The notes under the pieces: model-generated | Seen by the model: the letters and a program-made list of their open reading frames with translations, nothing else | The model's database searches: none | What the model was told of the DNA's origin: nothing | Made by a program: the position numbers and the translations under genes | Part shown: positions 1 through 64,000 of the stretch, in pieces | How positions within the stretch are numbered: position 1 is the stretch's first letter | How the letters are laid out: each line of letters opens with the position of its first letter | Assembly (NCBI GenBank): GCA_034003325.1 | Contig: JAVEYW010000006.1 | Span: 4,362 to 68,361, forward strand | DNA from: Desulfobacterales bacterium | GTDB lineage: Bacteria; Desulfobacterota; Desulfobacteria; Desulfobacterales; JAFDDL01 | Length of the DNA stretch: 64,000 bases | Direction of reading: 5' to 3'

Positions 1-1594
1 CCGGCTCTTTCGCTACGGTTTGCGCCGGCTTGAGTTTCGCATCGATATCTTCTAATTTCAGTTGAATAAGCTGTTTTTCAGCATCCGCTGTCGCAAGGTC
101 CGCAGCTTCTTTTAGATAGCCGGCAGCGGTCTCCAAGCCTTCCGGTGTGCCATCCCCTGCGGCGATGTCCGCTTTAAACAGCAGGGCGGTGAGGTCGATC
201 CGGTTCAAATGAAGTGTAATGTTTTGGCGTGTTTCATCCGTGGCGGCAAACGGAAGCGCCTGCGCCAGAAGATTTCGGATTTGTTCAATATCCGGTGTGC
301 CCGGTGCGGTCATAAGCCTGTTTGCCCGGTTAAGGTGATTTTCAACGATAAGAGGCCCCACTTCAGCCCTTGAATAAACGGATTTGGCGTGTTCCGGAAT
401 TTCCATTCCTGGCAAAATCGCGATTCGATCCTTCCCCATGGGCGCCCATTTGCCTTGCCACACCTCCAGTGCCCCGTCCTTGGCAATAAGATAATATTCC
501 GTCGTGTTTTGATAACTGGCAAGAATAAGCAATATAAAGACGGCGGCCAGAGCCATGCCCGCGAAGATCGCTTTTTTAATCATGGGATTTAATCCTTTCC
601 ATGCATTGAACAAGGGTTTCTCTGTTTCAGCCATATTCTGAGAGACGCTGGCGATAGGTTCCGGCCGATAAATTTCCGGCTCGGGCGGCGGAGCGGATGC
701 TTCCGCATGGGGTGTTTCAGGAGGTGCGGGTGCGCTTGCCGCCAGTGTCGCCTCTGGTTCAGGTGAAATTGCTTCGGGCGCCGGCTCGGGGGCAGTTTCG
801 GCTTCGATTGGGATTGCTTCGATCACGGGTTCGGCCGCTTCCGGTTCGGAAACCGGTGCCACCGTTTCGGACTGGGGTGCGGTCTCTTCGGCAGCGGAGG
901 CTTGCGTTTCTATTATGGCTGGTTCTGAATCGGGTACGCTCAGATCAAAGGTTTTAAAGAGCAGCTTTCGGATCCGTTCGGTTTCCGCTGAATCAAGGCC
1001 CGATACGAAGGGTGGTGATTCAACAGCAGCTTTCGGTGCAGCCGGAGGCACATAGAGAGTTGCCGGTGGTTGCGTATCGAACTTTAACTTTAACAGCTCT
1101 GAGATGGGAACCGGCGGCGCCTCGGGTTCCGGCGCGGGTGCAACTGCTTCTGCGACCGGTGCTTTTGGTTCAGGGGGTGCTTCTTGGGCTGGTTCTGAAT
1201 CGGGTACGCTCAGATCAAAGGTTTTAAAGAGCAGCTTTCGGATCCGTTCGGTTTCCGCTGAATCAAGCCCCGATATAAACGGCGGAGAGGAAATGTGTTG
1301 CCGGGCCGTTTCGTCCGATGGCACGCTGAATAGGTTATCGGGTTTGACCGTATCGAATTTTAACAGGAGCAGTTCTTTTACGGATAAGGCTTTGGCTGGT
1401 TTCGGAGCCGATTCTTTGGCTTTGGTTGAGGATGCCTTTGATGTTTCCGGTGTCGCCTTTTTGGGTGTGGCCTTTGCCTTTGGTTTTTTTGAAGCCGCTG
1501 TCACCGGTTTGGTAGCTGCTTCCTGGCCGGAATCCGATTTAGCTTTTGCATTTTTCTTTTTTGAAGTCGATTTTAATAGACTTTTTTTTCCCAT
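1..1594 (-). CDS. Hypothetical single-pass membrane protein with a Lys/Ala/Pro/Glu-rich N-terminal half; partial (3' end lies beyond the window start)
   Basis: Own reverse-strand translation. ATG at 1594-1592 (MGKKSLLKSTSKKKNAKAKSD...). Open for 531 codons to position 2 with no stop, so it is absent from the ORF track. Hydrophobic helix MIKKAIFAGMALAAVFILLILASY is encoded at about 583-512. The C-terminal part is non-repetitive (..EVWQGKWAPMGKDRIAILPGMEIPEHAK..). No family recognised. Confidence 0.6.
   Translation of the reverse strand, partial: MGKKSLLKSTSKKKNAKAKSDSGQEAATKPVTAASKKPKAKATPKKATPETSKASSTKAKESAPKPAKALSVKELLLLKFDTVKPDNLFSVPSDETARQHISSPPFISGLDSAETERIRKLLFKTFDLSVPDSEPAQEAPPEPKAPVAEAVAPAPEPEAPPVPISELLKLKFDTQPPATLYVPPAAPKAAVESPPFVSGLDSAETERIRKLLFKTFDLSVPDSEPAIIETQASAAEETAPQSETVAPVSEPEAAEPVIEAIPIEAETAPEPAPEAISPEPEATLAASAPAPPETPHAEASAPPPEPEIYRPEPIASVSQNMAETEKPLFNAWKGLNPMIKKAIFAGMALAAVFILLILASYQNTTEYYLIAKDGALEVWQGKWAPMGKDRIAILPGMEIPEHAKSVYSRAEVGPLIVENHLNRANRLMTAPGTPDIEQIRNLLAQALPFAATDETRQNITLHLNRIDLTALLFKADIAAGDGTPEGLETAAGYLKEAADLATADAEKQLIQLKLEDIDAKLKPAQTVAKEP
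917..1278 (-). repeat. Intragenic duplication with a 270-bp (90-codon) period
   Basis: 917-997 is identical to 1187-1267 (81 bp). Weaker similarity continues about 10 bp further. Both copies encode SGLDSAETERIRKLLFKTFDLSVPDSEPA. Confidence 0.9.
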
Positions 1595-1810
1595 AAAAAC
1601 CTCTTTGCGTTCGTTATAGACCATGGTCTATAATTGATACATCTGTTCACAGAATATGGCTGCTTTCAAGGATGATGAAAAAAGCGTTACCGACTGAAAA
1701 AAAACTCCCGTACGGCATCTATCCGGCAACCGTATCCAAATTGAGGTTTTTTGTAAACTTATTTTTCCACTTTGAATTGGACTGAATGATCCCGGATTAC
1801 CGGAGTTGAA

Positions 1811-2638
1811 ATGAGAAATGAGCCTGAGTACAAGAAAAAACAATTAGCGGCGATTTTATCGCGTTACGACGCTATGGCCGTGGCTTTTTCCGGTGGGGTG
1901 GACAGCACTTTTTTACTGGCGATGGCGAAAAGGTGCTTGGGAAAAAAGGCGCTTGCCGTCACGGCAGACTCTCCGTTTTTTCCGCGGCGTGAACTGGTGT
2001 TTGCTAAACGCATGGCGGATAAGATAGGTGTGGACCATCTTGTCTTGCCGATAGCTGTACTCGATGACAGGGAAATAACCGATAACCCGCCGGAACGATG
2101 CTATTTTTGCAAGCGATTGATTTTTACGGCGCTTGCAACGGAGATGGCAAAACGCCGCATCGAGGTGCTGGCCCACGGCGCTAATCTGGATGATCAATCG
2201 GATTACCGACCCGGCGCGCGGGCCGCGTTTGAACTGGGGGTGGTGGCACCGCTCACCCTGGCGGGGTTGAATAAATCGGATATTCGAATTCTTTCAGAGC
2301 ATATGGGCCTTGAAACCTGGAATAAACCGGCCATGGCGTGCCTGGCCTCGCGCATTCCCTATGGCACGCGGATTGACCCGAACGCACTTGATATGGTGGA
2401 AAAAGCGGAAGCGGTGCTTCAGGATCTGGGCTTTGCCGCCTGCCGGGTTCGCCACCACGGCCGGGTGGCCAGAATTGAGATTCCTGAGGATGACCTTCAA
2501 CATATCCTTGAGGTGCCGATTCGCAACCGGGTTGTTTCACGCCTTATTGGTATCGGTTATCTTCATGTGGCGCTGGATCTTGAAGGGTACGTGCGAGGGG
2601 GGATGAATCGGGCGTGGAGCGTAGAGCATAGAACATAG
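1811..2638 (+). CDS. larE: PP-loop ATP-dependent sulfur transferase, LarE-like (TIGR00268-type)
   Basis: GGAG lies 5 nt upstream of the ATG. PP-loop SGGVDS is near the N-terminus. Conserved cysteine motif PAMACLASRIPYG. 275 aa. Confidence 0.7.
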   Translation: MRNEPEYKKKQLAAILSRYDAMAVAFSGGVDSTFLLAMAKRCLGKKALAVTADSPFFPRRELVFAKRMADKIGVDHLVLPIAVLDDREITDNPPERCYFCKRLIFTALATEMAKRRIEVLAHGANLDDQSDYRPGARAAFELGVVAPLTLAGLNKSDIRILSEHMGLETWNKPAMACLASRIPYGTRIDPNALDMVEKAEAVLQDLGFAACRVRHHGRVARIEIPEDDLQHILEVPIRNRVVSRLIGIGYLHVALDLEGYVRGGMNRAWSVEHRT

Positions 2639-2724
2639 AGCATAGAGCGTGGAGCATAGCGCTTCGCGCGGGGAGGATGGCGCGTGGCGAAAAATATTTT
2701 TCGGCCATCTCCCGATATCGGCTT

Positions 2725-4815
2725 TCAGCGCTTCGCATTCAAGTTGTTCATCATCTCATCAATATCCGTGGTCGGCAGGTTGCAGGCGAAATTTCTGCAT
2801 ACATACGCGGTGGCCTGCCGGTTTATGGGGGTCATGGCCGTTGTGAAAGGGGTCAACCGGCCAATGCCTTCATTCGGCCCATCCGGTTTAAAGATAAGGG
2901 TGGTTTCGGGCAAAAATTGTTTTTGAAGCGTGCCCAACATGCGTTTTGTATCTGGCGCATTCGGGTTTCCAACGACAACGACCTCATAGTGCGGGTGCAA
3001 CGCAAAGCTGAGCGCCGTCAGAAAATGGGTGTTTGCCGAAGGATTGCGGGAAACCAGGGTCGAAAAGGCGATCATGATGCGCTCGGCGGCTTCGCCATAG
3101 CGGGTCGAGCCGGTCAGTCCGTTTAGGCGCAGCAGGTTCGAAATGGCAACTGAATTTCCGGAGGGCAGGGCGCCGTCATGAATTTCCCGGTACTTGAACA
3201 AGGGTTCCTCGCCGTCTATGGCGGAGATAAAAAGGCCCCCCTTTTTCGAATCCTGAAACCGGCTCAGCATTTGGTCGCTCAGCGCCATGGCGGCTTCCAG
3301 GTAGTTCGCGTCAAACAGGGATTCGTAAAGCGCGATAAGCCCCCAGATGAAATAGGCATAGTCATCCAGAAGGCCTTCCCCTTGCGCCTTGCCATGACGA
3401 AAAGACTTGAGCAGGCGGCCATTTGAATCGCGAAGGGTTTTTAATATGAAATCTGCTGCTCGTTTTGCGGTCCGGGTGTAGATGGGCTCATTTAAGACGC
3501 TGCCCGCTTTTGCCAGTGCGGCAATCATCAGCCCGTTCCAGTCGGTCAGAATTTTATCATCCTTAAACGGATGAACGCGACGGCTTCGCACTGCGAGCAG
3601 CTTTTGTCGGCTTTCTTCGATTTGCGCTAACAGGACCGATTCGGACAAGTTCATCTCCTGCGCGAACGCTGTTGGCGAGTGCTTCAGGTGCGGTATGTTG
3701 ACGCCCTCCTTTTCCCCGCTGGCCTCATTGTGGAAATTTCCCTCTTCGGTCAGGCCATAGACCTTGGCAAAAAGGGCTGCCGCTTCCTCGCCGAGCACCT
3801 GTTGGACTTCCGCGAGGCGCCAGACATAAAATTTGCCTTCAACCCCTTCACTGTCCGCATCCTCGGCCGTGAAAAAGCCGCCTTCCGGCGCGCATAAGTT
3901 GTCCATGACATACATGGCGATATGTTGGACCGTTTCCCGGTAGAGCGCATTACCGGTCACTTGCCACGCTTCCAGGTATGCCATGGTGATCAGCGCTTGA
4001 TCGTAAAGCATTTTTTCAAAATGCGGCACCAGCCAGTTCGCATCTGTCGCATAGCGGTGAAAACCGAACCCGATGTGATCGAAGATGCCGCCGTTGCGCA
4101 TTTGCTGCAACGTGGTTTCCACCATTTTTAACAGGCCGGTGACGCCGCTGTGACGGTATTGTCTTAACAGAAAGGTGAGCTGATGCGGCGTGGGGAATTT
4201 GGGCGCAGTGCCAAATCCGCCATGAGCTGCATCAAAGCGGGACGAGAGCTCGTTTTCAGCCCGGGTGAGGGTGTCCTCAGTCAGGCGGTACCCGGGCGGC
4301 AGGGTGCTGGTTTCGGCCATCAGGTCGGTGATTTTATTCGCGGTTTTCAGAACATCTTCCTGACGGTTCATCCATGCCTCGTGAATTGCGGGCAACAGTT
4401 CCATCATGCCGGGTTTTCCCCAGCGGGTGGACTTCGGAAAATAGGTGCCAGCAAAAAAAGGCTTTTTGTCGGGTGTCAGCACGACCGTCATGGGCCATCC
4501 GCCGCTGCCGGTCATTTGTTGCGTGACGGCCATATAGACGGCATCCAAGTCCGGACGCTCTTCCCGGTCGACTTTGATACTCACGAAGTGCCGGTTGAGA
4601 AGTTCGGCGACCGCCTCATCCTCAAACGATTCATGGGCCATCACATGGCACCAGTGGCAGGTGGAGTAGCCGATGGAAAGGAAAATCGGCTTATTTTCCG
4701 ACTTTGCTTTCGCGAGGGCCTCGTTGCCCCAGGGGTACCAGTCCACCGGGTTTTCGGCATGCTGCAGCAGGTAAGGGCTGGTCGCGTGAATCAAACGATT
4801 TTGATAGGTAGTCAT
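2725..4815 (-). CDS. Thioredoxin-domain protein of the YyaL/DUF255 (SSP411-like) family
   Basis: The track ORF is 2725-4833. I prefer the ATG at 4815, which has AAGGAG 8 nt upstream ([10 protein letters not shown]..). N-terminal thioredoxin-like region with STCHWCHVM, followed by a long alpha/alpha-barrel-like C-terminal region typical of this family. Confidence 0.85.
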
Positions 4816-4866
4816 GGCATACACTCCTTGCAAATTGAATCGGCGGCGACGGGCTTTCGTTTTTTC

Positions 4867-5589
4867 TTATAATGCCGATTCAATTGCGTTTCTTGTCCGT
4901 TCCATTAGTTCCGGAAGATTCTCGATTGAATATTCCGATAGGTCGATGGGCGGATGTATGGTCAAGGTGACTCGCCCCGGCATTAGATTCAACCCATCCG
5001 GGGGCAGAATGTTTTTCGTGCCGCTGATGGAAATCGGTAAAATCGGCAAGCCCAGATCGAGTGCGAGCCGAAAAGCCCCTTTTTTAAAGGCCCCCAATCG
5101 ACCATTTCGGCTGCGGGTGCCTTCCGGGAAAAAAACGATGGAGGTGCCGCCTGTGATGTTTTCCTTGGCGGCATTAATGGATGCGAGTGCCGCCTCGGTA
5201 TTGGATCGGTCCACGATAATATGGCCGACTTTTTCACAGGCAAGCCCCAAAACGGGAACTTTTCTTAATTCCTTTTTCATGATCCATCGTAAATCCATTC
5301 CAAGCCAACCGTATACAACGAATATATCAAACAGGCTTTGGTGATTGGCCACAATGACATAAGCGCGCAGTGCGTCAAGATGGCCGCGACCCCGCACCGT
5401 TATCTGCGCCGGAGTCGCATATATATTAGATCTGGCCCAAAGCATGCCACACCATTTACCGGCAAAGCGTTTCGAGAAAAAGCTGAGCGCGATTGCCGCA
5501 GCACCGAAAATCAGCGTCGTCAGGCCAAGAAATGGAATGAAGATGAGCCATTTATAAAACTGGTATGCAAAACTAGCCGTTTTGTTCAT
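4867..5589 (-). CDS. plsC: 1-acyl-sn-glycerol-3-phosphate acyltransferase family protein
   Basis: HX4D motif (NHQSLFDI) and FPEGTRS motif. N-terminal hydrophobic helix. 240 aa. Confidence 0.85.
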   Translation of the reverse strand: MNKTASFAYQFYKWLIFIPFLGLTTLIFGAAAIALSFFSKRFAGKWCGMLWARSNIYATPAQITVRGRGHLDALRAYVIVANHQSLFDIFVVYGWLGMDLRWIMKKELRKVPVLGLACEKVGHIIVDRSNTEAALASINAAKENITGGTSIVFFPEGTRSRNGRLGAFKKGAFRLALDLGLPILPISISGTKNILPPDGLNLMPGRVTLTIHPPIDLSEYSIENLPELMERTRNAIESAL

Positions 5590-5747
5590 AACGCTTGTTT
5601 CCTAACCCGATAACGCCGGTAAGCCAACCAATCTGCGGGTCAGTTTTTTAATAACAACGAGTTGTTAAAAGCAATGCCGCCTTTTTTATAGGTTTATGTT
5701 CAATATAAGGTCGTTTTACCTGAAAGAAAAGCCGTCAAGTAAAAAGA

Positions 5748-5822
5748 TCTTTTATCAGAAACATAACCGAAAAAGCATGCCTGATTATACAGGAAGATTA
5801 TACAGGAAGCCTTGCCAACAAG
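5748..5822 (+). repeat. Degenerate relic of the intergenic repeat family (B-like), containing a 13-bp tandem duplication
   Basis: CTTTTATCAGAAACATAACCGAAAAAGCATGCC matches the 5' module (CCCTTTATCAGAAACATGTACGAAAAAGCGTG) of the copies at 53148 and 63153. GATTATACAGGAA is repeated perfectly at 5783-5795 and 5796-5808. The 3' hairpin module is absent. Confidence 0.55.
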
Positions 5823-5960
5823 TTTCTTTCCTTGTATAAACTCCGATTTATAAGCATAGTCTCGGTTGCTAACAGCCCGCTGATAACGGCCCGAACTTAC
5901 CGAGCGGTGAAGCGAAATGACGAAAAAAACCATTTCCCCGGAAAGAAAAAGGAGCGAATT

Positions 5961-6620
5961 ATGAAAGATGGAGAAAAAGGAGCGATTTTACAACGGGACA
6001 AGGAGACCTTTGCCGTTGCCCCTCATATTCCCTGTGGTGTGTTGATGCCGGCACAGATGCGCAACATTGCGGATGTGGCGGAGAAATACGGCGCTGCGGC
6101 CTTGAAAATCACCAGCGCTGCGCGGATCGCCATGGTGGGCATCAAAGGAGCGGATATTGATGCGGTGTGGAAAGATCTCGGCATTACTCCGGGACACGCG
6201 GTCGGTCTGTGCGTTCGCAGCATCAAGGCTTGTCCCGGCACCGCGTTTTGCCGTTTGGCCAAGCAGGACAGCTTGGGCATGGGTATGAAACTGGACGCAA
6301 AATATCACGGGGTGGAATTGCCCAGCAAAACCAAAATAGGCGTCAGTGGTTGCGCCAATCAATGTGCGGAAACCTGTATCAAGGACATCGGCTTGGTGGG
6401 TTCGAAAAACGGATGGAAGGTATTGGTGGGCGGTTGTGGAGCTTCCACGCCCAGATTGGCGGATACCCTGACCGAAAGCCTCAGCGATGAGGCGGCCCTT
6501 TTGCTGATTGATAAGGTCGTGGCCTATTATCGAGAAAACGGCAAGAAGCTCGAGCGGATTGGAAAAATGATTGACCGGGTAGGATTTGACGCCTTTAAGT
6601 CGGCGGTTTTGGGCGAATGA
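5961..6620 (+). CDS. Small nitrite/sulfite reductase-type siroheme/[4Fe-4S] protein (like low-molecular-weight assimilatory-type sulfite reductase)
   Basis: ATG 5961 has AAGGAG 6 nt upstream (MKDGEKGAILQRDKETF..). Cysteine pattern CPGTAFC ... GCANQCAETC matches the siroheme-[4Fe-4S] motif. About 219 aa. The track ORF start at 5832 is an upstream extension without an SD. Confidence 0.7.
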   Translation: MKDGEKGAILQRDKETFAVAPHIPCGVLMPAQMRNIADVAEKYGAAALKITSAARIAMVGIKGADIDAVWKDLGITPGHAVGLCVRSIKACPGTAFCRLAKQDSLGMGMKLDAKYHGVELPSKTKIGVSGCANQCAETCIKDIGLVGSKNGWKVLVGGCGASTPRLADTLTESLSDEAALLLIDKVVAYYRENGKKLERIGKMIDRVGFDAFKSAVLGE

Positions 6621-6701
6621 TATTTTTTCCGTTCAACGCGTTTTTTTAGACCGAATATCATTTCAGTGATTTTAATTCCCGGCGAATTCCATCATTATCT
6701 T

Positions 6702-6725
6702 CCGGCAGCAATCTCTTGCTGCCGG
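6702..6725 (+). other. Perfect stem-loop (10-bp stem, 4-nt loop) downstream of the sulfite-reductase-like gene
   Basis: CCGGCAGCAA-TCTC-TTGCTGCCGG. No U-tract follows, so terminator function is uncertain. Confidence 0.4.
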
Positions 6726-7041
6726 GAAAATTCGTTCTCTTGCGGAAATTCTAATGCTGATCTGTTAAAAGTTTCTCCTCGCGCCCGGCCATTATATTCA
6801 AAATGATAAAAACAACTTTCGCTGATGGTGCAGCAGCTTGAAATGATAACCTTTTTTCGTTATGAGCCAAATTGTCGCTTGACATCGGTTGATCGGGTTG
6901 CTAAACGATAAACGATATCAATTGATTTAAACTATCGTTTAGGTTCATTGCTGAAAAGATACATGCCAAAACCCGAATGTTCATATTTGAACGGTAAAGT
7001 TTTTTTTTGCTTTAAGCCTTATCGCCTTCTATCTTTCAATT

Positions 7042-7164
7042 TCCGGCGAAGCCGGATTTGGCCCTTTACCAGAAACATGCACGCATTTGCGTGTATATTC
7101 GCCGAACCTGAAAGATGGCTTTTATGCATCCCAGCATTCCAGCATCCGGCTTTGCCGGATTAGA
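7042..7164 (+). repeat. Intergenic repeat, subtype A, preceded by an extra H2-type hairpin
   Basis: CCGGCGAAGCCGGATTTGG followed by CCCTTTACCAGAAACATGCACGCATTTGCGTGTATATTCGCCGAACCTGAAAGATGGCTTTTATGCATCCCAGCATTCCAGCATCCGGCTTTGCCGGATTAG. About 90 percent identical to the copies at 25187, 37806 and 58524 (rc). Confidence 0.9.
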
Positions 7165-7177
7165 ATGGAGTCTCCGA

Positions 7178-7624
7178 ATGGCAGACCCGAAGGACAGAAT
7201 GGCTTCGATTCTCGAAAAGCTAAAAAAAACCGATCACAAGCGCACACCCCAACGGCTGGCGGTTGTCAAAATTCTGGCCGGCAGCAAAGGCCATCCGAGT
7301 GTCGAGCAGATTTATGAGCAACTGAAAGTCGATTTTCCGACCATGAGCCTGGCCACGGTTTATCGCAATGTCATGCTGGTAAAGTCTCTTGAGGAGGTGC
7401 TAGAGTTGGGCTTTCCGGATGGAAGCAATCGCTACGACGGCAACAAGCCCTATCCCCACCCTCATGTGATTTGTGTTCAATGCAAAAAGATTATTGATCC
7501 GGATCTGGACAGCCTTAACGATATGGCCCGGGAAGTCGCCCGGGAAACCGGTTTTCAAATTTTGACCCATCGACTTGATTTTTTTGGCATTTGTCCGGAA
7601 TGCCGGCATAAGGCCAAACCCTAA
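7178..7624 (+). CDS. perR: Fur-family metalloregulator, PerR-like by context
   Basis: ATG 7178 with GGAG at 7167-7170. Two CxxC pairs (CVQCKK, CPECRH) and a winged-helix N-terminal region typical of Fur/PerR. Located immediately upstream of catalase. The track start at 7115 lies inside the repeat element. Confidence 0.8.
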   Translation: MADPKDRMASILEKLKKTDHKRTPQRLAVVKILAGSKGHPSVEQIYEQLKVDFPTMSLATVYRNVMLVKSLEEVLELGFPDGSNRYDGNKPYPHPHVICVQCKKIIDPDLDSLNDMAREVARETGFQILTHRLDFFGICPECRHKAKP

Positions 7625-7653
7625 ATGAACCTTAAACCTAAAAGGAGGGCACC

Positions 7654-9114
7654 ATGAGTGATAAGAAAAAGTTGACAAACAACGCCGGCGCGCCGGTCAT
7701 GGACAACCAGAATGTCATGACCGCCGGTCCGCGCGGTCCCCAGCTTCTACAGGACGTTTGGTTCCTGGAAAAACTCGCTCACTTTGATCGTGAGGTGATC
7801 CCTGAGCGCCGGATGCACGCCAAAGGCTCTGGCGCCTACGGTACCTTTACGGTCACGCATGATATCACTCGCTATACCCGTGCGAAAATATTTTCCGCGG
7901 TGGGGAAAAAGACCGACCTTTTCGCTCGGTTTTCCACTGTGGCTGGTGAGCGGGGTGCCGCGGACGCCGAGCGCGATATTCGGGGCTTTGCCATCAAGTT
8001 TTACACCGAGGAGGGCAACTGGGATCTGGTGGGCAACAACACGCCCGTTTTCTTTTTGCGTGACCCCTTGAAGTTTCCGGATCTGAACCATGCCGTTAAG
8101 CGTGATCCGCGCACCAACCTGCGCAGCGCTAAAAACAACTGGGACTTCTGGACCTCCCTGCCCGAGGCCCTGCATCAGGTGACCGTGGTCATGAGCGACC
8201 GTGGCATTCCGGCAAGCTACCGCAACATGCACGGTTTCGGTAGCCACACCTTCAGCTTCATCAACGCCAAAAATGAGCGATACTGGTGCAAGTTCCACTT
8301 TCGCACCCAACAGGGCATCAAAAATCTCACCGATGCTGAGGCTGAGGCTGTAGTCGGCAAATGCCGTGAAAGCCATCAACGCGACCTTTATAATACCATA
8401 GAGAAGGGCGATTTTCCGCGCTGGACCCTGTTCGTCCAGATCATGACAGAGGAGCAGGCTGTTAAACTTCCCTACAATCCGTTTGATTTGACCAAAGTTT
8501 GGTACAAAAAGGATTATCCCCTTATCGAGGTGGGGGTCATGGAACTCAACAAAAATCCGGAAAATTACTTTGCCGAGGTGGAGCAGGCGGCCTTCAATCC
8601 GGCCAATGTGGTGCCGGGCATTAGCTTTTCACCCGACAAGATGCTCCAGGGCAGACTCTTCTCCTATGGTGATGCTCAGCGTTACCGGTTAGGGGTCAAC
8701 CATCACCTCATCCCGGTGAATAAGGCCCGCTGCCCCTTTCACAGTTTTCACCGCGACGGCCAGATGCGGGTGGACGGCAACTACGGCTCGACTCTCGCCT
8801 ATGAACCCAACAGTTATGGTGAGTGGCAGGAACAGCCCGATTTCTCCGAGCCGCCTCTGGCACTGAGCGGAGCTGCGGCTCGCTGGAATGCCCGCGAAGA
8901 TGACAGCGATTACTATACCCAGCCGGGCAAGCTCTTTCGCCAGATGAGCAAGGAGCAACAGGAGGCCCTGTTCGGCAACACCGCCCGCGCGATGGGGGAT
9001 GCGCCGGAAATGATCAAGATTCGCCACATCGGGAACTGCCTGAAGGCAGACCCGGCCTACGGTGAAGGCGTGGCGAAGGCCTTGGGTATTTCGCTGAGCA
9101 ACGTGCCGAAATAA
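7654..9114 (+). CDS. katA: Monofunctional heme catalase
   Basis: AAGGAGG upstream. N-terminal ..[59 protein letters not shown].. is canonical catalase sequence. 486 aa. Confidence 0.95.
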
Positions 9115-9132
9115 ATAACGGTCAGCCAACAA

Positions 9133-9172
9133 CCGGTTCAGCGGACGGTGCAGCGGATTGCCGCTGAACCGG
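9133..9172 (+). terminator. Strong stem-loop after katA (possible terminator or attenuator, no U-tract)
   Basis: A 12-bp perfect inverted repeat, CCGGTTCAGCGG (9133-9144) and CCGCTGAACCGG (9161-9172). Confidence 0.4.
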
Positions 9173-9211
9173 AATGACAGGCAATCGTTCAAAAAATGAC
9201 GGGGTTAACTC

Positions 9212-9559
9212 ATGAAAAAATTCGTCCTGTTTGTCTTCAATGGAGATCCCATGTGCTTTATCCATGTGCTGTTGAACGCATTGGACATGAAAGCCAAAGG
9301 ACATGAAACGAAACTCATCATGGAAGGGGCTTCGGTCAAACTGATTCCTGAACTGGTGAAACCCGGAAACCCCTTAACTGGATTGTGGAAAAAAAATTTG
9401 GAGGCGGGGCTTGTTGAAGGCGTTTGTAAAGCCTGCTCAAATAAACTGGGAACCCTTGAGGCTGCCAAAGCGCAGGGACTGCCCCTTCTGGATGACATGT
9501 CCGGTCATCCCGGCATGGCCGCTTATCGGGATAACGGATACGAAATCATCACCTTTTGA
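9212..9559 (+). CDS. Small DsrE/DsrF-like-fold protein (conserved hypothetical)
   Basis: 115 aa. The MKKFVLFVFNGDP.. beta-strand start and ..GVCKACSNKLG.. resemble DsrE/TusD-like small proteins. Family assignment rests on recollection only. Confidence 0.5.
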   Translation: MKKFVLFVFNGDPMCFIHVLLNALDMKAKGHETKLIMEGASVKLIPELVKPGNPLTGLWKKNLEAGLVEGVCKACSNKLGTLEAAKAQGLPLLDDMSGHPGMAAYRDNGYEIITF

Positions 9560-9580
9560 TTCGGAGTGAGGAGAATAGAC

Positions 9581-9883
9581 ATGCCGGAGTTTGGAACACC
9601 TTTTTCAGGATTGGCAAAGGACAGGAAGCTGACGAATGAAGAGCTTATCAGAGCTATTCGATTCATGGTGGCGGCAGAGTATGAAGCAATTCAATTGTAC
9701 ATGCAACTTGCGGAGTCTACAGACAACAAGCTGGCCATCGAAGTGCTTAAGGATATTGCCGATGAAGAACGCGTTCACGCGGGGGAGTTTTTGCGATTGC
9801 TCCGTGAACTATCCCCCGATGAAGAAAAGTTCTATGCGGAGGGGGAAAAAGAAGTAGAAGAAGAGATCGCGAAAATGAAGTAG
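9581..9883 (+). CDS. Half-ferritin / rubrerythrin-superfamily two-helix protein (EncFtn/Flp-like)
   Basis: ATG 9581 with GAGGAG at 9568-9573. Di-iron-type motifs AAEYEAIQLY and DEERVHAGEF (ExxH). About 100 aa. No C-terminal encapsulin-targeting peptide recognised. Confidence 0.6.
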   Translation: MPEFGTPFSGLAKDRKLTNEELIRAIRFMVAAEYEAIQLYMQLAESTDNKLAIEVLKDIADEERVHAGEFLRLLRELSPDEEKFYAEGEKEVEEEIAKMK

Positions 9884-9916
9884 CAAGTACGAAAGTATCA
9901 TCGTGCCATAAACCCG

Positions 9917-11548
9917 GTGCCGGCAGCGGCTGATAAGCGCGCCGGCGCCGTGAGGTCAGGTATTCAGATGAAAGCGGTGTACGGCATCAACACGAATTCA
10001 AAAATTGACGACAATCAAGACGCCCTGGCAGCCATGCTTGAGTGCATTCCTATTTTAGAAAAAATTGCGGAACAATCCGAACTGTTAGCGCTCTTGCCGG
10101 AATCCGAGCGGATTGCGCTGATCACCGCGGCCGGGAAAATATCCCGGCCCGACCGCAAGGAGATCAAAAAGCGGAATAAAGACAGAAAACATCAGCAGCG
10201 TCTGGTGGTTGTGGAAAAAGAACGCGGGCTAAGGGCGGCCACCGGGATTCGAAAGGCCAGGGAAGCCGCGGTCTTTACCGCCCCCCTGCGAATTTCGGTG
10301 TCCGATAGGGAAGCTGAAAAGGAAGGTGCCGCACGAACGCTGGAAACGCCGCGAAACTGTTATGTGTGCAAGGCCGAGTTTACGAGGCTTCATCATTTTT
10401 ATGATGCCATGTGTCCGGAATGCGCCCAATTCAATTATCGGAAGCGTTTTCAGACCGCTTCCCTGAAGGGGCGGGTGGCCCTGATCACGGGCTCCCGGCT
10501 CAAGATCGGCTACCAGGCCACGTTGATGATGCTTCGGGCCGGGGCAACCGTGATTGCCACCACCCGCTTTCCAAAGGATTCGGCGTTGCGATTTTCCGGA
10601 GAAGCGGATTTTTCCGACTGGGGCAACCGGCTTCATATTTACGGGCTGGATCTTCGCCACACGCCCAGTGTGGAACTTTTTACGGATTACTTCAGAGAAA
10701 CCTACCAGCGCCTGGATATACTCATCAACAACGCCGCGCAGACGGTTCGCAGGCCGCCGGGATTCTATGCCCATCTGATGGAAAATGAAAATAGGGGGCT
10801 GGCCGAATTGCCAATGAATGCCCAAGCCCTTTTGCGTCATTACCAGTCTTGCATTTCTCAGCTTGAATTCGGGCAAACGGAGCATGTGGGCCGGGAAAAG
10901 GCGCTGCCTGTTACCTGGAACGGAACCGCCCCGGGCGTGGGGTTGCGCATGTCCGCGCGACTCTCTCAGATTCCCTATTCTTATGACCATTCCCTGAATG
11001 TGCCGGAGGTTTTTCCGGCGGAAAAACTCGATGCCGATCTTCAGCAAGTGGATCTTCGAAAGACCAATTCCTGGCGGCTGCGGCTGGGGGAGATACCGAC
11101 CGCGGAAATGCTGGAAATTCAACTGGTCAACTCCGTGGCGCCCTTTGTTTTGTGCAACCGGCTGGCCGATCTGATGAAGCGGGATTACACCGGGGAAAAA
11201 CATATTGTAAATGTTTCAGCCATGGAGGGCAAATTTCTGCGGTTTAAAAAGGGCAGCCGCCACCCTCATACCAATATGGCTAAGGCGGCTCTGAACATGC
11301 TGACCCATACCGCGGCCGAGGATTTGGCCAAATACGGGATTTTCATGAATGCCGTTGACACCGGCTGGGTCACGGATGAAGATCCAGCCATTCTGGCCAA
11401 GCACAAGCAGGATTGCCATGATTTTCAGCCTCCCCTGGATATTGTGGACGGCGCTGCAAGAGTCTGTGATCCTTTCTTCCATGGCATTCTGACGGGAAAA
11501 CACTGGCAGGGTAAATTTTTGAAAGATTACTTTCCCATCGACTGGTAG
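9917..11548 (+). CDS. SDR-family oxidoreductase with about 190-aa N-terminal extension containing a CxxC..CxxC zinc-ribbon
   Basis: Rossmann motif [22 protein letters not shown], and [22 protein letters not shown] upstream of the SDR core. Start is uncertain (GTG 9917 or ATG 9967). Confidence 0.8.
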
Positions 11549-11604
11549 ACCCGCCAGGGCAATCGCATGTCATGTTATCATTTGGAGCTCTTTAAATTTA
11601 TTTT

Positions 11605-12177
11605 TCAGCTTTTGGCCCGAGACATGAACTGGCCTGTTTCCGTGTTCACCCGAATCACCTCGCCGACTGCCATATAATCGGGCACCAGCACGGTAACCCC
11701 ATTGGAAAGTTCCGCAGGTTTATTGCGGTTCGTGGCGGAGGCGCCTTTGATGGTCGGCGCCGTGTTCACAATTTCAAGGTCGATGGCTTGAGGCAGTTCA
11801 ATACACAGGGGGTGGCCTTCGCGCAGCAGCACCGTAATCCCTTCCAACCCCTCCACCAGCCACTGACGCTGCCCTTCGAGGTTATCCGCCGACAGGGTGT
11901 ATTGTTCATAATTCTCGCTATCCATGAACGTATGCATATTCTGATCACGGTAGAGATAACTTACCTTCCGCCTGTCCACCGTCATCTCTTCTAGCGAATC
12001 GCCACTCTTGAAGGTTTGGTCTAGTTTCTGGCCGGTGATCAGCGACGCGAACCGTACCTTGCACAAGGTGTTGCCCCCCCTTGCCGTAGGGGTGTGAATA
12101 TCGATTTGTTTGACCTGATAGGGCTGCTCGTCAATGTTGATGATATGTCCTTTTTTAAGATTTCCGGCTTTTAGCAA
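11605..12177 (-). CDS. yeiP: Elongation factor P-like protein YeiP/EfpL
   Basis: TTG start with AGGAG 8 nt upstream. EF-P three-domain length (190 aa). Loop ..HTPTARGGNTLCKVRF.. carries Arg where EF-P has the modified Lys, as in YeiP. Confidence 0.85.
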   Translation of the reverse strand: MLKAGNLKKGHIINIDEQPYQVKQIDIHTPTARGGNTLCKVRFASLITGQKLDQTFKSGDSLEEMTVDRRKVSYLYRDQNMHTFMDSENYEQYTLSADNLEGQRQWLVEGLEGITVLLREGHPLCIELPQAIDLEIVNTAPTIKGASATNRNKPAELSNGVTVLVPDYMAVGEVIRVNTETGQFMSRAKS

Positions 12178-12344
12178 AATTCTCTCTCCTGTAATACCTA
12201 TCGAATGATGTTAATTTGAAATACGGTTGGACAAATGTCCCTTCCATTTCGAAAGGTTCCTTGTTTTTACCCATCCTTCGTCGAAAGGAGTAAGGTATTT
12301 AACAGTCACCTTCCATGAACGATTTCCTCCGGAGATTCTTGAAA

Positions 12345-13664
12345 TTATACCGGCAGATTATTGTTGGCAATCGAATTGTCTTGCGATAGTGCTGCTGCGA
12401 GCGCCCGCAGGCGTTGCAGCAAGCCGGGCGCGGGATAGCCGTCCGGCGGCAGTGAAAGCTTCTTCTGGAATTCGCGGATCGCGGCGCGTGTGCGCGGACC
12501 CAGCAGGCCGTCCTCCAATCCGGCATCGAAACCGAGGCGGTTGAGAAGCTGCTGTATTTCCTCTGCCTCGGTGCGTGAGAGCGGTTTATGCTCTGCATCC
12601 CGGCCGGTCGCGAGCTGTGGAAACCCGATAATTCGGTCTGCCAGATGACCGACGGAGATGGCGTAGTTGATGGAACGGTTCCAGCGCATGATGACCCGGA
12701 AATTGTCGTAAACCAGGAATGCCGGGCCGTTATGGCCCTGCGGCAGCACGATGGCGCCTTCCATATTCGTCTCCTGCAAGGCCGTGCCGTCGGTTTGCCG
12801 TACCCCAAGCGATGACCACTCGGCCGGCGGCTTTTTTATATTCAACGTGGCAAGCATCAGGTCGAAGTCCTTCGGAAGGCGCACCTCGCGACCCCAGGTT
12901 TCACCCGGCCGCCAGCCCATGTTGGCGAGGTAGTTGGCCGCCGAAGAGAAGGCGTCCGGCAGGCTGCCCCAGATATCCTTGCGGCCGTTGCCGGTATAAT
13001 CCACGGCATGTCCGACGAAAGTTGAGGGCATGAACTGAAAGTGCCCCATTGCACCAGCCCAGGAGCCTGTCATCGCATTCGGCGAGATGTGGCCCGCCTC
13101 GATAATTTGCAGTGCGGACAGAAGCTCCGTTCGGAAGAAATAAGCGCGTCGCTGGTCGAAGGCAAGCGTTGCCAGTGTATCGATTACACGGAACCCGCCA
13201 AGATTGTTGCCAAAGTTTGTCTCCAGCCCCCAGAATGCGATGAGATAGCGTGGTGGCACGCCGTATTCGGAATGAATTTTATCCAGCAGGTCGCGATGCG
13301 TTTTCAGCAGTGCCCGACCGCGGTTTATTCGCTCGTCGTTGACGCTTCGGCGAAGGTATGTCCAGAAGGTCTGAGTGAACTCCGGTTGGCGACGGTCGAG
13401 TTCGAGCACGCGCATCACCGGCGCGATATGGCGCAGCGCCGCGTCCAATGTCGCCTCGGAGATACCTTTCTCGCGCGCCTCGTTGCGTAGCACCTCCAGC
13501 CAGTCTTCGAAAGCCTGTTCGGAAAGCGCCTCATGCGCCCCAGCCTTGCCGGTTTCTTCCTGGGCCTGTGCGTTACCCTTCTGCCAAGGTGCGAGCAACA
13601 AAGCCGCGCCTATTGCTGCTACCAGTGTAAGTCCCCAGCGCCTTGTCGTTTTCAAAAAAGTCAT
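12345..13664 (-). CDS. Lytic murein transglycosylase (MltB/SLT_2 family) with C-terminal peptidoglycan-binding domain
   Basis: Signal peptide. GAMGHFQFMPSTF catalytic-region motif. C-terminal ..LLNRLGFDAGLEDGLLGPRTRAAIREFQ.. matches the PG_binding_1 signature. Confidence 0.9.
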   Translation of the reverse strand: MTFLKTTRRWGLTLVAAIGAALLLAPWQKGNAQAQEETGKAGAHEALSEQAFEDWLEVLRNEAREKGISEATLDAALRHIAPVMRVLELDRRQPEFTQTFWTYLRRSVNDERINRGRALLKTHRDLLDKIHSEYGVPPRYLIAFWGLETNFGNNLGGFRVIDTLATLAFDQRRAYFFRTELLSALQIIEAGHISPNAMTGSWAGAMGHFQFMPSTFVGHAVDYTGNGRKDIWGSLPDAFSSAANYLANMGWRPGETWGREVRLPKDFDLMLATLNIKKPPAEWSSLGVRQTDGTALQETNMEGAIVLPQGHNGPAFLVYDNFRVIMRWNRSINYAISVGHLADRIIGFPQLATGRDAEHKPLSRTEAEEIQQLLNRLGFDAGLEDGLLGPRTRAAIREFQKKLSLPPDGYPAPGLLQRLRALAAALSQDNSIANNNLPV

Positions 13665-14244
13665 TCAAGTCCTTTCCTCTCGGGGCCGCATCAACTCTTG
13701 GCTAAAATGAGACGATTTGAAATTGTCATTGATGCTTATTTCTATAATAGGATGTATGTAAAATAAAGCTGTAAATGTTACGCCAAACACAACTTGCCGA
13801 CATACCGCAAAGCACCCATTAAGCCGGTGACTGCCAATCACCCACCGGTTTTCTTCTGGTTATTCGATATGGAATAGACGGTCCCGATCAAATAGACAGT
13901 AACGAAGTGGCTTGTAATTATCCGGGAAAGTATATACGATGAGGGCGATTTCAGAGGCTTGGGTTTTATGAGGAGCAGCTTTTTTATAGGAGTGCCCCGT
14001 ATATAATTTACTCACCTGTGGGTTCAAAGGTGAGGTCCTTCCGGTCAATCCGAAATACGATAAGATACTTGGACAAAAATGCTATCCGAATCCGGAATCC
14101 ATAGATCCGCTGCCGGACCCGGCGATCCTTGTGCTTAACCAACATTCCGCAATGGGTATGACCGAACGCGGGGCAACACACGGTGTCGGCTGTGTGCCTT
14201 CACTTACACGGCAGTGCCAGATTTTTCAGCTAAGGAGCAATTGA

Positions 14245-15321
14245 TTGGAAACTGTAAAAGGACATTTGGAAATATTGGACAGGGGGTTTGGATTTTTGCG
14301 TGATATCGACAAAAATTTCGAGCCGGGGCCGGCAGACGTTTTTATCCCGGCGCACTTCATTGAGGCGCATCGACTGCGTGAGGGAAGCTTCATCGTGGGG
14401 ACCGCGGTTCCCGGCGCATCTAAGAGCGGCAGTCTAAAACTCAATCGAATAGAAACGATCAACGGCGTTGCATTTGAAGACAGTTTGAAAATCGAGCAAC
14501 TCTGGAATCGGACCAGCATCAGTCCGACGGAGAGATTGATTATGACCCAGGGCTCGAATGACTTGATGGGCAAAGTGCTGGACATGATCGTGCCGATCGG
14601 AAAGGGGCAGCGGGGGCTGATTGTCTCTCCGCCCAAAACCGGTAAGACAACCATTATGCGTCATATGGCCAACGCCATTGTGACCAACCACCCCGAAGTG
14701 ACGGTTTTCGTGCTGCTGGTGGATGAGCGTCCCGAAGAAGTGACGGATTTTAAAAGGGGGCTTAAAAGCGCCCATGTGCTGTACTCTTCCGCGGATCAGA
14801 AAATTTACCAGCATATGCGTATGACGAGGCTGGCTATGCATACGGCTATTCGTTGCGCCGAAGTGGGCCGGGATGCGGTGGTTTTTATCGATTCTTTGAC
14901 CCGAATGTCGCGTGCTTTTAACGCGGAAACCGATAGTTTCGGCCGGACCATGACCGGCGGGCTGGGTGCCAACGCGCTGGAGGTGCCGAGAAAAATATTC
15001 GGCGCGGCGCGAAAGGTCGAGGACGGCGGATCATTGACCACTATCGCTACGATTCTGGTGGACACCGGCAGCCGCATGGATGATATCATCTTTCAGGAGT
15101 TCAAGGGCACTGGCAACATGGACCTGGTATTGAGTCGGGCTTGTGCCGAGCAAAGGGTGTATCCAGCGGTCAACATCAATCAATCCGGCACCCGCAAGGA
15201 AGATCTGGTGATGACGAAAGACGAGCTTCACCAGGCAATCGAAATCCGGCGTGCGTTGGCGCAACTCGATGAGCTTACCGCCATGACCCGGCTTCTGGAA
15301 TATTTGGACGGGAAAAAATAA
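14245..15321 (+). CDS. rho: Transcription termination factor Rho, short form lacking the N-terminal helix bundle
   Basis: TTG start with AAGGAG 7 nt upstream. Begins at the CSD-like RNA-binding region (GHLEILDRGFGFLRD). Walker A PPKTGKT. 358 aa. An in-frame TGA at 14242-14244 precludes upstream extension. Confidence 0.9.
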   Translation: METVKGHLEILDRGFGFLRDIDKNFEPGPADVFIPAHFIEAHRLREGSFIVGTAVPGASKSGSLKLNRIETINGVAFEDSLKIEQLWNRTSISPTERLIMTQGSNDLMGKVLDMIVPIGKGQRGLIVSPPKTGKTTIMRHMANAIVTNHPEVTVFVLLVDERPEEVTDFKRGLKSAHVLYSSADQKIYQHMRMTRLAMHTAIRCAEVGRDAVVFIDSLTRMSRAFNAETDSFGRTMTGGLGANALEVPRKIFGAARKVEDGGSLTTIATILVDTGSRMDDIIFQEFKGTGNMDLVLSRACAEQRVYPAVNINQSGTRKEDLVMTKDELHQAIEIRRALAQLDELTAMTRLLEYLDGKK

Positions 15322-15423
15322 GGGAAGATGGGGACGCTTCAACGCAGCTTCACGAACACGTATCCGTCGTTTATATATCCGAACCGCCTGAATAGGGGAC
15401 TGTGTGAGCGGGTCATCCCTTGG

Positions 15424-15666
15424 TTATATTTCCATGCGGGTTACGGAAATGTGGCCGCTGAAACAGACATCCACGTCACTGCCGGTGGATCGCGGGCGGT
15501 CATGAATAATCCCCTCATACTGATAACCGGTCTCTTTTTTGGAAAACCGGTATGAATGCGGATGCTTGTCAATGGGGCACATGAGATGGGAAATCTTGGA
15601 TGATGCTGTAATGGGGCTTGGCAGGTTGATATTCCAGAACATTCCAATAGTTAGCGGTTTTTTCAT
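15424..15666 (-). CDS. Hypothetical protein (80 aa), no family recognised
   Basis: ATG-initiated ORF convergent with rho. Weak support only; it could be a gene remnant. Confidence 0.25.
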   Translation of the reverse strand: MKKPLTIGMFWNINLPSPITASSKISHLMCPIDKHPHSYRFSKKETGYQYEGIIHDRPRSTGSDVDVCFSGHISVTRMEI

Positions 15667-15707
15667 AGAATAAAAAAGAACCGACGCAGTAAGACGGAGG
15701 TGACATT

Positions 15708-15842
15708 ATGGCCGATATGAGAATTGAAGATTATTTTTATGAAAGCGATAAAGGGCATGTGGACACCCGACATGAGAATTTTGAGTGTGCAAACCCAGAC
15801 GAAAATCTCGGATGTGATCTGGGAATCGATGTTCAGGGGTAA
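15708..15842 (+). CDS. Candidate small acidic protein (44 aa, 2 Cys)
   Basis: Not in the track (under 60 aa). GGAGGTG lies 7 nt upstream of the ATG. Sequence MADMRIEDYFYESDKGHVDTRHENFECANPDENLGCDLGIDVQG. A hairpin plus T-tract follows about 55 nt downstream. Confidence 0.35.
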   Translation: MADMRIEDYFYESDKGHVDTRHENFECANPDENLGCDLGIDVQG

Positions 15843-15896
15843 TCTTCGCAATACGTTGACCCTGATCAATATAGAAAGTTTATTTCAACTGCAGCA

Positions 15897-15931
15897 AAAG
15901 GCAGCGCCTCTATCGAGACACTGCCTTTTTG
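15897..15931 (+). terminator. Rho-independent terminator candidate
   Basis: AAGGCAG, a 16-nt loop, CTGCCTT, then TTTT. Confidence 0.5.
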
Positions 15932-16097
15932 CGTGTGGCATGAGCGCTTTTTTTGCGGCTGTTTCCCGATCAATGTCGCGCTGGGCTCGATTGGCGCGTG
16001 TTTCAGGCGGCGCAACCTTGACAATTGTGTGAATGGAATGCTTTATTAAGGCGATCATGCGAGGATATTAAATGCGTCGAGGAAGAAAGGAACGCTT

Positions 16098-16631
16098 ATG
16101 TTTATCGACTTGATCAGATCGCGAAGAAGTATTCGAAAGTTTCAGGACCGGCCGGTCGAGCCGGAGAAAATTGATTCTCTGGTGGAAACCGTGCTGCGTG
16201 CTCCGTCCTCAAGAGACTTGAATCCCTGGTCCTTTGTCGTGGTTACCGACCCGGATATGATTTCGGCCTTGTCCAAGGCCAAGCCGCATGGCGCTTCTTT
16301 TCTGTCCGGCGCACCGTTGGCGATCGTCGTTTGCGCGGATCCAGCCAAATCGGATGTGTGGGTGGAGGATGCATCCATTGCTGCTATTTATCTGCACCTG
16401 GCGGCAACGGACCTCGCGCTTGGCAGTTGCTGGATTCAATTGCGGGAGCGGATGCACGATGCGCACCAAAGCGCAGGCGATTATGTGTCCGGAGTGCTGG
16501 GACTGCCCGAAGGAATGGCCGTGGAGGCGATCATCGCTATCGGCTATTCCGCAGAGAAAAAAACGCCCCATTCAAAATCCGGCCTTCCTCACGAGAAGGT
16601 TAGTTGGGAGCGTTATGGGCATCAGCGGTGA
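16098..16631 (+). CDS. Nitroreductase-family FMN oxidoreductase
   Basis: MFIDLIRSRRSIRKFQDRPV.. is the canonical nitroreductase N-terminus. 177 aa. Confidence 0.9.
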   Translation: MFIDLIRSRRSIRKFQDRPVEPEKIDSLVETVLRAPSSRDLNPWSFVVVTDPDMISALSKAKPHGASFLSGAPLAIVVCADPAKSDVWVEDASIAAIYLHLAATDLALGSCWIQLRERMHDAHQSAGDYVSGVLGLPEGMAVEAIIAIGYSAEKKTPHSKSGLPHEKVSWERYGHQR

Positions 16632-16649
16632 TGCTTTTTGATCCGTATA

Positions 16650-16695
16650 AAAATAAAAAAGGGCGGTATATTCTCACCACATGAAAAACCGCCCC
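16650..16695 (-). terminator. Terminator candidate for the HU gene
   Basis: On the - strand: GGGGCGGT, about a 20-nt loop, ACCGCCC, then TTTTTTATTTTT. Confidence 0.5.
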
Positions 16696-16742
16696 AATGC
16701 ATTTCGTCTCGGCATTCAATCCGATGGCTTGAAATGGCTTCT

Positions 16743-17015
16743 TTAGACCGCTTCCTTCAGCTTTTTGCCGGGTTTGAACTTTACAACATTAGCCGCCTTG
16801 ATTTTGATGGTTGCCCCGGTCTGGGGGTTTCGCCCTTGGCGCGCTTTGCGGTGGCTGGTTGCGAACGTGCCGAAGCCTGTCAGCGTTACTTTGCCGTCTT
16901 TTTTCTTGAGCGCCATTTTGATGCCGTCGAGAAAGGAGTTCAACGCGGCGGTTGCTGCAGCTTTTGAAATACCGGCGTCAATTGCCATTTGTTCAAGCAG
17001 TTCTGCTTTTGTCAT
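16743..17015 (-). CDS. hup: HU-family DNA-binding protein
   Basis: MTKAELLEQMA...GFGTFATSHRKARQGRNPQTGATIKIKAANVVKFKPGKKLKEAV. 90 aa. Confidence 0.95.
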   Translation of the reverse strand: MTKAELLEQMAIDAGISKAAATAALNSFLDGIKMALKKKDGKVTLTGFGTFATSHRKARQGRNPQTGATIKIKAANVVKFKPGKKLKEAV

Positions 17016-17198
17016 GAGATGGTCCCCCCTGAAAAGTGTGGTTTTAAAAAGTAAACGGTCGTTGGTAAATAAGGTGGATTTAGTGATAAATCAACAAAAA
17101 ATAGTGGGAAAAGAACCGTGTCATAAAGTAGGGGTCGGTGATAAACGCCGCGCCTTAAGTTCACGTTTGGGTGAAGGGCGCTATCGGTCTTCCCCGGA

Positions 17199-18755
17199 TT
17201 AATTTATATTATTTATGAAATCAGCAACTTGTTTTGCAACACGCTGCCCATCCATGGCCGATGAAACGATGCCTCCGGCATAACCGGCCCCCTCACCGCA
17301 GGGGAAAAGGCGAAATAATTGGGAATGCATAAGGTTTCCGGCGTTTCGCGGAATACGCACGGGTGAACTGGTTCGGGACTCCACCGCGATCAGCAGGGCC
17401 TCTTCAGTCAGAAACCCTTTCAGTTTTCGATTAAAAATGTCAAAGGCAGCCGCCAGACGGCGGGTGACAAAGGGCGGCAGCAGTTCATGGAGTGGTGCTG
17501 AGGCTATCCCCGGCAGATACGATGATGTTGGTAACCTGTCGGAAAGTTTACTTTTGATAAAATCCGTCATTCGTTGGGCTGGTGCACGTTGCCCGTTGCC
17601 GCCGCCCATTCGGAACGCCTTGGCCTCAAGCGCCCGCTGAAACGCCAAAACGCTTAAAGGCCCCTTGGCGTGATCAGCTTGAATGTCTTCGGGGAGAACT
17701 TCCACGACCATTCCGGCATTGGCAAAGGGTCCCTTTCGCCCGGAAAAACTCATGCCGTTGACAGCCAGCTCACAGGGGCCCGTTGCCGTGGGTACGATAT
17801 ATCCGCCCGGGCACATGCAAAAGGAATAGATGCCTCTATCCTCGTATTGGCAGGCCAGCCGGTAGGTGGCCGCCGGAAGGTTTGAATGCCGCGGGTGGTG
17901 ATGGTATTGCGCGGCATCAATCAAGGCCTGGGGATGCTCCACTCGCACGCCGATTGCCAGGGGTTTTGCCTCGATGAGAAAGCCCCTGTCATGAAACCAC
18001 TGATAGAGGTCGCGAGCCGAATGGCCGGCGGCCAGTATGACGGCATCCGCCGTTACCTGATTGCCGTCCGACAGGCGAACGCCGGTGACGGCGCCTTCAT
18101 TCAATATAAAGTCCGTGACCCTGGCGTTAAAATGAACTTCCCCGCCGCAGGTTGTGATGGTTTCGCGAATCCGTTGAACCACGGCGGGCAATTTATTGGA
18201 ACCGATATGGGGATGGGCGTCTATTAGAATATCCTCGGATGCGCCATGGTAAACGAGCAGTTGCAGAATCTTTCCCGCATCGCCTCGTTTGGTGGCACGG
18301 GTGTAGAGCTTGCCGTCTGAAAAAGTACCCGCGCCCCCTTCGCCGAAGCAGTAATTGGAGTTGGGGTCAATGGTTCCGTCCCGTAAAATTCCGGCGATGC
18401 GTTTGCGCCGTGCGCGAACATTCTCCCCTTGCTCCAGGACAATCGGCTTGATCCCGTTTTCAATCAGCGCCAAAGCCGCAAAATAACCTGCCGGACCGGC
18501 GCCCACAATGATAACGCGGGGCGTTGGCGCCACGGGTTCAAACCGGAACATCGGTTTATCAGCGGCGTTTTGTCTTTTTGGGTTGATCTCGATTCGAAGG
18601 ACGAAATGGGGGGGGTTCCGGCGTGCATCGACCGAGCGCTTGATAATGCGATAGTGCTCACCAACATGGGGGTGTTTTTCAAGAATTCGGCGAGAAAGAT
18701 AAGCCTTATCGTAAATAAACTTTGGAGCTACTGTGATATCGACAAAATGGACCAA
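17199..18755 (-). CDS. FAD-dependent oxidoreductase (COG2509-like)
   Basis: IIVGAGPAGYFAAL dinucleotide-binding motif. The track start at 18806 would overlap the upstream gene. An in-frame TTG at 18755 (MVHFVDIT..), 17 nt after the upstream stop, is preferred. Confidence 0.8.
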   Translation of the reverse strand: MVHFVDITVAPKFIYDKAYLSRRILEKHPHVGEHYRIIKRSVDARRNPPHFVLRIEINPKRQNAADKPMFRFEPVAPTPRVIIVGAGPAGYFAALALIENGIKPIVLEQGENVRARRKRIAGILRDGTIDPNSNYCFGEGGAGTFSDGKLYTRATKRGDAGKILQLLVYHGASEDILIDAHPHIGSNKLPAVVQRIRETITTCGGEVHFNARVTDFILNEGAVTGVRLSDGNQVTADAVILAAGHSARDLYQWFHDRGFLIEAKPLAIGVRVEHPQALIDAAQYHHHPRHSNLPAATYRLACQYEDRGIYSFCMCPGGYIVPTATGPCELAVNGMSFSGRKGPFANAGMVVEVLPEDIQADHAKGPLSVLAFQRALEAKAFRMGGGNGQRAPAQRMTDFIKSKLSDRLPTSSYLPGIASAPLHELLPPFVTRRLAAAFDIFNRKLKGFLTEEALLIAVESRTSSPVRIPRNAGNLMHSQLFRLFPCGEGAGYAGGIVSSAMDGQRVAKQVADFINNIN

Positions 18756-18771
18756 CCCCGCACCCTTTTCC

Positions 18772-21015
18772 CTATAGCACCTTGCAGTAGGTGGACTTTC
18801 CATCACCCGGCGCGTAAAAGTCTTCCATTACCGAGGCCACCCGGTAGCCGTGCTGCTCGTAAAAGGCACGGGTGCTGGCGTACTGAACGCGCTGAGATGT
18901 TTCCACATACATGCGGGTTCCGCCGGCCTCCCGGGTCATTTTTTCGCTCTCAGCCAATAATTTGCTTCCCAGGCCCCGGCTCTGGAAATCCGGATGCACC
19001 GCAATCCAATAGAGGTCGTAGGCGGAAGCCGTGCACGCGATCGGGCCGTAACAGGCATAGCCGACCAAGCGGCTGTACTGCTCGGCCAAAATGAATCTGT
19101 ATCCGCTGGCTTCACCCGTGTCCAGATAGGTCTGCACCAGTTCCATGGCCACACCGATTTCCGCATCATTGAAAAATCCGGTGATTTCCACCAAGCGCCC
19201 GATGCGCTCTTTGTCTCTGGGAAGGAGATTGGTTCTATAGGTTACGTTGTTGAGATAAGGAAAATGCACGTCTTTTTTCATGCTGTGTTGAACGCCGGCC
19301 GCCGAAATTCCGGTAAAGAACCGCAAGGCGTTGGTGCCCAGGGTGCGGGTCCGATAACCGCCTTCCTGAACAACGAGCGTGGGAAGACCGGCCGCGCCGA
19401 TCATTTTCCCGTTGATCTCGAAGTCTTTTCCCGTGAGCGACCAGGTGCCGGTGGGATCACCCTTGGCCGGATCGAGTCCCAACGCCACGACGAGAAAGGT
19501 GGGACGGAAGTCTTTTATTCGTTCCAAGGCCAAGGCGAGGGCTTTGTGGTATTTTTCGCCGGTGACCGATTCAGGTAGCGGCAGGTTCAGGTTGAAGCCT
19601 TCACCGTCCGCCGCACCGATGTCATCTTCAAATCCGGAAAAATAGGGATATGCGAACTTCGGATGACCGTGAATGGATACCGTAAAGACATCGGATCGCT
19701 CGTAGAAAATATTCTCTTGGCCGTTTCCGTGGTGGTAATCGATATCCAGAATGGCGACCCGGCCATAGGCCCTGAGAAACTGGGCCGCAATAGCGACATT
19801 GTTGAAATAGCAGAACCCGCCAAAGGTTTTGCGTTCGGCGTGGTGACCGGGTGGGCGGACCAGGGCATAGGCAATGCGTCGACCGTCTAAAATTTCCTTT
19901 GCCGCCGTGAGCGCACAATCCACTCCGTGGCGTGCCGCTTTATACGCGTTTCGGTTTAAGGGGGTAAAGGTGTCGATACAATAATAGCCGGCCAGCACAG
20001 AGCGATCCTTGGGCGGCCGGGTCTGATTCCGAATGGGAAACACATACGGATAAAGGGATTTGCCATCGGGCACCTCCAGGCAGGTTCGGCGCAAATAGGT
20101 TATGAACCCATTGTCGTGAACCGCTGAAATGTGCTTGTCCGGAAAGCTTCGCGGTTTGATCGTGTCAAAAAGACCGCTTTTATCCAGTTCGGCCATAATG
20201 CTTTCGACCCGAACCGGGGCTTCAACATATCCCCGCTCATGAATGTGGTGAATGGTGTGGTGTGTGGTGACGACGATGGCCATGCGTTCCAACGAGCGTC
20301 CCTCGACTTTCGAACGGACCGCTTCGGGCTTTACATATTGAAAGGGTCGCAACCGAACCGGGTTGTCCTTTATGGAATCCACAACTTTTTTGACATATTC
20401 CGGCGGGCAGTATTCTGCGTATTTTCGTTCCAAAATCGCTTGAACCACTTTTTTCATAAAGCCGGGTTTGAGCTCGCGCTGCTTGCTTAAGCCGTCATAA
20501 ACCAAATGCGGCATACAGACATCTTCCGGCTTCACCGGGCTTTCATAGCCGGTGTGGATGATGGGGCGGGCGCCGTATTGTTCGTAGAAGCGAAGACGCT
20601 TTTGGTTCTCTTTCAATAGGGCCGTATCCGGGCAAAGGCTTGCTTCGTCGGGCAGGCATTCGAAAAAAAGCCCGGCTGTTCCCAGTGCATCGGCTTCCTG
20701 CCGGACGCGCTCATACAGGGCGCCCCCGACGCCGCTGCGAATGTCCGCGGTGGCGATCCAGTCGAGATAGCAAAACCCGATGTCCGGCTCATAGAGGACA
20801 AGCGCAAATCCCAACACCCGGTTTCGAAGATTTTCGGCGACGAACAGAACGCTTCGAAAGCGCTGCTTAAAGGGATTGCGCAGTTTTTCGCCGATGCTTT
20901 CAATTTCTTCCTCTGGCACTGAGCTGAACCTGAACCGAAGAATGTCCTTTACCTGGCGAAGCGTATCCACATTGCCGGGAAGGACATCATCATAAATGCG
21001 TCGTATGCGGATCAT
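18772..21015 (-). CDS. Three-domain fusion: GNAT acetyltransferase, histone-deacetylase-family (acetylpolyamine/acetoin AcuC-like) amidohydrolase, GNAT acetyltransferase
   Basis: ATG 21015 overlaps the upstream stop (ATGA). N-terminal GNAT motif IRSGVGGALYERV. HDAC motifs VRPPGHHA and LDIDYHHGNG. C-terminal GNAT motif FQSRGLGSKLL. 747 aa. Confidence 0.85.
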   Translation of the reverse strand: MIRIRRIYDDVLPGNVDTLRQVKDILRFRFSSVPEEEIESIGEKLRNPFKQRFRSVLFVAENLRNRVLGFALVLYEPDIGFCYLDWIATADIRSGVGGALYERVRQEADALGTAGLFFECLPDEASLCPDTALLKENQKRLRFYEQYGARPIIHTGYESPVKPEDVCMPHLVYDGLSKQRELKPGFMKKVVQAILERKYAEYCPPEYVKKVVDSIKDNPVRLRPFQYVKPEAVRSKVEGRSLERMAIVVTTHHTIHHIHERGYVEAPVRVESIMAELDKSGLFDTIKPRSFPDKHISAVHDNGFITYLRRTCLEVPDGKSLYPYVFPIRNQTRPPKDRSVLAGYYCIDTFTPLNRNAYKAARHGVDCALTAAKEILDGRRIAYALVRPPGHHAERKTFGGFCYFNNVAIAAQFLRAYGRVAILDIDYHHGNGQENIFYERSDVFTVSIHGHPKFAYPYFSGFEDDIGAADGEGFNLNLPLPESVTGEKYHKALALALERIKDFRPTFLVVALGLDPAKGDPTGTWSLTGKDFEINGKMIGAAGLPTLVVQEGGYRTRTLGTNALRFFTGISAAGVQHSMKKDVHFPYLNNVTYRTNLLPRDKERIGRLVEITGFFNDAEIGVAMELVQTYLDTGEASGYRFILAEQYSRLVGYACYGPIACTASAYDLYWIAVHPDFQSRGLGSKLLAESEKMTREAGGTRMYVETSQRVQYASTRAFYEQHGYRVASVMEDFYAPGDGKSTYCKVL

Positions 21016-22037
21016 TTGGGACCCCCATTTTCTCGATCCGCAACCATGAGGATGCGTTCGACGGCCGCCCAAAACGGAATTCCCGCCTGCGCCAGGGCCG
21101 CGGCAAAGCCGGCGTCCGGCGAAAGGCACGGGTTGGCGTTGACTTCAAGAATCCATGGCGCACGGTTTGAATCGACACGAAAGTCCACCCGGGCATATCC
21201 TTTCAACCCGAAGCAGTGCCAGGCGGACAAGGCCTTTTCTGCCAGCGTTTTTAGAAGCGGCCGGTCCTCGGGCGCAAAGGTGAAGCGCCGAGGCGTGTGC
21301 GAGTATTCATAAGCAGTTGAATCCCATTTGGCCCGATACCCGACGATGCGGGGTTTCTCCGGCCCGTACCCCATAAATTGAATTTCCGCGGGCGGTAGCA
21401 CCACCGGTCCATCCGGTCCGTCCAGCACCGAGAGGTTGAACTCGCGTCCCTCGATAAAGGTTTCGGCAAAGCACGCGCCGCCAAGATCCGTTGCCCGGGT
21501 GGCCATTTCAGCCACCACCGCATCGGCTGAAACTCCGCTTAGAAGTCCGTCTTCATCCAGACCGATGGAGGCGTGCTCCCAGACGGATTTGATGATCCAG
21601 GTCTTGGCCTCAATTTCTTGCGCTATGCCGGGTTTTTGAATGGGACTTTCCGTTGCCGGATAGGGGCCGAGCCAGTCCGGGGTCGGCAACCCGCTGGCGC
21701 GCATAACGGTTTTCGCCATGATTTTGTTTGAAGAAAGCATCATGGCGTCGGCTTGAGCGCCGGTGAAGGGGAAATGGTTCGCTGCCAGGAAAAAGGGCAC
21801 CAGGTGAATCAGCGCACCGCTTTGCCCAAGGGATTCTACCAGGTTAAAGACCATGTTCGGCGCTGCGTGGGAAAGCCGCTGCTTGAGTGCGGACAAATTA
21901 AGATCACAGGGAAGCACCACCGCATCGTGGCCCAGGTGCTCTAACGCGTCGCTGATGGCCGCAACCTGGGCCAGCACGTCTTTCTCATCCGGTGCGCTTT
22001 CATCAAGAATCGCGTTGTGAAGGATGGTTACGCGCAT
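21012..22037 (-). CDS. ATP-grasp ligase, divergent D-Ala-D-Ala-ligase-like
   Basis: ATG 22037 (MRVTILHNAILD..) lies 5 nt after the upstream stop. ATP-grasp C-terminal region ..GYARVDFRVDSNRAPWILEVNANPCL... Confidence 0.8.
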   Translation of the reverse strand: MRVTILHNAILDESAPDEKDVLAQVAAISDALEHLGHDAVVLPCDLNLSALKQRLSHAAPNMVFNLVESLGQSGALIHLVPFFLAANHFPFTGAQADAMMLSSNKIMAKTVMRASGLPTPDWLGPYPATESPIQKPGIAQEIEAKTWIIKSVWEHASIGLDEDGLLSGVSADAVVAEMATRATDLGGACFAETFIEGREFNLSVLDGPDGPVVLPPAEIQFMGYGPEKPRIVGYRAKWDSTAYEYSHTPRRFTFAPEDRPLLKTLAEKALSAWHCFGLKGYARVDFRVDSNRAPWILEVNANPCLSPDAGFAAALAQAGIPFWAAVERILMVADRENGGPK

Positions 22038-22042
22038 GATGA

Positions 22043-23041
22043 TTATCTCATTTTGCTCGCCGGAATGCGGCTCATGGCCGAAGATAGAATTCGCTCGATC
22101 AGGGTTCGATAGGAAATTCCGATCAGACCGCAAAGGATGGGCAGATCCGAGTGCTCGGGATGCAGTCCGGCCAGGGGGTTTACTTCCATGAAAAGGGGGT
22201 TCCCCTTTTCATCGCACCGAAGATCGATGCGACCGCCGTCCCGACATCCCAGGGCGCGCCAAGCTTCAAGGGAGACTTCTTCGGCCGTCTTGACGGTGAT
22301 ATCCGCATCGGCAGGAACCAGTCGATAGGTGACCCGTTCCTCGCTTTGCTCCTTATTGACATAAGAGTAAACGCCGGCCTCCGCTTTTTCACCGAGGAGC
22401 ACTTCCATGGTGCCGAGCGTTACGGCGTCTTTTCCGGTGCCGATGATGCCCACCGTGAATTCCCGCCCCGGCAGATACGGCTCAAGCAGCACGGGCTGGC
22501 GGAAGACATCTATCATTTGGGCGCACGCCGGCTTTACCCGTTCTGCTTGCCGGATAATGGAAGCGGGGCTAACGCCTTTGCCGGTTCCCTCGGCGACGGG
22601 CTTGATAAAATAGGGCGGTGAAAAGGGAATGTGAATATCATCCGCGGCGTATTCCACCACCACAAAATCCGATGTGGGGATACCGTTATCCCGCAGAATT
22701 CGTTTGGTCATGCCCTTATGTAAGGTAAGGCTCATGACCAGCGGATCGGAGAAGGTATAGGGGATTCCATAAAGATCCAAAATGGCGGGCACCTGGGCTT
22801 CCCGGCCGCTGCCGGAAAGCCCTTCGGCAATGTTAAACACCATATCCCATCGGTCGCCGGCCGCGAGCCGTTCGGTGAGCTTGCGGCCGGTTCCGATTCG
22901 ATCGGTTCGATGACCCAGGGAACGAAGCGTGTCTTCGAGGGCCGTGATGGTATCGTCCCGGTCGAACTCGGCCGTTTCGTCTTCGCTATAGCCCATGGCG
23001 AGGTATTCGGAACGAAGGTCATACGTTAATCCGATGATCAA
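22043..23041 (-). CDS. ATP-grasp ligase, D-alanine--D-alanine ligase family
   Basis: TTG start overlaps the kamA stop (TTGA). ..FIKPVAEGTGKGV.., ..GGRIDLRCDEKGNPLFMEVNPLAGL... 332 aa. Confidence 0.85.
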   Translation of the reverse strand: MIIGLTYDLRSEYLAMGYSEDETAEFDRDDTITALEDTLRSLGHRTDRIGTGRKLTERLAAGDRWDMVFNIAEGLSGSGREAQVPAILDLYGIPYTFSDPLVMSLTLHKGMTKRILRDNGIPTSDFVVVEYAADDIHIPFSPPYFIKPVAEGTGKGVSPASIIRQAERVKPACAQMIDVFRQPVLLEPYLPGREFTVGIIGTGKDAVTLGTMEVLLGEKAEAGVYSYVNKEQSEERVTYRLVPADADITVKTAEEVSLEAWRALGCRDGGRIDLRCDEKGNPLFMEVNPLAGLHPEHSDLPILCGLIGISYRTLIERILSSAMSRIPASKMR

Positions 23042-24351
23042 TGAACGTGTTCTCCCAATCCGTCTTCAGTTGCGGTGTCGGGGTATCGAAACACCCGGTT
23101 TTCATAATTGCTCAGCAGCAGATTCCCCTCAGCCCGGCCGACCCGGTATTCGGGCAATAACGGAATCTTCCCGCCGCCCCCCGGTGCATCCACCACATAG
23201 GTGGGCACGGCGTATCCGCTGATAAAGCCTCTTAAGCCTCGAATGATATCGAGTCCCTTTTGAATGGGGGTGCGGAAATGGCCCGACCCGGTGATGGGAT
23301 CGCACTGGTACAGGTAATAAGGCCGAACCCGCATTTTCAGCAGATGGTAGACCAGCTCCCGCATGGTGTCAACCTGATCATTGATGCCTTTTAAAAGCAC
23401 GGTCTGCGAGCCTAAGGGAATACCGGCATCCGCCAGCATGCCGCAGGCCCGGTATGTTTCGGGCGTGCCCTCGTCCGGATGCGTGAAATGAAGGCTCATC
23501 CAGAGGGGATGATGTTTTTTGAGCATGCGTGTCAGTTTGGGCGTAATCCGCTGGGGCAGCACCGCCGGCACCTTGGTCCCGATGCGAATGATGTCCAGGT
23601 GCGGAATGCGCCGCAACCGGGTCAGCAGCCAGTCGAGCCGGTCGTCATTCAGGGTCAGCGGGTCTCCGCCCGACAAAATAACATCGTGAATGGCCGGGGT
23701 GGCGGCAATATAGTCGATGGCGCGCTCCAGGCGCTTTTTGCTCGGGAAAATGCTTCGTTTGCCCACGACCCGGCTGCGGGTGCAGTACCGGCAATAGGTG
23801 GAGCAAAAGTCGAGCACGAGCAGCAGGGCGCGGTCCGGATACCGGTGCACCAGTCCCGGAACCGGGCTCTGAGCTTCTTCGTGAAGCGGATCATCGGCCT
23901 CGCAAGGCATTCGCAAAAACTCGCCGGTCGTCGGAATCACGGTCCGTCGTAGCGGTTGCAACGCATCCTGCCGGGAAATCAAGCTGGCGTAATAGGGGGT
24001 GATCCCCAGCGGCAGCTTGTTTTCGGGTTGGGACAATGCGATTCTTTCGTCCTCGGACAAGGTGATCAGGGTTTCCAGATGCGGCAGTTTATTAATCCGG
24101 TTGCCGATCTGCCATTGCCAATCGTTCCATTGTTTGTCTGAAATGTCGGGGTAAAAGCGTTTTCGGAAATCGCGGGTCTTGGCGGTTGAACGGGTTTGTC
24201 GGGGCGCCCTGGCCGTGGGGGCTGTATCCAGGTTGATAATGGATACAATGGCCGGTGCCGGCACGGAATAGAGCGCTGAACTCGGAGGTTCCTCAACTTT
24301 CTCGTCGGACTGATCTTCCACGCTGGGTTCAATTTGCATGAGCGTTTGCAT
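23038..24351 (-). CDS. kamA: Radical-SAM lysine 2,3-aminomutase (KamA/AblA family) with about 90-aa low-complexity N-terminal extension
   Basis: CSTYCRYC (CxxxCxxC). ..WNDWQWQ.., YQCD and VVDAPGGGGK motifs. ATG 24351 (MQTLMQIEP..) with AAGGGA upstream is preferred over the track start at 24462. Confidence 0.85.
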   Translation of the reverse strand: MQTLMQIEPSVEDQSDEKVEEPPSSALYSVPAPAIVSIINLDTAPTARAPRQTRSTAKTRDFRKRFYPDISDKQWNDWQWQIGNRINKLPHLETLITLSEDERIALSQPENKLPLGITPYYASLISRQDALQPLRRTVIPTTGEFLRMPCEADDPLHEEAQSPVPGLVHRYPDRALLLVLDFCSTYCRYCTRSRVVGKRSIFPSKKRLERAIDYIAATPAIHDVILSGGDPLTLNDDRLDWLLTRLRRIPHLDIIRIGTKVPAVLPQRITPKLTRMLKKHHPLWMSLHFTHPDEGTPETYRACGMLADAGIPLGSQTVLLKGINDQVDTMRELVYHLLKMRVRPYYLYQCDPITGSGHFRTPIQKGLDIIRGLRGFISGYAVPTYVVDAPGGGGKIPLLPEYRVGRAEGNLLLSNYENRVFRYPDTATEDGLGEHVH

Positions 24352-25098
24352 GATTTTTCCCTTTGACTGAGCAATTGTAACGGTTATGGTCGCGGCCTGG
24401 TTTTTAAGGCCTTTTTTGGTTTCTACCTCACCCGCAAAGCAAGACACATGCCAATTTTGCAACTAATTGTATTATATTGTAATTAATGTAAAAGCCCCTT
24501 ATTTACGAACTCCGGGTTCCGGTTTCTTCATTTGCCTGTTTATGAGGCATGCGCGAGGGCGATATGCTGATCGGTCCGGTCAGAGGGTCGAAAGCGCCTA
24601 TTCAATAGGGCGTTAACGCAAGAAGATGATATAAAACGGCTTGTTGGATCGAACCTGTCTCCATAAGGCCAATGAATGCGTTTGTTTATTGATAGTTGAG
24701 GGGCTGATAAGCCCAAACGAAATTCCTGGGGACATCCCATCAGGGCCATTTCGTGCTCACCGGCCGAATTGGGTCTTTGGAAAATCGGAATATTGGGGGC
24801 TTTTTAAGAGTCAACCCATTTAAATTAAATGATATTGTTTGTTACAGAACATAGAGTTCCGCTTATGGCTGGTTTGCGGATAAAACGGAACTGTCATATC
24901 TTTTTTAATCGGTATCGGTGCGGCGGAAGAATATCAACGCACAATTGTTTTTTTGATAGCATTTCCAATGGGATGTTGTCCCCATCACCATGCGGAGCAT
25001 TGAGAATAAGCGATTTTTGCTTTGATGCGGGTAGCCGGAATGTGCTGGACGAGGCCCTAAGGGCGCGGTGAGCGAATTCATTTTCCGGACTTTTGGTG

Positions 25099-25190
25099 GT
25101 AGCCTTTGGCACGAAAGAGCGTATATCACTGGAGAAGGTCGGTGGCTGCCAAGCAGTCCAGCCGCCCAGCTTAAGGCCTTGCCGGGTTAG
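25099..25190 (+). repeat. Intergenic repeat, subtype B, 5'-truncated
   Basis: TAGCCTTTGGCACGAAAGAGCGTATATCACTGGAGAAGGTCGGTGGCTGCCAAGCAGTCCAGCCGCCCAGCTTAAGGCCTTGCCGGGTTAG aligns to the B copies at 53148 and 63153. It lacks ATCAGAAACAT. Confidence 0.8.
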
Positions 25191-25295
25191 GCCCTTTACC
25201 AGAAACAGGCACGCTTTTGCGTGTATATTTGCCGAAGGTGAAAGATGGCTTGTATGCATCCCAGCATCCCAGCATCCGGCTTTGCCGGATTAGGC
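25187..25295 (+). repeat. Intergenic repeat, subtype A, head-to-tail with the preceding B copy
   Basis: TTAGGCCCTTTACCAGAAACAGGCACGCTTTTGCGTGTATATTTGCCGAAGGTGAAAGATGGCTTGTATGCATCCCAGCATCCCAGCATCCGGCTTTGCCGGATTAGGC. Confidence 0.9.
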
Positions 25296-25862
25296 TATCA
25301 AAATCATGCCGGTCCAGGTGATCTTGTCGGCATGAAATTTTCCGTCCAAATCAAGGCGCTCAAGCAACGCGATCACGTCTATCCCCAATGCTTCCATTGA
25401 GGTCCTTGCTCGGGACGGATATGGGCAAGGTTTTCCCATAAAGCCCGCGCAGGGATTGCATCGTTCACAGCTGCCACCGATCAGACCCATAAGGGTGGAA
25501 ATCCCCATCTCTTTTTGAAGATATCGTTCTGTTTCTAGTATGATGTCGTGCAGCGTTCGCTTTGTTGCGTTCAGTCCGACGGTATCCGTTTCGACATTCA
25601 GGCCCTTTGAATATTGAATGAGAATTGCGTCGGTAAATGTGCTTATTTTTTCCGCAGCCTCAGGGATTGTCCCGACGAATGGGGGACACATCAGGTGGTT
25701 GCCGTAGCACCCGCATTTATTTTCGGTGCAAAATCGCCTTATTTTTTCTTCCGGCACAAGGAGGCGTGCGCTTGGAATGAATTGGCAGAGTGTGGCGCCT
25801 AATTTTCGTATTTGCGCACAGAGGGTGTCGCAGTTCAGGTCACGAGTCGTCTCGCTGGACAT
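25290..25862 (-). CDS. Cys-rich metal-binding protein, DUF2284-like
   Basis: 190 aa with multiple Cys clusters (CTENKCGCYGNHLMCPP, CERCNPCAGFMGKPCPYP). Family assignment from recollection of the DUF2284 pattern. Confidence 0.65.
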   Translation of the reverse strand: MSSETTRDLNCDTLCAQIRKLGATLCQFIPSARLLVPEEKIRRFCTENKCGCYGNHLMCPPFVGTIPEAAEKISTFTDAILIQYSKGLNVETDTVGLNATKRTLHDIILETERYLQKEMGISTLMGLIGGSCERCNPCAGFMGKPCPYPSRARTSMEALGIDVIALLERLDLDGKFHADKITWTGMILIA

Positions 25863-25864
25863 CG

Positions 25865-26383
25865 TTACCCCTTCGTCGGCGGGACGATAATAACCGGTAC
25901 CGGGGAGAGTCTTAATACTTCCAGGATAACCTTGGAGACGGACTTGTCCGAACGCCTGTTTTTATGGGCGCTGAGAATGATCAAATCGCTTTCCAGTTCT
26001 TGTGCGGTCGAAAGAATTCCGTTTACCACGTCGCCTTTTTTGACGATAATTTCATCGGGCCGCAAAAAACAGCCGGGGCGGCTGCTCATCGAGTCCTGCC
26101 AATATCCGGACAGCGTGGAATGGATAATTTCGCTTTCTTTGCGTTTGCCGATCAGGATTGATCGGGTATCTTTTTCATGCTCCCGTAGAATCTGTTCATA
26201 GCGCTCTTCCCCCAGCATGTTTTTGACCTGCATTTCCGTGCTGATGGGGGGTGTTTCAATGATATGAAGCAACGTGATGTTCCCTTGGCATGCTACGGCA
26301 AGATTGATCGCATAACCATAAGAATTCCGGCACTCTTTTGACAGATCCGTTGCAAAAAGTATTTTTTTGATATCATGTTCCAT
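25865..26383 (-). CDS. Universal stress protein (UspA family)
   Basis: KKILFATDLS.. start and ..VLRLSPVPVIIVP.. end are typical of Usp. 172 aa. Confidence 0.85.
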   Translation of the reverse strand: MEHDIKKILFATDLSKECRNSYGYAINLAVACQGNITLLHIIETPPISTEMQVKNMLGEERYEQILREHEKDTRSILIGKRKESEIIHSTLSGYWQDSMSSRPGCFLRPDEIIVKKGDVVNGILSTAQELESDLIILSAHKNRRSDKSVSKVILEVLRLSPVPVIIVPPTKG

Positions 26384-26620
26384 AACTTACCTCGATTCAA
26401 AGGGTCCCGTTGTGCTTTGATGGCGCATCAGCCGGATTATGTCAGTGCGGCTGTATTCCGAAAAAATATATTTTTGGAATTATAAGCACACCCCACGATT
26501 TTTTGGAATAAAAAAGTAGGACGATTTTGTACTGCATTCCCCGCAACATGGGGCGCCGCGCAGCGGTGAAAATGAGGGTGCCACCGCCGTGCCGTGCTGA
26601 ATACGGTCTATTGCCGATAT

Positions 26621-28495
26621 TCAGATGGGTTCATTGAATTGACATTTCAGCGTTACCACGTTTGCATCATGCGTGCTGCGGATTTTATATGGCAGCGTGT
26701 TAAATAACCGGAGCATGCCGGTGTTCGTGGGGGATGTGTACGCTATCAGTCCGGCAATGCCGTTTTCCCTGGCCGCTTTTGCCAGCTTGGCGATCAGAAT
26801 TTTCCCCAGACCACACCCTTGCCAGTCCTTGCTAACGGAAAACGCTATTTCCGCCATGTTGTTGGATTCCTCAAACAGATAGGTTCCGACGGCCACGGCG
26901 CGTTGAAACCCGATTTCACCCACCAATCCCACAATGGTCAAATCCTTCACATAATCTATGCGATATACGCCTTCCAGGTCATTTCTGAGAAAACGGGTTC
27001 TTTCATGAAAAAAGCGGGACACCACATCCTCTCGGTCCAGTTCATAGAAATGCTCCTGAATTCGCCTGACATCCACGGGTTTGGCGGCGCGGAAATTGAC
27101 ACGTTGGCCCTTGATTTCCAGTGCTTCAACCAAGTGACTCGGATAGACGCCTTGAAGGGATTCGGAAAGACTGATGGTGGGGCTCAGCAGTTCCATTTCT
27201 TTGGCTTTTGCAAACAACTCGTCTCTGAAATCGGGGTGCGCCAGTGAAATCATCGCCAGGGCGCGCTCTTGAAGGCTTTTTCCAAACAGCCGCACCATGC
27301 CGAATTCACTCACCACATAGTCCACATCGCCTCTGGGAACCACTACCGCTAAATCCTTAAGTTGGGGGACGATCCGGCTTTCCTTGCCCTGCTTGGCCGT
27401 GGCGGGGAGAATTAAAATCGATTTACCGCCCTCGGAGCGGACCGCGCCGCGCACAAAGTCGAGCATGCCGGTCACGCCGATGTAATTATTGTGCCGAAAG
27501 GCGTCGGCCGCAACTTGTCCTGTCAAATCAATGGCTTCCGCGACGCAAACCGATACCATCTTGTGGTGACGGGCGATGATATCCGGGTCGTTCACATAAT
27601 CGGAGGGCTGAAAATCGATGGACAGATTGCTGTTTAAAAATTCATATAGATCCGGGCTTCCCATGGCGCTGGAGGCGACGATACGGCCCTCGTTGTATCC
27701 TTTTTTCCGGTTGGTGATCACGCCTTCGGCCACCAGCCGCATGATGGCGTCCGTAATGCATTCGGTGTGAATCCCCAAATCATTTTTGTTGCGAAGCCCC
27801 AGCAGGGTTTTTTGAGGAGCGGCGCCGGGATCGATGTGCAGGGTCGAGCCGTCTTCGATGAGCCTTGCCGTTTCAAGGGAGATGGCTTCCGCTGTCGCCA
27901 TATCCGGCGCGGGCGCCGGCGTGAGCAACGGTTCGTCATATTCCACAATGCTGTTGACATCGTTTACATGAATAAAGCTTCGACCAATAATCCGTGGCAT
28001 GAGTGAGTTGACCTGTGCGATGACAATGTCCGCGGATTGGGCTGCCGCCAGCGTGATATCCACGGATATTCCCAGGCTCATCCAGCCGAAATCGTCGGGC
28101 GGGCTGACTTGTATCAATGCCACGTGAATGGGCATTCGGCGGCTTTTAAACAAGCGCGGCACCGCGCTGAGGTTAATGGGGGTAAAAAACCGCCGGTTGG
28201 CGGCAAAGGATTGCGGTGCCGCAGACCCCAGGTATAGGCAGCGAATATTCAACGCCTGGTCTCCGCTGGCATGAGCGATCATGGACAACGAGGTGCTCTC
28301 CTGGCTCATCATCCGGACAATTTCAAGGTCTGTGAAATGATTTGCTTTTTCGGCCAGGCACTTGACCAGATATTGCGGCTCGCCGCAGGTGGAGCCGATA
28401 AAGACCCGTTGACCCGGTTTTATCAGGGCGATGGCGGCCGGCCCTGTTTTTTGTTTGATGACATACTCATCTGCCCAGTAAGTGGCTTTGGTCAT
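26621..28495 (-). CDS. Acetyl-CoA hydrolase/CoA-transferase family domain fused to a C-terminal GNAT acetyltransferase
   Basis: ATG 28495 with GGAGGA upstream (MTKATYWADEY..). CoA-transferase-like ..IKPGQRVFIGSTCGEPQ... C-terminal GNAT motif WQGCGLGKILI. Confidence 0.8.
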   Translation of the reverse strand: MTKATYWADEYVIKQKTGPAAIALIKPGQRVFIGSTCGEPQYLVKCLAEKANHFTDLEIVRMMSQESTSLSMIAHASGDQALNIRCLYLGSAAPQSFAANRRFFTPINLSAVPRLFKSRRMPIHVALIQVSPPDDFGWMSLGISVDITLAAAQSADIVIAQVNSLMPRIIGRSFIHVNDVNSIVEYDEPLLTPAPAPDMATAEAISLETARLIEDGSTLHIDPGAAPQKTLLGLRNKNDLGIHTECITDAIMRLVAEGVITNRKKGYNEGRIVASSAMGSPDLYEFLNSNLSIDFQPSDYVNDPDIIARHHKMVSVCVAEAIDLTGQVAADAFRHNNYIGVTGMLDFVRGAVRSEGGKSILILPATAKQGKESRIVPQLKDLAVVVPRGDVDYVVSEFGMVRLFGKSLQERALAMISLAHPDFRDELFAKAKEMELLSPTISLSESLQGVYPSHLVEALEIKGQRVNFRAAKPVDVRRIQEHFYELDREDVVSRFFHERTRFLRNDLEGVYRIDYVKDLTIVGLVGEIGFQRAVAVGTYLFEESNNMAEIAFSVSKDWQGCGLGKILIAKLAKAARENGIAGLIAYTSPTNTGMLRLFNTLPYKIRSTHDANVVTLKCQFNEPI

Positions 28496-28557
28496 TATCG
28501 TATCCTCCAAACACGGTGGCTTTCCGTGAACGGACTTAGAAAAAGAGAATGGGGGCA

Positions 28558-29121
28558 TTAGTGCGCTGAAGCACCGGCTTTCAGCGCGTCAATAGAAGCT
28601 TGTAACAGCATGTCCTTGCCTTTGAGACGGTCAGTCAGCACATGGGTAATATCGTCCATCGTGCAATAAAGCGGTGCAGTGTTAAAATCGGCTTTCAAGA
28701 AAAGAGATAAGGTAAACCCGAGCATGATCAGATTGATGGCCCGGGGATTGTCTATATTTTGAGCCAGTAAATCCGCATTCAGATGATGGGCGCATAGACC
28801 GGAAGTCTTCTTTGTTGAAGCGCTGCTGTTGACCGCAGCCCATGCGCCGGGCTTAAGATAGCCGCTGTGCTGATCAAGGCTCTCCGCTTTAAGGGCGATA
28901 AGGCCATCCGCTTCTCCGGGCCGGATAAGGGGGCTGGCGAATGGCCCCACCTTAAGGTGCGAGATTACTGTTCCTCCCCGTTGGGCCATTCCGTGGGTTT
29001 CAGCGGTAAATACCGGAAACCCTTTGCGGATAGCCGCTTCGGCCATCAATTGGGTAATGAAAAGCACTCCCTGCCCCCCCACGCCGCTGATAACAATCTG
29101 ATACGGTACCCTATCTTTCAT
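28558..29121 (-). CDS. iorB: Indolepyruvate:ferredoxin oxidoreductase beta subunit (2-oxoacid:acceptor oxidoreductase gamma-type)
   Basis: YQIVISGVGGQGVLFITQLMAEAA..ETHGMAQRGG. 187 aa. Directly downstream of iorA. Confidence 0.85.
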   Translation of the reverse strand: MKDRVPYQIVISGVGGQGVLFITQLMAEAAIRKGFPVFTAETHGMAQRGGTVISHLKVGPFASPLIRPGEADGLIALKAESLDQHSGYLKPGAWAAVNSSASTKKTSGLCAHHLNADLLAQNIDNPRAINLIMLGFTLSLFLKADFNTAPLYCTMDDITHVLTDRLKGKDMLLQASIDALKAGASAH

Positions 29122-29133
29122 CGGTAGTGATGG

Positions 29134-30975
29134 TTACCCCTGTTCCGTTTTCTTCTTTTGAATAGCCCCCTTGGGGCAGACATTCAGGCATACGCCGCAT
29201 TCGTTACACACCAGCGGATCGATGAAGGTCCGGCCGGTGTGCGCGTTATGAATGAGGGCCGGACACTCAAAATGCTGACGGCAAAACCCGCAGCCGTCGC
29301 AATCATCGGTGATTTCAACGGCAATCCGCTCAACGGAGTGCCCGGTGCGCGCCGCATCGAGAATACAGGGATGCCTTGCGATCACAACGGCCGGCCCCTG
29401 TTTTCGGCTGAAGTCCACCGCTTTTTTGAGCAATTTGACAAACGCTTTGGTGTCATAGGGTTCGCCCACTTCACAGGACCGAATGCCGCAGCCTTTGACC
29501 AGCGTTTCCATGTCCACCGGCACCAGATTTTCCCCGGTGGCGCTTTTTCCGGTGGCCGGTGTGGGTTGGCTGCCGGTCATGGCGGTGGTGCGGTTATCCA
29601 GAATGACCAGCACAAAACGGACGTTCTGGTTAACTGCGTCGATAAGAGCCGGTACCCCGGCATGAAAAAAGGTGGAGTCACCGATGGTGGCGATGATATC
29701 GGGCCGCTTCTCCTGGTTTTGATAGGCATGATAAAAACCGGCCGCCTGGCTGATGGCGGCTCCCATGCACAGGACCGTGTCCACCGCCTTAAGATTGAGC
29801 CCCAACGTATAGCAACCGATGTCGCTGGTGTATATGCCCCGGGGCGCGGCCTTTTTAATGGCAAAGAAACTGGCCCTATGGGGACATCCCGCGCACAGGG
29901 TTGGGGGCCGTCCGGGTGCCGGTGTCAGCGTGGGGCTTATAGCAGTGACACCGGCAAATTTTGCTACCTGTTTTTCGATGATTTCCGGAAGCAGCTCCCC
30001 CACGCGGGTCACGGCGCCGTTTAGCTTCCCCTGAATACGGTTGCGATCCGCCAACTGCATTTCAATAACGCCGGTGGTTTCTTCGATGACCAGTATCCGA
30101 TCATAGGTAGATAACAGAGATTTCATAAACCGGGTGTGCAGCGGAAAGGGTTGGCGTACCTGGAAAAAGGCAACGGATTCCCACAGGTTCAGGCGTTTGA
30201 GAATGTCGATGGTGTAGGCGGAAGCCACTCCGGAGGATACCACGGCCTGTTTTGAATGGGTGCCGGGATTGTGAAAAATGGGTTCTGTCTCTTTATGGGC
30301 CGCAATCTGCGATAGTTTCTCCTCCAGTTCCAGGTGAAGCTGATAACGAAATTTAGGCGTTGCCGCCCAACGGGTCGAATCTTTTTTAAAAGCGGCTTTT
30401 CTATTCAGCGCATTCGAAACGAGCAGTTTCCCCGTCAGCACATCCTGGCGTGAATGGCAAACCCGGGTGGTGGGCCGCAGCATGACCGGGGTTCGAAACG
30501 CTTCCGAAAGGGCATAGGCCAAGGAAACCATCTCTTTGGCCTCGGCCGGAGAACCGGGGTCCAGCACGGGTATTTTGGCCATCATGGCCATCATGCGGCT
30601 ATCCTGTTCGGTCTGAGAGGAGTGCGGGCCGGGGTCATCGGCGCTGATCACCACGAAACCGCCGACCGTGCCCAAGTAGGCGGCACTCATTAATGAATCT
30701 GCGGCCACATTGAGGCCCACCTGTTTCATGCTTACGGCAGTTCGCAGTCCGGTCATGCTACCGGCGTAGGCGATCTCGAAAGCCACTTTTTCATTGATGG
30801 CCCACTGGGTATGCATGCCTATCTTATGCCGGCGTTGATACCCGACCACGGAAGAGAGGATCTCCGAGGCCGGCGTGCCGGGATAGGAAGTTGCCATGGC
30901 GCACCCGTTTTCAACCAGGCCCAGCGCGATGGCTTCGTTGCCCATCAAAAGTTCTTTTTTCGCAGAATGCTTCAT
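29134..30975 (-). CDS. iorA: Indolepyruvate:ferredoxin oxidoreductase alpha subunit (TPP-dependent, two C-terminal 4Fe-4S motifs)
   Basis: KELLMGNEAIALGLVENG..SYPGTPASEI. TPP-binding region GDSTFFHAG. C-terminal CDGCGFCRQHFECP and CNECGVCLNVCP. Confidence 0.9.
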   Translation of the reverse strand: MKHSAKKELLMGNEAIALGLVENGCAMATSYPGTPASEILSSVVGYQRRHKIGMHTQWAINEKVAFEIAYAGSMTGLRTAVSMKQVGLNVAADSLMSAAYLGTVGGFVVISADDPGPHSSQTEQDSRMMAMMAKIPVLDPGSPAEAKEMVSLAYALSEAFRTPVMLRPTTRVCHSRQDVLTGKLLVSNALNRKAAFKKDSTRWAATPKFRYQLHLELEEKLSQIAAHKETEPIFHNPGTHSKQAVVSSGVASAYTIDILKRLNLWESVAFFQVRQPFPLHTRFMKSLLSTYDRILVIEETTGVIEMQLADRNRIQGKLNGAVTRVGELLPEIIEKQVAKFAGVTAISPTLTPAPGRPPTLCAGCPHRASFFAIKKAAPRGIYTSDIGCYTLGLNLKAVDTVLCMGAAISQAAGFYHAYQNQEKRPDIIATIGDSTFFHAGVPALIDAVNQNVRFVLVILDNRTTAMTGSQPTPATGKSATGENLVPVDMETLVKGCGIRSCEVGEPYDTKAFVKLLKKAVDFSRKQGPAVVIARHPCILDAARTGHSVERIAVEITDDCDGCGFCRQHFECPALIHNAHTGRTFIDPLVCNECGVCLNVCPKGAIQKKKTEQG

Positions 30976-31202
30976 TCTCTTTTTCCGCTGCCAATGTCAG
31001 ATTTTATCCGGTTCAGCCAACCTTCGTGAATGGTTACCATGATTGTTCTCTTGGGTTCAAGTGATTATCGCGGCCGAAACCATGATCATGGCCGGTGTAC
31101 CCCATGGGGCGCTTCGGTACTTGACCTCTGAGCGCTCCTGGCATAGTCTGATTCGTCCGTGGTATATCAGAGACAATTTGCAAGAAAAGGAGCGGGGCCG
31201 AT

Positions 31203-32060
31203 TTGCAGGATTTGCTGCAGTTTCTATTTGGAGGGGTCACCAGTGGCGCCATCTATGCCTTGATTGCCCTGGGGTTTTGCGTGGTGCACAATACCATCGG
31301 CATCGTCAATTTCATTCAGGTGGACTTTGTCTCTCTGGGGGGAATGTTTCTCTTCACCGGACTTTTCTGGAGCGGCTTGCCTCTGCTGATTGCCTTGCCG
31401 GCCGCCGTAGCCGCTGTTGCGGTGGTGGGAATTGGGGTGGAACGCATCGGTATTCGCCCTTCGCGCTCACAAAATCATCTGGTATTGATTTTTCTCACCA
31501 TCGGTCTTTCCATTATATGCCGCGGCGTGATGAAGCTGATTTGGGGCAAAAACCGCATGGCGATTCCCCCGTTGTTTGAAGATATCCCGTTGCGATTCCT
31601 GGGCGCAGCCATCCTGCCGCAGGCGGTGGTGATATTGGCGGCCACGGCGCTGGCCATCGGACTTCTGGTATTTTTTTTCCGCGGCACCCGGCTGGGACTG
31701 GCCATGCGTGCTGTTGCATCCAACCAGATAGCGGCCTGCGTCGTGGGAATTCCCGTGGGCCGGGTCAAGGCAGCCAGTTTTGCGCTGGCCGGCGGCCTGG
31801 GTGGGCTTGCGGGCGTGTTGGTTACGCCCATTACGACCTTGAGTTACGATGTGGGGGTGTTGCTGGGGCTTAAAGGGTTTGCCGCCGCCATCTTAGGCGG
31901 TTTCGGGTCTTTTCCCGGCGCCGTGCTGGGCGGCCTGGGGCTGGGATTGATAGAATCCCTTTCCGCCGGCTATTGGAGCAGCGCCTACAAGGATGTGGTT
32001 GCCTTTGTGATTCTGTTGCTGGTTCTTTTTATTCGACCCAAAGGATTATTGGGCAATTAA
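31203..32060 (+). CDS. livH: Branched-chain amino acid-type ABC transporter permease (LivH family)
   Basis: TTG start with AAGGAG upstream. LLQFLFGGVTSGAIYALIALGF is a typical LivH N-terminus. 285 aa, multi-TM. Confidence 0.9.
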   Translation: MQDLLQFLFGGVTSGAIYALIALGFCVVHNTIGIVNFIQVDFVSLGGMFLFTGLFWSGLPLLIALPAAVAAVAVVGIGVERIGIRPSRSQNHLVLIFLTIGLSIICRGVMKLIWGKNRMAIPPLFEDIPLRFLGAAILPQAVVILAATALAIGLLVFFFRGTRLGLAMRAVASNQIAACVVGIPVGRVKAASFALAGGLGGLAGVLVTPITTLSYDVGVLLGLKGFAAAILGGFGSFPGAVLGGLGLGLIESLSAGYWSSAYKDVVAFVILLLVLFIRPKGLLGN

Positions 32061-32075
32061 AGTGCGAAGTACCTT

Positions 32076-32187
32076 CTAATCCGGCAAAGCCGGATGCTGG
32101 GATGCCGGGAGGCTGGGATGCATGAAAGCCATCTTTTGCCTTCAGCGCATATACACTTAAAAGCGTGCATGTTTCTGATTAAGGGGT
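32076..32187 (-). repeat. Intergenic repeat, subtype A, inverted orientation, inside the liv operon
   Basis: Reverse complement reads CCCCTTAATCAGAAACATGCACGCTTTTAAGTGTATATGCGCTGAAGGCAAAAGATGGCTTTCATGCATCCCAGCCTCCCGGCATCCCAGCATCCGGCTTTGCCGGATTAG. Confidence 0.9.
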
Positions 32188-32196
32188 TTATACCCT

Positions 32197-33195
32197 ATGA
32201 TGACGTCAAAAGACAAACTGGTCTATTTTATATATCTTCACCGAACGGGCCTGTGGGTGCTGGCGTTATCCCTGGCGCTCGTGGTATGGCCTTTATATGA
32301 GTCCAATCCTTACAACCTGGGACTTTCCAACCTGATTGCCATTCATCTGCTCGTTGTTCTGGGATTAAACTTATTTATCGGGTATGCCGGCCAGATCAGT
32401 CTCGGGCATGCCGGCTTTTTTGCGCTCGGCGCCTACGGGTCGGCGCTGGGCACGATCTCGTTAGGGTGGCCGGCCTGGCCGGTGATGGTTCTGGTGGCAA
32501 TAGCGGTGGCCTTCATTGCGCTGGCCGTCGGCTTGCCGGCGCTGAAACTCAGCGGGCACTACCTGGCCATGGCCACGCTTGGGTTTAATATCGTGGTTTA
32601 CCTGCTGCTGGTCCAATGGGATGCGGTTACCGGCGGCCCCGGCGGACTGGCGGAAATTCCCCACCTGTCCATGGGACCACTGGTATTTGACAGTGAAATT
32701 CGCCTTCATTATTTGTTGTGGACCTTTGCGATGGGTTGCCTGTTGCTGAGCCTTAACCTCGTACGCAGCGGCGCGGGAAGGGGACTTGCCGCCCTGGCTG
32801 AAGATGAGACCGCCGCTTCCGCCCTGGGTGTGGATACCAAACGGGCCAAAGTCAAAGTCTTTATTCTGTCGGCTGTTTTTGCGTCCCTGGCCGGAAGTCT
32901 TTTTGCCCATTGCTACGCCTTTGTCAGCCCCGAGTCCTTTAGTATTTTTGTGTCGCTGGAGTTTGTGATCATGGTGATTGTGGGCGGCATGGGGTCCATT
33001 TGGGGATCTTTGTTCGGCACGGCCTTGATCACCTTGCTGCCCGAATGGATCGAAGCGTTGGACGCTTATAAGGATATTCTTCATGGCCTGATTGTGGTAC
33101 TGATCCTGATGTTTCTCCCTCAGGGGCTGGTTACCGGCATTACCGATGCGGTGCGCACGCGCCTGGCGCTGGGGAGAAAACCGGGGATAAAATAA
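32197..33195 (+). CDS. livM: Branched-chain amino acid-type ABC transporter permease (LivM family)
   Basis: 332 aa, multi-TM. ..GYAGQISLGHAGFFALGAY.. is a LivM signature. Confidence 0.9.
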   Translation: MMTSKDKLVYFIYLHRTGLWVLALSLALVVWPLYESNPYNLGLSNLIAIHLLVVLGLNLFIGYAGQISLGHAGFFALGAYGSALGTISLGWPAWPVMVLVAIAVAFIALAVGLPALKLSGHYLAMATLGFNIVVYLLLVQWDAVTGGPGGLAEIPHLSMGPLVFDSEIRLHYLLWTFAMGCLLLSLNLVRSGAGRGLAALAEDETAASALGVDTKRAKVKVFILSAVFASLAGSLFAHCYAFVSPESFSIFVSLEFVIMVIVGGMGSIWGSLFGTALITLLPEWIEALDAYKDILHGLIVVLILMFLPQGLVTGITDAVRTRLALGRKPGIK

Positions 33196-33196
33196 G

Positions 33197-33961
33197 ATGC
33201 TTGACCTCAAAAACGTCACAAGATGGTTCGGTGGGCTGCCCGCCTTGCAGGATGTGAGCTTTCGAGTGGAACCCGGACGCGTCACGGCCCTGATCGGTCC
33301 CAACGGCGCCGGTAAATCGACCCTGATCAACTGTATCAGCGGGGTGGATAACTGTCAGACGGGCACCATTTTGTTGGAGCATCATTCCATTGAAAAATTG
33401 CCGGCGCACCAAATCGCAGCCTTCGGAGTCGCGCGCACCTTTCAGAACCTGAAACTGTTTTCACGCTTGTCCGTGCTGGACAATGTGCTGACCGGGTTGA
33501 CCGTGGCGGCGGAAAAGTCATTTATTCGATCCATGCTGCGGTTGCCTTCATTGCGCCACCAGGAGCGATCCTTGCGGCTGGCTGCATTTGAAGTGCTGGA
33601 CACCTTCGGGTTGGGGACAAAAGCCGACTGGCCGGCAGCAGCCCTATCCTACGGCGAAAAAAAACGGGTTGAGTTGGCCCGGGCCTTTGCGGGTGATCCC
33701 AGGATAGTTCTTCTGGATGAACCCGTGGCCGGGCTGAACACGGAGGAAACGGCTCAGATCGCGCGCCACATTCGGCAACAGAGAGCGGCCGGCCATACCA
33801 TGCTGCTGGTGGAACACGACATGGAACTGGTAATGGAGGTAGCCGACAAGGTGGTGGTTCTGGACAGCGGACGCTGCATCGCCCGGGGAACCCCGGCGCA
33901 GGTGCGAAGTAATCCCCTGGTATTGGAAGCCTACCTGGGGCGCATGGAGGCGGTTGCCTGA
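33197..33961 (+). CDS. livG: ABC transporter ATP-binding protein (LivG family)
   Basis: Walker [10 protein letters not shown], signature LSYGEKKRVE, Walker B LLDEP. 254 aa. Confidence 0.9.
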   Translation: MLDLKNVTRWFGGLPALQDVSFRVEPGRVTALIGPNGAGKSTLINCISGVDNCQTGTILLEHHSIEKLPAHQIAAFGVARTFQNLKLFSRLSVLDNVLTGLTVAAEKSFIRSMLRLPSLRHQERSLRLAAFEVLDTFGLGTKADWPAAALSYGEKKRVELARAFAGDPRIVLLDEPVAGLNTEETAQIARHIRQQRAAGHTMLLVEHDMELVMEVADKVVVLDSGRCIARGTPAQVRSNPLVLEAYLGRMEAVA

Positions 33962-33977
33962 TGAGAAAGCAAGCTCA

Positions 33978-36080
33978 ATGAGTTCTCCCTTGCTGGTCAT
34001 CAACGGGTTAACGGCCCATTACGGGGCAGCCCAGGCCCTTTTCGGCATCAATCTGTCTGTAAACGAAGGGGAAACCGTGGCCTTGGTGGGTGCCAACGGC
34101 GCCGGGAAAACGACCCTTTTAAAGTGCCTCATGGGACTGCTCACGCCGTCGGCCGGCGAGGTGTTGCTGGACGGCGTTGCGGTCACGGGCGCATCCCCTG
34201 CGCGAATGGTGCGAAAGGGGTTGGCGTTGACGCCAGAGGGCCGGGAAGTATTTCCCCATCTGACGGTTCGGGAGAACCTTGAATTGGGGGCCGTAGCGCT
34301 GAAGATCGGCCGCAAGGAAGTCTTCACCCGAATGCAAGCGGTGTACGGCCGGTTTGAGCGCCTGAGGGAACGGCAGACTCAGGCGGCGGGAACGCTTTCC
34401 GGCGGAGAGCAGCAGATGCTGGCCATGGGACGCGCCCTGATGGCGCACCCCAGATTGCTGCTGCTCGATGAACCGAGCCTGGGGCTGGCGCCCCTGATCA
34501 CGGATGAAATTTTTGCCATTATCCATTCACTGGCCCGATCCGGGGTGACCATCCTGCTGGTGGAACAAAACGCCGCCCGCGCGCTGTCCGCCTCGGACAA
34601 GGCGTTTTTGATGGCCGGTGGACGGATTGTCGAGCAGGGGCGCAGCAGCGATCTGCTCAACGATTCAAAATTGCGCATCGCCTTTCTGGGCGCTGCCAGT
34701 GATGAGAAACCCGAAGCCAGCCGGCTGGGTGCGGCCGGTCTGACCAATATTCGTTTGGAGAAACCTCTCATGAATCAGCTCAGCTTAATGCCCGATTTTC
34801 AGGATGAAGAGGCCTTGGCCGCTCATCAGTTGAAGGGGCTGCAATGGACCGTTCGGCACGCCTTTGAAGGCTCTTCCTTTTACCGTCAGCGCCTGGAGCA
34901 GGCCGGTATAACGCCGGATGCCGTTTGCAGTCTCGCGGATTTGACCCGGCTGCCCTTTACCACCACCGATAACCTGCGGGAATTTTATCCTTTTCCGCTT
35001 CGCTCGGTTCCCTTTGAACAGATCGTCCGGGTTCATGCCAGCTCCGGCACCACGGGCAAACGCAAAATATTGGGGTACACGCAGAAGGACATTGATGACT
35101 GGGTTCATTTTTTCGCCCGCTGTTATGCCATGGCCGGTGTGACGCCTCTGGATCGGGTTCAGATCGCCGTGGGCTACGGCATCTGGACAGCCGGGATGGG
35201 ATTTCAACTGGGATGCGAAAAAATCGGCGCCATGGCGGTTCCGGTGGGACCGGGCAATATTGATATGCACCTTCAGTTTATGCAGGATCTTCGTTCCACC
35301 GTGTTTTGCAGCACCGCTTCGATGGCGCTCCTTATGGCTGAAGAGATTCACCGCCGGGCGATTGCCGACAAGATTCACATTCGAAAGATCATCTACGGGT
35401 CCGAACGCACCTCCCGGTCCATGCGCCGGAAGATCTCCGAGCTCTTCGGCGGCGCCGAATTGTTCGACATTACGGGTCTTACCGAATTGTACGGCCCCGG
35501 CACCGGCATCGAGTGCCCGAATCACGACTGCATTCACTATTGGGGGGATTATTATATTCTGGAAATCGTTGACCCGGAGACCTTGCAACCGCTTCCTCCC
35601 GGCGAGTGGGGGGAAATGGTGGTCACCACTCTGGCCAAGGAGGCGGCTCCGCTGATTCGTTACCGTACCCGGGACATCACCCGCATTATCCCCGGGCGCT
35701 GCACTTGCGGGTCGATCATGCCGCGCCATTCCCGAATCAAGGGGCGCAGTGACGATACCATCAAATTCCGGGGGGTCAATATCTACCCCTCCACGATCGA
35801 CACCATTCTGTCCGCCATTCCCGGACTGGGCTCGGAATACCAGATTCATCTGACCCGGGACGAAAGCTCGGGCCGCGATACCATGAAGGTGTTCATTGAG
35901 CGCGGCGAGGGCGTGGACCGGCAGCGCTCGCACGAGCTGATACATGAAATAACCTATCAAGTCAAAAGGCAGATGCTGGTGTCCGTGGATGTCGAATTGG
36001 TGGATTACGGCCATCTGCCGCGTTCCGAACGCAAGAGTCAGCGGGTGTTTGATACCCGAATTACGGATGAAATCGTTTAA
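33978..36080 (+). CDS. In-frame fusion of a LivF-type ABC ATPase and a phenylacetate-CoA ligase (PaaK family)
   Basis: N-terminal part: GANGAGKTT, LSGGEQQML, LLLDEP, ending ..RIAFLG. A linker of about 25 aa follows. The PaaK-like part has ..FYRQRLEQAGITP..LPFTTTDNLREFYPF..VHASSGTTGKRK... One uninterrupted ORF. ATG 33978 is preferred over TTG 33954. Confidence 0.8.
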   Translation: MSSPLLVINGLTAHYGAAQALFGINLSVNEGETVALVGANGAGKTTLLKCLMGLLTPSAGEVLLDGVAVTGASPARMVRKGLALTPEGREVFPHLTVRENLELGAVALKIGRKEVFTRMQAVYGRFERLRERQTQAAGTLSGGEQQMLAMGRALMAHPRLLLLDEPSLGLAPLITDEIFAIIHSLARSGVTILLVEQNAARALSASDKAFLMAGGRIVEQGRSSDLLNDSKLRIAFLGAASDEKPEASRLGAAGLTNIRLEKPLMNQLSLMPDFQDEEALAAHQLKGLQWTVRHAFEGSSFYRQRLEQAGITPDAVCSLADLTRLPFTTTDNLREFYPFPLRSVPFEQIVRVHASSGTTGKRKILGYTQKDIDDWVHFFARCYAMAGVTPLDRVQIAVGYGIWTAGMGFQLGCEKIGAMAVPVGPGNIDMHLQFMQDLRSTVFCSTASMALLMAEEIHRRAIADKIHIRKIIYGSERTSRSMRRKISELFGGAELFDITGLTELYGPGTGIECPNHDCIHYWGDYYILEIVDPETLQPLPPGEWGEMVVTTLAKEAAPLIRYRTRDITRIIPGRCTCGSIMPRHSRIKGRSDDTIKFRGVNIYPSTIDTILSAIPGLGSEYQIHLTRDESSGRDTMKVFIERGEGVDRQRSHELIHEITYQVKRQMLVSVDVELVDYGHLPRSERKSQRVFDTRITDEIV

Positions 36081-36141
36081 GGCCGTTGCTATCACAGAAA
36101 TTTTAACATCATCGTCGAAAAATTTCAAAAGGAGGGGAAAA

Positions 36142-37317
36142 ATGATGAGACCAGCACATCGATTGGCGGCTGTGGTCGCCGCACTGGCAATGGGGATGTT
36201 CGCGGGAATCGCAACCGCCGGGGAGACCATTAAACTAGGCGCTTTTTTTGACCTGTCCGGTCCGGCCGCGTTTATCGGCACGCCGACCAAGCTGGTGGCC
36301 GAGATGGTTGTGGACAAAATCAACCACGAAGGGGGTGTCAACGGCCAAAAGCTTGAGTTGATCATTGGCGACACCGAGGGAGACCCGGCCAAGGCGGCCA
36401 ACATTGCAAAAAAATTCATTTACAAGGACAAGGTGGTCGCCATCATCGGTCCCACCCGTACCGATACCGGAATGGCGGTCAAGAAGATCATTCACGAGGG
36501 AAAGCTGCCCGCCTTCATGACCGTCGGCGGGGATCCGGTCATCATGGGCGGCCCCAAACTGGGACCGTTTGAGTGGGTGTTCAAGTCGCCCCAACGCTCT
36601 TCGGTAGCGGTCAAACGTCTCTATATGTACTTAAAAGACAAAGGGCTTACCAAAATAGCCCTGCTTACCGCATCCGATAGTTTCGGCAAGGACGGGGAAA
36701 GGTGGCTGAACAGCATGGCTTCCGAATTCGGTCTTGAGATCGTGGCCAAAGAATCCTTTGGCCCCAGGGATACCGACATGACGGCCCAGTTGACCAACGT
36801 CAAAAATGCCAAGCCCCAGGCCCTGATTGTCTGGACCATTGGACCTGCCGGCGCCATTGTTTCCAAGAATAAAGCCCAATTGGGCATCGACTTGCCGCTG
36901 TTTCAATGCCATGGGCTGCCGGACCCCAAGTATATCGAACTGGCCGGAAAGGCTGCTGAAGGCGATCGCATGCCGGCCACCAAACTGATGGTGGGCGACG
37001 CCCTGCCGGATTCAGATCCCCAGAAACCGGTCATCAAGGAGTTTATTCGGCTCTACAAGGATCAATACGGCTTTGACAAGCAATTTCCCATCAACACGCA
37101 TTCCGGGTATGCGTGGGACGCCATCATGATCGTGGCCGATGCCATGAAAAAAGCGGGCACGCAAGCCGATGCCCTGCGCACGGCCATCGAACAGACAAAG
37201 GGCTATGTGGGGGTTTCCGGCGTTTATAATCTGACACCCGAGGATCACAACGGCCTGGACGTGGATTCCATGGTGATCGTGCAGGTAAAGGACGGCCGGT
37301 TCGTTATGGCGGAATAA
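36142..37317 (+). CDS. ABC transporter periplasmic substrate-binding protein (LivJ/K-type, family 4)
   Basis: ATG 36142 with AAGGAGG upstream. Signal peptide MMRPAHRLAAVVAALAMGMFAGIATA. ..IKLGAFFDLSGPAAFIG.. is typical. Confidence 0.9.
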   Translation: MMRPAHRLAAVVAALAMGMFAGIATAGETIKLGAFFDLSGPAAFIGTPTKLVAEMVVDKINHEGGVNGQKLELIIGDTEGDPAKAANIAKKFIYKDKVVAIIGPTRTDTGMAVKKIIHEGKLPAFMTVGGDPVIMGGPKLGPFEWVFKSPQRSSVAVKRLYMYLKDKGLTKIALLTASDSFGKDGERWLNSMASEFGLEIVAKESFGPRDTDMTAQLTNVKNAKPQALIVWTIGPAGAIVSKNKAQLGIDLPLFQCHGLPDPKYIELAGKAAEGDRMPATKLMVGDALPDSDPQKPVIKEFIRLYKDQYGFDKQFPINTHSGYAWDAIMIVADAMKKAGTQADALRTAIEQTKGYVGVSGVYNLTPEDHNGLDVDSMVIVQVKDGRFVMAE

Positions 37318-37342
37318 CCGGTATTAAAGCCAATAGAATCAG

Positions 37343-37378
37343 AAAAACCGGGCCATTGATTGTGCCCGGTTTTTTTTG
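37343..37378. terminator. Bidirectional Rho-independent terminator between the liv operon and yciH
   Basis: AAAAACCGGGC, a 10-nt loop, GCCCGGTTTTTTTT. An A-tract and a T-tract flank a GC stem. Confidence 0.8.
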
Positions 37379-37391
37379 TGTGATCGCGTTG

Positions 37392-37772
37392 TCATCCTCC
37401 GGCCAACTTGGCTACTATCCCTTGCTGTTGAAGCTCGGCCTGCAATTTTTGGCGATGATCTCCCTGAATGATAATGGTGCCGTCTTTGACGGCGCCACCG
37501 GTCCCGCAAATAGATTTCAACTGTTTGGCTATCTGCTTAAGCCGGGTGTCATCCATCTCCAATCCATAAATGACGCTGACGCATTTGCCGCCGCGGCCTT
37601 TCACCTCTTTTTGAATGCGAACGATTCCGTCGTGTTTACTCTGGACGGGGTACGGTGCCGGCTGGTTTTGTTTTTTTCTTTTCTTGCAGCTGCATGCGGC
37701 GGCCGGTAGTCCGCATGTCGGGCATATCCTGCCGGTTTGGGTGGAATAGACCAGGCGCGAGTTGTCATTCAT
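37392..37772 (-). CDS. yciH: SUI1/eIF1-family translation initiation factor homologue YciH
   Basis: ..GIVRIQKEVKGRGGKCVSVIYGL..GGAVKDGTIIIQGDHR.. is the SUI1 domain. 126 aa. Confidence 0.85.
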   Translation of the reverse strand: MNDNSRLVYSTQTGRICPTCGLPAAACSCKKRKKQNQPAPYPVQSKHDGIVRIQKEVKGRGGKCVSVIYGLEMDDTRLKQIAKQLKSICGTGGAVKDGTIIIQGDHRQKLQAELQQQGIVAKLAGG

Positions 37773-37805
37773 CGAGAAATCCCCTTCATCTGCTTCGATA
37801 AAACG

Positions 37806-37929
37806 TAAGGCCCTTTATCAGAAACATGCACGCTTTAGCGTGTATATTCGCCGAAGGTGAAAGATGGCTTTTATGCATCCCAGCATTCCAGCATCCCAGC
37901 ATCCCAGCTCCCGGCCTTGCCGGGTTAGG
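37806..37929 (+). repeat. Intergenic repeat, subtype A, longest copy (5 octamer units)
   Basis: TAAGGCCCTTTATCAGAAACATGCACGCTTTAGCGTGTATATTCGCCGAAGGTGAAAGATGGCTTTTATGCATCCCAGCATTCCAGCATCCCAGCATCCCAGCTCCCGGCCTTGCCGGGTTAGG. Confidence 0.9.
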
Positions 37930-37984
37930 TTAACCAGTCAAGGAATAGGCTGTCGGGTGCAATACCGACCTCGAATTCGGAGGG

Positions 37985-38182
37985 TCAGTCTTGAATGGCT
38001 TTAACCCTTCCAACCAGGCCGTTTTCCAGACGGACCTTTATTCCGTGAGGATGCGTGGGGGATTTTGTCAGAATATCCCGCACGATGCCTTCGGTCAGTT
38101 TTCCGCTTCTCTGGTCCTGCTTCAAAACAATGGAAACTTTTTGGCCGGATAGAATATCGGCTCTTTGGGTTCCGTTGGTCAT
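37985..38182 (-). CDS. ywbE: YwbE-family small protein
   Basis: 65 aa. ..VSIVLKQDQRSGKLTEGIVRDILT..HPHGIKVRLENGLVGRVK.. matches the YwbE/TIGR03833 pattern. Confidence 0.75.
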   Translation of the reverse strand: MTNGTQRADILSGQKVSIVLKQDQRSGKLTEGIVRDILTKSPTHPHGIKVRLENGLVGRVKAIQD

Positions 38183-38194
38183 TTGGAAATTTCC

Positions 38195-38902
38195 TTATTT
38201 TTTCGATGAGCTGTTTCCTGTGGTGCCGCCCGGTTTTCGGGCGATCCAGAGAATGTGCTTGCCGCCTTTTCCCGGCTTTCTGGCGCTCACGGTTAGGGTT
38301 TCCATTCCAAAGCCGCACTGTTTCAGGCGGTGGCCAAAGGGCTCGTCTACCCCGCAAGACCAGACAGCCAGAATCCCTTCGGGCGCGAGCGCGGAAAAGG
38401 CCTTTTTTAGGCCGGATCTTCCGTAGAGGCGGTCATTGGCTTTGCGGGTAAGCCCGCCGGGGCCGTTGTCCACGTCAAGAAGAATGGCATCCCAGGCGGA
38501 TTCTTGTTTCCCGATGGTTTCCGACACATCTTCTTCTCGAAGGGATACCCGTGAATCATTCAGCGGCATGCCGGCAAGGTGCCCCAGGTATTCCCGGTTC
38601 CATTTGACGACTGCCGGAATCAGCTCCGATACGGTGATGCGCGCATCCGGCGCCGAGTGTTTAAGTGCCGTCGCAAGCGTGTAGCCCATTCCGAGGCCGC
38701 CGATGAGAATCCGCGCGCCGGGTTTTCGTTTCAAACGGCGGCAAGTGATCTCAGCCAAGGCATCTTCGGAGCCGTGGCGGCGGCTGTTCATCAGCTCGGT
38801 TCCCGCAGTCCGAAGCGAAAATTCCGCACCTCGCTTCAGTAGCGTGACTTTTCCCTCATATTCAGGGACTTGCGCTTCGTCGAGCTTTTCCCATGGAATC
38901 AA
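38195..38902 (-). CDS. Spermidine-synthase-like SAM-dependent methyltransferase-fold protein
   Basis: TTG start. ..ILIGGLGMGYTL.. and ..AILLDVDNGP.. motifs. 235 aa. Confidence 0.7.
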   Translation of the reverse strand: MIPWEKLDEAQVPEYEGKVTLLKRGAEFSLRTAGTELMNSRRHGSEDALAEITCRRLKRKPGARILIGGLGMGYTLATALKHSAPDARITVSELIPAVVKWNREYLGHLAGMPLNDSRVSLREEDVSETIGKQESAWDAILLDVDNGPGGLTRKANDRLYGRSGLKKAFSALAPEGILAVWSCGVDEPFGHRLKQCGFGMETLTVSARKPGKGGKHILWIARKPGGTTGNSSSKK

Positions 38903-39003
38903 ATGGTTTTCCTTAACCGGCGGATGAACAGCCTCGTTCTCGTTTTTCTGTTGATCCGTTTATAGCATGCTGTATTCAATTAATATACCTTGTCAACGAG
39001 CGA
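38886..39003. repeat. Left copy of about 118-bp diverged direct repeat flanking the zeta-like island
   Basis: ..AACCGGCGGATGAACAGCCTCGTTCTCG..TTTATAGCATGCTG..ATTAATATACCTTGTCAACGAGCGATG aligns at about 70-75 percent with 40186-40303. It includes the first codons and upstream region of the 38195-38902 gene. Confidence 0.7.
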
Positions 39004-39086
39004 TGCAGGCACTGCCTGTGTGAAACGAACTTCAACATCCTTTTGATTTCGAAAGTCGCTTATCTTCGGCTGTTCAATGTGCATGT

Positions 39087-39263
39087 TCAGTCCTTGGGGG
39101 TAGGGGCATCATCACCCTGCATCACCGGTTTTTTGCCGTCCCAGATCACGAAATAGTGGCCGAGTCTGCGTTTTTTCTCCAGAGTTTTTTCAACCGTTCT
39201 TTTAAGAGATTTCAATATCTTAATGCTATGTTCCGAGGGTGTCTTTTTATAAGTGGTCGTCAT
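39087..39263 (-). CDS. Unlisted 58-aa ORF translationally coupled to the zeta-like ATPase
   Basis: ATG 39263 overlaps the TGA of the upstream gene (ATGA). Sequence [58 protein letters not shown]. Below the track threshold. Confidence 0.4.
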
Positions 39264-39832
39264 AATCCGGCCTCCTTAGATAACAGTTTAAAATAAGCCT
39301 CTTGATGAATATCACGGTTTTTTCCCTGTTGCTCGAAAGTCAAAACAGGGTCTTTGGTGTCATTCATCAAGCATACGCAACGATTCACCGCAGAGCTGAA
39401 TAAGGTGAACAGGTTGATAAGACTGCGCGGAAACCGCCGTACAATGTCCCGCTCCGGAATGCTGTGGCCGCCGTGTGAAACGCGCTCGGCCACCCTGAAT
39501 TTGGACGTTTCGACATTGGGGAGCGCAAGGTATATCAACTCCACCTGCCAGCCGTCCTTTCTCAAGCGGTTGATCAGTTTTAAGTGACCCCGTCCCGAAA
39601 GTGTGGTTTCAAAAGCGAAATCCTCTCCTCGGCCAATACGTGCCTCTATTTCTTGTAGAAAAAGTCGGCTTGCCGCAACGAGTTCCCGGTTCGGCGCCAG
39701 CGGGGATAAACCGGCCGCGATCAGATCCGCGTTAATAAAGTTCGAGCAGCCCGTCACCTCGGGGAGATAATCCAGCGCAAAGGTGGTTTTCCCCGCACCG
39801 TTGGGACCGGCGATCATCCAGCAGGTGGGCAT
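39260..39832 (-). CDS. Zeta-toxin-like / COG4185-type P-loop ATPase (kinase fold)
   Basis: Walker [12 protein letters not shown] at the N-terminus. About 190 aa, the typical size for zeta-like or predicted ABC-type ATPase toxins. Confidence 0.7.
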
Positions 39833-40008
39833 CAGGCCACCTCCGCGATATCCGGCAAGGAGGTCCTCTCAATGGCCTGCGTCTTTTCCAGCTCGGCAAT
39901 CCAGCCCTTGGCCATTTTGGTTTTTAGTTGCTGCCAACCTGCCTGTTCGATGGCTGGTGTGATGAACTTTGTGCAGATGTCTCGTTCGCTGAGCTTTTTT
40001 TTATCCAT
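39832..40008 (-). CDS. Small ORF whose N-terminus matches the N-terminal motif of type I restriction HsdR; possible chimeric remnant or antitoxin position
   Basis: [26 protein letters not shown].. resembles the conserved HsdR_N start (LSE..TR.KFI.P.L..AGW). The ORF ends 1 nt into the ATPase start (TGATG). Confidence 0.4.
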
Positions 40009-40185
40009 GTTCACCACGCCCTGCTATTTTTTTGAAGGCCGTCCGTATGTTCGCATCGAATTGCCTCTATTTGGTGGCGAGCGAAAGGCCACCATACGTG
40101 TTATTAGTGATTCAATTTATTCGGCAAAATATTATATTTGCTATTCCTTGTGCAAGAAAAACCGTTCAACCACCGGCACTTTCTA

Positions 40186-40303
40186 TGTTTTTCCAGGGGG
40201 CCACACGTTTCTCCTCAACCGGCGGACCAACAGCCTTGTCCGCATGCTTTTGTCTATTCGTCTATAGCACGTAACGTCTGATTAATATATATTGGCAACG
40301 ATG
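40186..40303. repeat. Right copy of the about 118-bp diverged direct repeat
   Basis: ..AACCGGCGGACCAACAGCCTTGTCCGC..TCTATAGCACGTAAC..ATTAATATATATTGGCAACGATGG. Contains a truncated pseudo-start (GTG GCC CCC TGG AAA AAC.. compared with TTG ATT CCA TGG GAA AAG.. at 38902). Confidence 0.7.
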
Positions 40304-40359
40304 GCCGGGCTGGCCGGCTTGCAGCCGCGCAATGATCATGTTTGATAAGGATAACCGCC

Positions 40360-42558
40360 ATGGATAAAAAAATTCAAATTGCATCCGCCATTCTTGAAGC
40401 GATCGAAGACGGCATTTACGTCGTCGGCCGGGAATTTAAGCTGGAATACATGAATTCGGCCATGATCAGAGAGTTGGGGAACGGTGTCGGGAAAAATTGT
40501 TTCGAAGTCATTCACCGACTGAGGGAGAAGTGCCCGTGGTGTTTGGCCCAGGAGGTTTTTGACGGCAAAACGCAGCGGCGGGAAGTGCGGTTTCCGGCGA
40601 CCAATAAGTATTACGACATCATTGATGTGCCCCTCAAAAGCCCGGATGGCGGCAGCGTCTCCATGCTGAGTATTTGTCGGGATATCACGCTGAGAAAGCA
40701 AAGCCAGGCGCGGTTGCGGGCATCTGAAAAGGATTACGAATACCTTTTCGAGAATGTGGGATGCGGCGTGTATATCAGCAACAAGGAGGGCAAGGTCTTG
40801 AATGCAAATCGGGCCTTGATCGAAATGCTGGGGTATGAAAGCAAGGAAGAATTTTCGAAAATCGATATTGCAACGGATTTATATCTGCGGCCGGCGGATC
40901 GGGTGAAATTCCAGGAAATGGTCGAACGCGACGGCCGGGTGATCGATTATGAAGCCGAGTTCAAGCGCAAGGATAAACGCCCGTTAACCGTTCTTCTTAC
41001 CAGTCATGTCCGATTAAATTCACAGGGCGAGATCGTAGGCTATGAAGGGATCATCGTTGACCAGTCCCAGAGAAAATTGATGGAAGAAAAACTCAGGGCC
41101 TCGGAAGAAGACTTTAAAAGGCTTTTTGAGTTGGTTGAATGCGGCGTTTTTATCAGCAGCAAGGACGGCAGGTTCATCAAAGTCAACAAAGCGCTTCTGG
41201 ATATGCTGGGATACAGCAGTGAGGCGGAGTTTTTGACGCTGGATATCGCACGGGATCTTTACGTGCGGCCGGAGGATCGGAAACGATTCCAGGAGGCGAT
41301 CGCGCGTGACGGCCGGGTGGTGAGCCAGGAGGTTGAATTCAGGAAAAAAGACGGCGGCACGGTGTCTGTCCTGCTGACAGGCCATGCGCGATACGACCAA
41401 AAGGGAATCATCATTGGTTATGAAGGGCTGAATGTGGATATTACCCAGCGAAAGCTGATGGAGAAAGAGTTAAAAGAAGCCTATGATTTCATAAATAAAA
41501 TTATAAAAAGTTCCCCCAACCCCATCATTGCGGCCGACATGAAGGGCAGCATCATGATCTGGAATCCTGCCGCGGAAGAAACACTGGGGTATCGGGCAGA
41601 AGAAGTTATCGGGAAAATCAATATTCAAGATATTTATCCGGACGACATGGCCTTTAAGGTCATGAAGATGATGCGTGGCCCGGACTATGGGGGCGTGGGC
41701 AAGCTGCGCGCCTATCCCATGATATTTTTAAAAAAGGACGGCACCGGGGTGGAAGGTAACCTGTCCGCGGCGATTTTATATGATGCCGGCGGAAAGGAGG
41801 TCGCCTCCGTCGGCTCCTTTGTGGATCTCGAAGAGCGGCTCGAAATGGAGAGGGCGTTGCAGCGAACCCAGGCGCAGTTGCTGCAGGCTGAAAAACTGGC
41901 CGCCATGGGAAGACTGACCTCTCAGATCGCCCATGAACTCAACAACCCGCTTTACGGAATCATGAACACGCTGGAACTGATGAAAACAGAGATTCCACCG
42001 GAAAACAGGCGTCGCAAAATTTTGGAAATGGCTCTTTCGGAAACCATGCGCTTAAGTGACCTGCTCAAAAAAATGCTCTCCTTTTCCAAGCCGGACCAGG
42101 AAGAAAAGGCGGTCGTGAATATCAACATGCTGTTGGATGAAATCCTGTCGCTGCATGGAAAACAATTGCTTGAAAACAACATACGAATTTCCGCGGCCCT
42201 TTCAGAGGATCTGCCGAATATTTTCGCTTCCAGAAATCAATTGCGCCAAGTATTTATCAACCTGATCAAAAATGCAATGGACGCCATGCCGGAGGGAGGG
42301 GAGCTGCGCGTGCGTACCGGCAGCGACGCCGGTCGGGTTCGTGTCGATGTGTCCGATAACGGGATCGGCATTCAGAAAGCGCATTTGGGAAAAATATTTG
42401 ACAGTTTTTTTACCACCAAGGACAGCGTCAAAGGCGTTGGCCTCGGCTTGTCCGTCTGTTACGGGTTTATCAAGGACCACGGCGGTGATATTCGGGTGGA
42501 GAGCAAGCCCGGCGCCGGCACCACGTTTATAATCACCCTGCCTTGCCACGACGATTGA
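40360..42558 (+). CDS. Multi-PAS sensor histidine kinase
   Basis: Several PAS-like repeats (..FENVGCGVYISNKEGKVLNANRAL.., ..FELVECGVFISSKDGRFIKVNKAL..). HisKA H-box SQIAHELNNPL. HATPase N/G boxes (NLIKNAMDAM, GIGI, GVGLGLS). Confidence 0.9.
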   Translation: MDKKIQIASAILEAIEDGIYVVGREFKLEYMNSAMIRELGNGVGKNCFEVIHRLREKCPWCLAQEVFDGKTQRREVRFPATNKYYDIIDVPLKSPDGGSVSMLSICRDITLRKQSQARLRASEKDYEYLFENVGCGVYISNKEGKVLNANRALIEMLGYESKEEFSKIDIATDLYLRPADRVKFQEMVERDGRVIDYEAEFKRKDKRPLTVLLTSHVRLNSQGEIVGYEGIIVDQSQRKLMEEKLRASEEDFKRLFELVECGVFISSKDGRFIKVNKALLDMLGYSSEAEFLTLDIARDLYVRPEDRKRFQEAIARDGRVVSQEVEFRKKDGGTVSVLLTGHARYDQKGIIIGYEGLNVDITQRKLMEKELKEAYDFINKIIKSSPNPIIAADMKGSIMIWNPAAEETLGYRAEEVIGKINIQDIYPDDMAFKVMKMMRGPDYGGVGKLRAYPMIFLKKDGTGVEGNLSAAILYDAGGKEVASVGSFVDLEERLEMERALQRTQAQLLQAEKLAAMGRLTSQIAHELNNPLYGIMNTLELMKTEIPPENRRRKILEMALSETMRLSDLLKKMLSFSKPDQEEKAVVNINMLLDEILSLHGKQLLENNIRISAALSEDLPNIFASRNQLRQVFINLIKNAMDAMPEGGELRVRTGSDAGRVRVDVSDNGIGIQKAHLGKIFDSFFTTKDSVKGVGLGLSVCYGFIKDHGGDIRVESKPGAGTTFIITLPCHDD

Positions 42559-42833
42559 TTCATCATGCTTCCGCTTTTCGCCGGTCCGGCTGCGGACGCG
42601 GCTGTCAACGCGGGAAGATGCGGAATGTTCCCGCCGGTATCAAGCTATAAAAGCTGAAATAACTATAAAAAAAATATGTTTATCAATGACTATATATGTA
42701 ATAAATAAATTTTAACTAACTGTTATAATAGTTAATTTAACTATTATTGCGAATTTGTGTTGACATGGCGGTTTTTAACTGTAATAGATGAAATAACTAT
42801 ATTTCAAAATATAGAGCAAAGGAGCCCGCTCCC

Positions 42834-43406
42834 ATGGAAGATATCCTCACCGTATTCAAAGCCAGTCAGTACTGTAGCGTGTCCAGCAAAACCATCATTA
42901 ACTGGATCGAAGCCGGACACATCAAAGCCTATAAAACCGTCGGCGGCCATCGCCGCATCAACCGCAGCGATCTTGAAGCGTTTATGAGAAAGCAGGGCAT
43001 ACCGATTCCCGAAACCGGTGTGGCCGATGAGAGAATCAGAATCCTGGTGGTGGATGATGACCCGATTATCGTGGAAACCATTGTGCAGGCCCTGGAAGAA
43101 GATGAATTCGACTATGAGGTGATCTCAGCCTCAGATGGATTTGAAGCCGGGCTTCAGGTGAACCATTTTGCGCCGCATCTGATGATTCTCGATATCATGA
43201 TGCCGGATATCAAGGGCTATGAGGTCTGCAAAAGGATCAAGGACCACCCGGATACCCGACACATGAAGATCATCGTGTTGTCCGCTTATCTGGACGAAGA
43301 AAAATTTAAAAAGATGACGGAGTATGGCGCAGACGCCTGTTTCTCCAAGCCTTTCCCGCTGCCTCAACTGAAAGAAGAAGTCGCCCGACAGCTCCAGTTG
43401 CGCTGA
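42834..43406 (+). CDS. Response regulator with N-terminal excisionase/MerR-type HTH and C-terminal receiver domain
   Basis: ..YCSVSSKTIINWIEAGHIKAYKTVGGHRRI.. is the HTH. ..ILVVDDDP..LMILDIMMPDIKG..KIIVLSA.. is the receiver. Confidence 0.85.
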   Translation: MEDILTVFKASQYCSVSSKTIINWIEAGHIKAYKTVGGHRRINRSDLEAFMRKQGIPIPETGVADERIRILVVDDDPIIVETIVQALEEDEFDYEVISASDGFEAGLQVNHFAPHLMILDIMMPDIKGYEVCKRIKDHPDTRHMKIIVLSAYLDEEKFKKMTEYGADACFSKPFPLPQLKEEVARQLQLR

Positions 43407-43469
43407 AATCAATCTGCTTGAATGCTCATTGGCTCTGGTCGCCGGTTCTCAACGTTAAGAGGAGGCCCC

Positions 43470-44345
43470 ATGAAGCTCAAGGAAGCGATTGAAAAAAAGC
43501 AGTTTGTCGTCACATCGGAAATCCAGACCCCGATCGATGACACGCCGGAAGATCTGGTGCGCAGCCTTGCCCCGATTCGCGGTCGTGTGGACGGCGTATC
43601 GCTGACCAAGGTGGAGTTGGAGGGCGTGGTCGGCGACACCATTAAGACCTGTCAGCTTCTTCAGCAAAGCCAGATCGAGCCGATCTATCAAACCACGACC
43701 CGGGATAAAAATCGCCTTCAACTGCAAAAGGATTTGATCGACGCGCACCAGAGCGGCATCGAAAACCTTCTGGTATTTACCGAAGATTATCGCATTACGG
43801 GTGATAGTTTGCAGGAAATGATGTTTTTTCATGTGGATGCGGGAAAACTGCAATCCGTATTGGCGCATATCCGGCAAGGCCATACCGTTGACGGGGAAGC
43901 ATTGCCCTCGGCACCCGATTTTCTGATCGGTTCCGGTGTGGAGTCCTGCTGGGGCAAACAGGTGCCGGATCTGGAATTAAGGGAAATGGAAGAGATGACC
44001 AAAGTCGGCGCGGGGTATTTTTTGACTACGCCGGTGTTCGACCTGGATCAGTTTGCCAAATTTCTAAAACGAATCGATACGTTCGGGGTTCCCGTCATCG
44101 CGGAAGTCATGATCTTGCGAACGGCCGGCATGGCCCGGTTTCTTAACCGGCATCTGAAGTCCGGTATGGTGCCGGAGTGGATGATACAAAAGATGACCCG
44201 GGAGCCGGACCGACAGAAGGCGAGCATTGAAATTTTTTCTGATACCGTCAACGGGTTGAAACATCTTTGCCAGGGGGTTCATATCATTACCATCGGCGGA
44301 GAAGACAAACTTCGGCTCTATCTGGATGCCGCCCGGCTGAAATAG
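43470..44345 (+). CDS. Divergent methylenetetrahydrofolate reductase-like protein (MetF paralogue)
   Basis: ATG 43470 with GAGGAGG upstream. ..KQFVVTSEIQTP.., ..TTTRDKNRLQLQ.. and ..GAGYFLTTPVFD.. align with the second MetF at 51552 (..KFVVTSEVAPP.., ..MTCRDRNRLALQ.., ..GAEFIQTQAVYD..). Confidence 0.7.
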   Translation: MKLKEAIEKKQFVVTSEIQTPIDDTPEDLVRSLAPIRGRVDGVSLTKVELEGVVGDTIKTCQLLQQSQIEPIYQTTTRDKNRLQLQKDLIDAHQSGIENLLVFTEDYRITGDSLQEMMFFHVDAGKLQSVLAHIRQGHTVDGEALPSAPDFLIGSGVESCWGKQVPDLELREMEEMTKVGAGYFLTTPVFDLDQFAKFLKRIDTFGVPVIAEVMILRTAGMARFLNRHLKSGMVPEWMIQKMTREPDRQKASIEIFSDTVNGLKHLCQGVHIITIGGEDKLRLYLDAARLK

Positions 44346-44432
44346 CCTCTAAGCGGGATGCTTTCGAAAAAAGCGGGCGAAGCGCCGATTCGTTCCTAGA
44401 CCACTATCAACTTCGCAAAAGGAGTGCTTTTT

Positions 44433-47081
44433 GTGGAAAACATGGTCATTTCCATTGACGGGAAAACCGTCAGTTGCCGGGCCGGCACCAGTATTCTCGA
44501 AGCCGCCGACCAGCTCGGCATTCGGATTCCGAGATTATGCCATCACCCGGATTTAAAACCCTTCGGCGCGTGCCGGCTTTGTCTGGTGGAAGATGAAAAA
44601 ACGGGTCGCCTGATGGCGGCCTGCGTCACGCCGGTGGCCCCGCACCTGGCGGTGCAGACCCACTCGCCCAGAGTCGTGAATCACCGGCGGAACATTATTC
44701 GCCTCATGATCGCCGAGCACCCGGAATCCTGCATCGTGTGCAGCAAGGGAAACCGCTGCGGGCTGCGTCAGGTCGCGGCCCAATACGGCGTGGGAGAGAC
44801 GCATCTTTATCCCATGGCCAACGCAAGGCCGCTGGAGCAGGCAAACCCTTTTATAACCCGGGATTTGAGCAAGTGCATTCTCTGCGGAAAATGCATTCGG
44901 GCGGACCATGAACTGGTGGCGGTGGGAGCGATCGACTATAATCATCGTGGGTTTCGCTCCAGGCCGGCAACCGTCCATGAAGCGGATCTGGGCGCTTCGG
45001 AATGCACGTTTTGCGGCACCTGCGTTTCAATCTGTCCCACGGGCGCCTTGGCACTCAAAGGCGGCGCCTATGTGGGCACGCCGGTCGTTGAATCCGATTC
45101 CGTTTGCGGCTTTTGCGGGGTGGGATGCCGGCTTGCGATGGGCGCAGCCTATGAAAAAATCACTGAAGTCAATCCCGCAGGCGGGCCCGATTCGGTCAAT
45201 GGTGCCACGCTCTGTGTTCGCGGCCACTTTGCCCATGATTTTCTGAATACCCCGAAACGGCTTCACGGGCCTTTGATTCGAACCCCTCATCCGGACACCG
45301 GAGAATCCGACCTCGCGCCGGCATCCTGGGAGGCGGCACTCTGCCGGGTGTCGGATCGCTTCAGGCGGATTATTGCGCAAAGCGGTCCGCAGAGCATCGG
45401 ATTTCTGGGTTCATCCAAATGCACCCTTGAGGAAAATTACCTGTTTCAAAAGCTTGCTCGCGTTACCGTCCAAACGAACCACATCGATAACGGCGGGTTC
45501 GTTTCCGGCCAACGCCTGGTGATGCATTTGGATGAAAAGACCGGCGGCAGATGGCGGCGCAACCCGCTGTCATGGCTTGACAGCGCCGAGAGCATCCTGG
45601 TGATCGGCGCGGATCCCAACCACTCGGTGCCCGTGGTCAGCTATTACCTGAAGCGGGCGGCGCAAAGAGGGGTCCCTCTGATCGTGGTGGACCCCAGGCG
45701 AACGGAGTTGGTTAAATGGGCCACCGCATGGCTGCGGATCAACCCGCGGTCGGATCTGGAACTGCTGAACGGGCTGGCGGCTTGCCTGCTGGAGCGAAAC
45801 GGGTATGACGCTGCGTTTATTGATAAGCATACGGAAGGCTTCGGTCTGTATCGCTATGGGCTTTCCTCCCTGAACAGGGACCGGGTCTGCCGAATGACCG
45901 GGCTAGAAAAAAGCCGAATTGAGCGCGCAGCGGATCTTCTGCACGGCAAGAAGATATCGGTGGTGGTGGGGCATGGGATTTTGCAGCAGCAATACGGCGC
46001 TCATTCGCTGGGAGCCCTGATCAACTTAAGTCTTTTGTCCGGCGGGTTCGGTGTGCGTCCCGCGGGGTTTTACGTCCTTATAAGGGAAAACAATGCGATG
46101 GGTGCCATGGATATGGGGGCGGTGCCGAATCTGCTGCCCGGTCGCCGGTCGCTCACTCATGAAGCGGTTCGCAAATCCTGGGAAAAGGCATGGAAAACCA
46201 CCTTGTCGCCGGATCCGGGCCTGGATATGGTGCGAATGATTGAGGCGGCGGAAAAAGGGTTTTTGAAGGCGCTTTATATCATGGGGGAAAACCCGGTTCG
46301 ATCCCTGCCCGAGTCCGATCGCGTGAAAAAAGCGCTTCAAAAACTGGAATTTCTGGTGGTTCAGGACATCGTGCAGAACGAGACCACGGCGATCGCCGAT
46401 GTCGTGCTTTCCGGTGCCGCATTCAGCGAAAAGGGCGGCGCTTTCACGAATCTGGAAGGCCGCATTCAGTCGTTCTCGCCGGTGGTCTCGCCGCCGGGCC
46501 TTGCCCGGGCGGACTGGTGGATTCTCGATTCACTGGGCGGGAAAATGGGGAACGCGGCGCCTTATGGCAGTGTGGATAAAATAGACGAAGAAATTCGGCG
46601 GCTGGTGCCCATGTATGCCCAACTGGATGGTCGGGCACAGGGCTGGATCGGGGCGGAGCAACCAAACGGGGCGCATCCGATATCCTTTTCGGCGGTGGTG
46701 TCCACTGAAGAGGCGCCCGTTGCCGAAGACTTCCCGGTGACGGCGATTATCGGCTCACAGCGGTATCATCTGGGCAGCGGCACGAGAACCGGCCTTTCTC
46801 CGCGCATTCGGGCGGTCGATGTTCAAGCGCGCGCGGAGATATCGCCGCAGGACGCTGAAGCGCTGAATGTAAGCGACGCAGGGCGAGTGCGCATTGTCTC
46901 CCACTGCGGGGAATTGACGCGCGATGTCCGGGTGAACGGCGACTTGTCGCCGGGGCAGGTGTTTGTGCCGACGGGTGTGGAGAATAATTCCGCTCTGGCC
47001 CTGATCGGGTTGGACGCGCTTTCAGGGGCTCGTCCCGCCGGGTGGAAAACCTGCCCGGTCAGGCTGGAAAAGGTCGATTGA
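44433..47081 (+). CDS. FdhA/NuoG/SfrA-like molybdopterin-oxidoreductase-fold iron-sulfur protein lacking the Sec/Cys-His active-site pair
   Basis: N-terminal 2Fe-2S (CHHPDLKPFGACRLC). 4Fe-4S motifs (CILCGKCIRA, CTFCGTCVSICP, CGFCGVGC). MopB-like body. GGFVSGQR stands at the position of FdhH CARVUHGP. Start is uncertain (GTG 44424/44433, ATG 44442). Confidence 0.8.
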   Translation: MENMVISIDGKTVSCRAGTSILEAADQLGIRIPRLCHHPDLKPFGACRLCLVEDEKTGRLMAACVTPVAPHLAVQTHSPRVVNHRRNIIRLMIAEHPESCIVCSKGNRCGLRQVAAQYGVGETHLYPMANARPLEQANPFITRDLSKCILCGKCIRADHELVAVGAIDYNHRGFRSRPATVHEADLGASECTFCGTCVSICPTGALALKGGAYVGTPVVESDSVCGFCGVGCRLAMGAAYEKITEVNPAGGPDSVNGATLCVRGHFAHDFLNTPKRLHGPLIRTPHPDTGESDLAPASWEAALCRVSDRFRRIIAQSGPQSIGFLGSSKCTLEENYLFQKLARVTVQTNHIDNGGFVSGQRLVMHLDEKTGGRWRRNPLSWLDSAESILVIGADPNHSVPVVSYYLKRAAQRGVPLIVVDPRRTELVKWATAWLRINPRSDLELLNGLAACLLERNGYDAAFIDKHTEGFGLYRYGLSSLNRDRVCRMTGLEKSRIERAADLLHGKKISVVVGHGILQQQYGAHSLGALINLSLLSGGFGVRPAGFYVLIRENNAMGAMDMGAVPNLLPGRRSLTHEAVRKSWEKAWKTTLSPDPGLDMVRMIEAAEKGFLKALYIMGENPVRSLPESDRVKKALQKLEFLVVQDIVQNETTAIADVVLSGAAFSEKGGAFTNLEGRIQSFSPVVSPPGLARADWWILDSLGGKMGNAAPYGSVDKIDEEIRRLVPMYAQLDGRAQGWIGAEQPNGAHPISFSAVVSTEEAPVAEDFPVTAIIGSQRYHLGSGTRTGLSPRIRAVDVQARAEISPQDAEALNVSDAGRVRIVSHCGELTRDVRVNGDLSPGQVFVPTGVENNSALALIGLDALSGARPAGWKTCPVRLEKVD

Positions 47082-47125
47082 AAAGAACATGCCCGCGAAG
47101 CGGGAAAAGCATCGAGGGAAATGAA

Positions 47126-47620
47126 ATGACTCCTCCGCCGATTGATTGGGATAAGCTGGCAGCAACGATTGAAAAGTTTAAAGACCAAAAATGGGGGCTG
47201 ATTCCCCTGCTGCAGGAGATTCAGGCGCATTTCGGCTATATTCCGCCCGATACCATCGACCCCATTGCCGAGGCGATGAATCTCTTTCCCGCGCAGGTTC
47301 AGGGAGTGATCAATTTTTACGCCGGGTTTTCATTGGAACCCAAGGGCAAATACGTGATCAAGGTCTGCCGGGGAACGGCCTGCCATGTCAAGGGCAGCGA
47401 AAGCCTTTTACGGCTCATGAAAAGGGAGCTGAATGTCGGAGAGGGCGAGACCACGCCGGATTACCGGTTTACCCTGGAAACCGCGGCTTGTCTCGGCGCC
47501 TGCGCGCTGGCGCCGACGATGATGGTGAACAAGAATTATTTCGGCAAGGTTTCTCCTGCCAAGGTCAGCTCCACGCTGGGCGAATACGGAAAACCCGACC
47601 ACGAAGAAGACACGCAATGA
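47126..47620 (+). CDS. NuoE/HndA-like [2Fe-2S] thioredoxin-fold subunit
   Basis: ATG 47126 with GAGGGA upstream. ..LIPLLQEIQAHFGYIP.. and CRGTACHVKG...CLGACALAP cysteine pattern. Confidence 0.85.
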   Translation: MTPPPIDWDKLAATIEKFKDQKWGLIPLLQEIQAHFGYIPPDTIDPIAEAMNLFPAQVQGVINFYAGFSLEPKGKYVIKVCRGTACHVKGSESLLRLMKRELNVGEGETTPDYRFTLETAACLGACALAPTMMVNKNYFGKVSPAKVSSTLGEYGKPDHEEDTQ

Positions 47621-47697
47621 CGGATTTCCCTTTATATTTGTCGACTGGTGACTGTCGACTGAAGACTTCCGGCGATGCCGGATGAGGATGCAAGTAT

Positions 47698-50600
47698 ATG
47701 GCGACCCTAAAACATCTTGAAACCCCTTCGCATCTGGAAGCATTTCGGCAAGATATTTTGCGTGCCCGTGATGACGCCAAGCCCGCGGTCAAGGTCTGCT
47801 GCACGACCGGGTGCCGGGCGGGCGGATCCTTGAAAATCATGGATGCGCTGCATCGAGAGCTCTCGGACCGGGGGCTGGCCGATACGATTGAGGTGAAGAA
47901 AACCGGGTGTCGCGGCTTTTGCGAAAAGGGCCCGGTCATGGCCATCGAGCCGGAAAATATTTTTTATAACCAGGTAACCCCCGAGGATGTCCCTGATATT
48001 GTGACGCAAACCCTTCTTTCCGGTGATCCGGTGTCACGGCTGCTTTACATGGATCCGGAAACCAAAAAGCCGATCCGGTATGAAAAGGATATTCCCTTTT
48101 TCGGAAAACAGGTTCGCCGGGTGCTGGCCAATTGCGGCCGCATCGATCCCACGCGCATCGAGGATTATATCGCGGCGGGCGGATACCGGGGTTTAAGCAA
48201 GGCGCTGACCCGCATGACGCCCGATGAGGTGATCGAGGAGGTCACGGCCGCCAAACTCAGGGGCAGGGGCGGCGCCGGGTTTTCCACGGGTCTGAAATGG
48301 AAGTTTACCCGTCAGGCGGCCGGCCGGCCCAAATACATTGTCTGTAACGCGGATGAGGGGGATCCCGGCGCGTTTATGGATCGTGCGGTTTTGGAAGGAG
48401 ATCCGCACGCCGTGCTGGAAGGCATGCTCATCGGCGCCTATGCGATTGGTGCCGAATACGGGGTGATCTATGTGCGCGAGGAATATCCCCTGGCCGTTGA
48501 ACACCTGCAGTTGGCCATTGATCAGATGACATCGCTCGGCATGCTTGGAAAAAGTATTCTGGGCACGGATTTTCACTTTGAGATGACGATCAACAAGGGA
48601 TCCGGCGCTTTTGTCTGCGGCGAGGAAACCGCACTCATGGCCTCCGTGGAGGGAAAACGTGGCATGCCCCGGGCCAGGCCCCCTTTCCCCGCGCAGGCGG
48701 GGTTGGACGGCAACCCCACCAATATCAATAACGTGGAGACCTGGGCCAATATTCCGCTCATCGTCAACCATGGGGCCGCATGGTATGCCGAACTGGGTAC
48801 CGAAAACAGCAAGGGCACCAAGATCTTCTCCCTGACCGGCAAGGTCAACAACACGGGACTTGTCGAGGTTCCCATCGGGGTCACCATCAAGGAGGTTGTC
48901 TACGATATCGGCGGCGGCATTCCCAAGGGCAGACAATTTAAGGCGGTGCAGATGGGCGGCCCTTCAGGCGGCTGTGTGCCGGCCCAGTTCATCAACCTGC
49001 CCATCGATTACGATACCCTTCAGCGCATCGGCGCCATCATGGGTTCGGGCGGCATGGTGGTTATGGACGAGAATAATTGCATGGTGGAGATCGCCCGGTT
49101 CTTTCTCAACTTCACTCAGTCCGAATCCTGCGGTAAATGCACGCCGTGCCGTATCGGAACGACCCAGTTGCTGGAGATTTTAACCCGGATTACCCGCGGA
49201 GAGGGCAAACTCGAGGATTTGGAGACGATCAAGGCCCTGGGTGAAACCATCATGGAATCCTCCCTGTGCGGCCTGGGCCAGACTTGCCCCAAGCCTGCAT
49301 TGTCCACCCTTAAATACTTCACGAAGGAATATGAGGATCATATTCGGGAACATCGCTGCGCAGGCGCCGCCTGTGATGCCATGGTGATTTCGGCCTGTCA
49401 GCATGCCTGCCCCGCCGGCATTGATGTTCCCAATTATGTGGCAGCCGTTGCCGAAGGAAATTATGAAGCGGCCGTGGAGATCATTCGAGAGCGAAACCCC
49501 TTTCCGGCCGTGTGCGGCCGAATCTGTATTCATCCTTGCGAGGTCAAATGCCGCCGGGGCGAGCTGGATGCGCCGGTGGCCGTTCGGCTGTTGAAACGCT
49601 ATGCCGCAGATTGGTATTTTCAGCACATCGGCACGGCGGCAACGCCGTTTGCCGTCACGCAACCCGGCAAGGTGGCGGTGGTGGGGGCGGGTCCTGCCGG
49701 ATTAACCTGCGGGTATTTTCTGGCAAAGCGGGGATACCGGGTAGAGGTGTTTGAATCCCAGCCCGTGGCCGGCGGCATGCTCGGCATTGCGGTGCCGGAG
49801 TTCCGTCTGCCGCGACGGGTGATCGAAGAAGAGGTGCGCTATATTCAAAGCTGCGGGGTCACCATTCACTACGACACGCCCATCGATGCCCGGCATACCG
49901 TCAACGATCTGATGGCCGAGGGCTTCAGCGCAGTGTTTATCGCCGCCGGTGCCCAGTCCAGTTTGCGCTTAAGAATTCCAGGGGAAGAAGAGAAGCTTGA
50001 CGGGGTGTATAACGGCTTGCAGTTTTTGACGGATGCGCGAACCGGCAAAGGCATTCGGTTGCGCGGAAAGGTCATTGTGATCGGCGGCGGGAATGTGGCT
50101 TTTGATGCCGCCAGAACCGCGTTGCGAATGGGTGCGGACGGGGTCATGATTTACTACCGCAGAACCCTTCAGGAAATGCCGGCCTGGGAGCAGGATATCA
50201 AGGAGGCTGTCGAGGAAGGCGTGGTCATTCATCCCCTGTGGGCGCCCAAGGAAATTCTTTCAAAAGCGGGCCGGGTCACCGGCATGGCGTTTGCGCGAAG
50301 TTGCACCATCTGGGATAAAAACGGCCAGGCGCGCCTCAGTATTGATGAGGACACGGTACAGGCGGTGGATGCCGACACCGTGATCATCGCCATCGGTCAG
50401 GCGCCGGATGTCTCTTTTCTCTCCAGGGACCATCTGATAGAGCGGTCCCTGTGGGGCGGTCTCGAAGTAGACGCCAACCGGTTGGCCACCAATATTCCCG
50501 GGATTTTTTCAGGCGGGGATTTTATCATCGGTCCCAGCACGGTCATACAGGCCATCGCTTCCGGCAGAAGAGCGGCCATTGCCATTGACAAATATCTGCT

Positions 50601-50841
50601 CGGTGATAAGGGCCGGGTTGAAATTTCGGATGAGAAAACCGCCAGGGCTTCGAGCGCCAGACTGGCCCTGGAGCAGCCCCTCACGGAGGATCAACCCCGG
50701 ATTTTGGCCGATCATGAAGCGGTCGCGGAAAGAGTCGCGGATTTTCGAGAGGTTGAAAAAGGATTTACTCAGGACCAGGCGCACCGGGAGGCTAGGCGTT
50801 GTCTGCGGTGTGATCTGGAAAAGGAGATCGTAAACGAATGA
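47698..50841 (+). CDS. Fusion of a NuoF/HydB-like FMN/NAD(H)-binding subunit and a GltD/NfnB-like FAD/NAD(P)H oxidoreductase
   Basis: N-terminal thioredoxin-like 2Fe-2S (CCTTGCRAGG..GCRGFC). GRGGAGFSTGLKW FMN site. CGKCTPCRIGT. Then ..CPAGIDVPNY..NPFPAVCGRICIHPCE..VAVVGAGPAGLTCGYFL..GGGNVAFDAA.. is GltD-like. 1047 aa. Confidence 0.85.
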   Translation: MATLKHLETPSHLEAFRQDILRARDDAKPAVKVCCTTGCRAGGSLKIMDALHRELSDRGLADTIEVKKTGCRGFCEKGPVMAIEPENIFYNQVTPEDVPDIVTQTLLSGDPVSRLLYMDPETKKPIRYEKDIPFFGKQVRRVLANCGRIDPTRIEDYIAAGGYRGLSKALTRMTPDEVIEEVTAAKLRGRGGAGFSTGLKWKFTRQAAGRPKYIVCNADEGDPGAFMDRAVLEGDPHAVLEGMLIGAYAIGAEYGVIYVREEYPLAVEHLQLAIDQMTSLGMLGKSILGTDFHFEMTINKGSGAFVCGEETALMASVEGKRGMPRARPPFPAQAGLDGNPTNINNVETWANIPLIVNHGAAWYAELGTENSKGTKIFSLTGKVNNTGLVEVPIGVTIKEVVYDIGGGIPKGRQFKAVQMGGPSGGCVPAQFINLPIDYDTLQRIGAIMGSGGMVVMDENNCMVEIARFFLNFTQSESCGKCTPCRIGTTQLLEILTRITRGEGKLEDLETIKALGETIMESSLCGLGQTCPKPALSTLKYFTKEYEDHIREHRCAGAACDAMVISACQHACPAGIDVPNYVAAVAEGNYEAAVEIIRERNPFPAVCGRICIHPCEVKCRRGELDAPVAVRLLKRYAADWYFQHIGTAATPFAVTQPGKVAVVGAGPAGLTCGYFLAKRGYRVEVFESQPVAGGMLGIAVPEFRLPRRVIEEEVRYIQSCGVTIHYDTPIDARHTVNDLMAEGFSAVFIAAGAQSSLRLRIPGEEEKLDGVYNGLQFLTDARTGKGIRLRGKVIVIGGGNVAFDAARTALRMGADGVMIYYRRTLQEMPAWEQDIKEAVEEGVVIHPLWAPKEILSKAGRVTGMAFARSCTIWDKNGQARLSIDEDTVQAVDADTVIIAIGQAPDVSFLSRDHLIERSLWGGLEVDANRLATNIPGIFSGGDFIIGPSTVIQAIASGRRAAIAIDKYLLGDKGRVEISDEKTARASSARLALEQPLTEDQPRILADHEAVAERVADFREVEKGFTQDQAHREARRCLRCDLEKEIVNE

Positions 50842-51491
50842 TCAGATCCATCACCCAACCCAAATCGGAAGAAGAAATTGACCGGCTTTTAACCGGACTC
50901 GGCAGAGTGTTTATCATCGGCTGCGGCACCTGTGTGACGCTTACCCGCACCGGTGGGGAGCCTGAAGTCGCCGCCATGAAAGCAAAACTTTCCGGAAAGG
51001 GAAAACTCGTCACCGGACTCACGGTGGTGCCCGTGGCCTGTGATAACCTGACCCGGGAGGTTCTATCCGAATTCGGCGCCCGGATTGATCAGGCGGACGT
51101 GCTGCTGGTGATGACCTGCGCCTTTGGGGTGCAGACCATTGCCAGGCAGTTGAAGGTGTTCGTGGTGCCGGCCCTGGATACGCTCTTTATCGGCAAGGAG
51201 ACCGGCGTCGGGCTGTACGATGAAATCTGCACACAATGCGGTACCTGCGTCATCGGCGAAACCGGCGGCATTTGCCCGGTCACCAATTGCCACAAGGGCT
51301 TGGTCAACGGCCCCTGCGGCGGCACCAATCACGGCATGTGCGAGATCGATGTCAACAAGGACTGCGCGTGGACTTTGATATACAACCGCTTAAAGGAACT
51401 TGGCCGGCTCGATGCCATGAAAAAGTATCAGCCGCCCAGAAACCATCAGGGCGAGCCCAAACCCGGAAAGTTGAAACTGCCGGCAGGATAG
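50838..51491 (+). CDS. metV: MetV (Cys-rich MTHFR-associated small subunit, MTHFR_C domain)
   Basis: ATGA overlap with the upstream stop. ..IIGCGTCVT.. and ..CTQCGTCVIGETGGICPVTNCHKGLVNGPCGG.. motifs. Confidence 0.8.
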   Translation: MIRSITQPKSEEEIDRLLTGLGRVFIIGCGTCVTLTRTGGEPEVAAMKAKLSGKGKLVTGLTVVPVACDNLTREVLSEFGARIDQADVLLVMTCAFGVQTIARQLKVFVVPALDTLFIGKETGVGLYDEICTQCGTCVIGETGGICPVTNCHKGLVNGPCGGTNHGMCEIDVNKDCAWTLIYNRLKELGRLDAMKKYQPPRNHQGEPKPGKLKLPAG

Positions 51492-51551
51492 CAGCGCGGT
51501 TTTTCATTTGGCTGCTCTCCCCCGTGACTTTTAACGAAAGGATCAAGTCTC

Positions 51552-52436
51552 ATGGTGTCATCATTTAAAACGGCACTGAGTTCGGGAAAATTCGTGGTGA
51601 CCAGCGAGGTCGCGCCTCCCAAGGGGACGAATCTTGAAAAATTCAAGCATCATATCGAGTTGCTGAAAGACAAGGTGGATGCCATGAACGTGACCGATCA
51701 TCAAAGTTCGGTCATGCGGTATCCGTCCCTGGGCGGCGCGATTCTGGCAAAAGAAATGGGCGGAGAGGTCATTTTGCAGATGACCTGCCGGGACCGAAAC
51801 CGGCTGGCCCTGCAAGCGGATTTGCTCTTTGCGCACACGCGGGGGGTCCAAAACGTGCTGTGCCTCACGGGGGATTCCATTATTCTGGGCGATCACAAAG
51901 AGGCCAAAAGCGTCTTTGATCTCGATTCAAGCCAGTTGCTGGAAGCGATTCGAACCCTGGAGAAGGGGAGAGATCTTGGCGGCAACGATCTGGACGGCGA
52001 GGTGTCCTTTTGCGCCGGCGCGATCGTAACACCGGAAGCAGACCCCCTGGAGCCCCAGCTTATCAAATTCGAGAAAAAAATCGATGCCGGCGCCGAGTTC
52101 ATTCAAACTCAGGCCGTCTACGACCTGGAACACTTTAAAACCTTCATGACCTATGCCCGCCAGTTTGACGTGAAAATCCTGGCTGGGATTATTTTATTGA
52201 CCTCCGCGCCCATGGCCCGTTTTATGAATAAAAACATCGCGGGCGTCAGTGTTCCCCAGGCCCTGATCGATGAGATGACCGCAGCCCCCAAAGGAAAAGC
52301 CCTGACCCGGGGAATAGAGATCGCCGGCCGAATGATCAAACGAATCAAGGAAGAAAACCTGTGCGACGGGGTGCATATCATGGCCATCGGCAAGGAGGAA
52401 ACCGTCCCGGACATCATGGCGGCCGCTGGCTTATGA
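51552..52436 (+). CDS. metF: Methylenetetrahydrofolate reductase (MetF, acetogen/anaerobe type)
   Basis: ..GKFVVTSEVAPPKG..DAMNVTD..MTCRDRNRLALQADLL..LCLTGD..FIQTQAVYD... 294 aa. Immediately downstream of metV. Confidence 0.85.
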   Translation: MVSSFKTALSSGKFVVTSEVAPPKGTNLEKFKHHIELLKDKVDAMNVTDHQSSVMRYPSLGGAILAKEMGGEVILQMTCRDRNRLALQADLLFAHTRGVQNVLCLTGDSIILGDHKEAKSVFDLDSSQLLEAIRTLEKGRDLGGNDLDGEVSFCAGAIVTPEADPLEPQLIKFEKKIDAGAEFIQTQAVYDLEHFKTFMTYARQFDVKILAGIILLTSAPMARFMNKNIAGVSVPQALIDEMTAAPKGKALTRGIEIAGRMIKRIKEENLCDGVHIMAIGKEETVPDIMAAAGL

Positions 52437-52572
52437 GGTAGTCATGCGATTGAAAAGAACTTCTAATATGCGTCGCTTACGCGAAACCATACAGTCAATA
52501 GAGTGACCCTCCCATTTCATTCAGGTTATTCGCGTGCAGCCGGCGGTTCACCGCTGCATCAAGATGGTTTTG

Positions 52573-53130
52573 TTAGGTCGCTTTTTTAACCTCAATCCGC
52601 TTCACATCCGGTTTGGGCAACGCTTTGCGCGGTATCGTAATGGTCAGAACGCCTTTTTTAAACCCCGCCTGTATGTTGTCCTGATCTGCGTCATCCGGCA
52701 ACGAAAGAATTCGTTGGAAAGACCCGTAAGAGCGTTCAAGGCGGTAATAATCTTTTTCCTTTTCCTCTTGCTCTCGCTTCTTTTCTCCTCGAATGGTCAG
52801 TGTGTTATCGGAAAGTTCGAGCTTGATATCCTTTTCGTCCACACCGGGGACTTCAACGGTGACGGCGTACTCCTTTTCCGTGGACCCGATGTCTAAAGTG
52901 GGTTTGAGAATGCCGTGGCCCAATTGTGAGAAATCCGATTCCAAAAGGCTCGTTTGAGGCATCCAGAACCCTCTGACCATATTGTCAAATAACCGGTCAA
53001 ATTCCTGATGAATCTGATGATACAAAGGATGGTGTTGCCCCTGAGGTCCGGTATGCTGTACTTGCATTTTTTTTCCGGCATCTTCTTCTTGTTTGAACCA
53101 ATTCCAGGGAGCCAGTTTCTTGATATCCAT
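52573..53130 (-). CDS. Hsp20/alpha-crystallin small heat-shock protein
   Basis: ATG 53130 with AAGGAGGA upstream (MDIKKLAPWNW..). Alpha-crystallin core ..YAVTVEVPGVDEKDIKLELSDNTLTIRGEKK..YGSFQRILSLP..GVLTITIPK... The track start at 53190 extends into the repeat element. Confidence 0.9.
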   Translation of the reverse strand: MDIKKLAPWNWFKQEEDAGKKMQVQHTGPQGQHHPLYHQIHQEFDRLFDNMVRGFWMPQTSLLESDFSQLGHGILKPTLDIGSTEKEYAVTVEVPGVDEKDIKLELSDNTLTIRGEKKREQEEKEKDYYRLERSYGSFQRILSLPDDADQDNIQAGFKKGVLTITIPRKALPKPDVKRIEVKKAT

Positions 53131-53147
53131 AAGTTCCTCCTTTTGAA

Positions 53148-53261
53148 TTAGGCCCTTTATCATAAACATGCACGAAAAAGCGTGTATCATTGGAGAAGGT
53201 TGTTAGCTGCCAAGCATCCCAGCATCCCAGCCGCCCAGCTTCCGGCTTTGCCAGATTAGGC
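53148..53261 (+). repeat. Intergenic repeat, subtype B
   Basis: TTAGGCCCTTTATCATAAACATGCACGAAAAAGCGTGTATCATTGGAGAAGGTTGTTAGCTGCCAAGCATCCCAGCATCCCAGCCGCCCAGCTTCCGGCTTTGCCAGATTAGGC. Confidence 0.9.
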
Positions 53262-53458
53262 GGTTTATTTCTTTTGGCAAAAATTTAAATTGATTTTTTG
53301 GGCTGTCAAGAGCGGGTTCATTTTTTTTAAAAAAACCGATTTCAAAGCACACCCTTTCTCAAAACTTGTTTAAGTGGCAGATTAGGCGTCTATCCAGGCC
53401 TGAGCGCTGGTATGTGATTGATGACCCACTCTGTGCCAAGTGTGTGGCGCCGCTCGGT

Positions 53459-54907
53459 TCAGGCTCTCAATTCCACCTGCCGGTCCGTTTCCGGATCATA
53501 ATACGTTATTCGGGTGTCAAATGTGTTCAGATCCAAATCCAGATGCGCCTGGTACGGCGGCAGTACCCAGGATAGTCCCAACCGGTCCTCATTGGTGTTT
53601 TGAATATGAAAGGTGCCGTTAAATGCCGGGTATCCATTTCTAAGTTCCATGAGCCGCAGCAGCCGCTGAACCACCGGTCTTTTGATTTCCTCCGCGATTT
53701 CATCAAGCGAATAATTGTGGCGGTTGATATCCCGGCCGTTTTTGGTTTGCTCCAAAAGTGCGATGTCATTTTTCCCGGCCAATAAGCCCACATAATACAC
53801 CTGCGGAATCCCCGGGGTGAAAAACTGAATTGCTCTGGCGGCGATGTAGGCATCGTCATTGCACCCCAGCGCCGAATAATAAGTGCAGTTGACCTGATAA
53901 ACATCCAGGTTCTGGTATTCGGGGCCGGAATAAAGCCGCTTGACGTTGCCGCCTTTTTCATCGAGCGTGCTTAGCGCGGCTGCAATTTCTTCCTCGGACA
54001 TTAACTTGAAGACATCCACCACACCGATACCGTCGTGGGTGTCCAGGGTGGTGATTTGTTTTTGCGGGCAGATTTTAAGCCAGTCCACCAATCGGCGGTG
54101 GGTGTGGTGATACAATGAATGGAGCACCAGCATCGGTAGGGCGAAATCATAGACCCAATAGCCTTTTTCGGCTAAGCGCAGCTGATACTCATGATTTTCA
54201 TGGACTTCAGGCAATAATTCCGCTTCAAAAGGCTCGGTATAATTTTTTATCCATTCAAGTAGCTCCCAAATCTGCGGTTCCTGAAAAAAGCAGTCGGTAC
54301 CGATTTTAACGGTCGCATAGGCAATGGCGTCCAACCGAAGCATCTTGATATCGATTCTTGCCAGGCGGATTAGATAATTTCTCATCACTTCAAGGGTTTT
54401 TGGCGATTGCCAATCCAGATCGATTTGCTCGAATTCAAAGGTGCACCAGATTTTTTCATTCGAGCCGTCGGCCCTTTGGATGACCGTAAATGGCGGGCGG
54501 GGTTTGCGTGTGTAAACCTTGTCCAGGTCCTCCACAGAAATTTCGCCGTCCGGGCTGAGCTTGTTGAAGCTTAAAAACATATCCGCGAACTCGCTGTTTG
54601 TGCCCTTTGTGATGTAATCCTGAAAAAACACCGATTGCCGGGAAATATGATTGACCATAAAGTCGATGGTAAGATCAAAGTCCTGAGCGATTTCCTCCAC
54701 ATCTCGCCATGTGCCGAAATTGGGGTCCACTTCATCGTATCGCAAGGGCGAAAATCCCCGATCGGCGGATGACGGATAAAATGGCAACAGGTGCAGGCCG
54801 CCGATGCGGTTGCGTAAATATTTTCGAAGCACGAAATGCAATTCCACCAGATTGTTCCCAAGGCTGTCCGGATAGGTGATGAGTTGGACCTGATTTTTAA
54901 GCGTCAT
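53459..54907 (-). CDS. Sucrose phosphorylase family (GH13_18) glycoside phosphorylase
   Basis: ..VQLITYPDSLG..LHLLPFYPSSADRGFSP..DFMVNHIS..LRLDAIAY..LDTHDGIGV..NRHNYS.. follows sucrose phosphorylase closely. ATGA overlap with the sps stop. Confidence 0.85.
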   Translation of the reverse strand: MTLKNQVQLITYPDSLGNNLVELHFVLRKYLRNRIGGLHLLPFYPSSADRGFSPLRYDEVDPNFGTWRDVEEIAQDFDLTIDFMVNHISRQSVFFQDYITKGTNSEFADMFLSFNKLSPDGEISVEDLDKVYTRKPRPPFTVIQRADGSNEKIWCTFEFEQIDLDWQSPKTLEVMRNYLIRLARIDIKMLRLDAIAYATVKIGTDCFFQEPQIWELLEWIKNYTEPFEAELLPEVHENHEYQLRLAEKGYWVYDFALPMLVLHSLYHHTHRRLVDWLKICPQKQITTLDTHDGIGVVDVFKLMSEEEIAAALSTLDEKGGNVKRLYSGPEYQNLDVYQVNCTYYSALGCNDDAYIAARAIQFFTPGIPQVYYVGLLAGKNDIALLEQTKNGRDINRHNYSLDEIAEEIKRPVVQRLLRLMELRNGYPAFNGTFHIQNTNEDRLGLSWVLPPYQAHLDLDLNTFDTRITYYDPETDRQVELRA

Positions 54908-57096
54908 ACGGTTCCCTCTTTTGCTTTATCAATAAACTGATAGTGATCGATCGCCTCTAAAATGCCCCCGGCGCATTCTGCCGTCGCAAAATAGACGTGT
55001 TTGGCCCCTTTGAGTTTTGCAAGTTCAGGGCTGTAATTTCCGACAACTACCGCCAGCGGATCGCCTCTGAGCATTTCTTCATCGTTTCCCGAATCCCCAC
55101 AAACCAAAATATTGGTGAGCGGAATTTCCCATTGATAGGATAGATAGCGAATCGCTTTTCCCTTTGAAGCGCGGTAGGGAAGAATGTCCAGATATCGATT
55201 ATGGGAATAAATCAGATAATAGCGGCACCTGTTATTCAACAGTGTGTTATGAATGCTTGCCACGCGGTCTTTTCCCGGATCCATGTTATAGCTGATCTTG
55301 AAGTTGCGTTGTGCCGATTCTTCCTGGTATTCAAGAAAATCGTATTTTTCAAGCAGGCGCACGATTTTTCCCCGGTCCCATTTGTCGGAAATATGGGTTT
55401 CCCACCCCTTGCCGTAATGCAATTCTTTGCCGAAATAAATTTCAGTGCCCACCGATGAGATGATGATATCGGGTTCCGGCACGCCGTGTCTTTTGAGAAA
55501 TGAGGCGGCTGAGTCGACCGTTTGTCCCGTGGCGACGGCAAAGCCGATTGTTTTTTTATTCTCTTCCATCAAAGCCAGCAGCGCGGCCAATTGATCATTA
55601 TTGCTTCCGATCAAGGTGTTGTCGATATCGGTGATGAGAAAATAATTGAGGCTGGCCAATCGACGTCCGATGGTGACGGGCGGTTCGGCGTGCTTGAGTT
55701 CACTGGTTGTTTCATCGGGCCTAAGCTGTTGCAGGGCGTTGGTGTATTCGTCGGCATGATGATGCCAAGTGTAGTGCTTTCGAACATTTAAAATGCCATT
55801 TTTTGAAAACCGATCCCAGGTTTCGCTGCTGGAGATAATGCTTTTAATTGCTTGTGACAGCGCTTTTGTATCCGAAGGATCGATTAAGATGCCGTTTTTA
55901 CAGTTTTCTATAATATCTTTGGGTCCCCCATCGTTGGTGGCGACGATGGGCGCGCCGGTGGCAGAGGCTTCCAGCAGGGTCAAGCCGAAGGGCTCTGTCA
56001 ACGCCGGGTTGACGAAAACCCCTTTTTTCCCGGCAACAATGCGGTACATTCCGGGCACTTCGTGTTCAAAGTCATGCTTCTTGGGAATGGCCATTTTCCC
56101 GTACAGGTCGTATTTGTCCATGAGCAGCAGCATTTCTGTCAAAACACCGCGCTCATTGTCTTCCATCTGGGTAATATCTTTTCTGATGCCGGCAAAAACC
56201 GCCAGGTTGGCCATGGCCTGAAGTTCCGAATCCTCCCCGTACGCTTTGATAAGCCCCCGTATATTTTTCCGTTTATCCGGTCTGCAAAGGCTGAGAATGA
56301 TCGGTTTGTCCGGATGAAGAAAAAACCGATTCAATTCGTTGAGCACGGATGCATGGGCATAGGCGGCTTGTTCATCTTTCCCGTTGGTTGGTAAAAAATC
56401 ATGATAATAAGGGTAAAATTTTTCAAGATCCAATCCCGGCGGAATCACTTTGTAGGTGGGCAGATCCTTGTTTCTGTACAAACCGTATTGCTTCTCAATT
56501 TCCTGCCGGGTACTGGTAATAATTAAATCGGCATATCGCAGGGCGTCTTCTTCGGCATAAATGCGCCGGTCTATTTTATACTTTTTGTTGATGTCCTCCT
56601 CGCTCATGCCGTCATTCAGCAGCTTTTCTTTTTTCACGCGCCCCATGGAATGGCCGGTGTAAACAAGCGGAACACCGAATATTCTTGCCAATTCCATGGC
56701 AACATAACCGCCATCGGGATAATGCCCGTGAACCACATCCGGAAGGCGGGATTCGCGCTTGATGAATCGGACGGTTTTGTCGATATATTCATCCAGGTGC
56801 GGCCATAATAATTCCTTCCGAATGTATTTTGTGCCGCCGCTACGAATTCGAACGATGCGGAATTTTTCGTTTACCACTTCGATAGGGCGCGAATAGTCTT
56901 CCGATACCGCTTTATCGGCGATCCATCGGGTAAACAGATCCACGCGATCAACCAACGCGTGTTGTGAAAGATGGCTACAAAGTTCAATGACATATTTAAT
57001 TTGACCGCCTGTATCGGCATCTCTCCCCAGTTCCATGTGGTGCGCCCGAATGAGCCCGTGAATACTGAACATCTGTATATAAAACTTATTTTTCAA
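54904..57096 (-). CDS. sps: Sucrose-phosphate synthase (GT4) fused to an SPP-like HAD-IIB domain
   Basis: ..SIHGLIRAHHMELGRDADTGGQIKYV.. SPS N-terminus. GT4 ..EPFGLTLLEA... C-terminal HAD ..FLITDIDNTL..CGDSGNDEEM... TTG 57096 (GGGGAG 8 nt upstream) overlaps the fruK stop (TTGA). ATG 57072 is an alternative. Confidence 0.85.
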   Translation of the reverse strand: MKNKFYIQMFSIHGLIRAHHMELGRDADTGGQIKYVIELCSHLSQHALVDRVDLFTRWIADKAVSEDYSRPIEVVNEKFRIVRIRSGGTKYIRKELLWPHLDEYIDKTVRFIKRESRLPDVVHGHYPDGGYVAMELARIFGVPLVYTGHSMGRVKKEKLLNDGMSEEDINKKYKIDRRIYAEEDALRYADLIITSTRQEIEKQYGLYRNKDLPTYKVIPPGLDLEKFYPYYHDFLPTNGKDEQAAYAHASVLNELNRFFLHPDKPIILSLCRPDKRKNIRGLIKAYGEDSELQAMANLAVFAGIRKDITQMEDNERGVLTEMLLLMDKYDLYGKMAIPKKHDFEHEVPGMYRIVAGKKGVFVNPALTEPFGLTLLEASATGAPIVATNDGGPKDIIENCKNGILIDPSDTKALSQAIKSIISSSETWDRFSKNGILNVRKHYTWHHHADEYTNALQQLRPDETTSELKHAEPPVTIGRRLASLNYFLITDIDNTLIGSNNDQLAALLALMEENKKTIGFAVATGQTVDSAASFLKRHGVPEPDIIISSVGTEIYFGKELHYGKGWETHISDKWDRGKIVRLLEKYDFLEYQEESAQRNFKISYNMDPGKDRVASIHNTLLNNRCRYYLIYSHNRYLDILPYRASKGKAIRYLSYQWEIPLTNILVCGDSGNDEEMLRGDPLAVVVGNYSPELAKLKGAKHVYFATAECAGGILEAIDHYQFIDKAKEGTV

Positions 57097-57998
57097 CGGA
57101 TTGTCTCCCCAAATTGTGCCCGAAATTCCGCATACATGTGCCCGGCTGCCGGAAAGGCGCCTTTTACACTGCAGATATGTGCTGAAAAGCGATTGGCGTG
57201 TATTAGTATTTTCTCCGGCGGCCATCCCGAAAGAACGCCTGCGGCCAATACGGCGCTGTAAGCATCTCCGGCGCCAACCGTGTCGGCAACGGCGACTGCT
57301 GGGGGTGCGGCAATTTCATGTCGTTGTGTTTCGGTGTATAAAGCGCTGCCGGCAGCGCCGCGAGTAACGGCCACGATGTTGATATTGAAACGCGCCATCA
57401 GCGCGGCGACGGTTTCCGGTTCATTGACATGACGAAGACGCAGATGCGCCGCAGTGATTTCAAGTTCCTCTTCATTCAGTTTTAAAATATCCGCATGGGG
57501 AAGCGATTTGATGATAATATGGGGTTGCGCGCATCCGGGGCGAAGATTCATATCATAAAGGCATAGGGTGTCCGGATGCTTTTGCGACAAAATTCGTTGA
57601 AGCGTGTCAAATCCATTGCGGGTTCTTTGCATCAGAGAACCGAAATAGATCATTCGGGGCGGCAGATGAAGCACTTCGGTTATGGTTTTATCCAATGTGA
57701 AAAAATCATACGCTGCATTTTCAATAATAACAAACCGCGGGTTTCCCTGATCCGTCAACTGTACCTCGACACGGCCCGTCGGCCGCTGACTGTCGATTTG
57801 AAGGTCCTCGGGGTTCAGGCCGGAAGCGCTTGCAAGCGCGCGAATTTCCCGGCCGAAGGCGTCTTTGCCGATGCGTGAAAAAAATCGCACCGGAAATTCA
57901 AATTGCTTGAGATGATAAGCAAAGTTGAATGGTGCCCCCCCGATTCTTTGATAATCCGGGAACACATCGACTAATATTTCTCCAATGGAAATTATCAT
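57093..57998 (-). CDS. PfkB-family sugar kinase (fructokinase-like)
   Basis: MIISIGEILVDVF..GGAPFNFAYH.. and ..DTVGAGDAYSAV.. motifs. 301 aa. Confidence 0.8.
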   Translation of the reverse strand: MIISIGEILVDVFPDYQRIGGAPFNFAYHLKQFEFPVRFFSRIGKDAFGREIRALASASGLNPEDLQIDSQRPTGRVEVQLTDQGNPRFVIIENAAYDFFTLDKTITEVLHLPPRMIYFGSLMQRTRNGFDTLQRILSQKHPDTLCLYDMNLRPGCAQPHIIIKSLPHADILKLNEEELEITAAHLRLRHVNEPETVAALMARFNINIVAVTRGAAGSALYTETQRHEIAAPPAVAVADTVGAGDAYSAVLAAGVLSGWPPEKILIHANRFSAHICSVKGAFPAAGHMYAEFRAQFGETIR

Positions 57999-58523
57999 TT
58001 AATGGGCGCTACTATAAAAAATATATTATTGAAACAAAATGTTGTAACTGTTTGCAGCACAATTTGCCCCCATTCACAGACAAGAAGCGTTCAACATGAC
58101 CGATTCCGGAAATGCGGCAATGTCGCTTGGGAAGGATGTGCGGTGACCGCCGAGTTATTTCCGGTTTCTTTACGGACAGCACGAGAAAGCAGTTTTCATC
58201 CGTCGGAAGTGTTTTTCCGAGGTATCAATGCAATAGACTATCAAAAAGAAAACAATATGTGGTCTGTAATTTGCAAAATGATGCGATAAATCAATTCATA
58301 CGGGTTTATCTGCTATTCCCGCCGCTGGTGCCTCTTAAAGCATCCATGGCAATATTCGAATTTGCGTTTACGCTAATTTTGTTATTCGTAACATGTGGAG
58401 CCTGTCACGTCAAATTTTAATTCCTCTCTTTTCGGAACAAGTACATCGCTCTTCGCAGGTTGTGACACAGCAAAAGGGAAAGCTGCTTTCAGCCATGTTG
58501 CACTCAAAAGACCCAAGCAAAAA

Positions 58524-58632
58524 GGCCTAATCCGGCAAAGCCGAATGCTGGGATGCTGGGATGCATAAAAGTCATTTTCACCATCGGCGAACATACACGC
58601 AAAGGCGTGCATGTTTCTGGTAAAGGGCCTAA
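58524..58632 (-). repeat. Intergenic repeat, subtype A, inverted orientation
   Basis: Reverse complement reads TTAGGCCCTTTACCAGAAACATGCACGCCTTTGCGTGTATGTTCGCCGATGGTGAAAATGACTTTTATGCATCCCAGCATCCCAGCATTCGGCTTTGCCGGATTAGGC. Confidence 0.9.
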
Positions 58633-58827
58633 TAAAACGAATAGTTCCGCTTTGGGTTTGGGAAACGTAACATTCGAAATCCGCACTGGAGACAATGCTC
58701 CCGTGGTCATTGCTATTCGATCATGAGGTTTTGGAATCCGGTTTAATCCTTTTGGTTTAGAAAGCAAAATTATGAACCGTTTGTTTCTTTTGCTTGCAAT
58801 TGTAAAATGGGATTTTCAACGAACAGC

Positions 58828-59787
58828 TTAACGAAAGGCGCCGGTTTGATAAAGCTTCCAAAACATATAACAGAGTCCTAAAAGGGGAGTTCGTCGCAAA
58901 TGCGCCGGGATCTCAACCGAAATTCCCGAATGGCGTTTTATTTTCCACAGGACATACTCTATGCCGCCTTTGAAGGTTAAAAGAGCCTTTAACAGACGCA
59001 ACAGGGAGAGCAGTTTGCCGTGGATAAACCTTAGTTGCCATGCCAATCGATTGATCCATCGTATTCGGGGGGGGATTTGCGCTTGCCAGTGGCAGGCAGC
59101 ATCGCGGGCAACCATGTTAACGGCATACGGAAATGCTTTTACCACGATTCTGGTCAGTTGCTCGTAATATGGCGAGTGCCGTTCGAACAAACGCACCAGT
59201 TTTTCCGGACGCTCAGCACGCAATTCAGCGCGATAGCTTAACGACAGCCCCCGACACCACAACATGCGCGCGTCAAATTGCGCCGGCATGTTCGGCAGGG
59301 CGCGGGTTACCAGCGTGATGACCGCTTGGGAAAAGGCGGTGTATATTCGGTCGGCAACCGACTCATCGCGACAAAATACAATTCCGGTGGGCTGGGCGAA
59401 TCTGCCCCACAAATAGGAATGGAACCAGCCTGTCGAGGTTCCCTGTTGAAAATCCGCCAGAGAGACAATGGCGTATTTGGCGCGTATGACGCTGTTTTCA
59501 CCATTGGCTTCCATATAAAAGACATTCGGCGGCAACAACTGATTTAGCATCCCATGCAGCGGGTTGCGATAGGCATGGCGGTAGCTGTCCACCAACAAAT
59601 AGAGATCCACCAAACCGTCATTGGCATCTTGATTTCGCAAACATGAGCCGTAAACCAAAATAGCCTGAACGGCGTTTCCGTACCGGGCCAATAAGGTATC
59701 GCGAAGGATGTCGATGCCGGGCAGAACCATTTTCGAGGTTTGGTTACGGATCAATGCCTTGAGCTGCGGGAAGATTTCCATAGTCAC
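58828..59787 (-). CDS. Tam41/Mmp37-like nucleotidyltransferase (candidate CDP-diacylglycerol synthase type)
   Basis: ..ILVYGSCLRNQ..GLVDLYLLVD..NVFYMEANGENSVIRAKYAIVSLADF..YLWGRFAQP.. parallels the Tam41 pattern YGSG..iDli..V..vyfn..vKYGVVS..YLAGRLqKP. 319 aa. ATGA overlap with the upstream gene. Confidence 0.65.
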   Translation of the reverse strand: MTMEIFPQLKALIRNQTSKMVLPGIDILRDTLLARYGNAVQAILVYGSCLRNQDANDGLVDLYLLVDSYRHAYRNPLHGMLNQLLPPNVFYMEANGENSVIRAKYAIVSLADFQQGTSTGWFHSYLWGRFAQPTGIVFCRDESVADRIYTAFSQAVITLVTRALPNMPAQFDARMLWCRGLSLSYRAELRAERPEKLVRLFERHSPYYEQLTRIVVKAFPYAVNMVARDAACHWQAQIPPRIRWINRLAWQLRFIHGKLLSLLRLLKALLTFKGGIEYVLWKIKRHSGISVEIPAHLRRTPLLGLCYMFWKLYQTGAFR

Positions 59788-60833
59788 CCTATGAGAAATG
59801 ATGCGGGGGCGCCGTTGGTTATGACGACGTGCTGCCCCGACGATGAAGGCGGATGCAATTGCCCATCCAACGCGAATCCACCGGAGATTTGCAAACGCAC
59901 CTCATTGGCGTTATGGCTGAAATAACCGTATTCCGGTTTTCGGTAGCGAGAGGCTTTGCCAAAGGCCAATAACGAAAAAACTTGTGCCATATGTTCCGGC
60001 CGATCATGGATCAAGGTGACGTGCAGGGGCGCTTTCTCCACTCCCCAGAAAGGCCGCAACCCGAAAAACAGGCGGTCAACCGTCGTGATCAATACCATCA
60101 GAAAATCATTCTTCAGGTTCAATCCCTGATCCGTGCGAATCGATATGGGAACGGCCTGCCGATAAGTAGCCTCTCCGCGGATAACACCCAGCACATATCT
60201 TGCGGCTGTCAACCCGGGCGCCCATTCACCCCCTACCCCCTTTGCATGAAGATTTCGATGACAAAACTCACTGGCCTCATAAATAACGGCTGCGCCAAAA
60301 ATCATTCCGTACAGCGGATAATCGAGGGCAGGCACGTCCGCTTTCATAACCGTCCGCTGAACCATACGCCATGGCCCCTCTCTTTTGCTCACCCAATTGA
60401 GCAATCTGGTTAACGCCTGATCGCGTGCGCCCCTGAGCCCTGAATCTCGGGCGATGATACTGTCGGTTCCCCCACGCAACAAGGCTAACAGCGGTATGTT
60501 TTTGAATGGTTTCCAGAAAAACATGGCGGTAAGAACGGTTTGAACGGTTCCGTCTCCACCGTTAATCACCACGAGGTTAATGCCATTACGCGCAAATTCT
60601 TTTAAAGCCGTTAGGGTATCGGTCACCGTCGTTGCCTCGAGATGCAGTACCTGCGGATGACGGCTTATTATTTTGTTAACTTCCCGCAGCCCCTTTTTGT
60701 TGCCGCCGCTGGATGGGTTGCTGATGACACCGGCTCGCAACGGTATATTCGGAGATAACTTAAAAGCGTTGTATCCCGAATCCTCAGGCTTGAAGGTTGC
60801 TGAGGAACGAGAATATTCCCCTGTTTTATTCAA
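59784..60833 (-). CDS. Diacylglycerol-kinase-catalytic-domain (DAGK_cat / YegS-BmrU-like) lipid kinase
   Basis: TTG start with AAAGGGG upstream. ..GVISNPSSGGNKKG.. and ..VVINGGDGTVQTVL.. motifs. Confidence 0.75.
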   Translation of the reverse strand: MNKTGEYSRSSATFKPEDSGYNAFKLSPNIPLRAGVISNPSSGGNKKGLREVNKIISRHPQVLHLEATTVTDTLTALKEFARNGINLVVINGGDGTVQTVLTAMFFWKPFKNIPLLALLRGGTDSIIARDSGLRGARDQALTRLLNWVSKREGPWRMVQRTVMKADVPALDYPLYGMIFGAAVIYEASEFCHRNLHAKGVGGEWAPGLTAARYVLGVIRGEATYRQAVPISIRTDQGLNLKNDFLMVLITTVDRLFFGLRPFWGVEKAPLHVTLIHDRPEHMAQVFSLLAFGKASRYRKPEYGYFSHNANEVRLQISGGFALDGQLHPPSSSGQHVVITNGAPASFLIG

Positions 60834-60851
60834 AAATACCCCTTTTGCCCA

Positions 60852-62057
60852 TCAATCACTTGATGGCTGTGTAAATAATCGAACCGCAAGAGATTGATCA
60901 TACAAGGACGGGGGGATATTTGCCAGCCAGGACGCGAGCTGGCCCCGGCTGCTTTTTTCGTAACTGGCCCATGCCAGCCGCGTCAAAAGAAAAACGCTCG
61001 TCGCCACCGTCCAAAAAGCAACCGCCACCAGCCCGAGATCCGGGCGCCCCATGATGAAGCATCCCGTCAATAACATCATGTTCGGGTTGCGTCTCGCCGT
61101 AATTAGCCTGAAATAGGAATCCACCGGGCGCCAGCAAAAAATGCCGAATTTCCCCAGGCGCCATTTAAAGGCGCCTTCGGTTAATCGGCCGGCAATATAC
61201 CCGGTCACAATCAGCCATAAAGCAGTATGTACCGAAATTCCAAACCCATTCAGGTGAGACGTTTTTAGGCCGATGCCCCACAGAATATACCAGATCGGCG
61301 GGTGAAAGAGATCCGTCAGGTGGTCAAAATAGTGTCCAAAGCGGCTCGACGTGACGGTTACCCTCGCCAATTTTCCATCCACGGTATCCAAAAAGGTCAT
61401 CAGCCATCCCGTCAACAATCCCCAGCCGAAATGACCCATGGCAAACAATATTCCGGAGAGTATGACCAGCAACAGGCCTGTCAGCGTTACCAGGTTCGGC
61501 CGAATTCCGTAACGAACACACTGACCGACCATCCATTGCGCCGGAATGGGCCAAACCCATTTGGTAACCAAATCCGTGACGCCTTTATAAGACCAACGGA
61601 AAAGCCGCTGTTCCAGCTTCCGCTGGTATTCCAGCGAAATCGGCAAAACAAAGGGGGGCTCCGACTTTTTTAAGCTTTGGTGTAATGAGATCGGCAAGGT
61701 TTCCAACGTCAAGGGCTGAACACCAGGCAGCGATGCCGCCATCATAGGGTTTTCGATCACTTGAATGGCTTGTTGCGCCAATTCGGCAGACACATGCGCG
61801 GCAACGGTTACCCCTGTCCGGTTTTGTGTTAGTTGCAGAACAATGCCCGGTGTTACGGCCAGGTAATTGACCAAGCGGTCATCAAACAAATAGTCGGTTC
61901 GTAAAATTAAAACGGAGTCGTTGTCATGCAAGGCGCTCAGGTCATCTATAATCATACCGACACCCGCAGCCTTTAATACGCGTTCGATGCGCTGGGACGA
62001 CGTAAGCCCCCAAATTTTAACCGGGCTTTTTTGAACGAAATAGACGCATAATGGCAT
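60852..62057 (-). CDS. CDP-alcohol phosphatidyltransferase with about 150-aa N-terminal soluble domain (degenerate nucleotidyltransferase-like)
   Basis: Signature DTVDGKLARVTVTSSRFGHYFDHLTDLF (D-x2-DG-x2-AR...G-x3-D-x3-D). Multiple TM helices. The N-terminal ..IWGLTSSQRIERVLKAAG.. resembles the NTP-transferase fold but lacks a G-x-G-x-R loop. Confidence 0.8.
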   Translation of the reverse strand: MPLCVYFVQKSPVKIWGLTSSQRIERVLKAAGVGMIIDDLSALHDNDSVLILRTDYLFDDRLVNYLAVTPGIVLQLTQNRTGVTVAAHVSAELAQQAIQVIENPMMAASLPGVQPLTLETLPISLHQSLKKSEPPFVLPISLEYQRKLEQRLFRWSYKGVTDLVTKWVWPIPAQWMVGQCVRYGIRPNLVTLTGLLLVILSGILFAMGHFGWGLLTGWLMTFLDTVDGKLARVTVTSSRFGHYFDHLTDLFHPPIWYILWGIGLKTSHLNGFGISVHTALWLIVTGYIAGRLTEGAFKWRLGKFGIFCWRPVDSYFRLITARRNPNMMLLTGCFIMGRPDLGLVAVAFWTVATSVFLLTRLAWASYEKSSRGQLASWLANIPPSLYDQSLAVRLFTQPSSD

Positions 62058-62121
62058 AGCGGTTCCTTTAATAGCGGAAATACGTTTTGCAAAACCAGCT
62101 TATTTTCCTTATAGAGGCACG

Positions 62122-63156
62122 ATGGTGTTTATCCCCTCTGATAAAACAAGTGCCGGTGACGGGAATTCTCAAGCGGATAGGGTTCCAGGCGAAGGGCGCA
62201 CATTTTCACTGGCTCATTTTTCCGACTTGCATATCACCTGCACGGACCGAATTGAACTCCATCACCTCATGAATAAGCGGCTTTTTGGCTACCTGCGATG
62301 GAAATTGCATCGGGGAGCGAAGTATCAGGATGAAATTCTTACCATCCTCAAAAAAGACTTGCAACAGATGAAGCCGAATCATGTTTTAATTACGGGTGAT
62401 TTGACCCATCTGAGCCTTCCCGCGGAATTTGAAAAAGTAGAAAAGTGGCTGCAATCCCTTAGCACACCGGCTCAAGTTACCGTCATTCCCGGTAATCATG
62501 ACGCCTATGTTCGAACCGATTGGCATCAAACTTTTTCCGGCTGGTTAAGCTATATGATTTCCGACACAGCGTATCAAACACACGAATCGGTGAACGGACT
62601 TGACGATGTGTTCCCCATCCTGCGGGTACGCGGCGATATCGCTTTAATCGGTGTGTGTACGGCGTATCCCTGTGCCCCGCATCTGGCGACCGGCCGAATG
62701 GGCGTCCCCCAATTGAAGAAATTGGAAAAAATCCTGAAACAGGCGGCTGCTCAGAACCTTTTCCGCATTATAGCGATTCACCATCCCCCCATTACCGGAA
62801 TGATCAGCAGGCGTAAACGCTTAACCGATGCATCCGCGTTACGAAGGCTTCTTGCATCTTACGGAGCGGAGCTTGTGCTGCATGGCCATACGCACGCAAC
62901 CGCCTATCATACCTTGCCAACCCCCGCTGGCGTTATCCCTGTTGTGGGCGTACCGGCGGCATCGTCATCGGACGACACCGGTAGCCGGGGCGCCCGTTAC
63001 AATGTTTATCAGGTTTCGCCCTCGGGGGACGGGTGGCGCATCAGCATTTCGGCGCGTGTTTATTCAAAAAAAGATCGCTGCTTTGTTCCGGAAAAAAACC
63101 GGTGGGTAAGCATTCCCGCTTCGGCTGATGAATATCGTTGCCCGGAAGGTTCTTAG
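62122..63156 (+). CDS. Calcineurin-like metallophosphoesterase
   Basis: Motifs HFSDLH, GDLTH, GNHD, HHPP and GHTH in canonical order. 344 aa. Confidence 0.85.
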   Translation: MVFIPSDKTSAGDGNSQADRVPGEGRTFSLAHFSDLHITCTDRIELHHLMNKRLFGYLRWKLHRGAKYQDEILTILKKDLQQMKPNHVLITGDLTHLSLPAEFEKVEKWLQSLSTPAQVTVIPGNHDAYVRTDWHQTFSGWLSYMISDTAYQTHESVNGLDDVFPILRVRGDIALIGVCTAYPCAPHLATGRMGVPQLKKLEKILKQAAAQNLFRIIAIHHPPITGMISRRKRLTDASALRRLLASYGAELVLHGHTHATAYHTLPTPAGVIPVVGVPAASSSDDTGSRGARYNVYQVSPSGDGWRISISARVYSKKDRCFVPEKNRWVSIPASADEYRCPEGS

Positions 63157-63258
63157 GCCCTTTATCAGAAACATGTACGAAAAAGCGTGTATTCTTGGAG
63201 AAGGTTGTTATCTGCCAAGCATCCCAGCCGCCCAGCTTCCGGCTTTGCCGGTTTAGGG
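63153..63258 (+). repeat. Intergenic repeat, subtype B, filling a convergent intergenic gap
   Basis: TTAGGCCCTTTATCAGAAACATGTACGAAAAAGCGTGTATTCTTGGAGAAGGTTGTTATCTGCCAAGCATCCCAGCCGCCCAGCTTCCGGCTTTGCCGGTTTAGGG. Confidence 0.9.
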
Positions 63259-64000
63259 TTACACGACACGACGCAATCGCCAAAACGCCCCCCCGGATAT
63301 CAATAGAACCGGAATCATTGCCGTAAAAAATGGGTTCAAATTGAACAGTAAGCCCAGGTTCATTATCAAGTGATCCGCAAAATACAACAGCACACCGACA
63401 AGCGTGCCTATTGTCATACGACGGCCGGCACTGATATTTCGGGTTGACCCGAATATGAAACTAAGGGACAGCATCGCCATCGCCCCCGTGGTCAAGGGAA
63501 TGCTGATTTTTCGCCATAGGGCCAACGCATATTGATCCGAATTTTGCCCGAGTTCCCGCAGCGCCTTGATATAGAGAATCAAATCAGGCGTTGACAAGCT
63601 GTAGGGGGGCATTATCAGCAAATTGACCTGGTCGGCCTTTAAAAATGAATCCAAGGTTAAGAAGGCCGGATGCCGAATGTTAATTCCGGTTTTCGTGATG
63701 ATTTTTTGAGTGATTCCTTGCAAAATCCACTGGTGGTTATCCTGTATGGCGGCGCTTTGAGCCGTCGTGAACATTTGTAACCGTCCCGCTGCATCAAATT
63801 GAAAAATCTCCAGATCGGCGGCAATTTTTTCCGACAGCATTTTATCGACATGAATATAGGACTTATTCCAGCGCGCCCAAAAGCCGTTTCCGCTCAGGGT
63901 AACCCCGGTACCGAAGAGCGCTCGTGACCGGGAGTTGTGGGCGCGTTGTTCCATCTCCGGCACAACCATTTCAGTGGTCAGACCGGATGCTAACACCAAT
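63259..64000 (-). CDS. LptF/LptG-family (YjgP/YjgQ) LPS export permease, partial (5' end beyond window)
   Basis: Open to the window edge. A periplasmic beta-jellyroll-like middle region is followed by C-terminal TM helices (..ISIPLTTGAMAMLSLSFIFG.., ..LLYFADHLIMNLGLL.., ..MIPVLLISGGAFW..). Confidence 0.75.
   Translation of the reverse strand, partial: LVLASGLTTEMVVPEMEQRAHNSRSRALFGTGVTLSGNGFWARWNKSYIHVDKMLSEKIAADLEIFQFDAAGRLQMFTTAQSAAIQDNHQWILQGITQKIITKTGINIRHPAFLTLDSFLKADQVNLLIMPPYSLSTPDLILYIKALRELGQNSDQYALALWRKISIPLTTGAMAMLSLSFIFGSTRNISAGRRMTIGTLVGVLLYFADHLIMNLGLLFNLNPFFTAMIPVLLISGGAFWRLRRVV

Follow-up and report, generated by a model that had tools for sequence, protein, structure and literature searches.

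The window analysed here, a stretch of 64,000 nucleotides from a Desulfobacterales bacterium, carries between its genes a series of short modular repeats that had been described from the sequence alone as a dense family with no recognised name. The question is what these repeats are: transcribed RNA modules, sites of a recombinase, or a kind of mobile DNA, and if mobile, by what type of enzyme they are moved.

Copies in the window and in other sequence

The repeat family is confirmed as real, very dense and gene-free, with units of about 100–125 bp, and its host is an uncultured sulfate-reducer-like bacterium. Repeat finding, alignment and a profile HMM together gave 8 copies and 1 decayed relic in the 64-kb window (one copy per 8 kb), so that every copy of the preliminary description was recovered, essentially in intergenic positions as it had claimed. 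A 27-nt 5' motif, with at most one mismatch, had 6 matches in the window and none in 100 shuffles. The profile HMM was built from the window copies and then run on the window and on other sequence. Seven window copies were found at E values of 1e-24 to 1e-36, with spans of 7058-7163, 25188-25294, 37807-37929, 53149-53260 and 63154-63257 on the plus strand and 32076-32186 and 58526-58631 on the minus strand, and a degenerate copy (25109-25191, plus strand) at E = 2e-08 to 8e-08. In one metagenome of the same organism we obtained at least 47 distinct copies at different loci. Subtypes A and B were found again, and a third subtype, C, was added from the metagenome copies; the mean identity among subtype A copies is 92%.

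The first feature in the window is the decayed relic at 5748-5822 (plus strand), in which the left-end module at about 5751-5779 alone is clearly homologous, with 25 of 29 positions matching subtype B. The module is followed by a 13-nt tandem duplication and then by a possible right-end remnant, GCCTTGCC, and the profile match is not significant (E = 2.7). An orphan right-end hairpin, CCGGC-GAA-GCCGG with ATTTGG, lies at 7043-7061 (plus strand), with a weak profile match at 7011-7060. It is what is left of a lost upstream tandem partner, and its TTTGG also forms the left border of the copy that follows, a subtype A element of 108 nt at 7057-7164 (plus strand; motif and HMM) just upstream of a Fur-family regulator/catalase/rubrerythrin cluster (Pfam). 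Of the coordinates given earlier, the start at 7042 is corrected to 7057, and the relic holds up only in its 5' module.

A tandem dimer follows on the plus strand. Its first member, at 25099-25191, is the degenerate copy, of subtype B with an eroded left end, and its second, at 25187-25294, is of subtype A (both HMM); the TTAGG at 25187-25191 is common to both. The second member shows the whole build, with the left TTAG at 25187-25190, a guide-like AAAC at 25203-25206, hairpin H1 at 25207-25226, a small hairpin H3 at 25228-25242, octamers at 25256-25271, hairpin H2 at 25274-25290 and the right TTAG at 25290-25293. The right TTAG provides the TAA stop (25290-25292, minus strand) of a minus-strand DUF2284 gene. 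Further subtype A copies are found at 32075-32190 (minus strand, 116 nt, HMM), between two branched-chain amino-acid permease genes; at 37806-37929 (plus strand, 124 nt), where AAAC stands at 37822-37825, H1 at 37826-37845 and the tract has four full octamers; and at 58526-58632 (minus strand, 107 nt). Subtype B is represented by a copy at 53148-53260 (plus strand), which precedes the ribosome-binding site and start of a minus-strand gene by about 20 nt, and by one at 63153-63257 (plus strand), whose left TTAG holds the TAG stop (63154-63156) of the metallophosphatase gene 62122-63156. The two stop-codon overlaps noted before are therefore real.

In line with the earlier description, no named element was matched in the collections searched. 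Rfam gave no window match at gathering thresholds (the best, on one copy, had E = 5.2) and nothing on the elements L001 and L002, and no match was obtained in plasmids, phages, viral contigs or the searched literature.

Hairpins, octamers and the active strand

The five-part architecture proposed earlier (5' segment, H1, subtype-specific core, octamer tract, H2 with the terminal motif) is correct. Copy lengths step at 100, 108, 116 and 124 nt because the internal octamer GCWTCCCA varies in number, and it does so freely between copies; the tandem tract stands as described, while the earlier count of 3-5 octamers takes in partial units. H1 is ATGCACGC-TTTT-GCGTGTAT and H2 is ATCCGGC-TTT-GCCGGAT. 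The two are unlike in sequence, are separated by about 60 nt, and are predicted in every copy folded (H1 with 8 bp, H2 with 7 bp). In the alignment, 93% of hairpin cells pair, compared with 28-47% when the partners are slid. The pairing has a strand. H1 has 8 bp when folded from the sense strand but only 5 bp from the opposite one; H3, which follows H1, forms on the sense strand only, and 35 derived wobble pairs fall on the sense strand compared with 10 on the opposite strand. Both substitutions reported to leave only G-U pairing are present, in H1 of the 63153 copy and in H2 of the 58526 copy (TCGGC/GCCGG), and the H2 of the 37806 copy holds a compensated C-G pair (CCCGGC/GCCGGG).

The two G-U-only substitutions had been taken as a weak hint of selection on a transcript. 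Tolerated G-U pairs and the better pairing on the sense strand would suit a structured RNA family, either small RNAs or cis-acting 3' or 5' UTR modules, with hairpins under selection and the DNA copies secondary, and so would the several copies that abut stop codons or closely precede start codons. Although the hairpins are real, the hint did not hold up. The covariation proposed as a check is not above shuffled controls, and the elements show no orientation preference with respect to flanking genes (with the upstream gene given first and the downstream gene second, 12 copies have opposite/opposite neighbours, 9 same/same, 9 same/opposite and 8 opposite/same), so a role as RNA is unsupported. 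Moreover, the 32075-32190 copy lies antisense inside the surrounding permease operon, the element shows neither a promoter-like site nor a T-run terminator, Rfam has no match, octamer number is free to vary, and at the syntenic site of the nearest relative (71% protein identity) the profile HMM found the element absent. On analysis, pairs possible only as G-T would be equally expected on the active single DNA strand of IS200/IS605-type elements. We therefore consider an RNA family quite improbable.

Borders, target motif and tandem dimers

The element has TTAG at both ends, and the alignments uphold the direct, not inverted, ends of one modular family. Among 47 copies the left border reads T41 T41 A39 G40, with TTAG in about 41 of 47, and the right border T47 T43 A46 G44; the flanks are random beyond both. 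In 39 solo copies the left TTAG deviates from consensus 22 times and the right one 7 times (Fisher p=0.0055), so that the left border is about three times more variable, and none of the non-consensus left borders (CTAG, ATAG, TCAG, TAAG) has a counterpart at the right end of its copy. This asymmetry fits a left TTAG that is the flanking target and a right TTAG that is an element-encoded motif, rather than a target-site duplication. No empty site was located for any copy; such a site carries one TTAG under either model, so duplication and its absence are not told apart there.

A fixed TTAG at both ends also brings to mind a classical DDE-type MITE that duplicates its target, for example one mobilised by an IS5-group transposase. 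IS5-group transposases prefer YTAR targets, which TTAG fits, and the size and intergenic position are typical of MITEs. The ends speak against it: the left and right TTAG variants never match, other YTAR targets are unused, and repeat finding, alignments and by-eye comparison of the ends over several assumed borders and duplication lengths revealed no terminal inverted repeats. We regard this explanation as very improbable.

Tandem dimers with one common TTAGR occur at 25187 in the window and at loci L007, L043, L047 and L049, with a remnant at 7043, and are all head-to-tail. A direct repeat of a short core at both ends, together with dimers that have one common core, might also be produced by a site-specific recombinase (tyrosine, serine or DEDD/IS110-like) using TTAGG as crossover core, with excision and integration as in a miniature cassette. 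TTAGGC even fits the integron core TTRRRY. An integron attC site or gene cassette was nevertheless rejected, as the inverse core (RYYYAAC) is absent and 38 of 47 copies carry A, instead of the G of integrons, just before the right TTAG. For recombinases in general, inverted binding sites beside the core are also missing, the fifth core base does not co-vary between the ends, and Pfam found no recombinase gene nearby. Of all the readings we give this one the least credence.

Likeness to single-strand transposons and their derivatives

The preliminary description missed that IS200/IS605 elements and their ORF-less derivatives, the palindrome-associated transposable elements (PATEs), are marked by this very combination of direct ends, subterminal hairpins and a fixed tetranucleotide in the flank. 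The family looks new, while its kind looks familiar, namely hitch-hiking mobile DNA of the single-strand "peel-and-paste" type. Our preferred but still tentative reading is that the copies are non-autonomous, ORF-less mobile DNA, most likely derived from, or mimicking, the ends of an IS200/IS605-type transposon, in the manner of PATEs. The spread of copies over many loci in one population and the absence at the relative's syntenic site speak for mobility.

The left end can be compared with IS608. The left cleavage site of IS608, TTAC, is found 19 nt 5' of the hairpin foot, with the guide AAAG directly 5' of the foot (PMC3201880). The site and guide pairs are CL TTAC with GL AAAG and CR TCAA with GR GAAT, where A+16 pairs with T-3 and A+17 with T-4, and a small second hairpin has been reported at the left end (PMC5934647). 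From these we derived the rule c1:g2, c2:g1, c3.g3 = A.A and c4:g4, of which the first two pairings are stated in PMC5934647 and the last two are our extension, fitting both IS608 pairs. In our family TTAG lies 16 nt 5' of the H1 foot and AAAC directly at the foot, and 4 of 4 positions fit; the fourth guide position shows a compensatory change relative to IS608 (TTAC/AAAG to TTAG/AAAC). L001 and L002 also keep AAAC at the foot, as do 46-47 of the 47 copies. With four bases only, such a match could arise by chance in an estimated ~1-10% of cases, depending on the foot positions and strands allowed. At the right end GCAT, AGCA or CAGC, whichever lies 5' of H2 by foot placement, do not predict TTAG, and the bases 5' of H2 differ among subtypes A, B and C while the right TTAG is constant. 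The rule holds at either end of the related L002 element, on the left with AAAC and TTAG, and on the right with TAAC at the hairpin foot and TAAG 13-16 nt 3' of the hairpin.

The architecture, the target motif, the unequal ends, the dimers and the length steps are observed, while the enzyme, the single-stranded intermediate and the guide pairing are inferred. The enzyme would be a Y1 HUH transposase whose gene lies elsewhere in the genome; it would work on one strand, the sense strand of the element, and would bind the subterminal hairpins H1 and H2. The left cleavage site and target, TTAG, would be chosen by pairing with the AAAC directly 5' of the H1 foot, the element would leave as a single-stranded circle, and it would re-insert 3' of another TTAG; the GCWTCCCA tract may grow and shrink through replication slippage. 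As the element ends in TTAG, each insertion would rebuild the target at the right end, giving head-to-tail dimers with one TTAG. Where the target TTAG is part of a stop codon (TAG, or TAA on the opposite strand), an insertion would restore the stop, and copies could thus accumulate at gene ends and inside operons.

The family resembles IS608 and ISDra2 in a target tetranucleotide 16-19 nt 5' of a subterminal hairpin, a guide at the hairpin foot, a small second hairpin after the left one and an implied activity on one strand. It differs from them in that they carry tnpA and often tnpB, have two hairpins that are alike, and have a right end with its own guide and a different terminal motif. In real IS605 elements the left and right hairpins can differ strongly (PMC7290912). 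A marked lagging-strand orientation bias is reported for IS608 and ISDra2, whereas any bias here is weak at most: 32 of 50 copies have their sense strand on the G-rich strand (p=0.065), a weak trend, the window copies split 6 to 2 with positive GC skew, and neighbouring copies on one contig are opposite in 8 cases and alike in 4.

PATEs, known for example from Haloquadratum, Geobacillus stearothermophilus and Halanaerobium, are ORF-less IS200/IS605 derivatives. They are mobilised in trans, with a flexible spacing between motif and guide (PMC10055086). Like them, our family lacks both an ORF and inverted terminal repeats. Also as in PATEs, its ends are asymmetric and carry subterminal hairpins, a fixed short motif lies beside the left end and another closes the right end, the left hairpin has at its foot a guide-like tetranucleotide that the IS608 rule makes complementary to the target, and mobilisation in trans is presumed. 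Unlike them, it comes without an identified parent IS or TnpA, its right guide is not recognisable, its flanking and terminal motifs are the same TTAG (hence the head-to-tail dimers), it holds an internal 8-nt microsatellite, its copy density is very high, and its 100-124 nt are far fewer than the ~271 nt of one PATE (PMC7290912). The element is also judged too short and too variable for an omega-RNA scaffold. No full-length element with these ends was found in any collection scanned. No Y1 transposase, RAYT or TnpB gene was found by Pfam, motif and phmmer scans in the window, as already claimed, or in the 274 kb examined.

The density of one copy per 8 kb, the strictly intergenic positions and the lack of a linked transposase would also suit a REP/BIME-like element kept by a Y1 enzyme that is domesticated and present as a single copy, either a RAYT-like TnpA-REP or a 'class 3' Y1, and that cleaves and copies tetranucleotide-plus-hairpin units, some copies possibly being co-opted for mRNA stability or protein binding. 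AAAC with H1 on the sense strand, and CTAA, 1 nt and H2 on the other strand, could be such units, and the mosaic, modular build recalls BIMEs. Some atypical Y1 classes have been described that have feet other than GTAG and reach hundreds of copies, while REPs are defined by GTAG or GTGG 0-2 nt 5' of a 7-20 bp hairpin, in units of 21-65 nt often arranged as inverted pairs (PMC6006769). Here neither foot, AAAC or CTAA, is GTAG or GTGG, the unit of 100-124 nt has two unlike hairpins rather than one palindrome or an inverted REPIN pair, the dimers are head-to-tail rather than inverted, and no RAYT gene was seen in the sequence scanned. The earlier statement that the element is not a classical MITE or REP is in line with the absence of terminal inverted repeats and of GTAG-type feet, and we hold a REP/BIME-like origin to be possible but unlikely.

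BOX elements of Streptococcus pneumoniae are likewise modular and intergenic, with fixed end modules and a tandem internal module of variable number. Their ends (boxA, boxC) are partly inverted and their repeated module is about 45 nt, whereas the module here is 8 nt and the borders are TTAG, and no sequence relationship between the two is known.

Finally, the left-end module (CCTTTRYCAKAAAC with the hairpin ATGCACGC/GCGTGTAT) also occurs in MAGs of two other phyla, making three phyla in total. It is conceivable, though rather unlikely, that this module marks a superfamily of ORF-less single-strand elements, so far undescribed, which spreads horizontally, or that an enzyme not yet linked to such ends is at work. 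In the window family, where the same TTAG serves as flanking and terminal motif, one AAAC guide would then suffice for both ends, and insertion would be seamless, stop-codon-restoring and self-targeting. In the MAGs of the other phyla, the module sits just after a stop codon.

Copies, subtypes and borders of the repeat family

The repeats form a new family, so far without a name, of small mobile elements that are non-autonomous and most likely of the single-strand kind represented by IS200/IS605, PATE (ORF-less IS200/IS605 derivatives) and REP-like sequences. Noteworthy features are a flanking motif identical to the terminal motif, an internal 8-nt microsatellite and a left-end module present across phyla. 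The existence of the family was borne out: its 27-nt 5' motif, with at most one mismatch, matched six times in the window versus zero times in 100 shuffles, and repeat detection plus alignment regained every copy listed in the preliminary description. A profile HMM built from the copies found eight in the window, seven at E values between 1e-36 and 1e-24 and one, the degenerate copy at 25109-25191, at E=2e-08. Some details had to be revised. The copy assigned a start at 7042 is present but begins at 7057; an orphan right-end hairpin, the leftover of a lost tandem partner, occupies 7043-7061. The relic at 5748-5822 is clear over the 5' module only (25/29 to subtype B), and its profile HMM score is E=2.7. 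A 13-nt tandem duplication (GATTATACAGGAA twice) lies within it at 5783-5808, where the family core would be. Instead of the three to five octamers (GCWTCCCA) described before, two full ones are usual in 108-nt copies.

We scanned 185,579 representative genomes, and metagenome contigs separately, with the left-end pattern. Only two genomes matched, which places the source species outside the representative set. Among metagenome contigs 43 matched, 42 of them from JGI metagenome Ga0265295, which holds the same population, and the matched contigs gave 47 distinct full-length copies. A new subtype C, with core TTCACC-GAA-GGTGGG and right end GCAATCCGGCYTCGCCGG, joins A and B; compared in pairs, copies are on average 92% identical in A, 77% in B and 90% in C. 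Copy lengths group at 100, 108, 116 and 124 nt, in steps of 8 nt because the number of GCWTCCCA units varies.

At the left border of the 47 copies, random flank is followed by T41 T41 A39 G40 R (G31/A13) and then CCCTTTAYCAGAAAC; the right border reads GCCGG-A/G-T47 T43 A46 G44-R (G38/A8), followed by random sequence. The fifth border base shows no correlation between left and right ends. Tandem dimers have exactly one TTAGR in common, as seen at window 25187, in four sequences outside the window (L007, L043, L047 and L049) and in the remnant before 7057. In 39 solo copies, TTAG deviations number 22 on the left versus 7 on the right (Fisher p=0.0055), and non-consensus left borders (CTAG, ATAG, TCAG, TAAG) are never mirrored at the right. 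This asymmetry is the pattern expected if the left motif comes from the target and the right motif from the element, unlike a target-site duplication. A DDE-type MITE fails on the same asymmetry and on the lack of any terminal inverted repeats at the element ends, in line with the earlier view that this is no classical MITE. An integron-like cassette also fails, as no inverse core of an attC site was found. Nested truncated 5' fragments (TTAGGCCCTTTCGA...) stand directly before a full left end at L014:1060-1110 and L031:40-110 (element sense strand, contigs outside the window), which points to recurrent insertion, or to abortive events, at one and the same TTAG.

In about 10 of 50 copies, 1-5 nt are shared with the stop codon of a flanking gene, and both overlaps reported earlier were confirmed (TAG at 63154-63156; TAA on the minus strand at 25290-25292). 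TTAG includes TAG and its complement CTAA includes TAA; since the motif at the element's end is also the one that it would insert beside, insertion regenerates the stop codon of a gene on either side. TTAG is rare in the window: base composition predicts about 440 occurrences on both strands, but only 103 are present, 13 of them inside repeats. Candidate readings of this scarcity are general avoidance of TAG or selection against the element's target. In all copies the 14 nt that follow the left TTAG (GGCCCTTTACCAGA) are similar to the right hairpin (CCGGCTTTGCCGGA) read in the same direction, e.g. 25191-25204 versus 25276-25289, with 8/14 identical bases and two transitions; the left end may be derived from a duplicated right-end unit.

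Hairpins, putative guide bases and proposed mode of movement

On the sense strand the left hairpin H1 has an 8-bp stem (ATGCACGC/GCGTGTAT) with one G.T pair, versus only 5 bp on the opposite strand. The right hairpin H2 has a 7-bp stem (ATCCGGC/GCCGGAT), and H1 is followed, in subtypes A and C, by a further small hairpin, H3 (TTCGCC-GAA-GGTGAA, one G.T pair). In the 40-copy alignment, 93% of cells pair, versus 28-47% with the partners slid, and derived wobble pairs occupy 35 cells on the sense strand versus 10 on the other, where cells are not independent events. From these counts, the hairpins are real and strand-asymmetric.

The preliminary description had taken two T.G substitutions as a weak hint of selection on a transcript. 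Both substitutions are indeed there, but the selection was not upheld: no covariation measure in the 40-copy alignment rose above shuffled controls, with changes on both sides in one pair only. The copies are too recently related for selection on structure to be tested. An RNA function of the element is unsupported on other grounds as well. Element orientation is unrelated to flanking genes, and one copy, antisense to the operon, fills the entire 136-nt gap (window 32061-32196) between two branched-chain amino-acid ABC permease genes (livH/livM-like), a layout repeated in three other samples. Moreover, no promoter was found in the element, and Rfam (gathering and E-value thresholds) returned no match. 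A terminator scan gave only a marginal minus-strand terminator-like site, so that a promoter or terminator role was rejected. An omega-RNA scaffold was rejected by judgement, the element being short and variable in length. A small ORF was also considered: an ATG in H1 opens a 28-codon frame (window 7077-7163, plus strand) that ends exactly at the terminal TAG in 108-nt copies. It was rejected because other variants lose the frame through the 8-nt steps in length, and its fit in 108-nt copies is probably a coincidence.

That the family is selfish mobile DNA is highly probable, and its left end resembles that of IS608. There, the guide AAAG adjoins the left hairpin foot on its 5' side and reads TTAC, the site of cleavage and target recognition, which is 19 nt 5' of that foot; at the right end, GAAT reads TCAA (PMC3201880, PMC5934647); A+16 pairs with T-3 and A+17 with T-4 (PMC5934647). 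From the IS608 pairs we derived the rule c1:g2, c2:g1, c3.g3 = A.A and c4:g4, of which we infer c3.g3 and c4:g4 because both IS608 ends fit them. In the family, TTAG lies 16 nt 5' of the H1 foot, the four foot bases are AAAC, and all four positions fit the rule, the fourth guide/site position showing a compensatory C:G to G:C change relative to IS608. AAAC is conserved in 46-47 of 47 copies, the same level as the hairpin. A second small hairpin after the left one, like H3 after H1, has also been described in IS608 (PMC5934647). For PATEs, which lack ORFs, published work documents mobilisation in trans, motif/guide pairs that covary and a flexible spacing (PMC10055086).

By analogy, TTAG/AAAC pairing would select the target, and the element would insert 3' of a TTAG, a motif equal to its own terminal one. 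Movement by an HUH peel-and-paste mechanism specifically is the leading reading, with a chance we place a little below even. Against it, the guide match comprises four bases only, and H1 and H2 differ in sequence; real IS605 elements may have strongly different left and right hairpins (PMC7290912). The bases 5' of H2 (GCAT, AGCA or CAGC) vary among subtypes while TTAG is constant, and they do not predict TTAG. Also against it, no Y1 transposase, RAYT (REP-associated Y1 enzyme) or TnpB gene was found in the window, as stated before, or in the 274 kb of DNA examined, and HUH-motif regular expressions had no match in either. A phmmer search with IS608 TnpA and E. coli RayT queries gave no match; these queries and the regular expressions provide a lead and not a rigorous test. 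The sense strand is on the G-rich strand in 32/50 copies (p=0.065), a weak orientation bias, and neighbouring copies on one contig have opposite orientation in 8/12 pairs. A RAYT-like or atypical Y1 enzyme (PMC6006769), a close variant of the peel-and-paste hypothesis, has a smaller probability in addition to it. GTAG-type REP/REPIN sequences differ in foot, size and direct dimers, so the family was correctly set apart from them.

If the TTAG/AAAC pairing is real, the family would be a natural peel-and-paste element whose terminal motif equals its target. This would explain harmless insertion at stop codons and in operons as well as the dimers, and would add a naturally occurring case of guide-directed retargeting in IS200/IS605 transposases.

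Left-end module in other phyla and distribution

A Kiritimatiellaeota MAG (L001:500-660) and a Thermodesulfobacteriota MAG (L002:2629-2770) each have a single minus-strand occurrence of the left-end module (TAG-nn-CCTTTRYCAKAAAC plus hairpin ATGCACGC/GCGTGTAT); the two MAGs are VSJD01 and JAYEJK01. Where the pattern left bases free, about 11 of 13-14 still agree with the family (nhmmer E ~1e-7). Both elements lie directly after a stop codon and resemble one another over their full length; their cores of about 100 nt are unlike those of the window family and end in a GGGCATA(G/A)CCCACC hairpin. They also had no Rfam match at the same thresholds. In L002 both ends fit the rule: the left one has AAAC and TTAG, and the right one has TAAC at its hairpin foot (hairpin GGTGGGC-ATA-GCCCACC) and TAAG 13-16 nt 3' of the hairpin. 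The module across phyla hints at a conserved trans-acting enzyme.

A full-length relative, whose lack also argues against peel-and-paste, was found in none of the representative genomes, metagenome contigs, plasmids and phages (blastn) or viral contigs (pattern scan). The literature, searched for the literal element sequence, the TTAG target motif and repeats in sulfate reducers, likewise gave no match. Three other samples have the same insertions at the same sites; empty sites sought there via flanking proteins were not found, all samples carrying the same insertions. At a locus syntenic with the window in the nearest relative, which at 71% protein identity is too distant for base-level comparison of insertion sites, the element is absent, a further point against an RNA function. 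With about one copy per 8 kb, the family may form roughly 1-1.5% of the genome. It fragments metagenome assemblies of the organism, contigs from several samples often ending at copies, and a family model would help annotation and binning of related Desulfobacterota MAGs.

Genomic setting and host

The source contig is 274,560 nt long. Copies are flanked by ordinary housekeeping genes of an anaerobe, among them, by Pfam, methylene-tetrahydrofolate reductase, formate-dehydrogenase-like and NADH-oxidoreductase subunits, a Liv-type ABC transporter, Rho, EF-P and a Fur-family regulator with catalase and rubrerythrin. For one protein, deltaproteobacterium NaphS2 and the Olavius Delta-1 symbiont supply the best named homologues. 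Its nearest homologue overall is only 71% identical, so the host belongs to an uncultured Desulfobacterota-like lineage without close sequenced relatives.

Three further features of the window were recorded. About 620 nt (24463-25086) between a lysine-2,3-aminomutase-like gene and the tandem dimer contain no convincing ORF and have no Rfam match. A 102-nt direct repeat, 94% identical, is found at 917-1018 and 1187-1288, 270 nt apart, within a long minus-strand ORF (2-1624) that runs off the window and is without a Pfam match; the repeat probably encodes 90 residues that recur within the protein. Finally, a 33-nt direct repeat, 79% identical and ending in GAAATAACTATA, lies at 42635-42667 and 42769-42801, 134 nt apart, in the spacer that separates a PAS histidine kinase gene from a response-regulator gene; its two units may be paired regulator-binding sites.

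Follow-up and report, generated by a model that had tools for sequence, protein, structure and literature searches.

A conserved bacterial gene module of an aminomutase, two ATP-grasp ligases and an acetyltransferase-deacetylase fusion, probably for a beta-lysine-based small molecule

Gene organization and a candidate promoter

Four genes on the minus strand, from position 24351 to 18772 of the 64-kb window (the whole stretch of Desulfobacterales DNA analysed here), form an operon-like unit. The first, kamA (23038..24351), encodes a KamA-family radical-SAM/PLP lysine 2,3-aminomutase of 437 aa (MDX9786658.1); its start is an ATG, with AAGGGA located 8 nt 5' of it. Two paralogous genes for Ddl-like ATP-grasp carboxylate-amine ligases follow, AG1 (22043..23041, 332 aa, TTG start) and AG2 (21012..22037, 341 aa, MDX9786656.1), and the unit is completed by a gene with an ATG start (18772..21015) encoding a protein of 747 aa in which an acetylpolyamine deacetylase is placed between two GNAT domains. 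The TTG start of AG1 overlaps the TGA stop of kamA (TTGA), 5 nt (TCATC) lie between the TAA stop of AG1 and the start of AG2, and the ATG of the fusion gene overlaps the TGA stop of AG2 (ATGA). The chosen starts agree with the N-termini of homologues (MIIGLTYDL versus MKIGLTFDL and MIRIRRIYDD versus MFRIRRIxD). A terminator scan of the operon found no convincing terminator between the four genes. The coordinates and junctions given in the preliminary description of this DNA are thus exact, and its claim of an operon-like unit is borne out by the overlapping or very tight junctions and by the result of the terminator scan.

Directly downstream of the fusion gene, on the same strand, a gene for an FAD-dependent protein is found (17199..18806; Pfam FAD-depend_C, 2.7e-70), and the first minus-strand terminator-like site past it is at 16680..16663. 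This gene accompanies the module in none of the 80 related loci surveyed; it is possibly a co-transcribed passenger outside the conserved module.

A sigma-54 type (-24/-12) consensus, TGGCATGTGTCTTGCT, is located on the minus strand at 24438..24453, 87 nt upstream of the kamA ATG. The motif TGGCAYN5TTGCW is matched nowhere else in the 64-kb window (0.21 matches expected), and the site is on the correct strand. Similar sites occur upstream of kamA in three other loci (L003, L006 and L047), against a background of 0.0097 per 560 nt. The four genes, perhaps together with the unconserved FAD-protein gene, therefore appear to be transcribed from a candidate sigma-54 type promoter.

Properties of the encoded enzymes

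KamA is composed of Radical_SAM and LAM_C domains (Pfam) and matches the lysine 2,3-aminomutase (LAM) of Clostridium subterminale (PDB 2A5H) at 2.7e-136. Its CSTYCRYC motif aligns to C125/C129/C132 of that structure and its YQCD and VVDAPGGGGK motifs to D293, D330 and K337; R134 is also aligned. By reference to 2A5H, K337 binds PLP, R134 binds the carboxylate, and D293 and D330 bind the epsilon-ammonium group of lysine. In all 43 module-linked KamA proteins these residues are invariant, the Fe-S cysteines as well as R134, the PLP lysine and the two aspartates, so that the radical-SAM motif and lysine-type active site recognised at the outset are confirmed by alignment and by conservation. Both aspartates are reportedly replaced in glutamate 2,3-aminomutase (Ruzicka and Frey 2007). 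Among the NCBIfam models, KamA passes that of the KamA subfamily (TIGR00238, 346.7; cut-off 199.2); the best-scoring equivalog is AblA (470.6; cut-off 525.4), and the glutamate and arginine aminomutase models score 413.7 (cut-off 650) and 368.3 (cut-off 600), respectively. The protein carries an unconserved N-terminal extension of ~60 residues and is devoid of the C-terminal 45-50 residues of clostridial LAM.

The two ligases share the fold and the ATP/Mg catalytic residues of the Ddl/Van family, which provides their best PDB and NCBIfam matches. AG1 matches Pfam Dala_Dala_lig_C at 5.6e-23, its best PDB matches are Ddl proteins (1e-22), and its ATP-grasp K/K/E/K/R-D/E-N set is conserved in 52 orthologues. 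AG2 matches Dala_Dala_lig_C at 1.3e-15 and, weakly, TTL (E 1e-4), and its catalytic set is conserved in 39 orthologues. In an alignment with E. coli DdlB, AG2 retains K97, K144, K215, R255, D257, E270 and N272; the DdlB catalytic residues were mapped onto AG1 through the AG1/AG2 pairwise alignment. In contrast, neither ligase keeps Tyr216 of the DdlB D-Ala site: AG2 has Trp at this position (AKW) and AG1 has Glu (NKE). Against the best Ddl model (NF002378, cut-off 243) AG1 scores 150.6 bits and AG2 95.0 bits, and the two remain at 95-151 bits where cut-offs are at least 243. The genomic context of the module is also unrelated to murein synthesis; Dehalococcoidales MAGs are among the module carriers, and cultured Dehalococcoides are not known to have peptidoglycan. 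To judge from their sequences, AG1 and AG2 are not true Ddl enzymes. With 26% identity to each other and each conserved in its own right, they are indeed two distinct ligases, as had been proposed.

The fusion protein consists, in order, of a divergent N-terminal GNAT (residues 1-230, 20326..21015), a zinc deacetylase of the acetylpolyamine-amidohydrolase (APAH) type with the HDAC fold (residues 264-570, 19306..20226) and a C-terminal GNAT (residues about 600-747, 18772..19218), all encoded on the minus strand. The N-terminal domain is matched in Pfam only by Acetyltransf_7 at E=0.011, which is sub-threshold at 1e-3. Compared with the C-terminal GNAT family by hhalign, it gives a probability of 96.5% (E 7e-10), and the top PDB match of its profile is 3PP9, a putative streptothricin acetyltransferase (E 0.004). 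Its AF2 model (pLDDT 84) is matched by Foldseek to GCN5 and to 2R7H with probability 1.0 and TM ~0.76. The domain shows a conserved G-x-G-V-G-G acetyl-CoA loop and an invariant E119-C120-L121-P122-D123 stretch, and in homologues it is always joined to the deacetylase. Profile and fold comparison thus secure the weakest element of the GNAT-HDAC-GNAT fusion that had been read from the sequence.

The central domain matches Hist_deacetyl over residues 264-567 (Pfam, 3.8e-76) and aligns end to end with APAH 6PHR (1.5e-74, residues 33-344 of 348); the APAH structures 9GKZ, 3Q9B and 3MEN are also matched. The tandem histidines, zinc ligands and catalytic tyrosine (H391-H392, D426/H428, D515 and Y554) are conserved as in these enzymes and are invariant in 19 aligned homologues. 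The matched solved chains, of 341-362 residues, correspond to the deacetylase domain alone, whereas that of the module always follows a dedicated GNAT, usually with KamA and the ligases encoded alongside. The relationship to APAH enzymes speaks for a small N-acetyl-alkylamine rather than a protein as substrate, and so points to a deacetylase acting on a small molecule.

The C-terminal GNAT, an orthologue of Dde_3044 (PDB 2R7H, 3.7e-37), matches Acetyltransf_7, _1 and _10 (Pfam, residues 636-728) and carries a Q-x-x-G-x-G motif. Its best NCBIfam match is RimI, below cut-off. The preliminary description had drawn an analogy to the AblB-type GNAT; against the AblB model TIGR03827 this domain reaches 13.8 bits (E 0.028) where the cut-off is 205.1, and the N-terminal GNAT has no match to the same model, so the analogy to ablAB is functional only. 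Acetyltransferase and deacetylase in one protein could constitute a futile cycle, unless their target nitrogens, or the steps at which they act, are different.

Distribution of the module among bacteria

The preliminary description had proposed a survey of gene neighbourhoods, and this strongly confirmed a conserved four-gene set: the same genes are syntenic in 47 of 80 related loci. Carriers belong to the Desulfobacterota, Alpha- and Gammaproteobacteria, Planctomycetota, Dehalococcoidia, Bacteroidota and Myxococcota, at least seven phyla in all, and synteny in so many loci from many phyla indicates an arrangement far beyond chance. The conserved unit is composed of four or five genes, including both ligases and the deacetylase. 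The C-terminal GNAT is variable in position: according to the lineage, it forms the C-terminus of the protein, precedes the N-terminal GNAT or is encoded by its own gene, and such shifts support a functional link between the parts. Nine loci, each with 6 kb or more of sequence on either side, contain the GNAT-deacetylase gene alone, so either the protein may also work by itself or the remaining genes may be located elsewhere in the genome.

Within 8 kb of the module no other gene family is conserved in other genomes. No small ORF of 25-95 aa near it is common to more than single lineages, and no transporter or carrier-protein gene is conserved beside it; there is consequently no sign of a RiPP, an exported antibiotic or a carrier-dependent pathway. 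A RiPP or ATP-grasp-modified peptide cluster was considered and rejected, as no precursor-peptide gene is conserved beside the ligases.

Comparison with known systems and proposed function

Three known systems share part of the logic of the module. The ablA and ablB genes specify the N-epsilon-acetyl-beta-lysine pathway of methanogens (Pflueger et al. 2003, as cited in PMC3543383). The likeness consists of a KamA-family aminomutase and a GNAT in one operon, with beta-lysine as the probable intermediate; the differences are that the module adds two ATP-grasp ligases, a second GNAT and an APAH-type deacetylase, all of them conserved, that its KamA remains under the AblA cut-off and that its GNAT is not AblB-type. 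A two-gene ablA-ablB unit sufficient for the product was rejected as a description of the locus, because four or five genes are conserved together. N-acetylglutaminylglutamine amide (NAGGN) is made by Ngg, which combines a GNAT with an ATP-grasp domain, and by AsnO. In that synthesis too, GNAT N-acetylation and ATP-grasp peptide-bond formation yield a small cytoplasmic N-acetyl peptide solute, but the ATP-grasp and GNAT families are others, aminomutase and deacetylase are lacking, and an amidotransferase absent from the module is used, so the analogy is one of logic and not of homology. The beta-lysylation of EF-P (EpmA/EpmB/EpmC) likewise depends on a KamA-family aminomutase that supplies beta-lysine for an amide bond. 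The KamA of the module, however, scores 240.1 against the EpmB model (cut-off 369.3), no EpmA (PoxA)-like ligase gene is conserved beside the module, and the EF-P paralogue in the window is an EfpL with Arg at the loop tip (Arg-type, not Lys34-type), unlinked to the module in other genomes; an EF-P beta-lysylation system was therefore rejected.

No assigned product for the four-gene module was found in the searchable open literature, in agreement with the preliminary description, which could name no described pathway of such composition, and the module therefore probably makes an undescribed beta-lysine-based small molecule. The explanation that we moderately favour is that of a self-contained module for the biosynthesis of a small beta-lysine amide or peptide, whose free amines would be managed by acetylation and deacetylation. 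KamA, which has the required residues, would convert L-lysine to beta-lysine (3,6-diaminohexanoate). AG1 and AG2, anciently diverged, would each form one ATP-dependent amide bond via an acyl-phosphate, giving two bonds in sequence, with beta-lysine as the carboxyl or the amine partner. The two GNAT domains would acetylate amino groups, and the APAH-type domain would deacetylate a long-chain primary amine, for example the epsilon-amine of beta-lysine. The GNAT/deacetylase pair may thus provide a transient protecting group for regiospecific ligation, or switch the product from a cationic form to a neutral or zwitterionic one and back. The product would likely act as a cytoplasmic solute, either a polyamine-like cation or a compatible solute; no element of this explanation is less certain than this role.

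The module might instead be an elaborated ablAB-like osmolyte system, in which KamA and one GNAT synthesize N-epsilon-acetyl-beta-lysine, the deacetylase recycles it on osmotic downshift and the ligases, by analogy with Ngg, would turn part of the pool into a di- or tripeptide solute. AblA is the nearest model for KamA, acetyl-beta-lysine suits the GNAT and deacetylase chemistry, and an adjacent KamA/GNAT pair in Pelobacter is annotated as ablAB (PMC3543383). Record titles indicate a saline or marine origin for many carrier genomes, and the same organism has a sucrose-phosphate synthase/phosphatase cluster (53459..57998). We nevertheless consider this osmolyte system unlikely: the C-terminal GNAT fails the AblB model and KamA the AblA cut-off, and the ligases, of which ablAB needs none, are as conserved as KamA. 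Other carriers are MAGs from lake, soil and digester samples, which counts against a settled osmolyte role, and the sucrose cluster, on whose proximity the preliminary description had based its suggestion of a compatible solute, is 30 kb away and outside the families conserved beside the module; that part of the suggestion is not sustained, while a compatible-solute role of the product is still plausible. Modification of a macromolecule, in which RimK/TTL-like ligases decorate a protein or envelope polymer with beta-lysine, singly or as short beta-lysyl chains, and the GNATs and deacetylase adjust the charge of what is attached, is more doubtful still. It is in keeping with the action of RimK and TTL ATP-grasp enzymes on proteins and the weak TTL match of AG2, with RimI as the top, sub-cut-off match of the C-terminal GNAT and GCN5 as the structurally nearest relative of the N-terminal one, and with a high cross-phylum sequence conservation that suggests a conserved target. 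Yet neither a substrate gene nor a small ORF is conserved next to the module, and the deacetylase falls with the small-molecule APAH enzymes and not with protein deacetylases. Ddl-type ligases, moreover, are known for small substrates, and the efpL gene, at a distance of 6.6 kb, is of the Arg type and does not accompany the module in other genomes.

Two further explanations depart from beta-lysine biosynthesis itself. A substrate other than lysine (for example arginine, ornithine or a lysine derivative such as N-acetyl-lysine), with a product not based on beta-lysine, would fit the failure of KamA at all three equivalog cut-offs, its family-level assignment and its altered termini; it is quite improbable given D293, D330, R134 and K337, invariant in 43 of 43 orthologues, and AblA as the best-scoring model, the two aspartates being those said to be replaced in the glutamate enzyme. 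Least probable is a catabolic or salvage role, in lysine fermentation or in the uptake and deacetylation of acetylated polyamines. Clostridial lysine fermentation does start with KamA, and APAH enzymes do serve polyamine salvage, but no kamDE, kdd, kce, kal or transporter gene is conserved beside the module, and the use of ATP by two ligases and of acetyl-CoA by two GNATs is a mark of an anabolic pathway.

Returning to the biosynthesis of a beta-lysine amide or peptide, we tentatively suggest, as a possibility that falls somewhat short of an even chance, that the module makes a widespread and undescribed group of cytoplasmic short beta-lysine amides or oligomers, the charge of which is toggled by a dedicated acetyltransferase/deacetylase protein. 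If this is true, anaerobic and sediment bacteria in seven or more phyla could possess an acetyl-switchable polyamine surrogate or a new compatible solute.

The four-gene unit and its upstream region

The gene kamA (24351..23038, minus strand; Pfam Radical_SAM and LAM_C) is followed on the same strand by the genes of two Ddl-like ATP-grasp ligases, AG1 (23041..22043) and AG2 (22037..21012), both matching Pfam Dala_Dala_lig_C, and by a fusion gene encoding a protein of 747 aa (21015..18772). AG1 starts with a TTG in a TTGA overlap with the kamA TGA stop, AG2 starts 5 nt past the TAA stop of AG1, and the ATG of the fusion gene lies in an ATGA overlap with the TGA stop of AG2; the ORF calls bear out both the exact interval and the junctions that a preliminary description had assigned to this minus-strand unit. 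The start codons chosen for the four ORFs match the N-termini of homologues in other genomes, and the fusion protein, in which Pfam recognizes Hist_deacetyl (3.8e-76) and a C-terminal GNAT, is 100% identical to NCBI MDX9786655.1, which is encoded on a contig of 274,560 bp in a Desulfobacterales MAG. The gene of an FAD-dependent protein (17199..18806) lies directly downstream and may be co-transcribed with the module, the first terminator-like site past it being at 16680..16663; none of the related loci carries this gene, and it was therefore rejected as a fifth member.

The predicted promoter is a strict sigma-54 consensus, TGGCATGTGTCTTGCT (24438..24453, minus strand), situated 87 nt ahead of the kamA start codon; no second match occurs in the 64-kb window, for which chance predicts 0.21. 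Sites like it stand upstream of kamA in three further loci from Desulfobacterota, against an expectation of about 0.4 among 45 loci. In three loci (6395..7906 in L049, a related locus from another genome, and two others) a sigma-54-dependent response regulator of the NtrC/Fis type adjoins the module, which fits the consensus upstream of the window kamA. A simple scan found no sigma-70 consensus upstream of kamA; counts of sigma-70 promoters and intrinsic terminators were about those of shuffled sequence, with nothing convincing within the operon, and weak terminator-like matches inside genes were little commoner than in shuffled sequence.

The intergenic gap upstream of kamA (24352..25289, about 940 nt) has a low G+C content, contains no convincing ORF and has no similarity to the related loci. 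Rfam gave nothing at the gathering threshold across the window, nor did 24300-25300 yield a match at E<=1; a search for inverted repeats was likewise negative. A riboswitch or leader RNA was therefore rejected, in view of the missing Rfam match, conservation and repeats. The predicted 5' leader contains a stem-loop rich in GGCC(T/A) (24394..24411).

Predicted activities of the encoded proteins

KamA aligns with the lysine 2,3-aminomutase of Clostridium subterminale (PDB 2A5H, 2.7e-136), and C125/C129/C132, R134, D293, D330 and K337 of that enzyme all have counterparts in it. By the residue roles reported for the 2A5H structure, the three cysteines are those of the Fe-S cluster, R134 binds the carboxylate, D293 and D330 are the ligands of the lysine epsilon-ammonium, and K337 binds PLP. 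Among 43 aligned KamA proteins whose genes adjoin the same module elsewhere, the cysteines, both aspartates and the lysine are 100% conserved, so that the lysine-type aspartate pair noticed earlier holds for the whole set. The KamA subfamily model is the only one that the protein passes; relative to clostridial LAM it is short of the C-terminal 45-50 residues, and at its N-terminus it has about 60 extra residues that are not conserved. As the active-site residues are kept, lysine is the most likely substrate, yet the subfamily-only match and the altered termini place this KamA in a separate clade of its own.

AG1 and AG2 share 26% identity, and the best PDB and NCBIfam matches of both are D-Ala-D-Ala ligases, at 95-151 bits against cut-offs of at least 243. 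By alignment (E. coli DdlB numbering) both keep the ATP-grasp set K97, K144, K215, R255, D257, E270 and N272, and these catalytic residues are conserved over 52 AG1 and 39 AG2 orthologues; at the position of DdlB Tyr216, AG1 has Glu and AG2 has Trp. Because the catalytic set is retained while the Ddl cut-offs are missed and Tyr216 is replaced, AG1 and AG2 are predicted to be catalytically active and to join carboxylates to amines, with a specificity other than that of Ddl. A role as peptidoglycan Ddl was rejected, since both proteins miss the score cut-offs and lack Tyr216. The presence of the module in Dehalococcoidales MAGs is a further argument against a role in murein synthesis, as cultured Dehalococcoides are not known to have peptidoglycan.

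The central domain of the fusion protein aligns end to end with the acetylpolyamine amidohydrolase 6PHR (1.5e-74) and also matches other solved members of that family (9GKZ, 3Q9B and 3MEN). The tandem histidines H391-H392, the zinc ligands D426/H428/D515 and the catalytic Tyr554 are invariant in 19 homologues. This full-length alignment and these invariant residues group the domain, by sequence, with small-molecule N-acetyl-alkylamine deacetylases and not with AcuC-type protein deacetylases. Dde_3044 (PDB 2R7H, 3.7e-37) of Desulfovibrio alaskensis G20, a genetically tractable strain, is orthologous to the C-terminal GNAT.

In the N-terminal 230 residues the Pfam match is only marginal (Acetyltransf_7, E 0.011). 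Comparison with the C-terminal GNAT family by hhalign gives a probability of 96.5% (E 7e-10), the best PDB match of the domain profile is a putative streptothricin acetyltransferase (E 0.004), the AlphaFold model (pLDDT 84) reaches a Foldseek probability of 1.0 to GCN5 and to 2R7H, and the region retains an acetyl-CoA loop (G-x-G-V-G-G) together with an E-C-L-P-D motif that does not vary. Profile, predicted fold and motifs thus identify it as a GNAT domain, and the GNAT-HDAC-GNAT architecture proposed from the sequence is correct.

Distribution of the module and genes in its surroundings

Scanning GTDB with one genome for each species gave at least 597 relatives, and the best 80 loci were taken for neighbourhood comparison, reaching 8 kb on each side. 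KamA, AG1, AG2 and the GNAT-deacetylase occur together in 47 of these 80 loci, so the four-gene set survives the survey of gene neighbourhoods that had been suggested. The order found in the window is present in 26 of the 47; in 12 the C-terminal GNAT is relocated ahead of the N-terminal one, and the remainder show other arrangements, such as a separate C-terminal GNAT gene or an inverted gene block. Most loci without the complete module are cut by contig ends; in nine, whose flanks both extend for at least 6 kb, the GNAT-deacetylase gene is the only one of the set.

The complete module is present in Desulfobacterota, Planctomycetota, Dehalococcoidia, Bacteroidota, Myxococcota, Alphaproteobacteria (Hyphomicrobiaceae, Methyloceanibacter, Kiloniellaceae) and Gammaproteobacteria (Woeseiaceae, Nitrococcus); the GNAT-deacetylase gene without the rest is found in Synergistota, Lentisphaerota and Acidobacteriota. 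The N-terminal GNAT is found in 413 of 1.84 billion cluster representatives (50% identity), is nearly always N-terminal in proteins of about 570-760 aa and is a specific marker of the module.

Clustering of all ORFs from the 80 loci revealed no further gene family conserved beside the module. No small ORF common to more than single lineages was found in the related loci, and a RiPP precursor peptide was rejected for want of one; plasmid or mobile-element carriage was likewise rejected, there being no plasmid match. In four loci (5107..5637 in L020, a related locus, and three others) kamA and AG1 are separated by the gene of a protein of about 176 aa that has several cysteine pairs of the CxxC type; this protein may resemble the YkgJ-type CxxCxxCC zinc/iron-binding family and may be accessory to the radical-SAM enzyme.

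Several other fusions are encoded in the window. A 645-aa protein (26621..28558, minus strand) joins the N- and C-terminal domains of an acetyl-CoA hydrolase/transferase to a C-terminal GNAT, and adjoins a 2-oxoacid:ferredoxin oxidoreductase pair (28558..29121, 29134..30975). A single ORF of 708 aa (33954..36080, plus strand) combines an ABC-transporter ATPase domain with an AMP-binding domain (PaaK-like, AMP-binding_C_2) and belongs to a cluster for branched-chain amino-acid ABC transport (permease 32197..33195, binding protein 35989..37317). A 1047-aa fusion of NuoF-like (Complex1_51K), Fer4_20 and pyridine-nucleotide-disulphide oxidoreductase domains (47698..50841, plus strand) adjoins a molybdopterin oxidoreductase with NuoG-like Fe-S domains (44424..47081, plus strand), and the two could form a formate dehydrogenase or an electron-bifurcating complex; an MTHFR-like gene (43422..44345) lies upstream of the pair.

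A candidate beta-lysine pathway

The preliminary observation of four genes is confirmed, and the interpretation given with it is partly supported. The module fits a self-contained anabolic pathway, in which lysine would be converted to beta-lysine, two sequential ATP-dependent amide bonds would be formed, two acetyl-CoA-dependent N-acetylations would occur, and one deacetylation would act on a long-chain primary amine. Since acetyltransferase and deacetylase domains share one protein, the best explanations are that acetyl may transiently protect one or other of the two beta-lysine amines and so make the ligation regiospecific, or that the pair may switch the product between cationic and neutral forms. 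A role of the product as compatible solute is plausible, given N-acetyl peptide solutes such as NAGGN and the saline samples from which many carriers derive. The sucrose cluster (53459..57998, minus strand), previously offered in support of an osmolyte, lies 30 kb off and does not belong to the gene families found conserved around the module; it was rejected as evidence of function, speaking neither for nor against the idea. Its PfkB sugar kinase (57093..57998), SPS/SPP fusion of sucrose-phosphate synthase and sucrose-6F-phosphate phosphatase (54904..57225; S6PP 1e-73) and GH13 alpha-amylase-family enzyme (53459..54907) imply that this Desulfobacterales genome is able to make sucrose.

A less likely alternative is an elaborated ablAB system; KamA scores 470.6 with the AblA model (cut-off 525.4), and the C-terminal GNAT fails the AblB model, reaching 13.8 bits where 205 are required. 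Another is an aminomutase with a substrate other than lysine; the glutamate and arginine models give KamA 413.7 and 368.3. A macromolecule-tagging system and a catabolic role are the other alternatives, likewise less probable. An EfpL/YeiP-type EF-P paralogue (11605..12177, minus strand; NF003392 226 against a cut-off of 216) is encoded 6.6 kb away from the module, and a link between the two was rejected as coincidence, because its loop tip carries Arg (TARGG), EpmA is missing and the pairing is not conserved elsewhere.

In the full-text literature searched, the gene combination is undescribed; an earlier in-silico mention is possible, most likely in the amidoligase survey of Iyer et al. 2009. 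The papers on D. alaskensis copper stress, Planctomycetes and Pelobacter were uninformative on the module. A Pelobacter genome paper annotates an adjacent KamA/GNAT pair as ablAB (PMC3543383), and this label may refer to the module, as exactly such GNAT-KamA adjacency occurs in its Desulfuromonadales loci L039 and L046. Public annotation is generic and misleading: the window proteins are labelled 'KamA family radical SAM protein', 'D-alanine--D-alanine ligase' (AG2) and 'GNAT family N-acetyltransferase' (the fusion). The module is a real, widely conserved orphan pathway made of known enzyme families, in a combination that the searched literature does not describe.

To our knowledge, the roles of beta-lysine are few: the acetyl-beta-lysine osmolyte, beta-lysyl modification of EF-P, lysine fermentation and antibiotics of the streptothricin/viomycin type. 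With 5.6 kb, four genes and no accessory genes required, the module is compact and thus directly testable by heterologous expression. It would add a fourth or fifth use of beta-lysine and, as it spans Desulfobacterota, Proteobacteria, Planctomycetota, Dehalococcoidia, Bacteroidota and Myxococcota, its product would then be a common yet unrecognised metabolite of sediment and anaerobic microbiomes.

Follow-up and report, generated by a model that had tools for sequence, protein, structure and literature searches.

Six co-directional genes occupy positions 43470 to 52436 of the stretch of Desulfobacterales DNA analysed here (64,000 nucleotides; hereafter the window), and their open reading frames and Pfam domains agree with the identities that a first-pass annotation had assigned to them from the letters alone. 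That annotation also placed a PAS kinase/response-regulator pair directly upstream, which Pfam bears out (PAS-HisKA-HATPase at 40342–42558, HTH_17 with a receiver domain at 42834–43406), and it reported an ATGA overlap at 50838, which can be read directly at 50838–50841, where the stop of the fusion gene and the start of metV coincide. The features of the locus, with the basis of each call, are:

40342–42558, + strand: soluble PAS-PAS-PAS histidine kinase (Pfam)
42559–42833, no strand: AT-rich leader/promoter region 5′ of the regulator gene (direct reading)
42834–43406, + strand: response regulator with N-terminal HTH_17 and C-terminal receiver domain (Pfam)
43470–44345, + strand: MetF-like paralog with the methylene-THF reductase (MTHFR) fold (Pfam, AF2 model)
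44433–47081 (alternative start 44424), + strand: FdhA/NuoG-like FeS protein, 97 kDa (Pfam, PDB matches)
47126–47620, + strand: NuoE/HydC/BfuC-like thioredoxin-fold [2Fe-2S] protein (Pfam, NCBIfam)
47698–50841, + strand: NuoF-GltD fusion, 1047 aa, 115 kDa (Pfam, PDB matches)
50838–51491, + strand: MetV, putative FeS/Zn subunit of a MetFV-type MTHFR (PF12225)
51552–52436, + strand: MetF, putative catalytic flavin TIM-barrel subunit (Pfam MTHFR)

The remaining gaps along the locus are 63, about 87, 44, 77 and 60 nt, the last lying between metV and metF. The MetF-like gene starts with ATG and has AGGAGG just 5′ of it, the GTG start of the FdhA-like gene at 44433 was taken from its ribosome-binding site and an independent gene call, and the true start of the NuoE-like gene is the ATG at 47126, preceded by GAGGGA. 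That independent call, on the public contig of identical sequence, returned the same six genes, and neither it nor the open reading frames include a ferredoxin gene inside the operon. Terminator-like hairpins within the cluster show no excess (15 vs 14.0 expected from shuffling), and no Rfam families or tRNAs were found across the whole window. A convergent Hsp20 gene lies 3′ of metF.

The upstream kinase contains three PAS_9/PAS domains, HisKA and HATPase_c (Pfam), is syntenic in most of the related loci, and carries an N-terminal C-x10-CPWC motif in all 24 of the 24 alignable orthologs. The regulator lies upstream of the operon in 40/47 judgeable loci (76–86% identity), with a median gap of 66 nt to the next gene. 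Three direct repeats of 21 nt lie in its leader, together with a perfect palindrome (ATAATAGTTAA-T-TTAACTATTAT, 42725–42747) and a sigma70-like match (42775–42803), and orthologous leaders are AT-rich throughout. A conserved operator in this region was considered and rejected, as the exact 7-mer is not kept in 40 orthologous leaders. The PAS kinase and HTH-REC regulator may serve to switch the operon on.

MetF matches PF02219 over residues 6–292 (141.6 bits vs a cut-off of 24) and is the best-conserved protein of the operon (mean identity 0.84); its PDB matches are classical MTHFRs only. MetV matches PF12225 (MTHFR_C, 117.8 bits), has the NGPCGG motif at residues 157–162 and 12 cysteines that are invariant in 66 sequences, and is encoded directly upstream of metF, so that the hallmarks of a MetV, including the cysteines for two [4Fe-4S] clusters, are all present. 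Searches of the PDB found no relative of MetV and no solved MetFV-containing complex. These matches identify MetF as the folate/flavin subunit and MetV as its FeS partner. The MetF-like protein at the head of the operon matches the MTHFR family along its full length (PF02219, 70.6 bits) and is ~30% identical to MetF; its AF2 model (pLDDT 84.5) finds MTHFRs as its best PDB folds (TM 0.72–0.75). Of the positions that are invariant in each of the two proteins, 40 have the same residue in both and 44 differ.

The NuoE-like protein (PF01257, 166 bits; NCBIfam NuoE, 142.6 bits) has four cysteines (81, 86, 122 and 126) that are invariant in 74 sequences, and thus carries what characterises the C subunit of the Bfu enzymes, a NuoE-like fold with the [2Fe-2S] cluster C1. 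The fusion protein contains, according to Pfam, 2Fe-2S_thioredx, Complex1_51K, SLBB, NADH_4Fe-4S, Fer4_20 and Pyr_redox_2. Its N-terminal half is a NuoF of the HydB/BfuB type, with an N-terminal [2Fe-2S] domain, an FMN/NADH site and the N3/B1 [4Fe-4S] cluster; residues 31–566 match the NiFe-HydB 7t2r_B at 3.6e-226, as well as NfnB and StnB, and the NuoF part groups with HydB/NfnB/StnB (Bfu) and not with complex I or FdsB. Cys478, 481, 484 and 524 and Cys35, 39, 71 and 75 are invariant, and the marks of a Bfu B subunit (FMN/NAD(H) site, B1 [4Fe-4S], N-terminal thioredoxin-like metal site B5) are found together. On this basis the NuoE-like protein and the NuoF part are assigned as an FMN-NAD(H) core of the HydBC/BfuBC type.

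The C-terminal half of the fusion is a GltD/NfnB-type module with Fer4_20 clusters, FAD and an NADPH-type second Rossmann fold. Residues 566–1039 match the GltD-like domain of NfnA (9bov_A) and StnC (8oh5_C), the match to 9bov_A covering its residues 103–567 (E 4e-95) with K633 as the equivalent of the A7 lysine, and from its domain content the NuoF C-terminus is identified as a complete GltD/NfnB-type unit with FAD and [4Fe-4S] clusters. The first-pass annotation had described just such a fusion, of a NuoE/NuoF-type NAD(H) module with a GltD/NfnB-type FAD module, and the Pfam and PDB matches agree. The alignments to HydB, NfnB and StnB end at a hinge motif, ~55 residues short of the C-termini of those proteins, and the FAD module begins right after this shared motif (HIRxxxCxxxxC), replacing the ferredoxin-side C-terminal domain of Bfu. 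In the window the motif reads HIREHRCAGAAC and aligns with HIRDKKCPAxxC of HydB, StnB and NfnB, a likeness at the level of the motif alignment only (the Bfu B2 zinc site is three Cys and one His at the hinge). The B3/B4 [4Fe-4S] ferredoxin-like domain of Bfu is absent from the fusion, where no Fer4-type Pfam match represents it, and because this canonical ferredoxin-binding domain is missing a ferredoxin site is not evident. The dinucleotide motif of the FAD site, at residues 820–822 of the fusion, is YRR in 45 and CLE (NADH-type) in 36 of 81 orthologs, the window's own fusion having the NADPH-type YYRRT. This split would fit a product site with drifting coenzyme preference better than a fixed NADPH donor.

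The large FdhA-fold FeS protein that had been proposed as a partner of MetFV is likewise recognisable from its Pfam domains (Fer2_4, NADH-G_4Fe-4S_3, two Fer4, Molybdop_Fe4S4, Molybdopterin and Molydop_binding) and from its best PDB matches, which are FdsA-type formate dehydrogenase (FDH) alpha subunits (6e-125). It has sites for an N-terminal [2Fe-2S], a His/Cys3 [4Fe-4S], two ferredoxin-type clusters, one of them with Asp for the fourth Cys, and a MopB [4Fe-4S]. The MopB domain is complete but lacks the catalytic residues of FDH: the Sec/Cys-His pair aligns to Ser361-Gly362 and the FDH Arg to Ile553, and across 59 orthologs both positions vary, while every FeS cysteine is invariant. There is no in-frame TGA in the gene, and the score against NCBIfam TIGR01591 (463.6 bits) is below the cut-off of 666.25. 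A reading as a formate dehydrogenase was rejected on the missing active-site residues and this score. Conservation is lowest in the MopB domain (0.51 vs 0.68 for the FeS part). From its active-site and FeS residues we assign the protein as an FDH-derived iron-sulfur protein that has lost its formate site.

The first-pass annotation had proposed a comparison of gene order among Desulfobacterales genomes. This was made with 80 loci listed from genome assemblies of Desulfobacterales and allied species, 43 of them long enough to judge. All six genes are present in the same order in 35/43 loci and the last five in 41/43, the MetF-like paralog being missing from about 6/43. With the species compared at 67–89% identity and the order near-invariant among the loci listed, conservation of the gene order is far above chance, and a gene set kept together in this way across Desulfobacterales is consistent with a dedicated MTHFR system. 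The tightest junction is that between the fusion gene and metV (78 loci), with a median gap of 1.5 nt, 47% overlapping and 91% at ≤20 nt, compared with a median of 99 nt between metV and metF. In the 80 loci listed, the gene after the fusion is metV with hardly an exception. One locus (L062) keeps the NuoE-like and fusion genes and lacks metVF; its FdhA-like gene is truncated, so the locus is an apparent remnant. In many relatives a second cluster of the Moorella type (HdrA-MvhD-MetVF) lies a few kb away.

The closest characterised relative of the accessory proteins, overlooked in the first-pass annotation, is the Stn/NfnABC transhydrogenase (Sporomusa-type Nfn, Bfu type 1; structures 8OH5, 9BOV and 9N5U), in which both halves of the fusion have their closest relatives of known structure. 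Its domain set is the same as that found here, fused differently: the C subunit resembles NuoE, the B subunit is of the HydB type and has FMN, and there are also an FAD-NADPH domain like that of GltD/NfnB and an FeS domain of the NuoG/Fdh type that lacks a catalytic pterin. The GltD domain of Stn/Nfn sits within the A subunit, flanked by the [2Fe-2S] domain and the NuoG-like part, whereas in the window it forms the C-terminus of the B-type subunit and the A-type protein has no such insert. At its C-terminus the B subunit of Stn/Nfn has a ferredoxin-like domain (2x[4Fe-4S]) by which ferredoxin is reduced; the GltD module stands in its place here, so the module set cannot work exactly like Stn. 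Unlike its Stn/Nfn counterpart, moreover, the A-like protein of the window has a full MopB domain and resembles true FdsA formate dehydrogenases more closely, and MTHFR genes flank the accessory genes and are coupled to them. Strict membership in Stn/NfnABC was therefore rejected, as two defining features fail (the A-subunit GltD insert and the B3/B4 ferredoxin-like domain). An FdhA-fold alpha subunit with [2Fe-2S] and NuoG-type clusters, accompanied as here by NuoE/NuoF-like or GltD-like subunits, also occurs in FdsABG, Moorella SfrB2-SfrA2/FdhF3 and Geobacter SfrAB (the Sfr likeness is one of described architecture); FDH alpha subunits have a catalytic Sec/Cys-His and Arg, both missing in the FdhA-like protein of the window.

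Among MTHFRs, type III (MetFV-RnfC2, Acetobacterium woodii) and type IV (MetFV-HdrABC-MvhD, Moorella thermoacetica/Sporomusa ovata) share with the window a MetFV core and an adjacent NAD(P)H-oxidising FeS-flavoprotein module, but their accessory modules, RnfC2 or HdrA, are unrelated to that found here. The view that the MetFV partners are neither RnfC2 nor HdrABC-MvhD thus stands, Pfam giving NuoE, NuoF-GltD and FdhA-like proteins instead, and type IV-like clusters coexist beside the window-type cluster in several relatives. The suggestion that the cluster is an undescribed type does not stand. According to Yi et al., 2021 (PMC8515935; Microbiol Spectr 9:e00958-21), NuoEFG homologs precede metFV in Dethiosulfatarculus sandiegensis, the arrangement is found 'widely in Desulfobacterales and Chloroflexi', and it was named as a hypothetical, uncharacterised pentameric 'X type' (MetFV phylogenetic group III) for which electron bifurcation was speculated. 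The window likewise has genes for NuoE, NuoF and NuoG homologs immediately upstream of metV-metF, and the idea of bifurcation is common to both. The passages found there treat the gene arrangement only and are silent on the GltD fusion, the additional MetF-like gene, the lost FDH catalytic residues, the exchange of the ferredoxin-side domain and the two-component system. The D. autotrophicum genome paper has only 'MetF-ABC', in a legend, and the Bfu classification paper does not mention MTHFR.

Thermodynamically, the reversed Wood-Ljungdahl pathway, as used by sulfate reducers that oxidise completely, by syntrophic acetate oxidisers and by hydrocarbon degraders, has its bottleneck at the oxidation of methyl-THF (−200 mV) with NAD+ (−320 mV). 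The electron acceptor of this step has been a gap since the pathway was first described, and no settled account exists even of the acetogen Hdr-type enzyme. The literature holds that the step thermodynamically needs coupling, and the operon may explain how methyl groups are oxidised against an unfavourable redox gradient in the bacteria that have it. Its product is predicted to be a cytoplasmic methylene-THF reductase/methyl-THF dehydrogenase of the X type (MetFV-NuoEFG), working mainly in the oxidative direction in complete-oxidising sulfate reducers. The six genes probably encode one physical multi-subunit complex of MetFV and its accessory proteins, in which MetV would be translationally coupled to the fusion protein and the FdhA-like protein would serve, like NuoG, both to wire MetFV to the flavoprotein core and to hold the two together. 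That the complex also couples methyl-THF oxidation energetically, by confurcation, is plausible at somewhat less than even probability. The barrier of +23 kJ/mol from methyl-THF to NAD+ would then be overcome in the reaction CH3-THF + low-potential donor + 2 NAD(P)+ → CH2-THF + 2 NAD(P)H, one nucleotide being reduced at the FMN site and another at the FAD site. The donor would most likely be reduced ferredoxin, a known electron source for MetFV enzymes, and the reverse reaction would be that of the long-postulated bifurcating MTHFR.

Several features favour such a coupled complex: the domain composition together with the near-invariant gene order; the fusion-metV junction as the tightest of the operon; the loss and variability of the FDH site beside FeS ligands that are all invariant; the NuoF part in the Bfu group, with the FAD module in the position of the ferredoxin arm and YRR/CLE variation; and MetFV itself, which alone has no NAD(P)H site, along with the thermodynamic need and the published speculation for this arrangement. 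Against it stand the separate purification of S. ovata Stn and MetVF, the lack of the Bfu ferredoxin-binding domain, and the Bfu wiring, which is not directly transferable because NAD(H) is the high-potential partner in Bfu but methylene-THF is more positive than NAD. Nor does it account for the extra MetF paralog, and the Hdr-type metVF cluster nearby in relatives is the one detected in a proteome: in the sulfate reducer strain BzS1 the MetF seen is the Hdr-linked MetF2, the only one in the supplement. No proteomic or transcriptomic paper on the NuoEF-linked cluster was found in the literature searched.

In its most specific form, the proposal is a new confurcation wiring, in which a HydBC/Bfu-type FMN core has an NfnL-type FAD module in the place of its ferredoxin arm, and the dead FDH scaffold carries MetFV, and perhaps the MTHFR-fold paralog, docked at the former place of the pterin, driving methyl-THF oxidation uphill to NAD(P)H. 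We put this forward tentatively, as possible but on the unlikely side. If true, this would supply the methyl-THF dehydrogenase so far missing from the oxidative acetyl-CoA pathway of marine sulfate reducers. Characterisation of the operon would resolve part of how energy is balanced in marine carbon mineralisation and could add a new bifurcating-enzyme architecture. The analysis further predicts no formate dehydrogenase activity, neither Mo/W nor pterin, no Bfu-type ferredoxin site, and NADP or NAD at the FAD site depending on lineage.

A serious though rather unlikely alternative is that one transcript encodes two enzymes. One would be MetFV acting as a ferredoxin-dependent MTHFR (type II-like), the other a Stn/NfnABC-like transhydrogenase for NADH/NADPH (and ferredoxin), rearranged, which keeps the redox carriers of the methyl branch in balance. 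The shared domain inventory with StnABC/NfnABC speaks for it, as does S. ovata, where stnABC lies directly downstream of metVF and yet Stn purifies without MetFV as an independent, active transhydrogenase and MetVF purifies alone; locus L062, with NuoE and the fusion and no metVF, points the same way, but looks like a remnant. However, the GltD module on NuoF displaces the B3/B4 domain that Stn/Nfn need for ferredoxin reduction, and an NADH/NADPH transhydrogenase would be pointless in the 36/81 orthologs with an NADH-type FAD-site motif. The fusion is, moreover, translationally coupled to metV and, among the 80 loci, almost never found without it, and MTHFR genes bracket the accessory genes on both sides.

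The same complex might instead work without bifurcation, as a plain NAD(P)H:methylene-THF oxidoreductase in which NuoEF-GltD provides one or two nucleotide entry sites, like RnfC2 in A. woodii, and product removal pulls methyl-THF oxidation. There is precedent in the type III enzyme, which is NADH-dependent and non-bifurcating, its reverse reaction being pulled by methylene-THF dehydrogenase, and the missing ferredoxin-binding domain and ferredoxin gene would suit such an enzyme. We nevertheless consider it improbable: ~2,100 extra FeS/flavin residues and two flavin-nucleotide sites exceed what simple hydride entry requires, and the NuoF part groups with the bifurcating HydB/NfnB type and has retained both its N-terminal [2Fe-2S] domain and the Cys motif of the hinge. 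That the middle three genes are an NAD(P)+-dependent formate dehydrogenase (FdsABG-like or Moorella SfrAB/FdhF-like) merely lying between MTHFR genes, as the FdsA-type matches of the large subunit (E 6e-125), the FdsB and FdsG homologs alongside and the GltD-like SfrB beta subunit of the Moorella NADPH-FDH might suggest, is highly improbable, with the Mo/W ligand Sec/Cys and adjacent His replaced by Ser-Gly here and by variable residues in all 59 orthologs, no in-frame TGA, an unconserved FDH Arg and a score under the NCBIfam Fdh-alpha cut-off.

The operon, whose set of subunits is clear and testable, is present in cultured strains, Desulfosudis oleivorans Hxd3 and Desulfonema magnum among them, and its relatives number 322 in species-representative genomes, with thousands of environmental copies in addition.

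Open reading frames and domain searches place six genes on the + strand at window 43470-52436, bearing out the labels that the first-pass annotation had given them:

+ strand, MetF paralog of the MTHFR family, 291 aa (70.6 bits)
+ strand, FdhA-like protein of FdsA/NuoG-type architecture, 882/885 aa (domain search)
+ strand, NuoE-type [2Fe-2S] protein, 164 aa
47698-50841, + strand, fusion of a NuoF-type flavoprotein with Fer4_20 and Pyr_redox_2 (GltD/NfnB-type), 1047 aa
+ strand, MetV (PF12225)
+ strand, MetF (141.6 bits)

The ATGA overlap claimed earlier can be read in the window sequence, where it joins the fusion gene and metV; the remaining intergenic gaps are 44-87 nt. Within the cluster, hairpin-plus-T signals do not exceed the shuffled-sequence frequency, and a convergent Hsp20 gene forms the downstream end of the unit. 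The DNA comes from a Desulfobacterales MAG: the product of its first operon gene, the MetF paralog, matches a public protein so annotated at 100% identity. An independent gene call on an ENA contig of identical sequence agrees on both genes and starts, and further MTHFR, MetV, NuoE or NuoF paralogs are absent from the rest of the window.

The cluster had been put forward as distinct and possibly electron-bifurcating or confurcating. What stands is a strongly conserved MTHFR-Nuo/GltD gene set; its interpretation is supported in part, as a proposal that others had made before. The acetogen literature describes MTHFR types I-IV, none with Nuo-type partners. In Yi et al., 2021 (PMC8515935), NuoEFG homologs are encoded upstream of metFV in Dethiosulfatarculus sandiegensis, and the supplement names a 'hypothetical Pentamer MTHFR ... 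MetFV-NuoEFG complex' and makes it MetFV group III. The arrangement and the central idea had therefore already been published, as a two-sentence speculation. A literature search turned up no work on the biochemistry, structure or expression of this type (X-type) of MTHFR, and MTHFR is unmentioned in the survey of the Bfu family; the operon is a predicted type, uncharacterised so far. Five points are added here: the formate dehydrogenase (FDH) site is dead; the accessory proteins are kin to the Stn/NfnABC transhydrogenases but are fused differently; they lack the Bfu ferredoxin arm; a nucleotide-specificity motif is split between YRR and CLE; and metV is tightly coupled to the fusion gene.

Relatives were sought with the fusion protein, using one genome per species; 322 were found, and gene-order counts rest on the best 80 of these (67-89% identity). 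Nearly all of the best 80 loci are from Desulfobacterales or Thermodesulfobacteriota, carriers including Desulfosudis oleivorans MAGs, Desulfonema magnum 4be13, the benzene degrader ORM2a, the Olavius Delta-1 symbiont and the TRIP enrichment Desulfobacterium. Co-occurrence across Desulfobacterales genomes, proposed earlier as a check, is found: all six genes keep the same order in 35 of the 43 loci long enough to judge, and the five from the FdhA-like gene through metF do so in 41/43. The tightest junction is fusion-metV (median gap 1.5 nt; 20 nt or less in 91%), where the genes overlap in 47%, typically by ATGA; the metV-metF gap has a median of 99 nt. Circumstantially, the tight junction is what would be expected if two subunits of a single complex were coupled in translation. 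At one related locus (L062:6259-11120, CP070657) NuoE and the fusion gene are kept, metV/metF are absent downstream and the FdhA-like gene is reduced to its C-terminal half, which looks like a decayed or rearranged operon copy.

Upstream of the operon, the PAS kinase/response-regulator pair has the domains claimed for it: a soluble histidine kinase with three PAS domains, and a regulator in which an HTH_17 domain at the N-terminus is followed by a C-terminal receiver domain (HTH-REC). The latter lies upstream in 40/47 loci, usually with the PAS kinase alongside, and such a dedicated two-component system suggests conditional use of the operon. In the few loci that lack the MetF paralog, a sigma54-type regulator takes the place of HTH-REC. 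Around the operon, such variants (L022:838-4756 and 12738-18527) have a PAS kinase and additional receiver proteins, the regulator being sigma54-dependent and NtrC-type, and they carry a 654-aa paralog that joins the C-terminal [4Fe-4S] domain of NuoF to Fer4_20 and an FAD domain. Between the kinase and HTH-REC genes is a 275-nt AT-rich leader (42560-42833) with a 21-nt repeat present three times and a perfect palindrome with 11-nt arms (42725-42747); leaders at orthologous loci are also AT-rich and do not keep the exact motif. The first PAS-like domain of the kinase holds a C-x10-C-P-W-C motif (residues ~47-61, window 40480-40530), all three Cys of which are kept in 24/24 alignable orthologs, and this may be a thiol, metal or redox sensor controlling the operon.

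The FdhA-like protein has molybdopterin and dinucleotide-binding domains and [2Fe-2S], His-ligated [4Fe-4S], two ferredoxin-type and MopB [4Fe-4S] clusters. Its nearest solved relatives are FdsA-type NAD-dependent FDHs (E 6e-125). The Mo/W-ligating Cys and next His of FDH align to Ser361-Gly362, and the active-site Arg to Ile553; all three positions vary across 59 orthologs, with a Cys at the Mo/W-ligand position or an in-frame TGA in 0/59, and every cluster-ligating Cys is invariant. These replaced, variable residues and a score of 463.6 bits, under the NCBI Fdh-alpha cut-off of 666, rule out an FDH. The MopB part has the lowest mean identity in the operon (0.51); the FeS part reaches 0.68 and MetF 0.84. 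Given the lost FDH residues, kept FeS cysteines, sub-cut-off score and weak MopB conservation, the protein's behaviour is that of complex I NuoG or of the Fdh-like domain in NfnA. We read the protein as a putative FDH-derived electron wire and scaffold. One ferredoxin-type motif (residues 151-163, window 44874-44912) is CxxCxxCxxxD with an invariant Asp (CILCGKCIRADHE), which points to Cys3-Asp ligation, or to a [3Fe-4S] cluster, within the proposed wire.

For fusion residues 31-566, the strongest matches by far are B subunits, those of bifurcating hydrogenases and of NfnABC/Stn (7t2r_B, NiFe-HydB, 3.6e-226; 9bov_B and 8oh5_B, ~1e-195), compared with ~1e-112 for complex I NuoF and ~1e-114 to 1e-123 for FdsB-type FDH beta subunits. 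The C-terminal part, residues 566-1039, aligns best with the GltD-like domains of NfnA (4e-95) and StnC (2e-89), and more weakly with NfnL of NfnSL (2e-83). This NfnA/StnC match reaches the linker ending in CxxC, and the invariant Lys633 aligns with Lys170, the NfnA A7 ligand. Judged by sequence, the accessory proteins amount to Stn/NfnABC in a rearranged form. In Bfu B subunits, a C-terminal ferredoxin-like domain with clusters B3/B4 reduces ferredoxin; the low-potential electron reaches these clusters from FMN by way of the NuoE-type cluster. The GltD-like domain of Bfu enzymes belongs to the mid-potential branch and is part of the A subunit. The fusion aligns with HydB, StnB and NfnB only up to the hinge (HIREHRCAGAAC vs HIRDKKCPAxxC), beyond which it has Fer4_20 and an FAD/nucleotide domain instead, while the A-type (FdhA-like) protein lacks the GltD insert. 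With two defining features absent, membership of the Nfn-Bfu group was rejected. Little or no variation is seen across 81 sequences in the eight Cys at fusion 554-618 or in the C-terminal CxxC.

The best precedent for the operon, and also its strongest rival, is stn-metVF of S. ovata, where stnABC (NuoE-like, NuoF-like and GltD-NuoG fusion) lies directly downstream of metVF (Kremp et al., 2020), so that the same four domain types adjoin metVF in two distant phyla. Stn purified alone is an electron-bifurcating NADH/ferredoxin/NADP+ transhydrogenase (Kremp et al., 2020), and MetVF also purifies alone, interacting weakly with Hdr proteins. By analogy, the operon could encode a separate MetFV and a Stn-like transhydrogenase, each purifying on its own despite neighbouring genes. 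However, a dedicated NADH/NADPH transhydrogenase would not tolerate the switch seen at the FAD-module specificity motif (residues 820-823, 50155-50166, after the second Rossmann strand). The motif is Y-R-R (NADPH-type) here and in 45/81 sequences (best 80 loci plus window) overall, and C-L-E (NADH-type) in 36/81, including D. magnum and the Olavius symbiont; the two groups are otherwise ~70% identical, and the split shows no tie to MetF paralog presence.

Oxidation of methyl-THF (-200 mV) with NAD+ (-320 mV) costs ~+23 kJ/mol, and the literature on acetogens and on syntrophic acetate oxidisers states outright that bifurcation or confurcation is needed. Taken alone, MetFV lacks a site for NAD(P)H and reacts with ferredoxin. 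In a confurcating model, two nucleotide-reducing flavins would be fed by methyl-THF through MetFV together with a low-potential donor; our calculation from literature potentials, (-200 + -450)/2 or about -325 mV, makes this about isoenergetic. We consider it somewhat probable that the operon products form a physical complex, and put forward the two-flavin confurcating model tentatively.

The operon has two MTHFR-family genes and a single metV. The MetF paralog is predicted to be an MTHFR-fold TIM barrel (AF2 pLDDT 84.5), with MTHFRs as its closest PDB folds (TM 0.72-0.75), and is ~30% identical to MetF. It is under strong purifying selection (mean identity across orthologs 0.71). The Glu of TSE, the RD.NR motif and the Asp of TxD are retained, the TQ motif of MetF is TT, and at 44 positions invariant within both families the residues differ between them. 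Several relatives also have a convergent Hdr-type cluster (HdrA-like, MvhD/FlpD, MetV, MetF, receiver protein) 2-5 kb downstream (L037:13947-19036, L006, L049, L051), placing two MTHFR systems side by side; its MetF/MetV share ~40% identity with their X-type counterparts. In the proteome of the sulfate reducer BzS1, the MetF detected is the Hdr-linked MetF2. Both points, like the dedicated two-component system, call for caution over the physiological model.

Elsewhere in the window, a Liv-type ABC transporter operon (31203-37317) has an ATPase gene (33954-36080) fused to an AMP-binding, phenylacetate-CoA-ligase-like domain. A sucrose-type cluster (53459-57998, - strand) of a GH13 amylosucrase-like protein, a 773-aa sucrose-phosphate synthase/phosphatase fusion and a PfkB sugar kinase probably serves compatible-solute metabolism in a marine sulfate reducer. 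At 17199-24462 (- strand), a lysine-2,3-aminomutase-like radical SAM enzyme, two D-Ala-D-Ala-ligase-like ATP-grasp enzymes, a 785-aa histone-deacetylase/GNAT fusion and an FAD-dependent protein may form a beta-amino-acid or small-peptide pathway. A Fur-family regulator directly precedes a monofunctional catalase (7115-9114) in this strictly anaerobic lineage, near a small NIR_SIR-type sulfite/nitrite reductase-like protein (5832-6620), and at 26621-30975 (- strand) an indolepyruvate/2-oxoacid:ferredoxin oxidoreductase-like pair adjoins an acetyl-CoA hydrolase/transferase-GNAT fusion.
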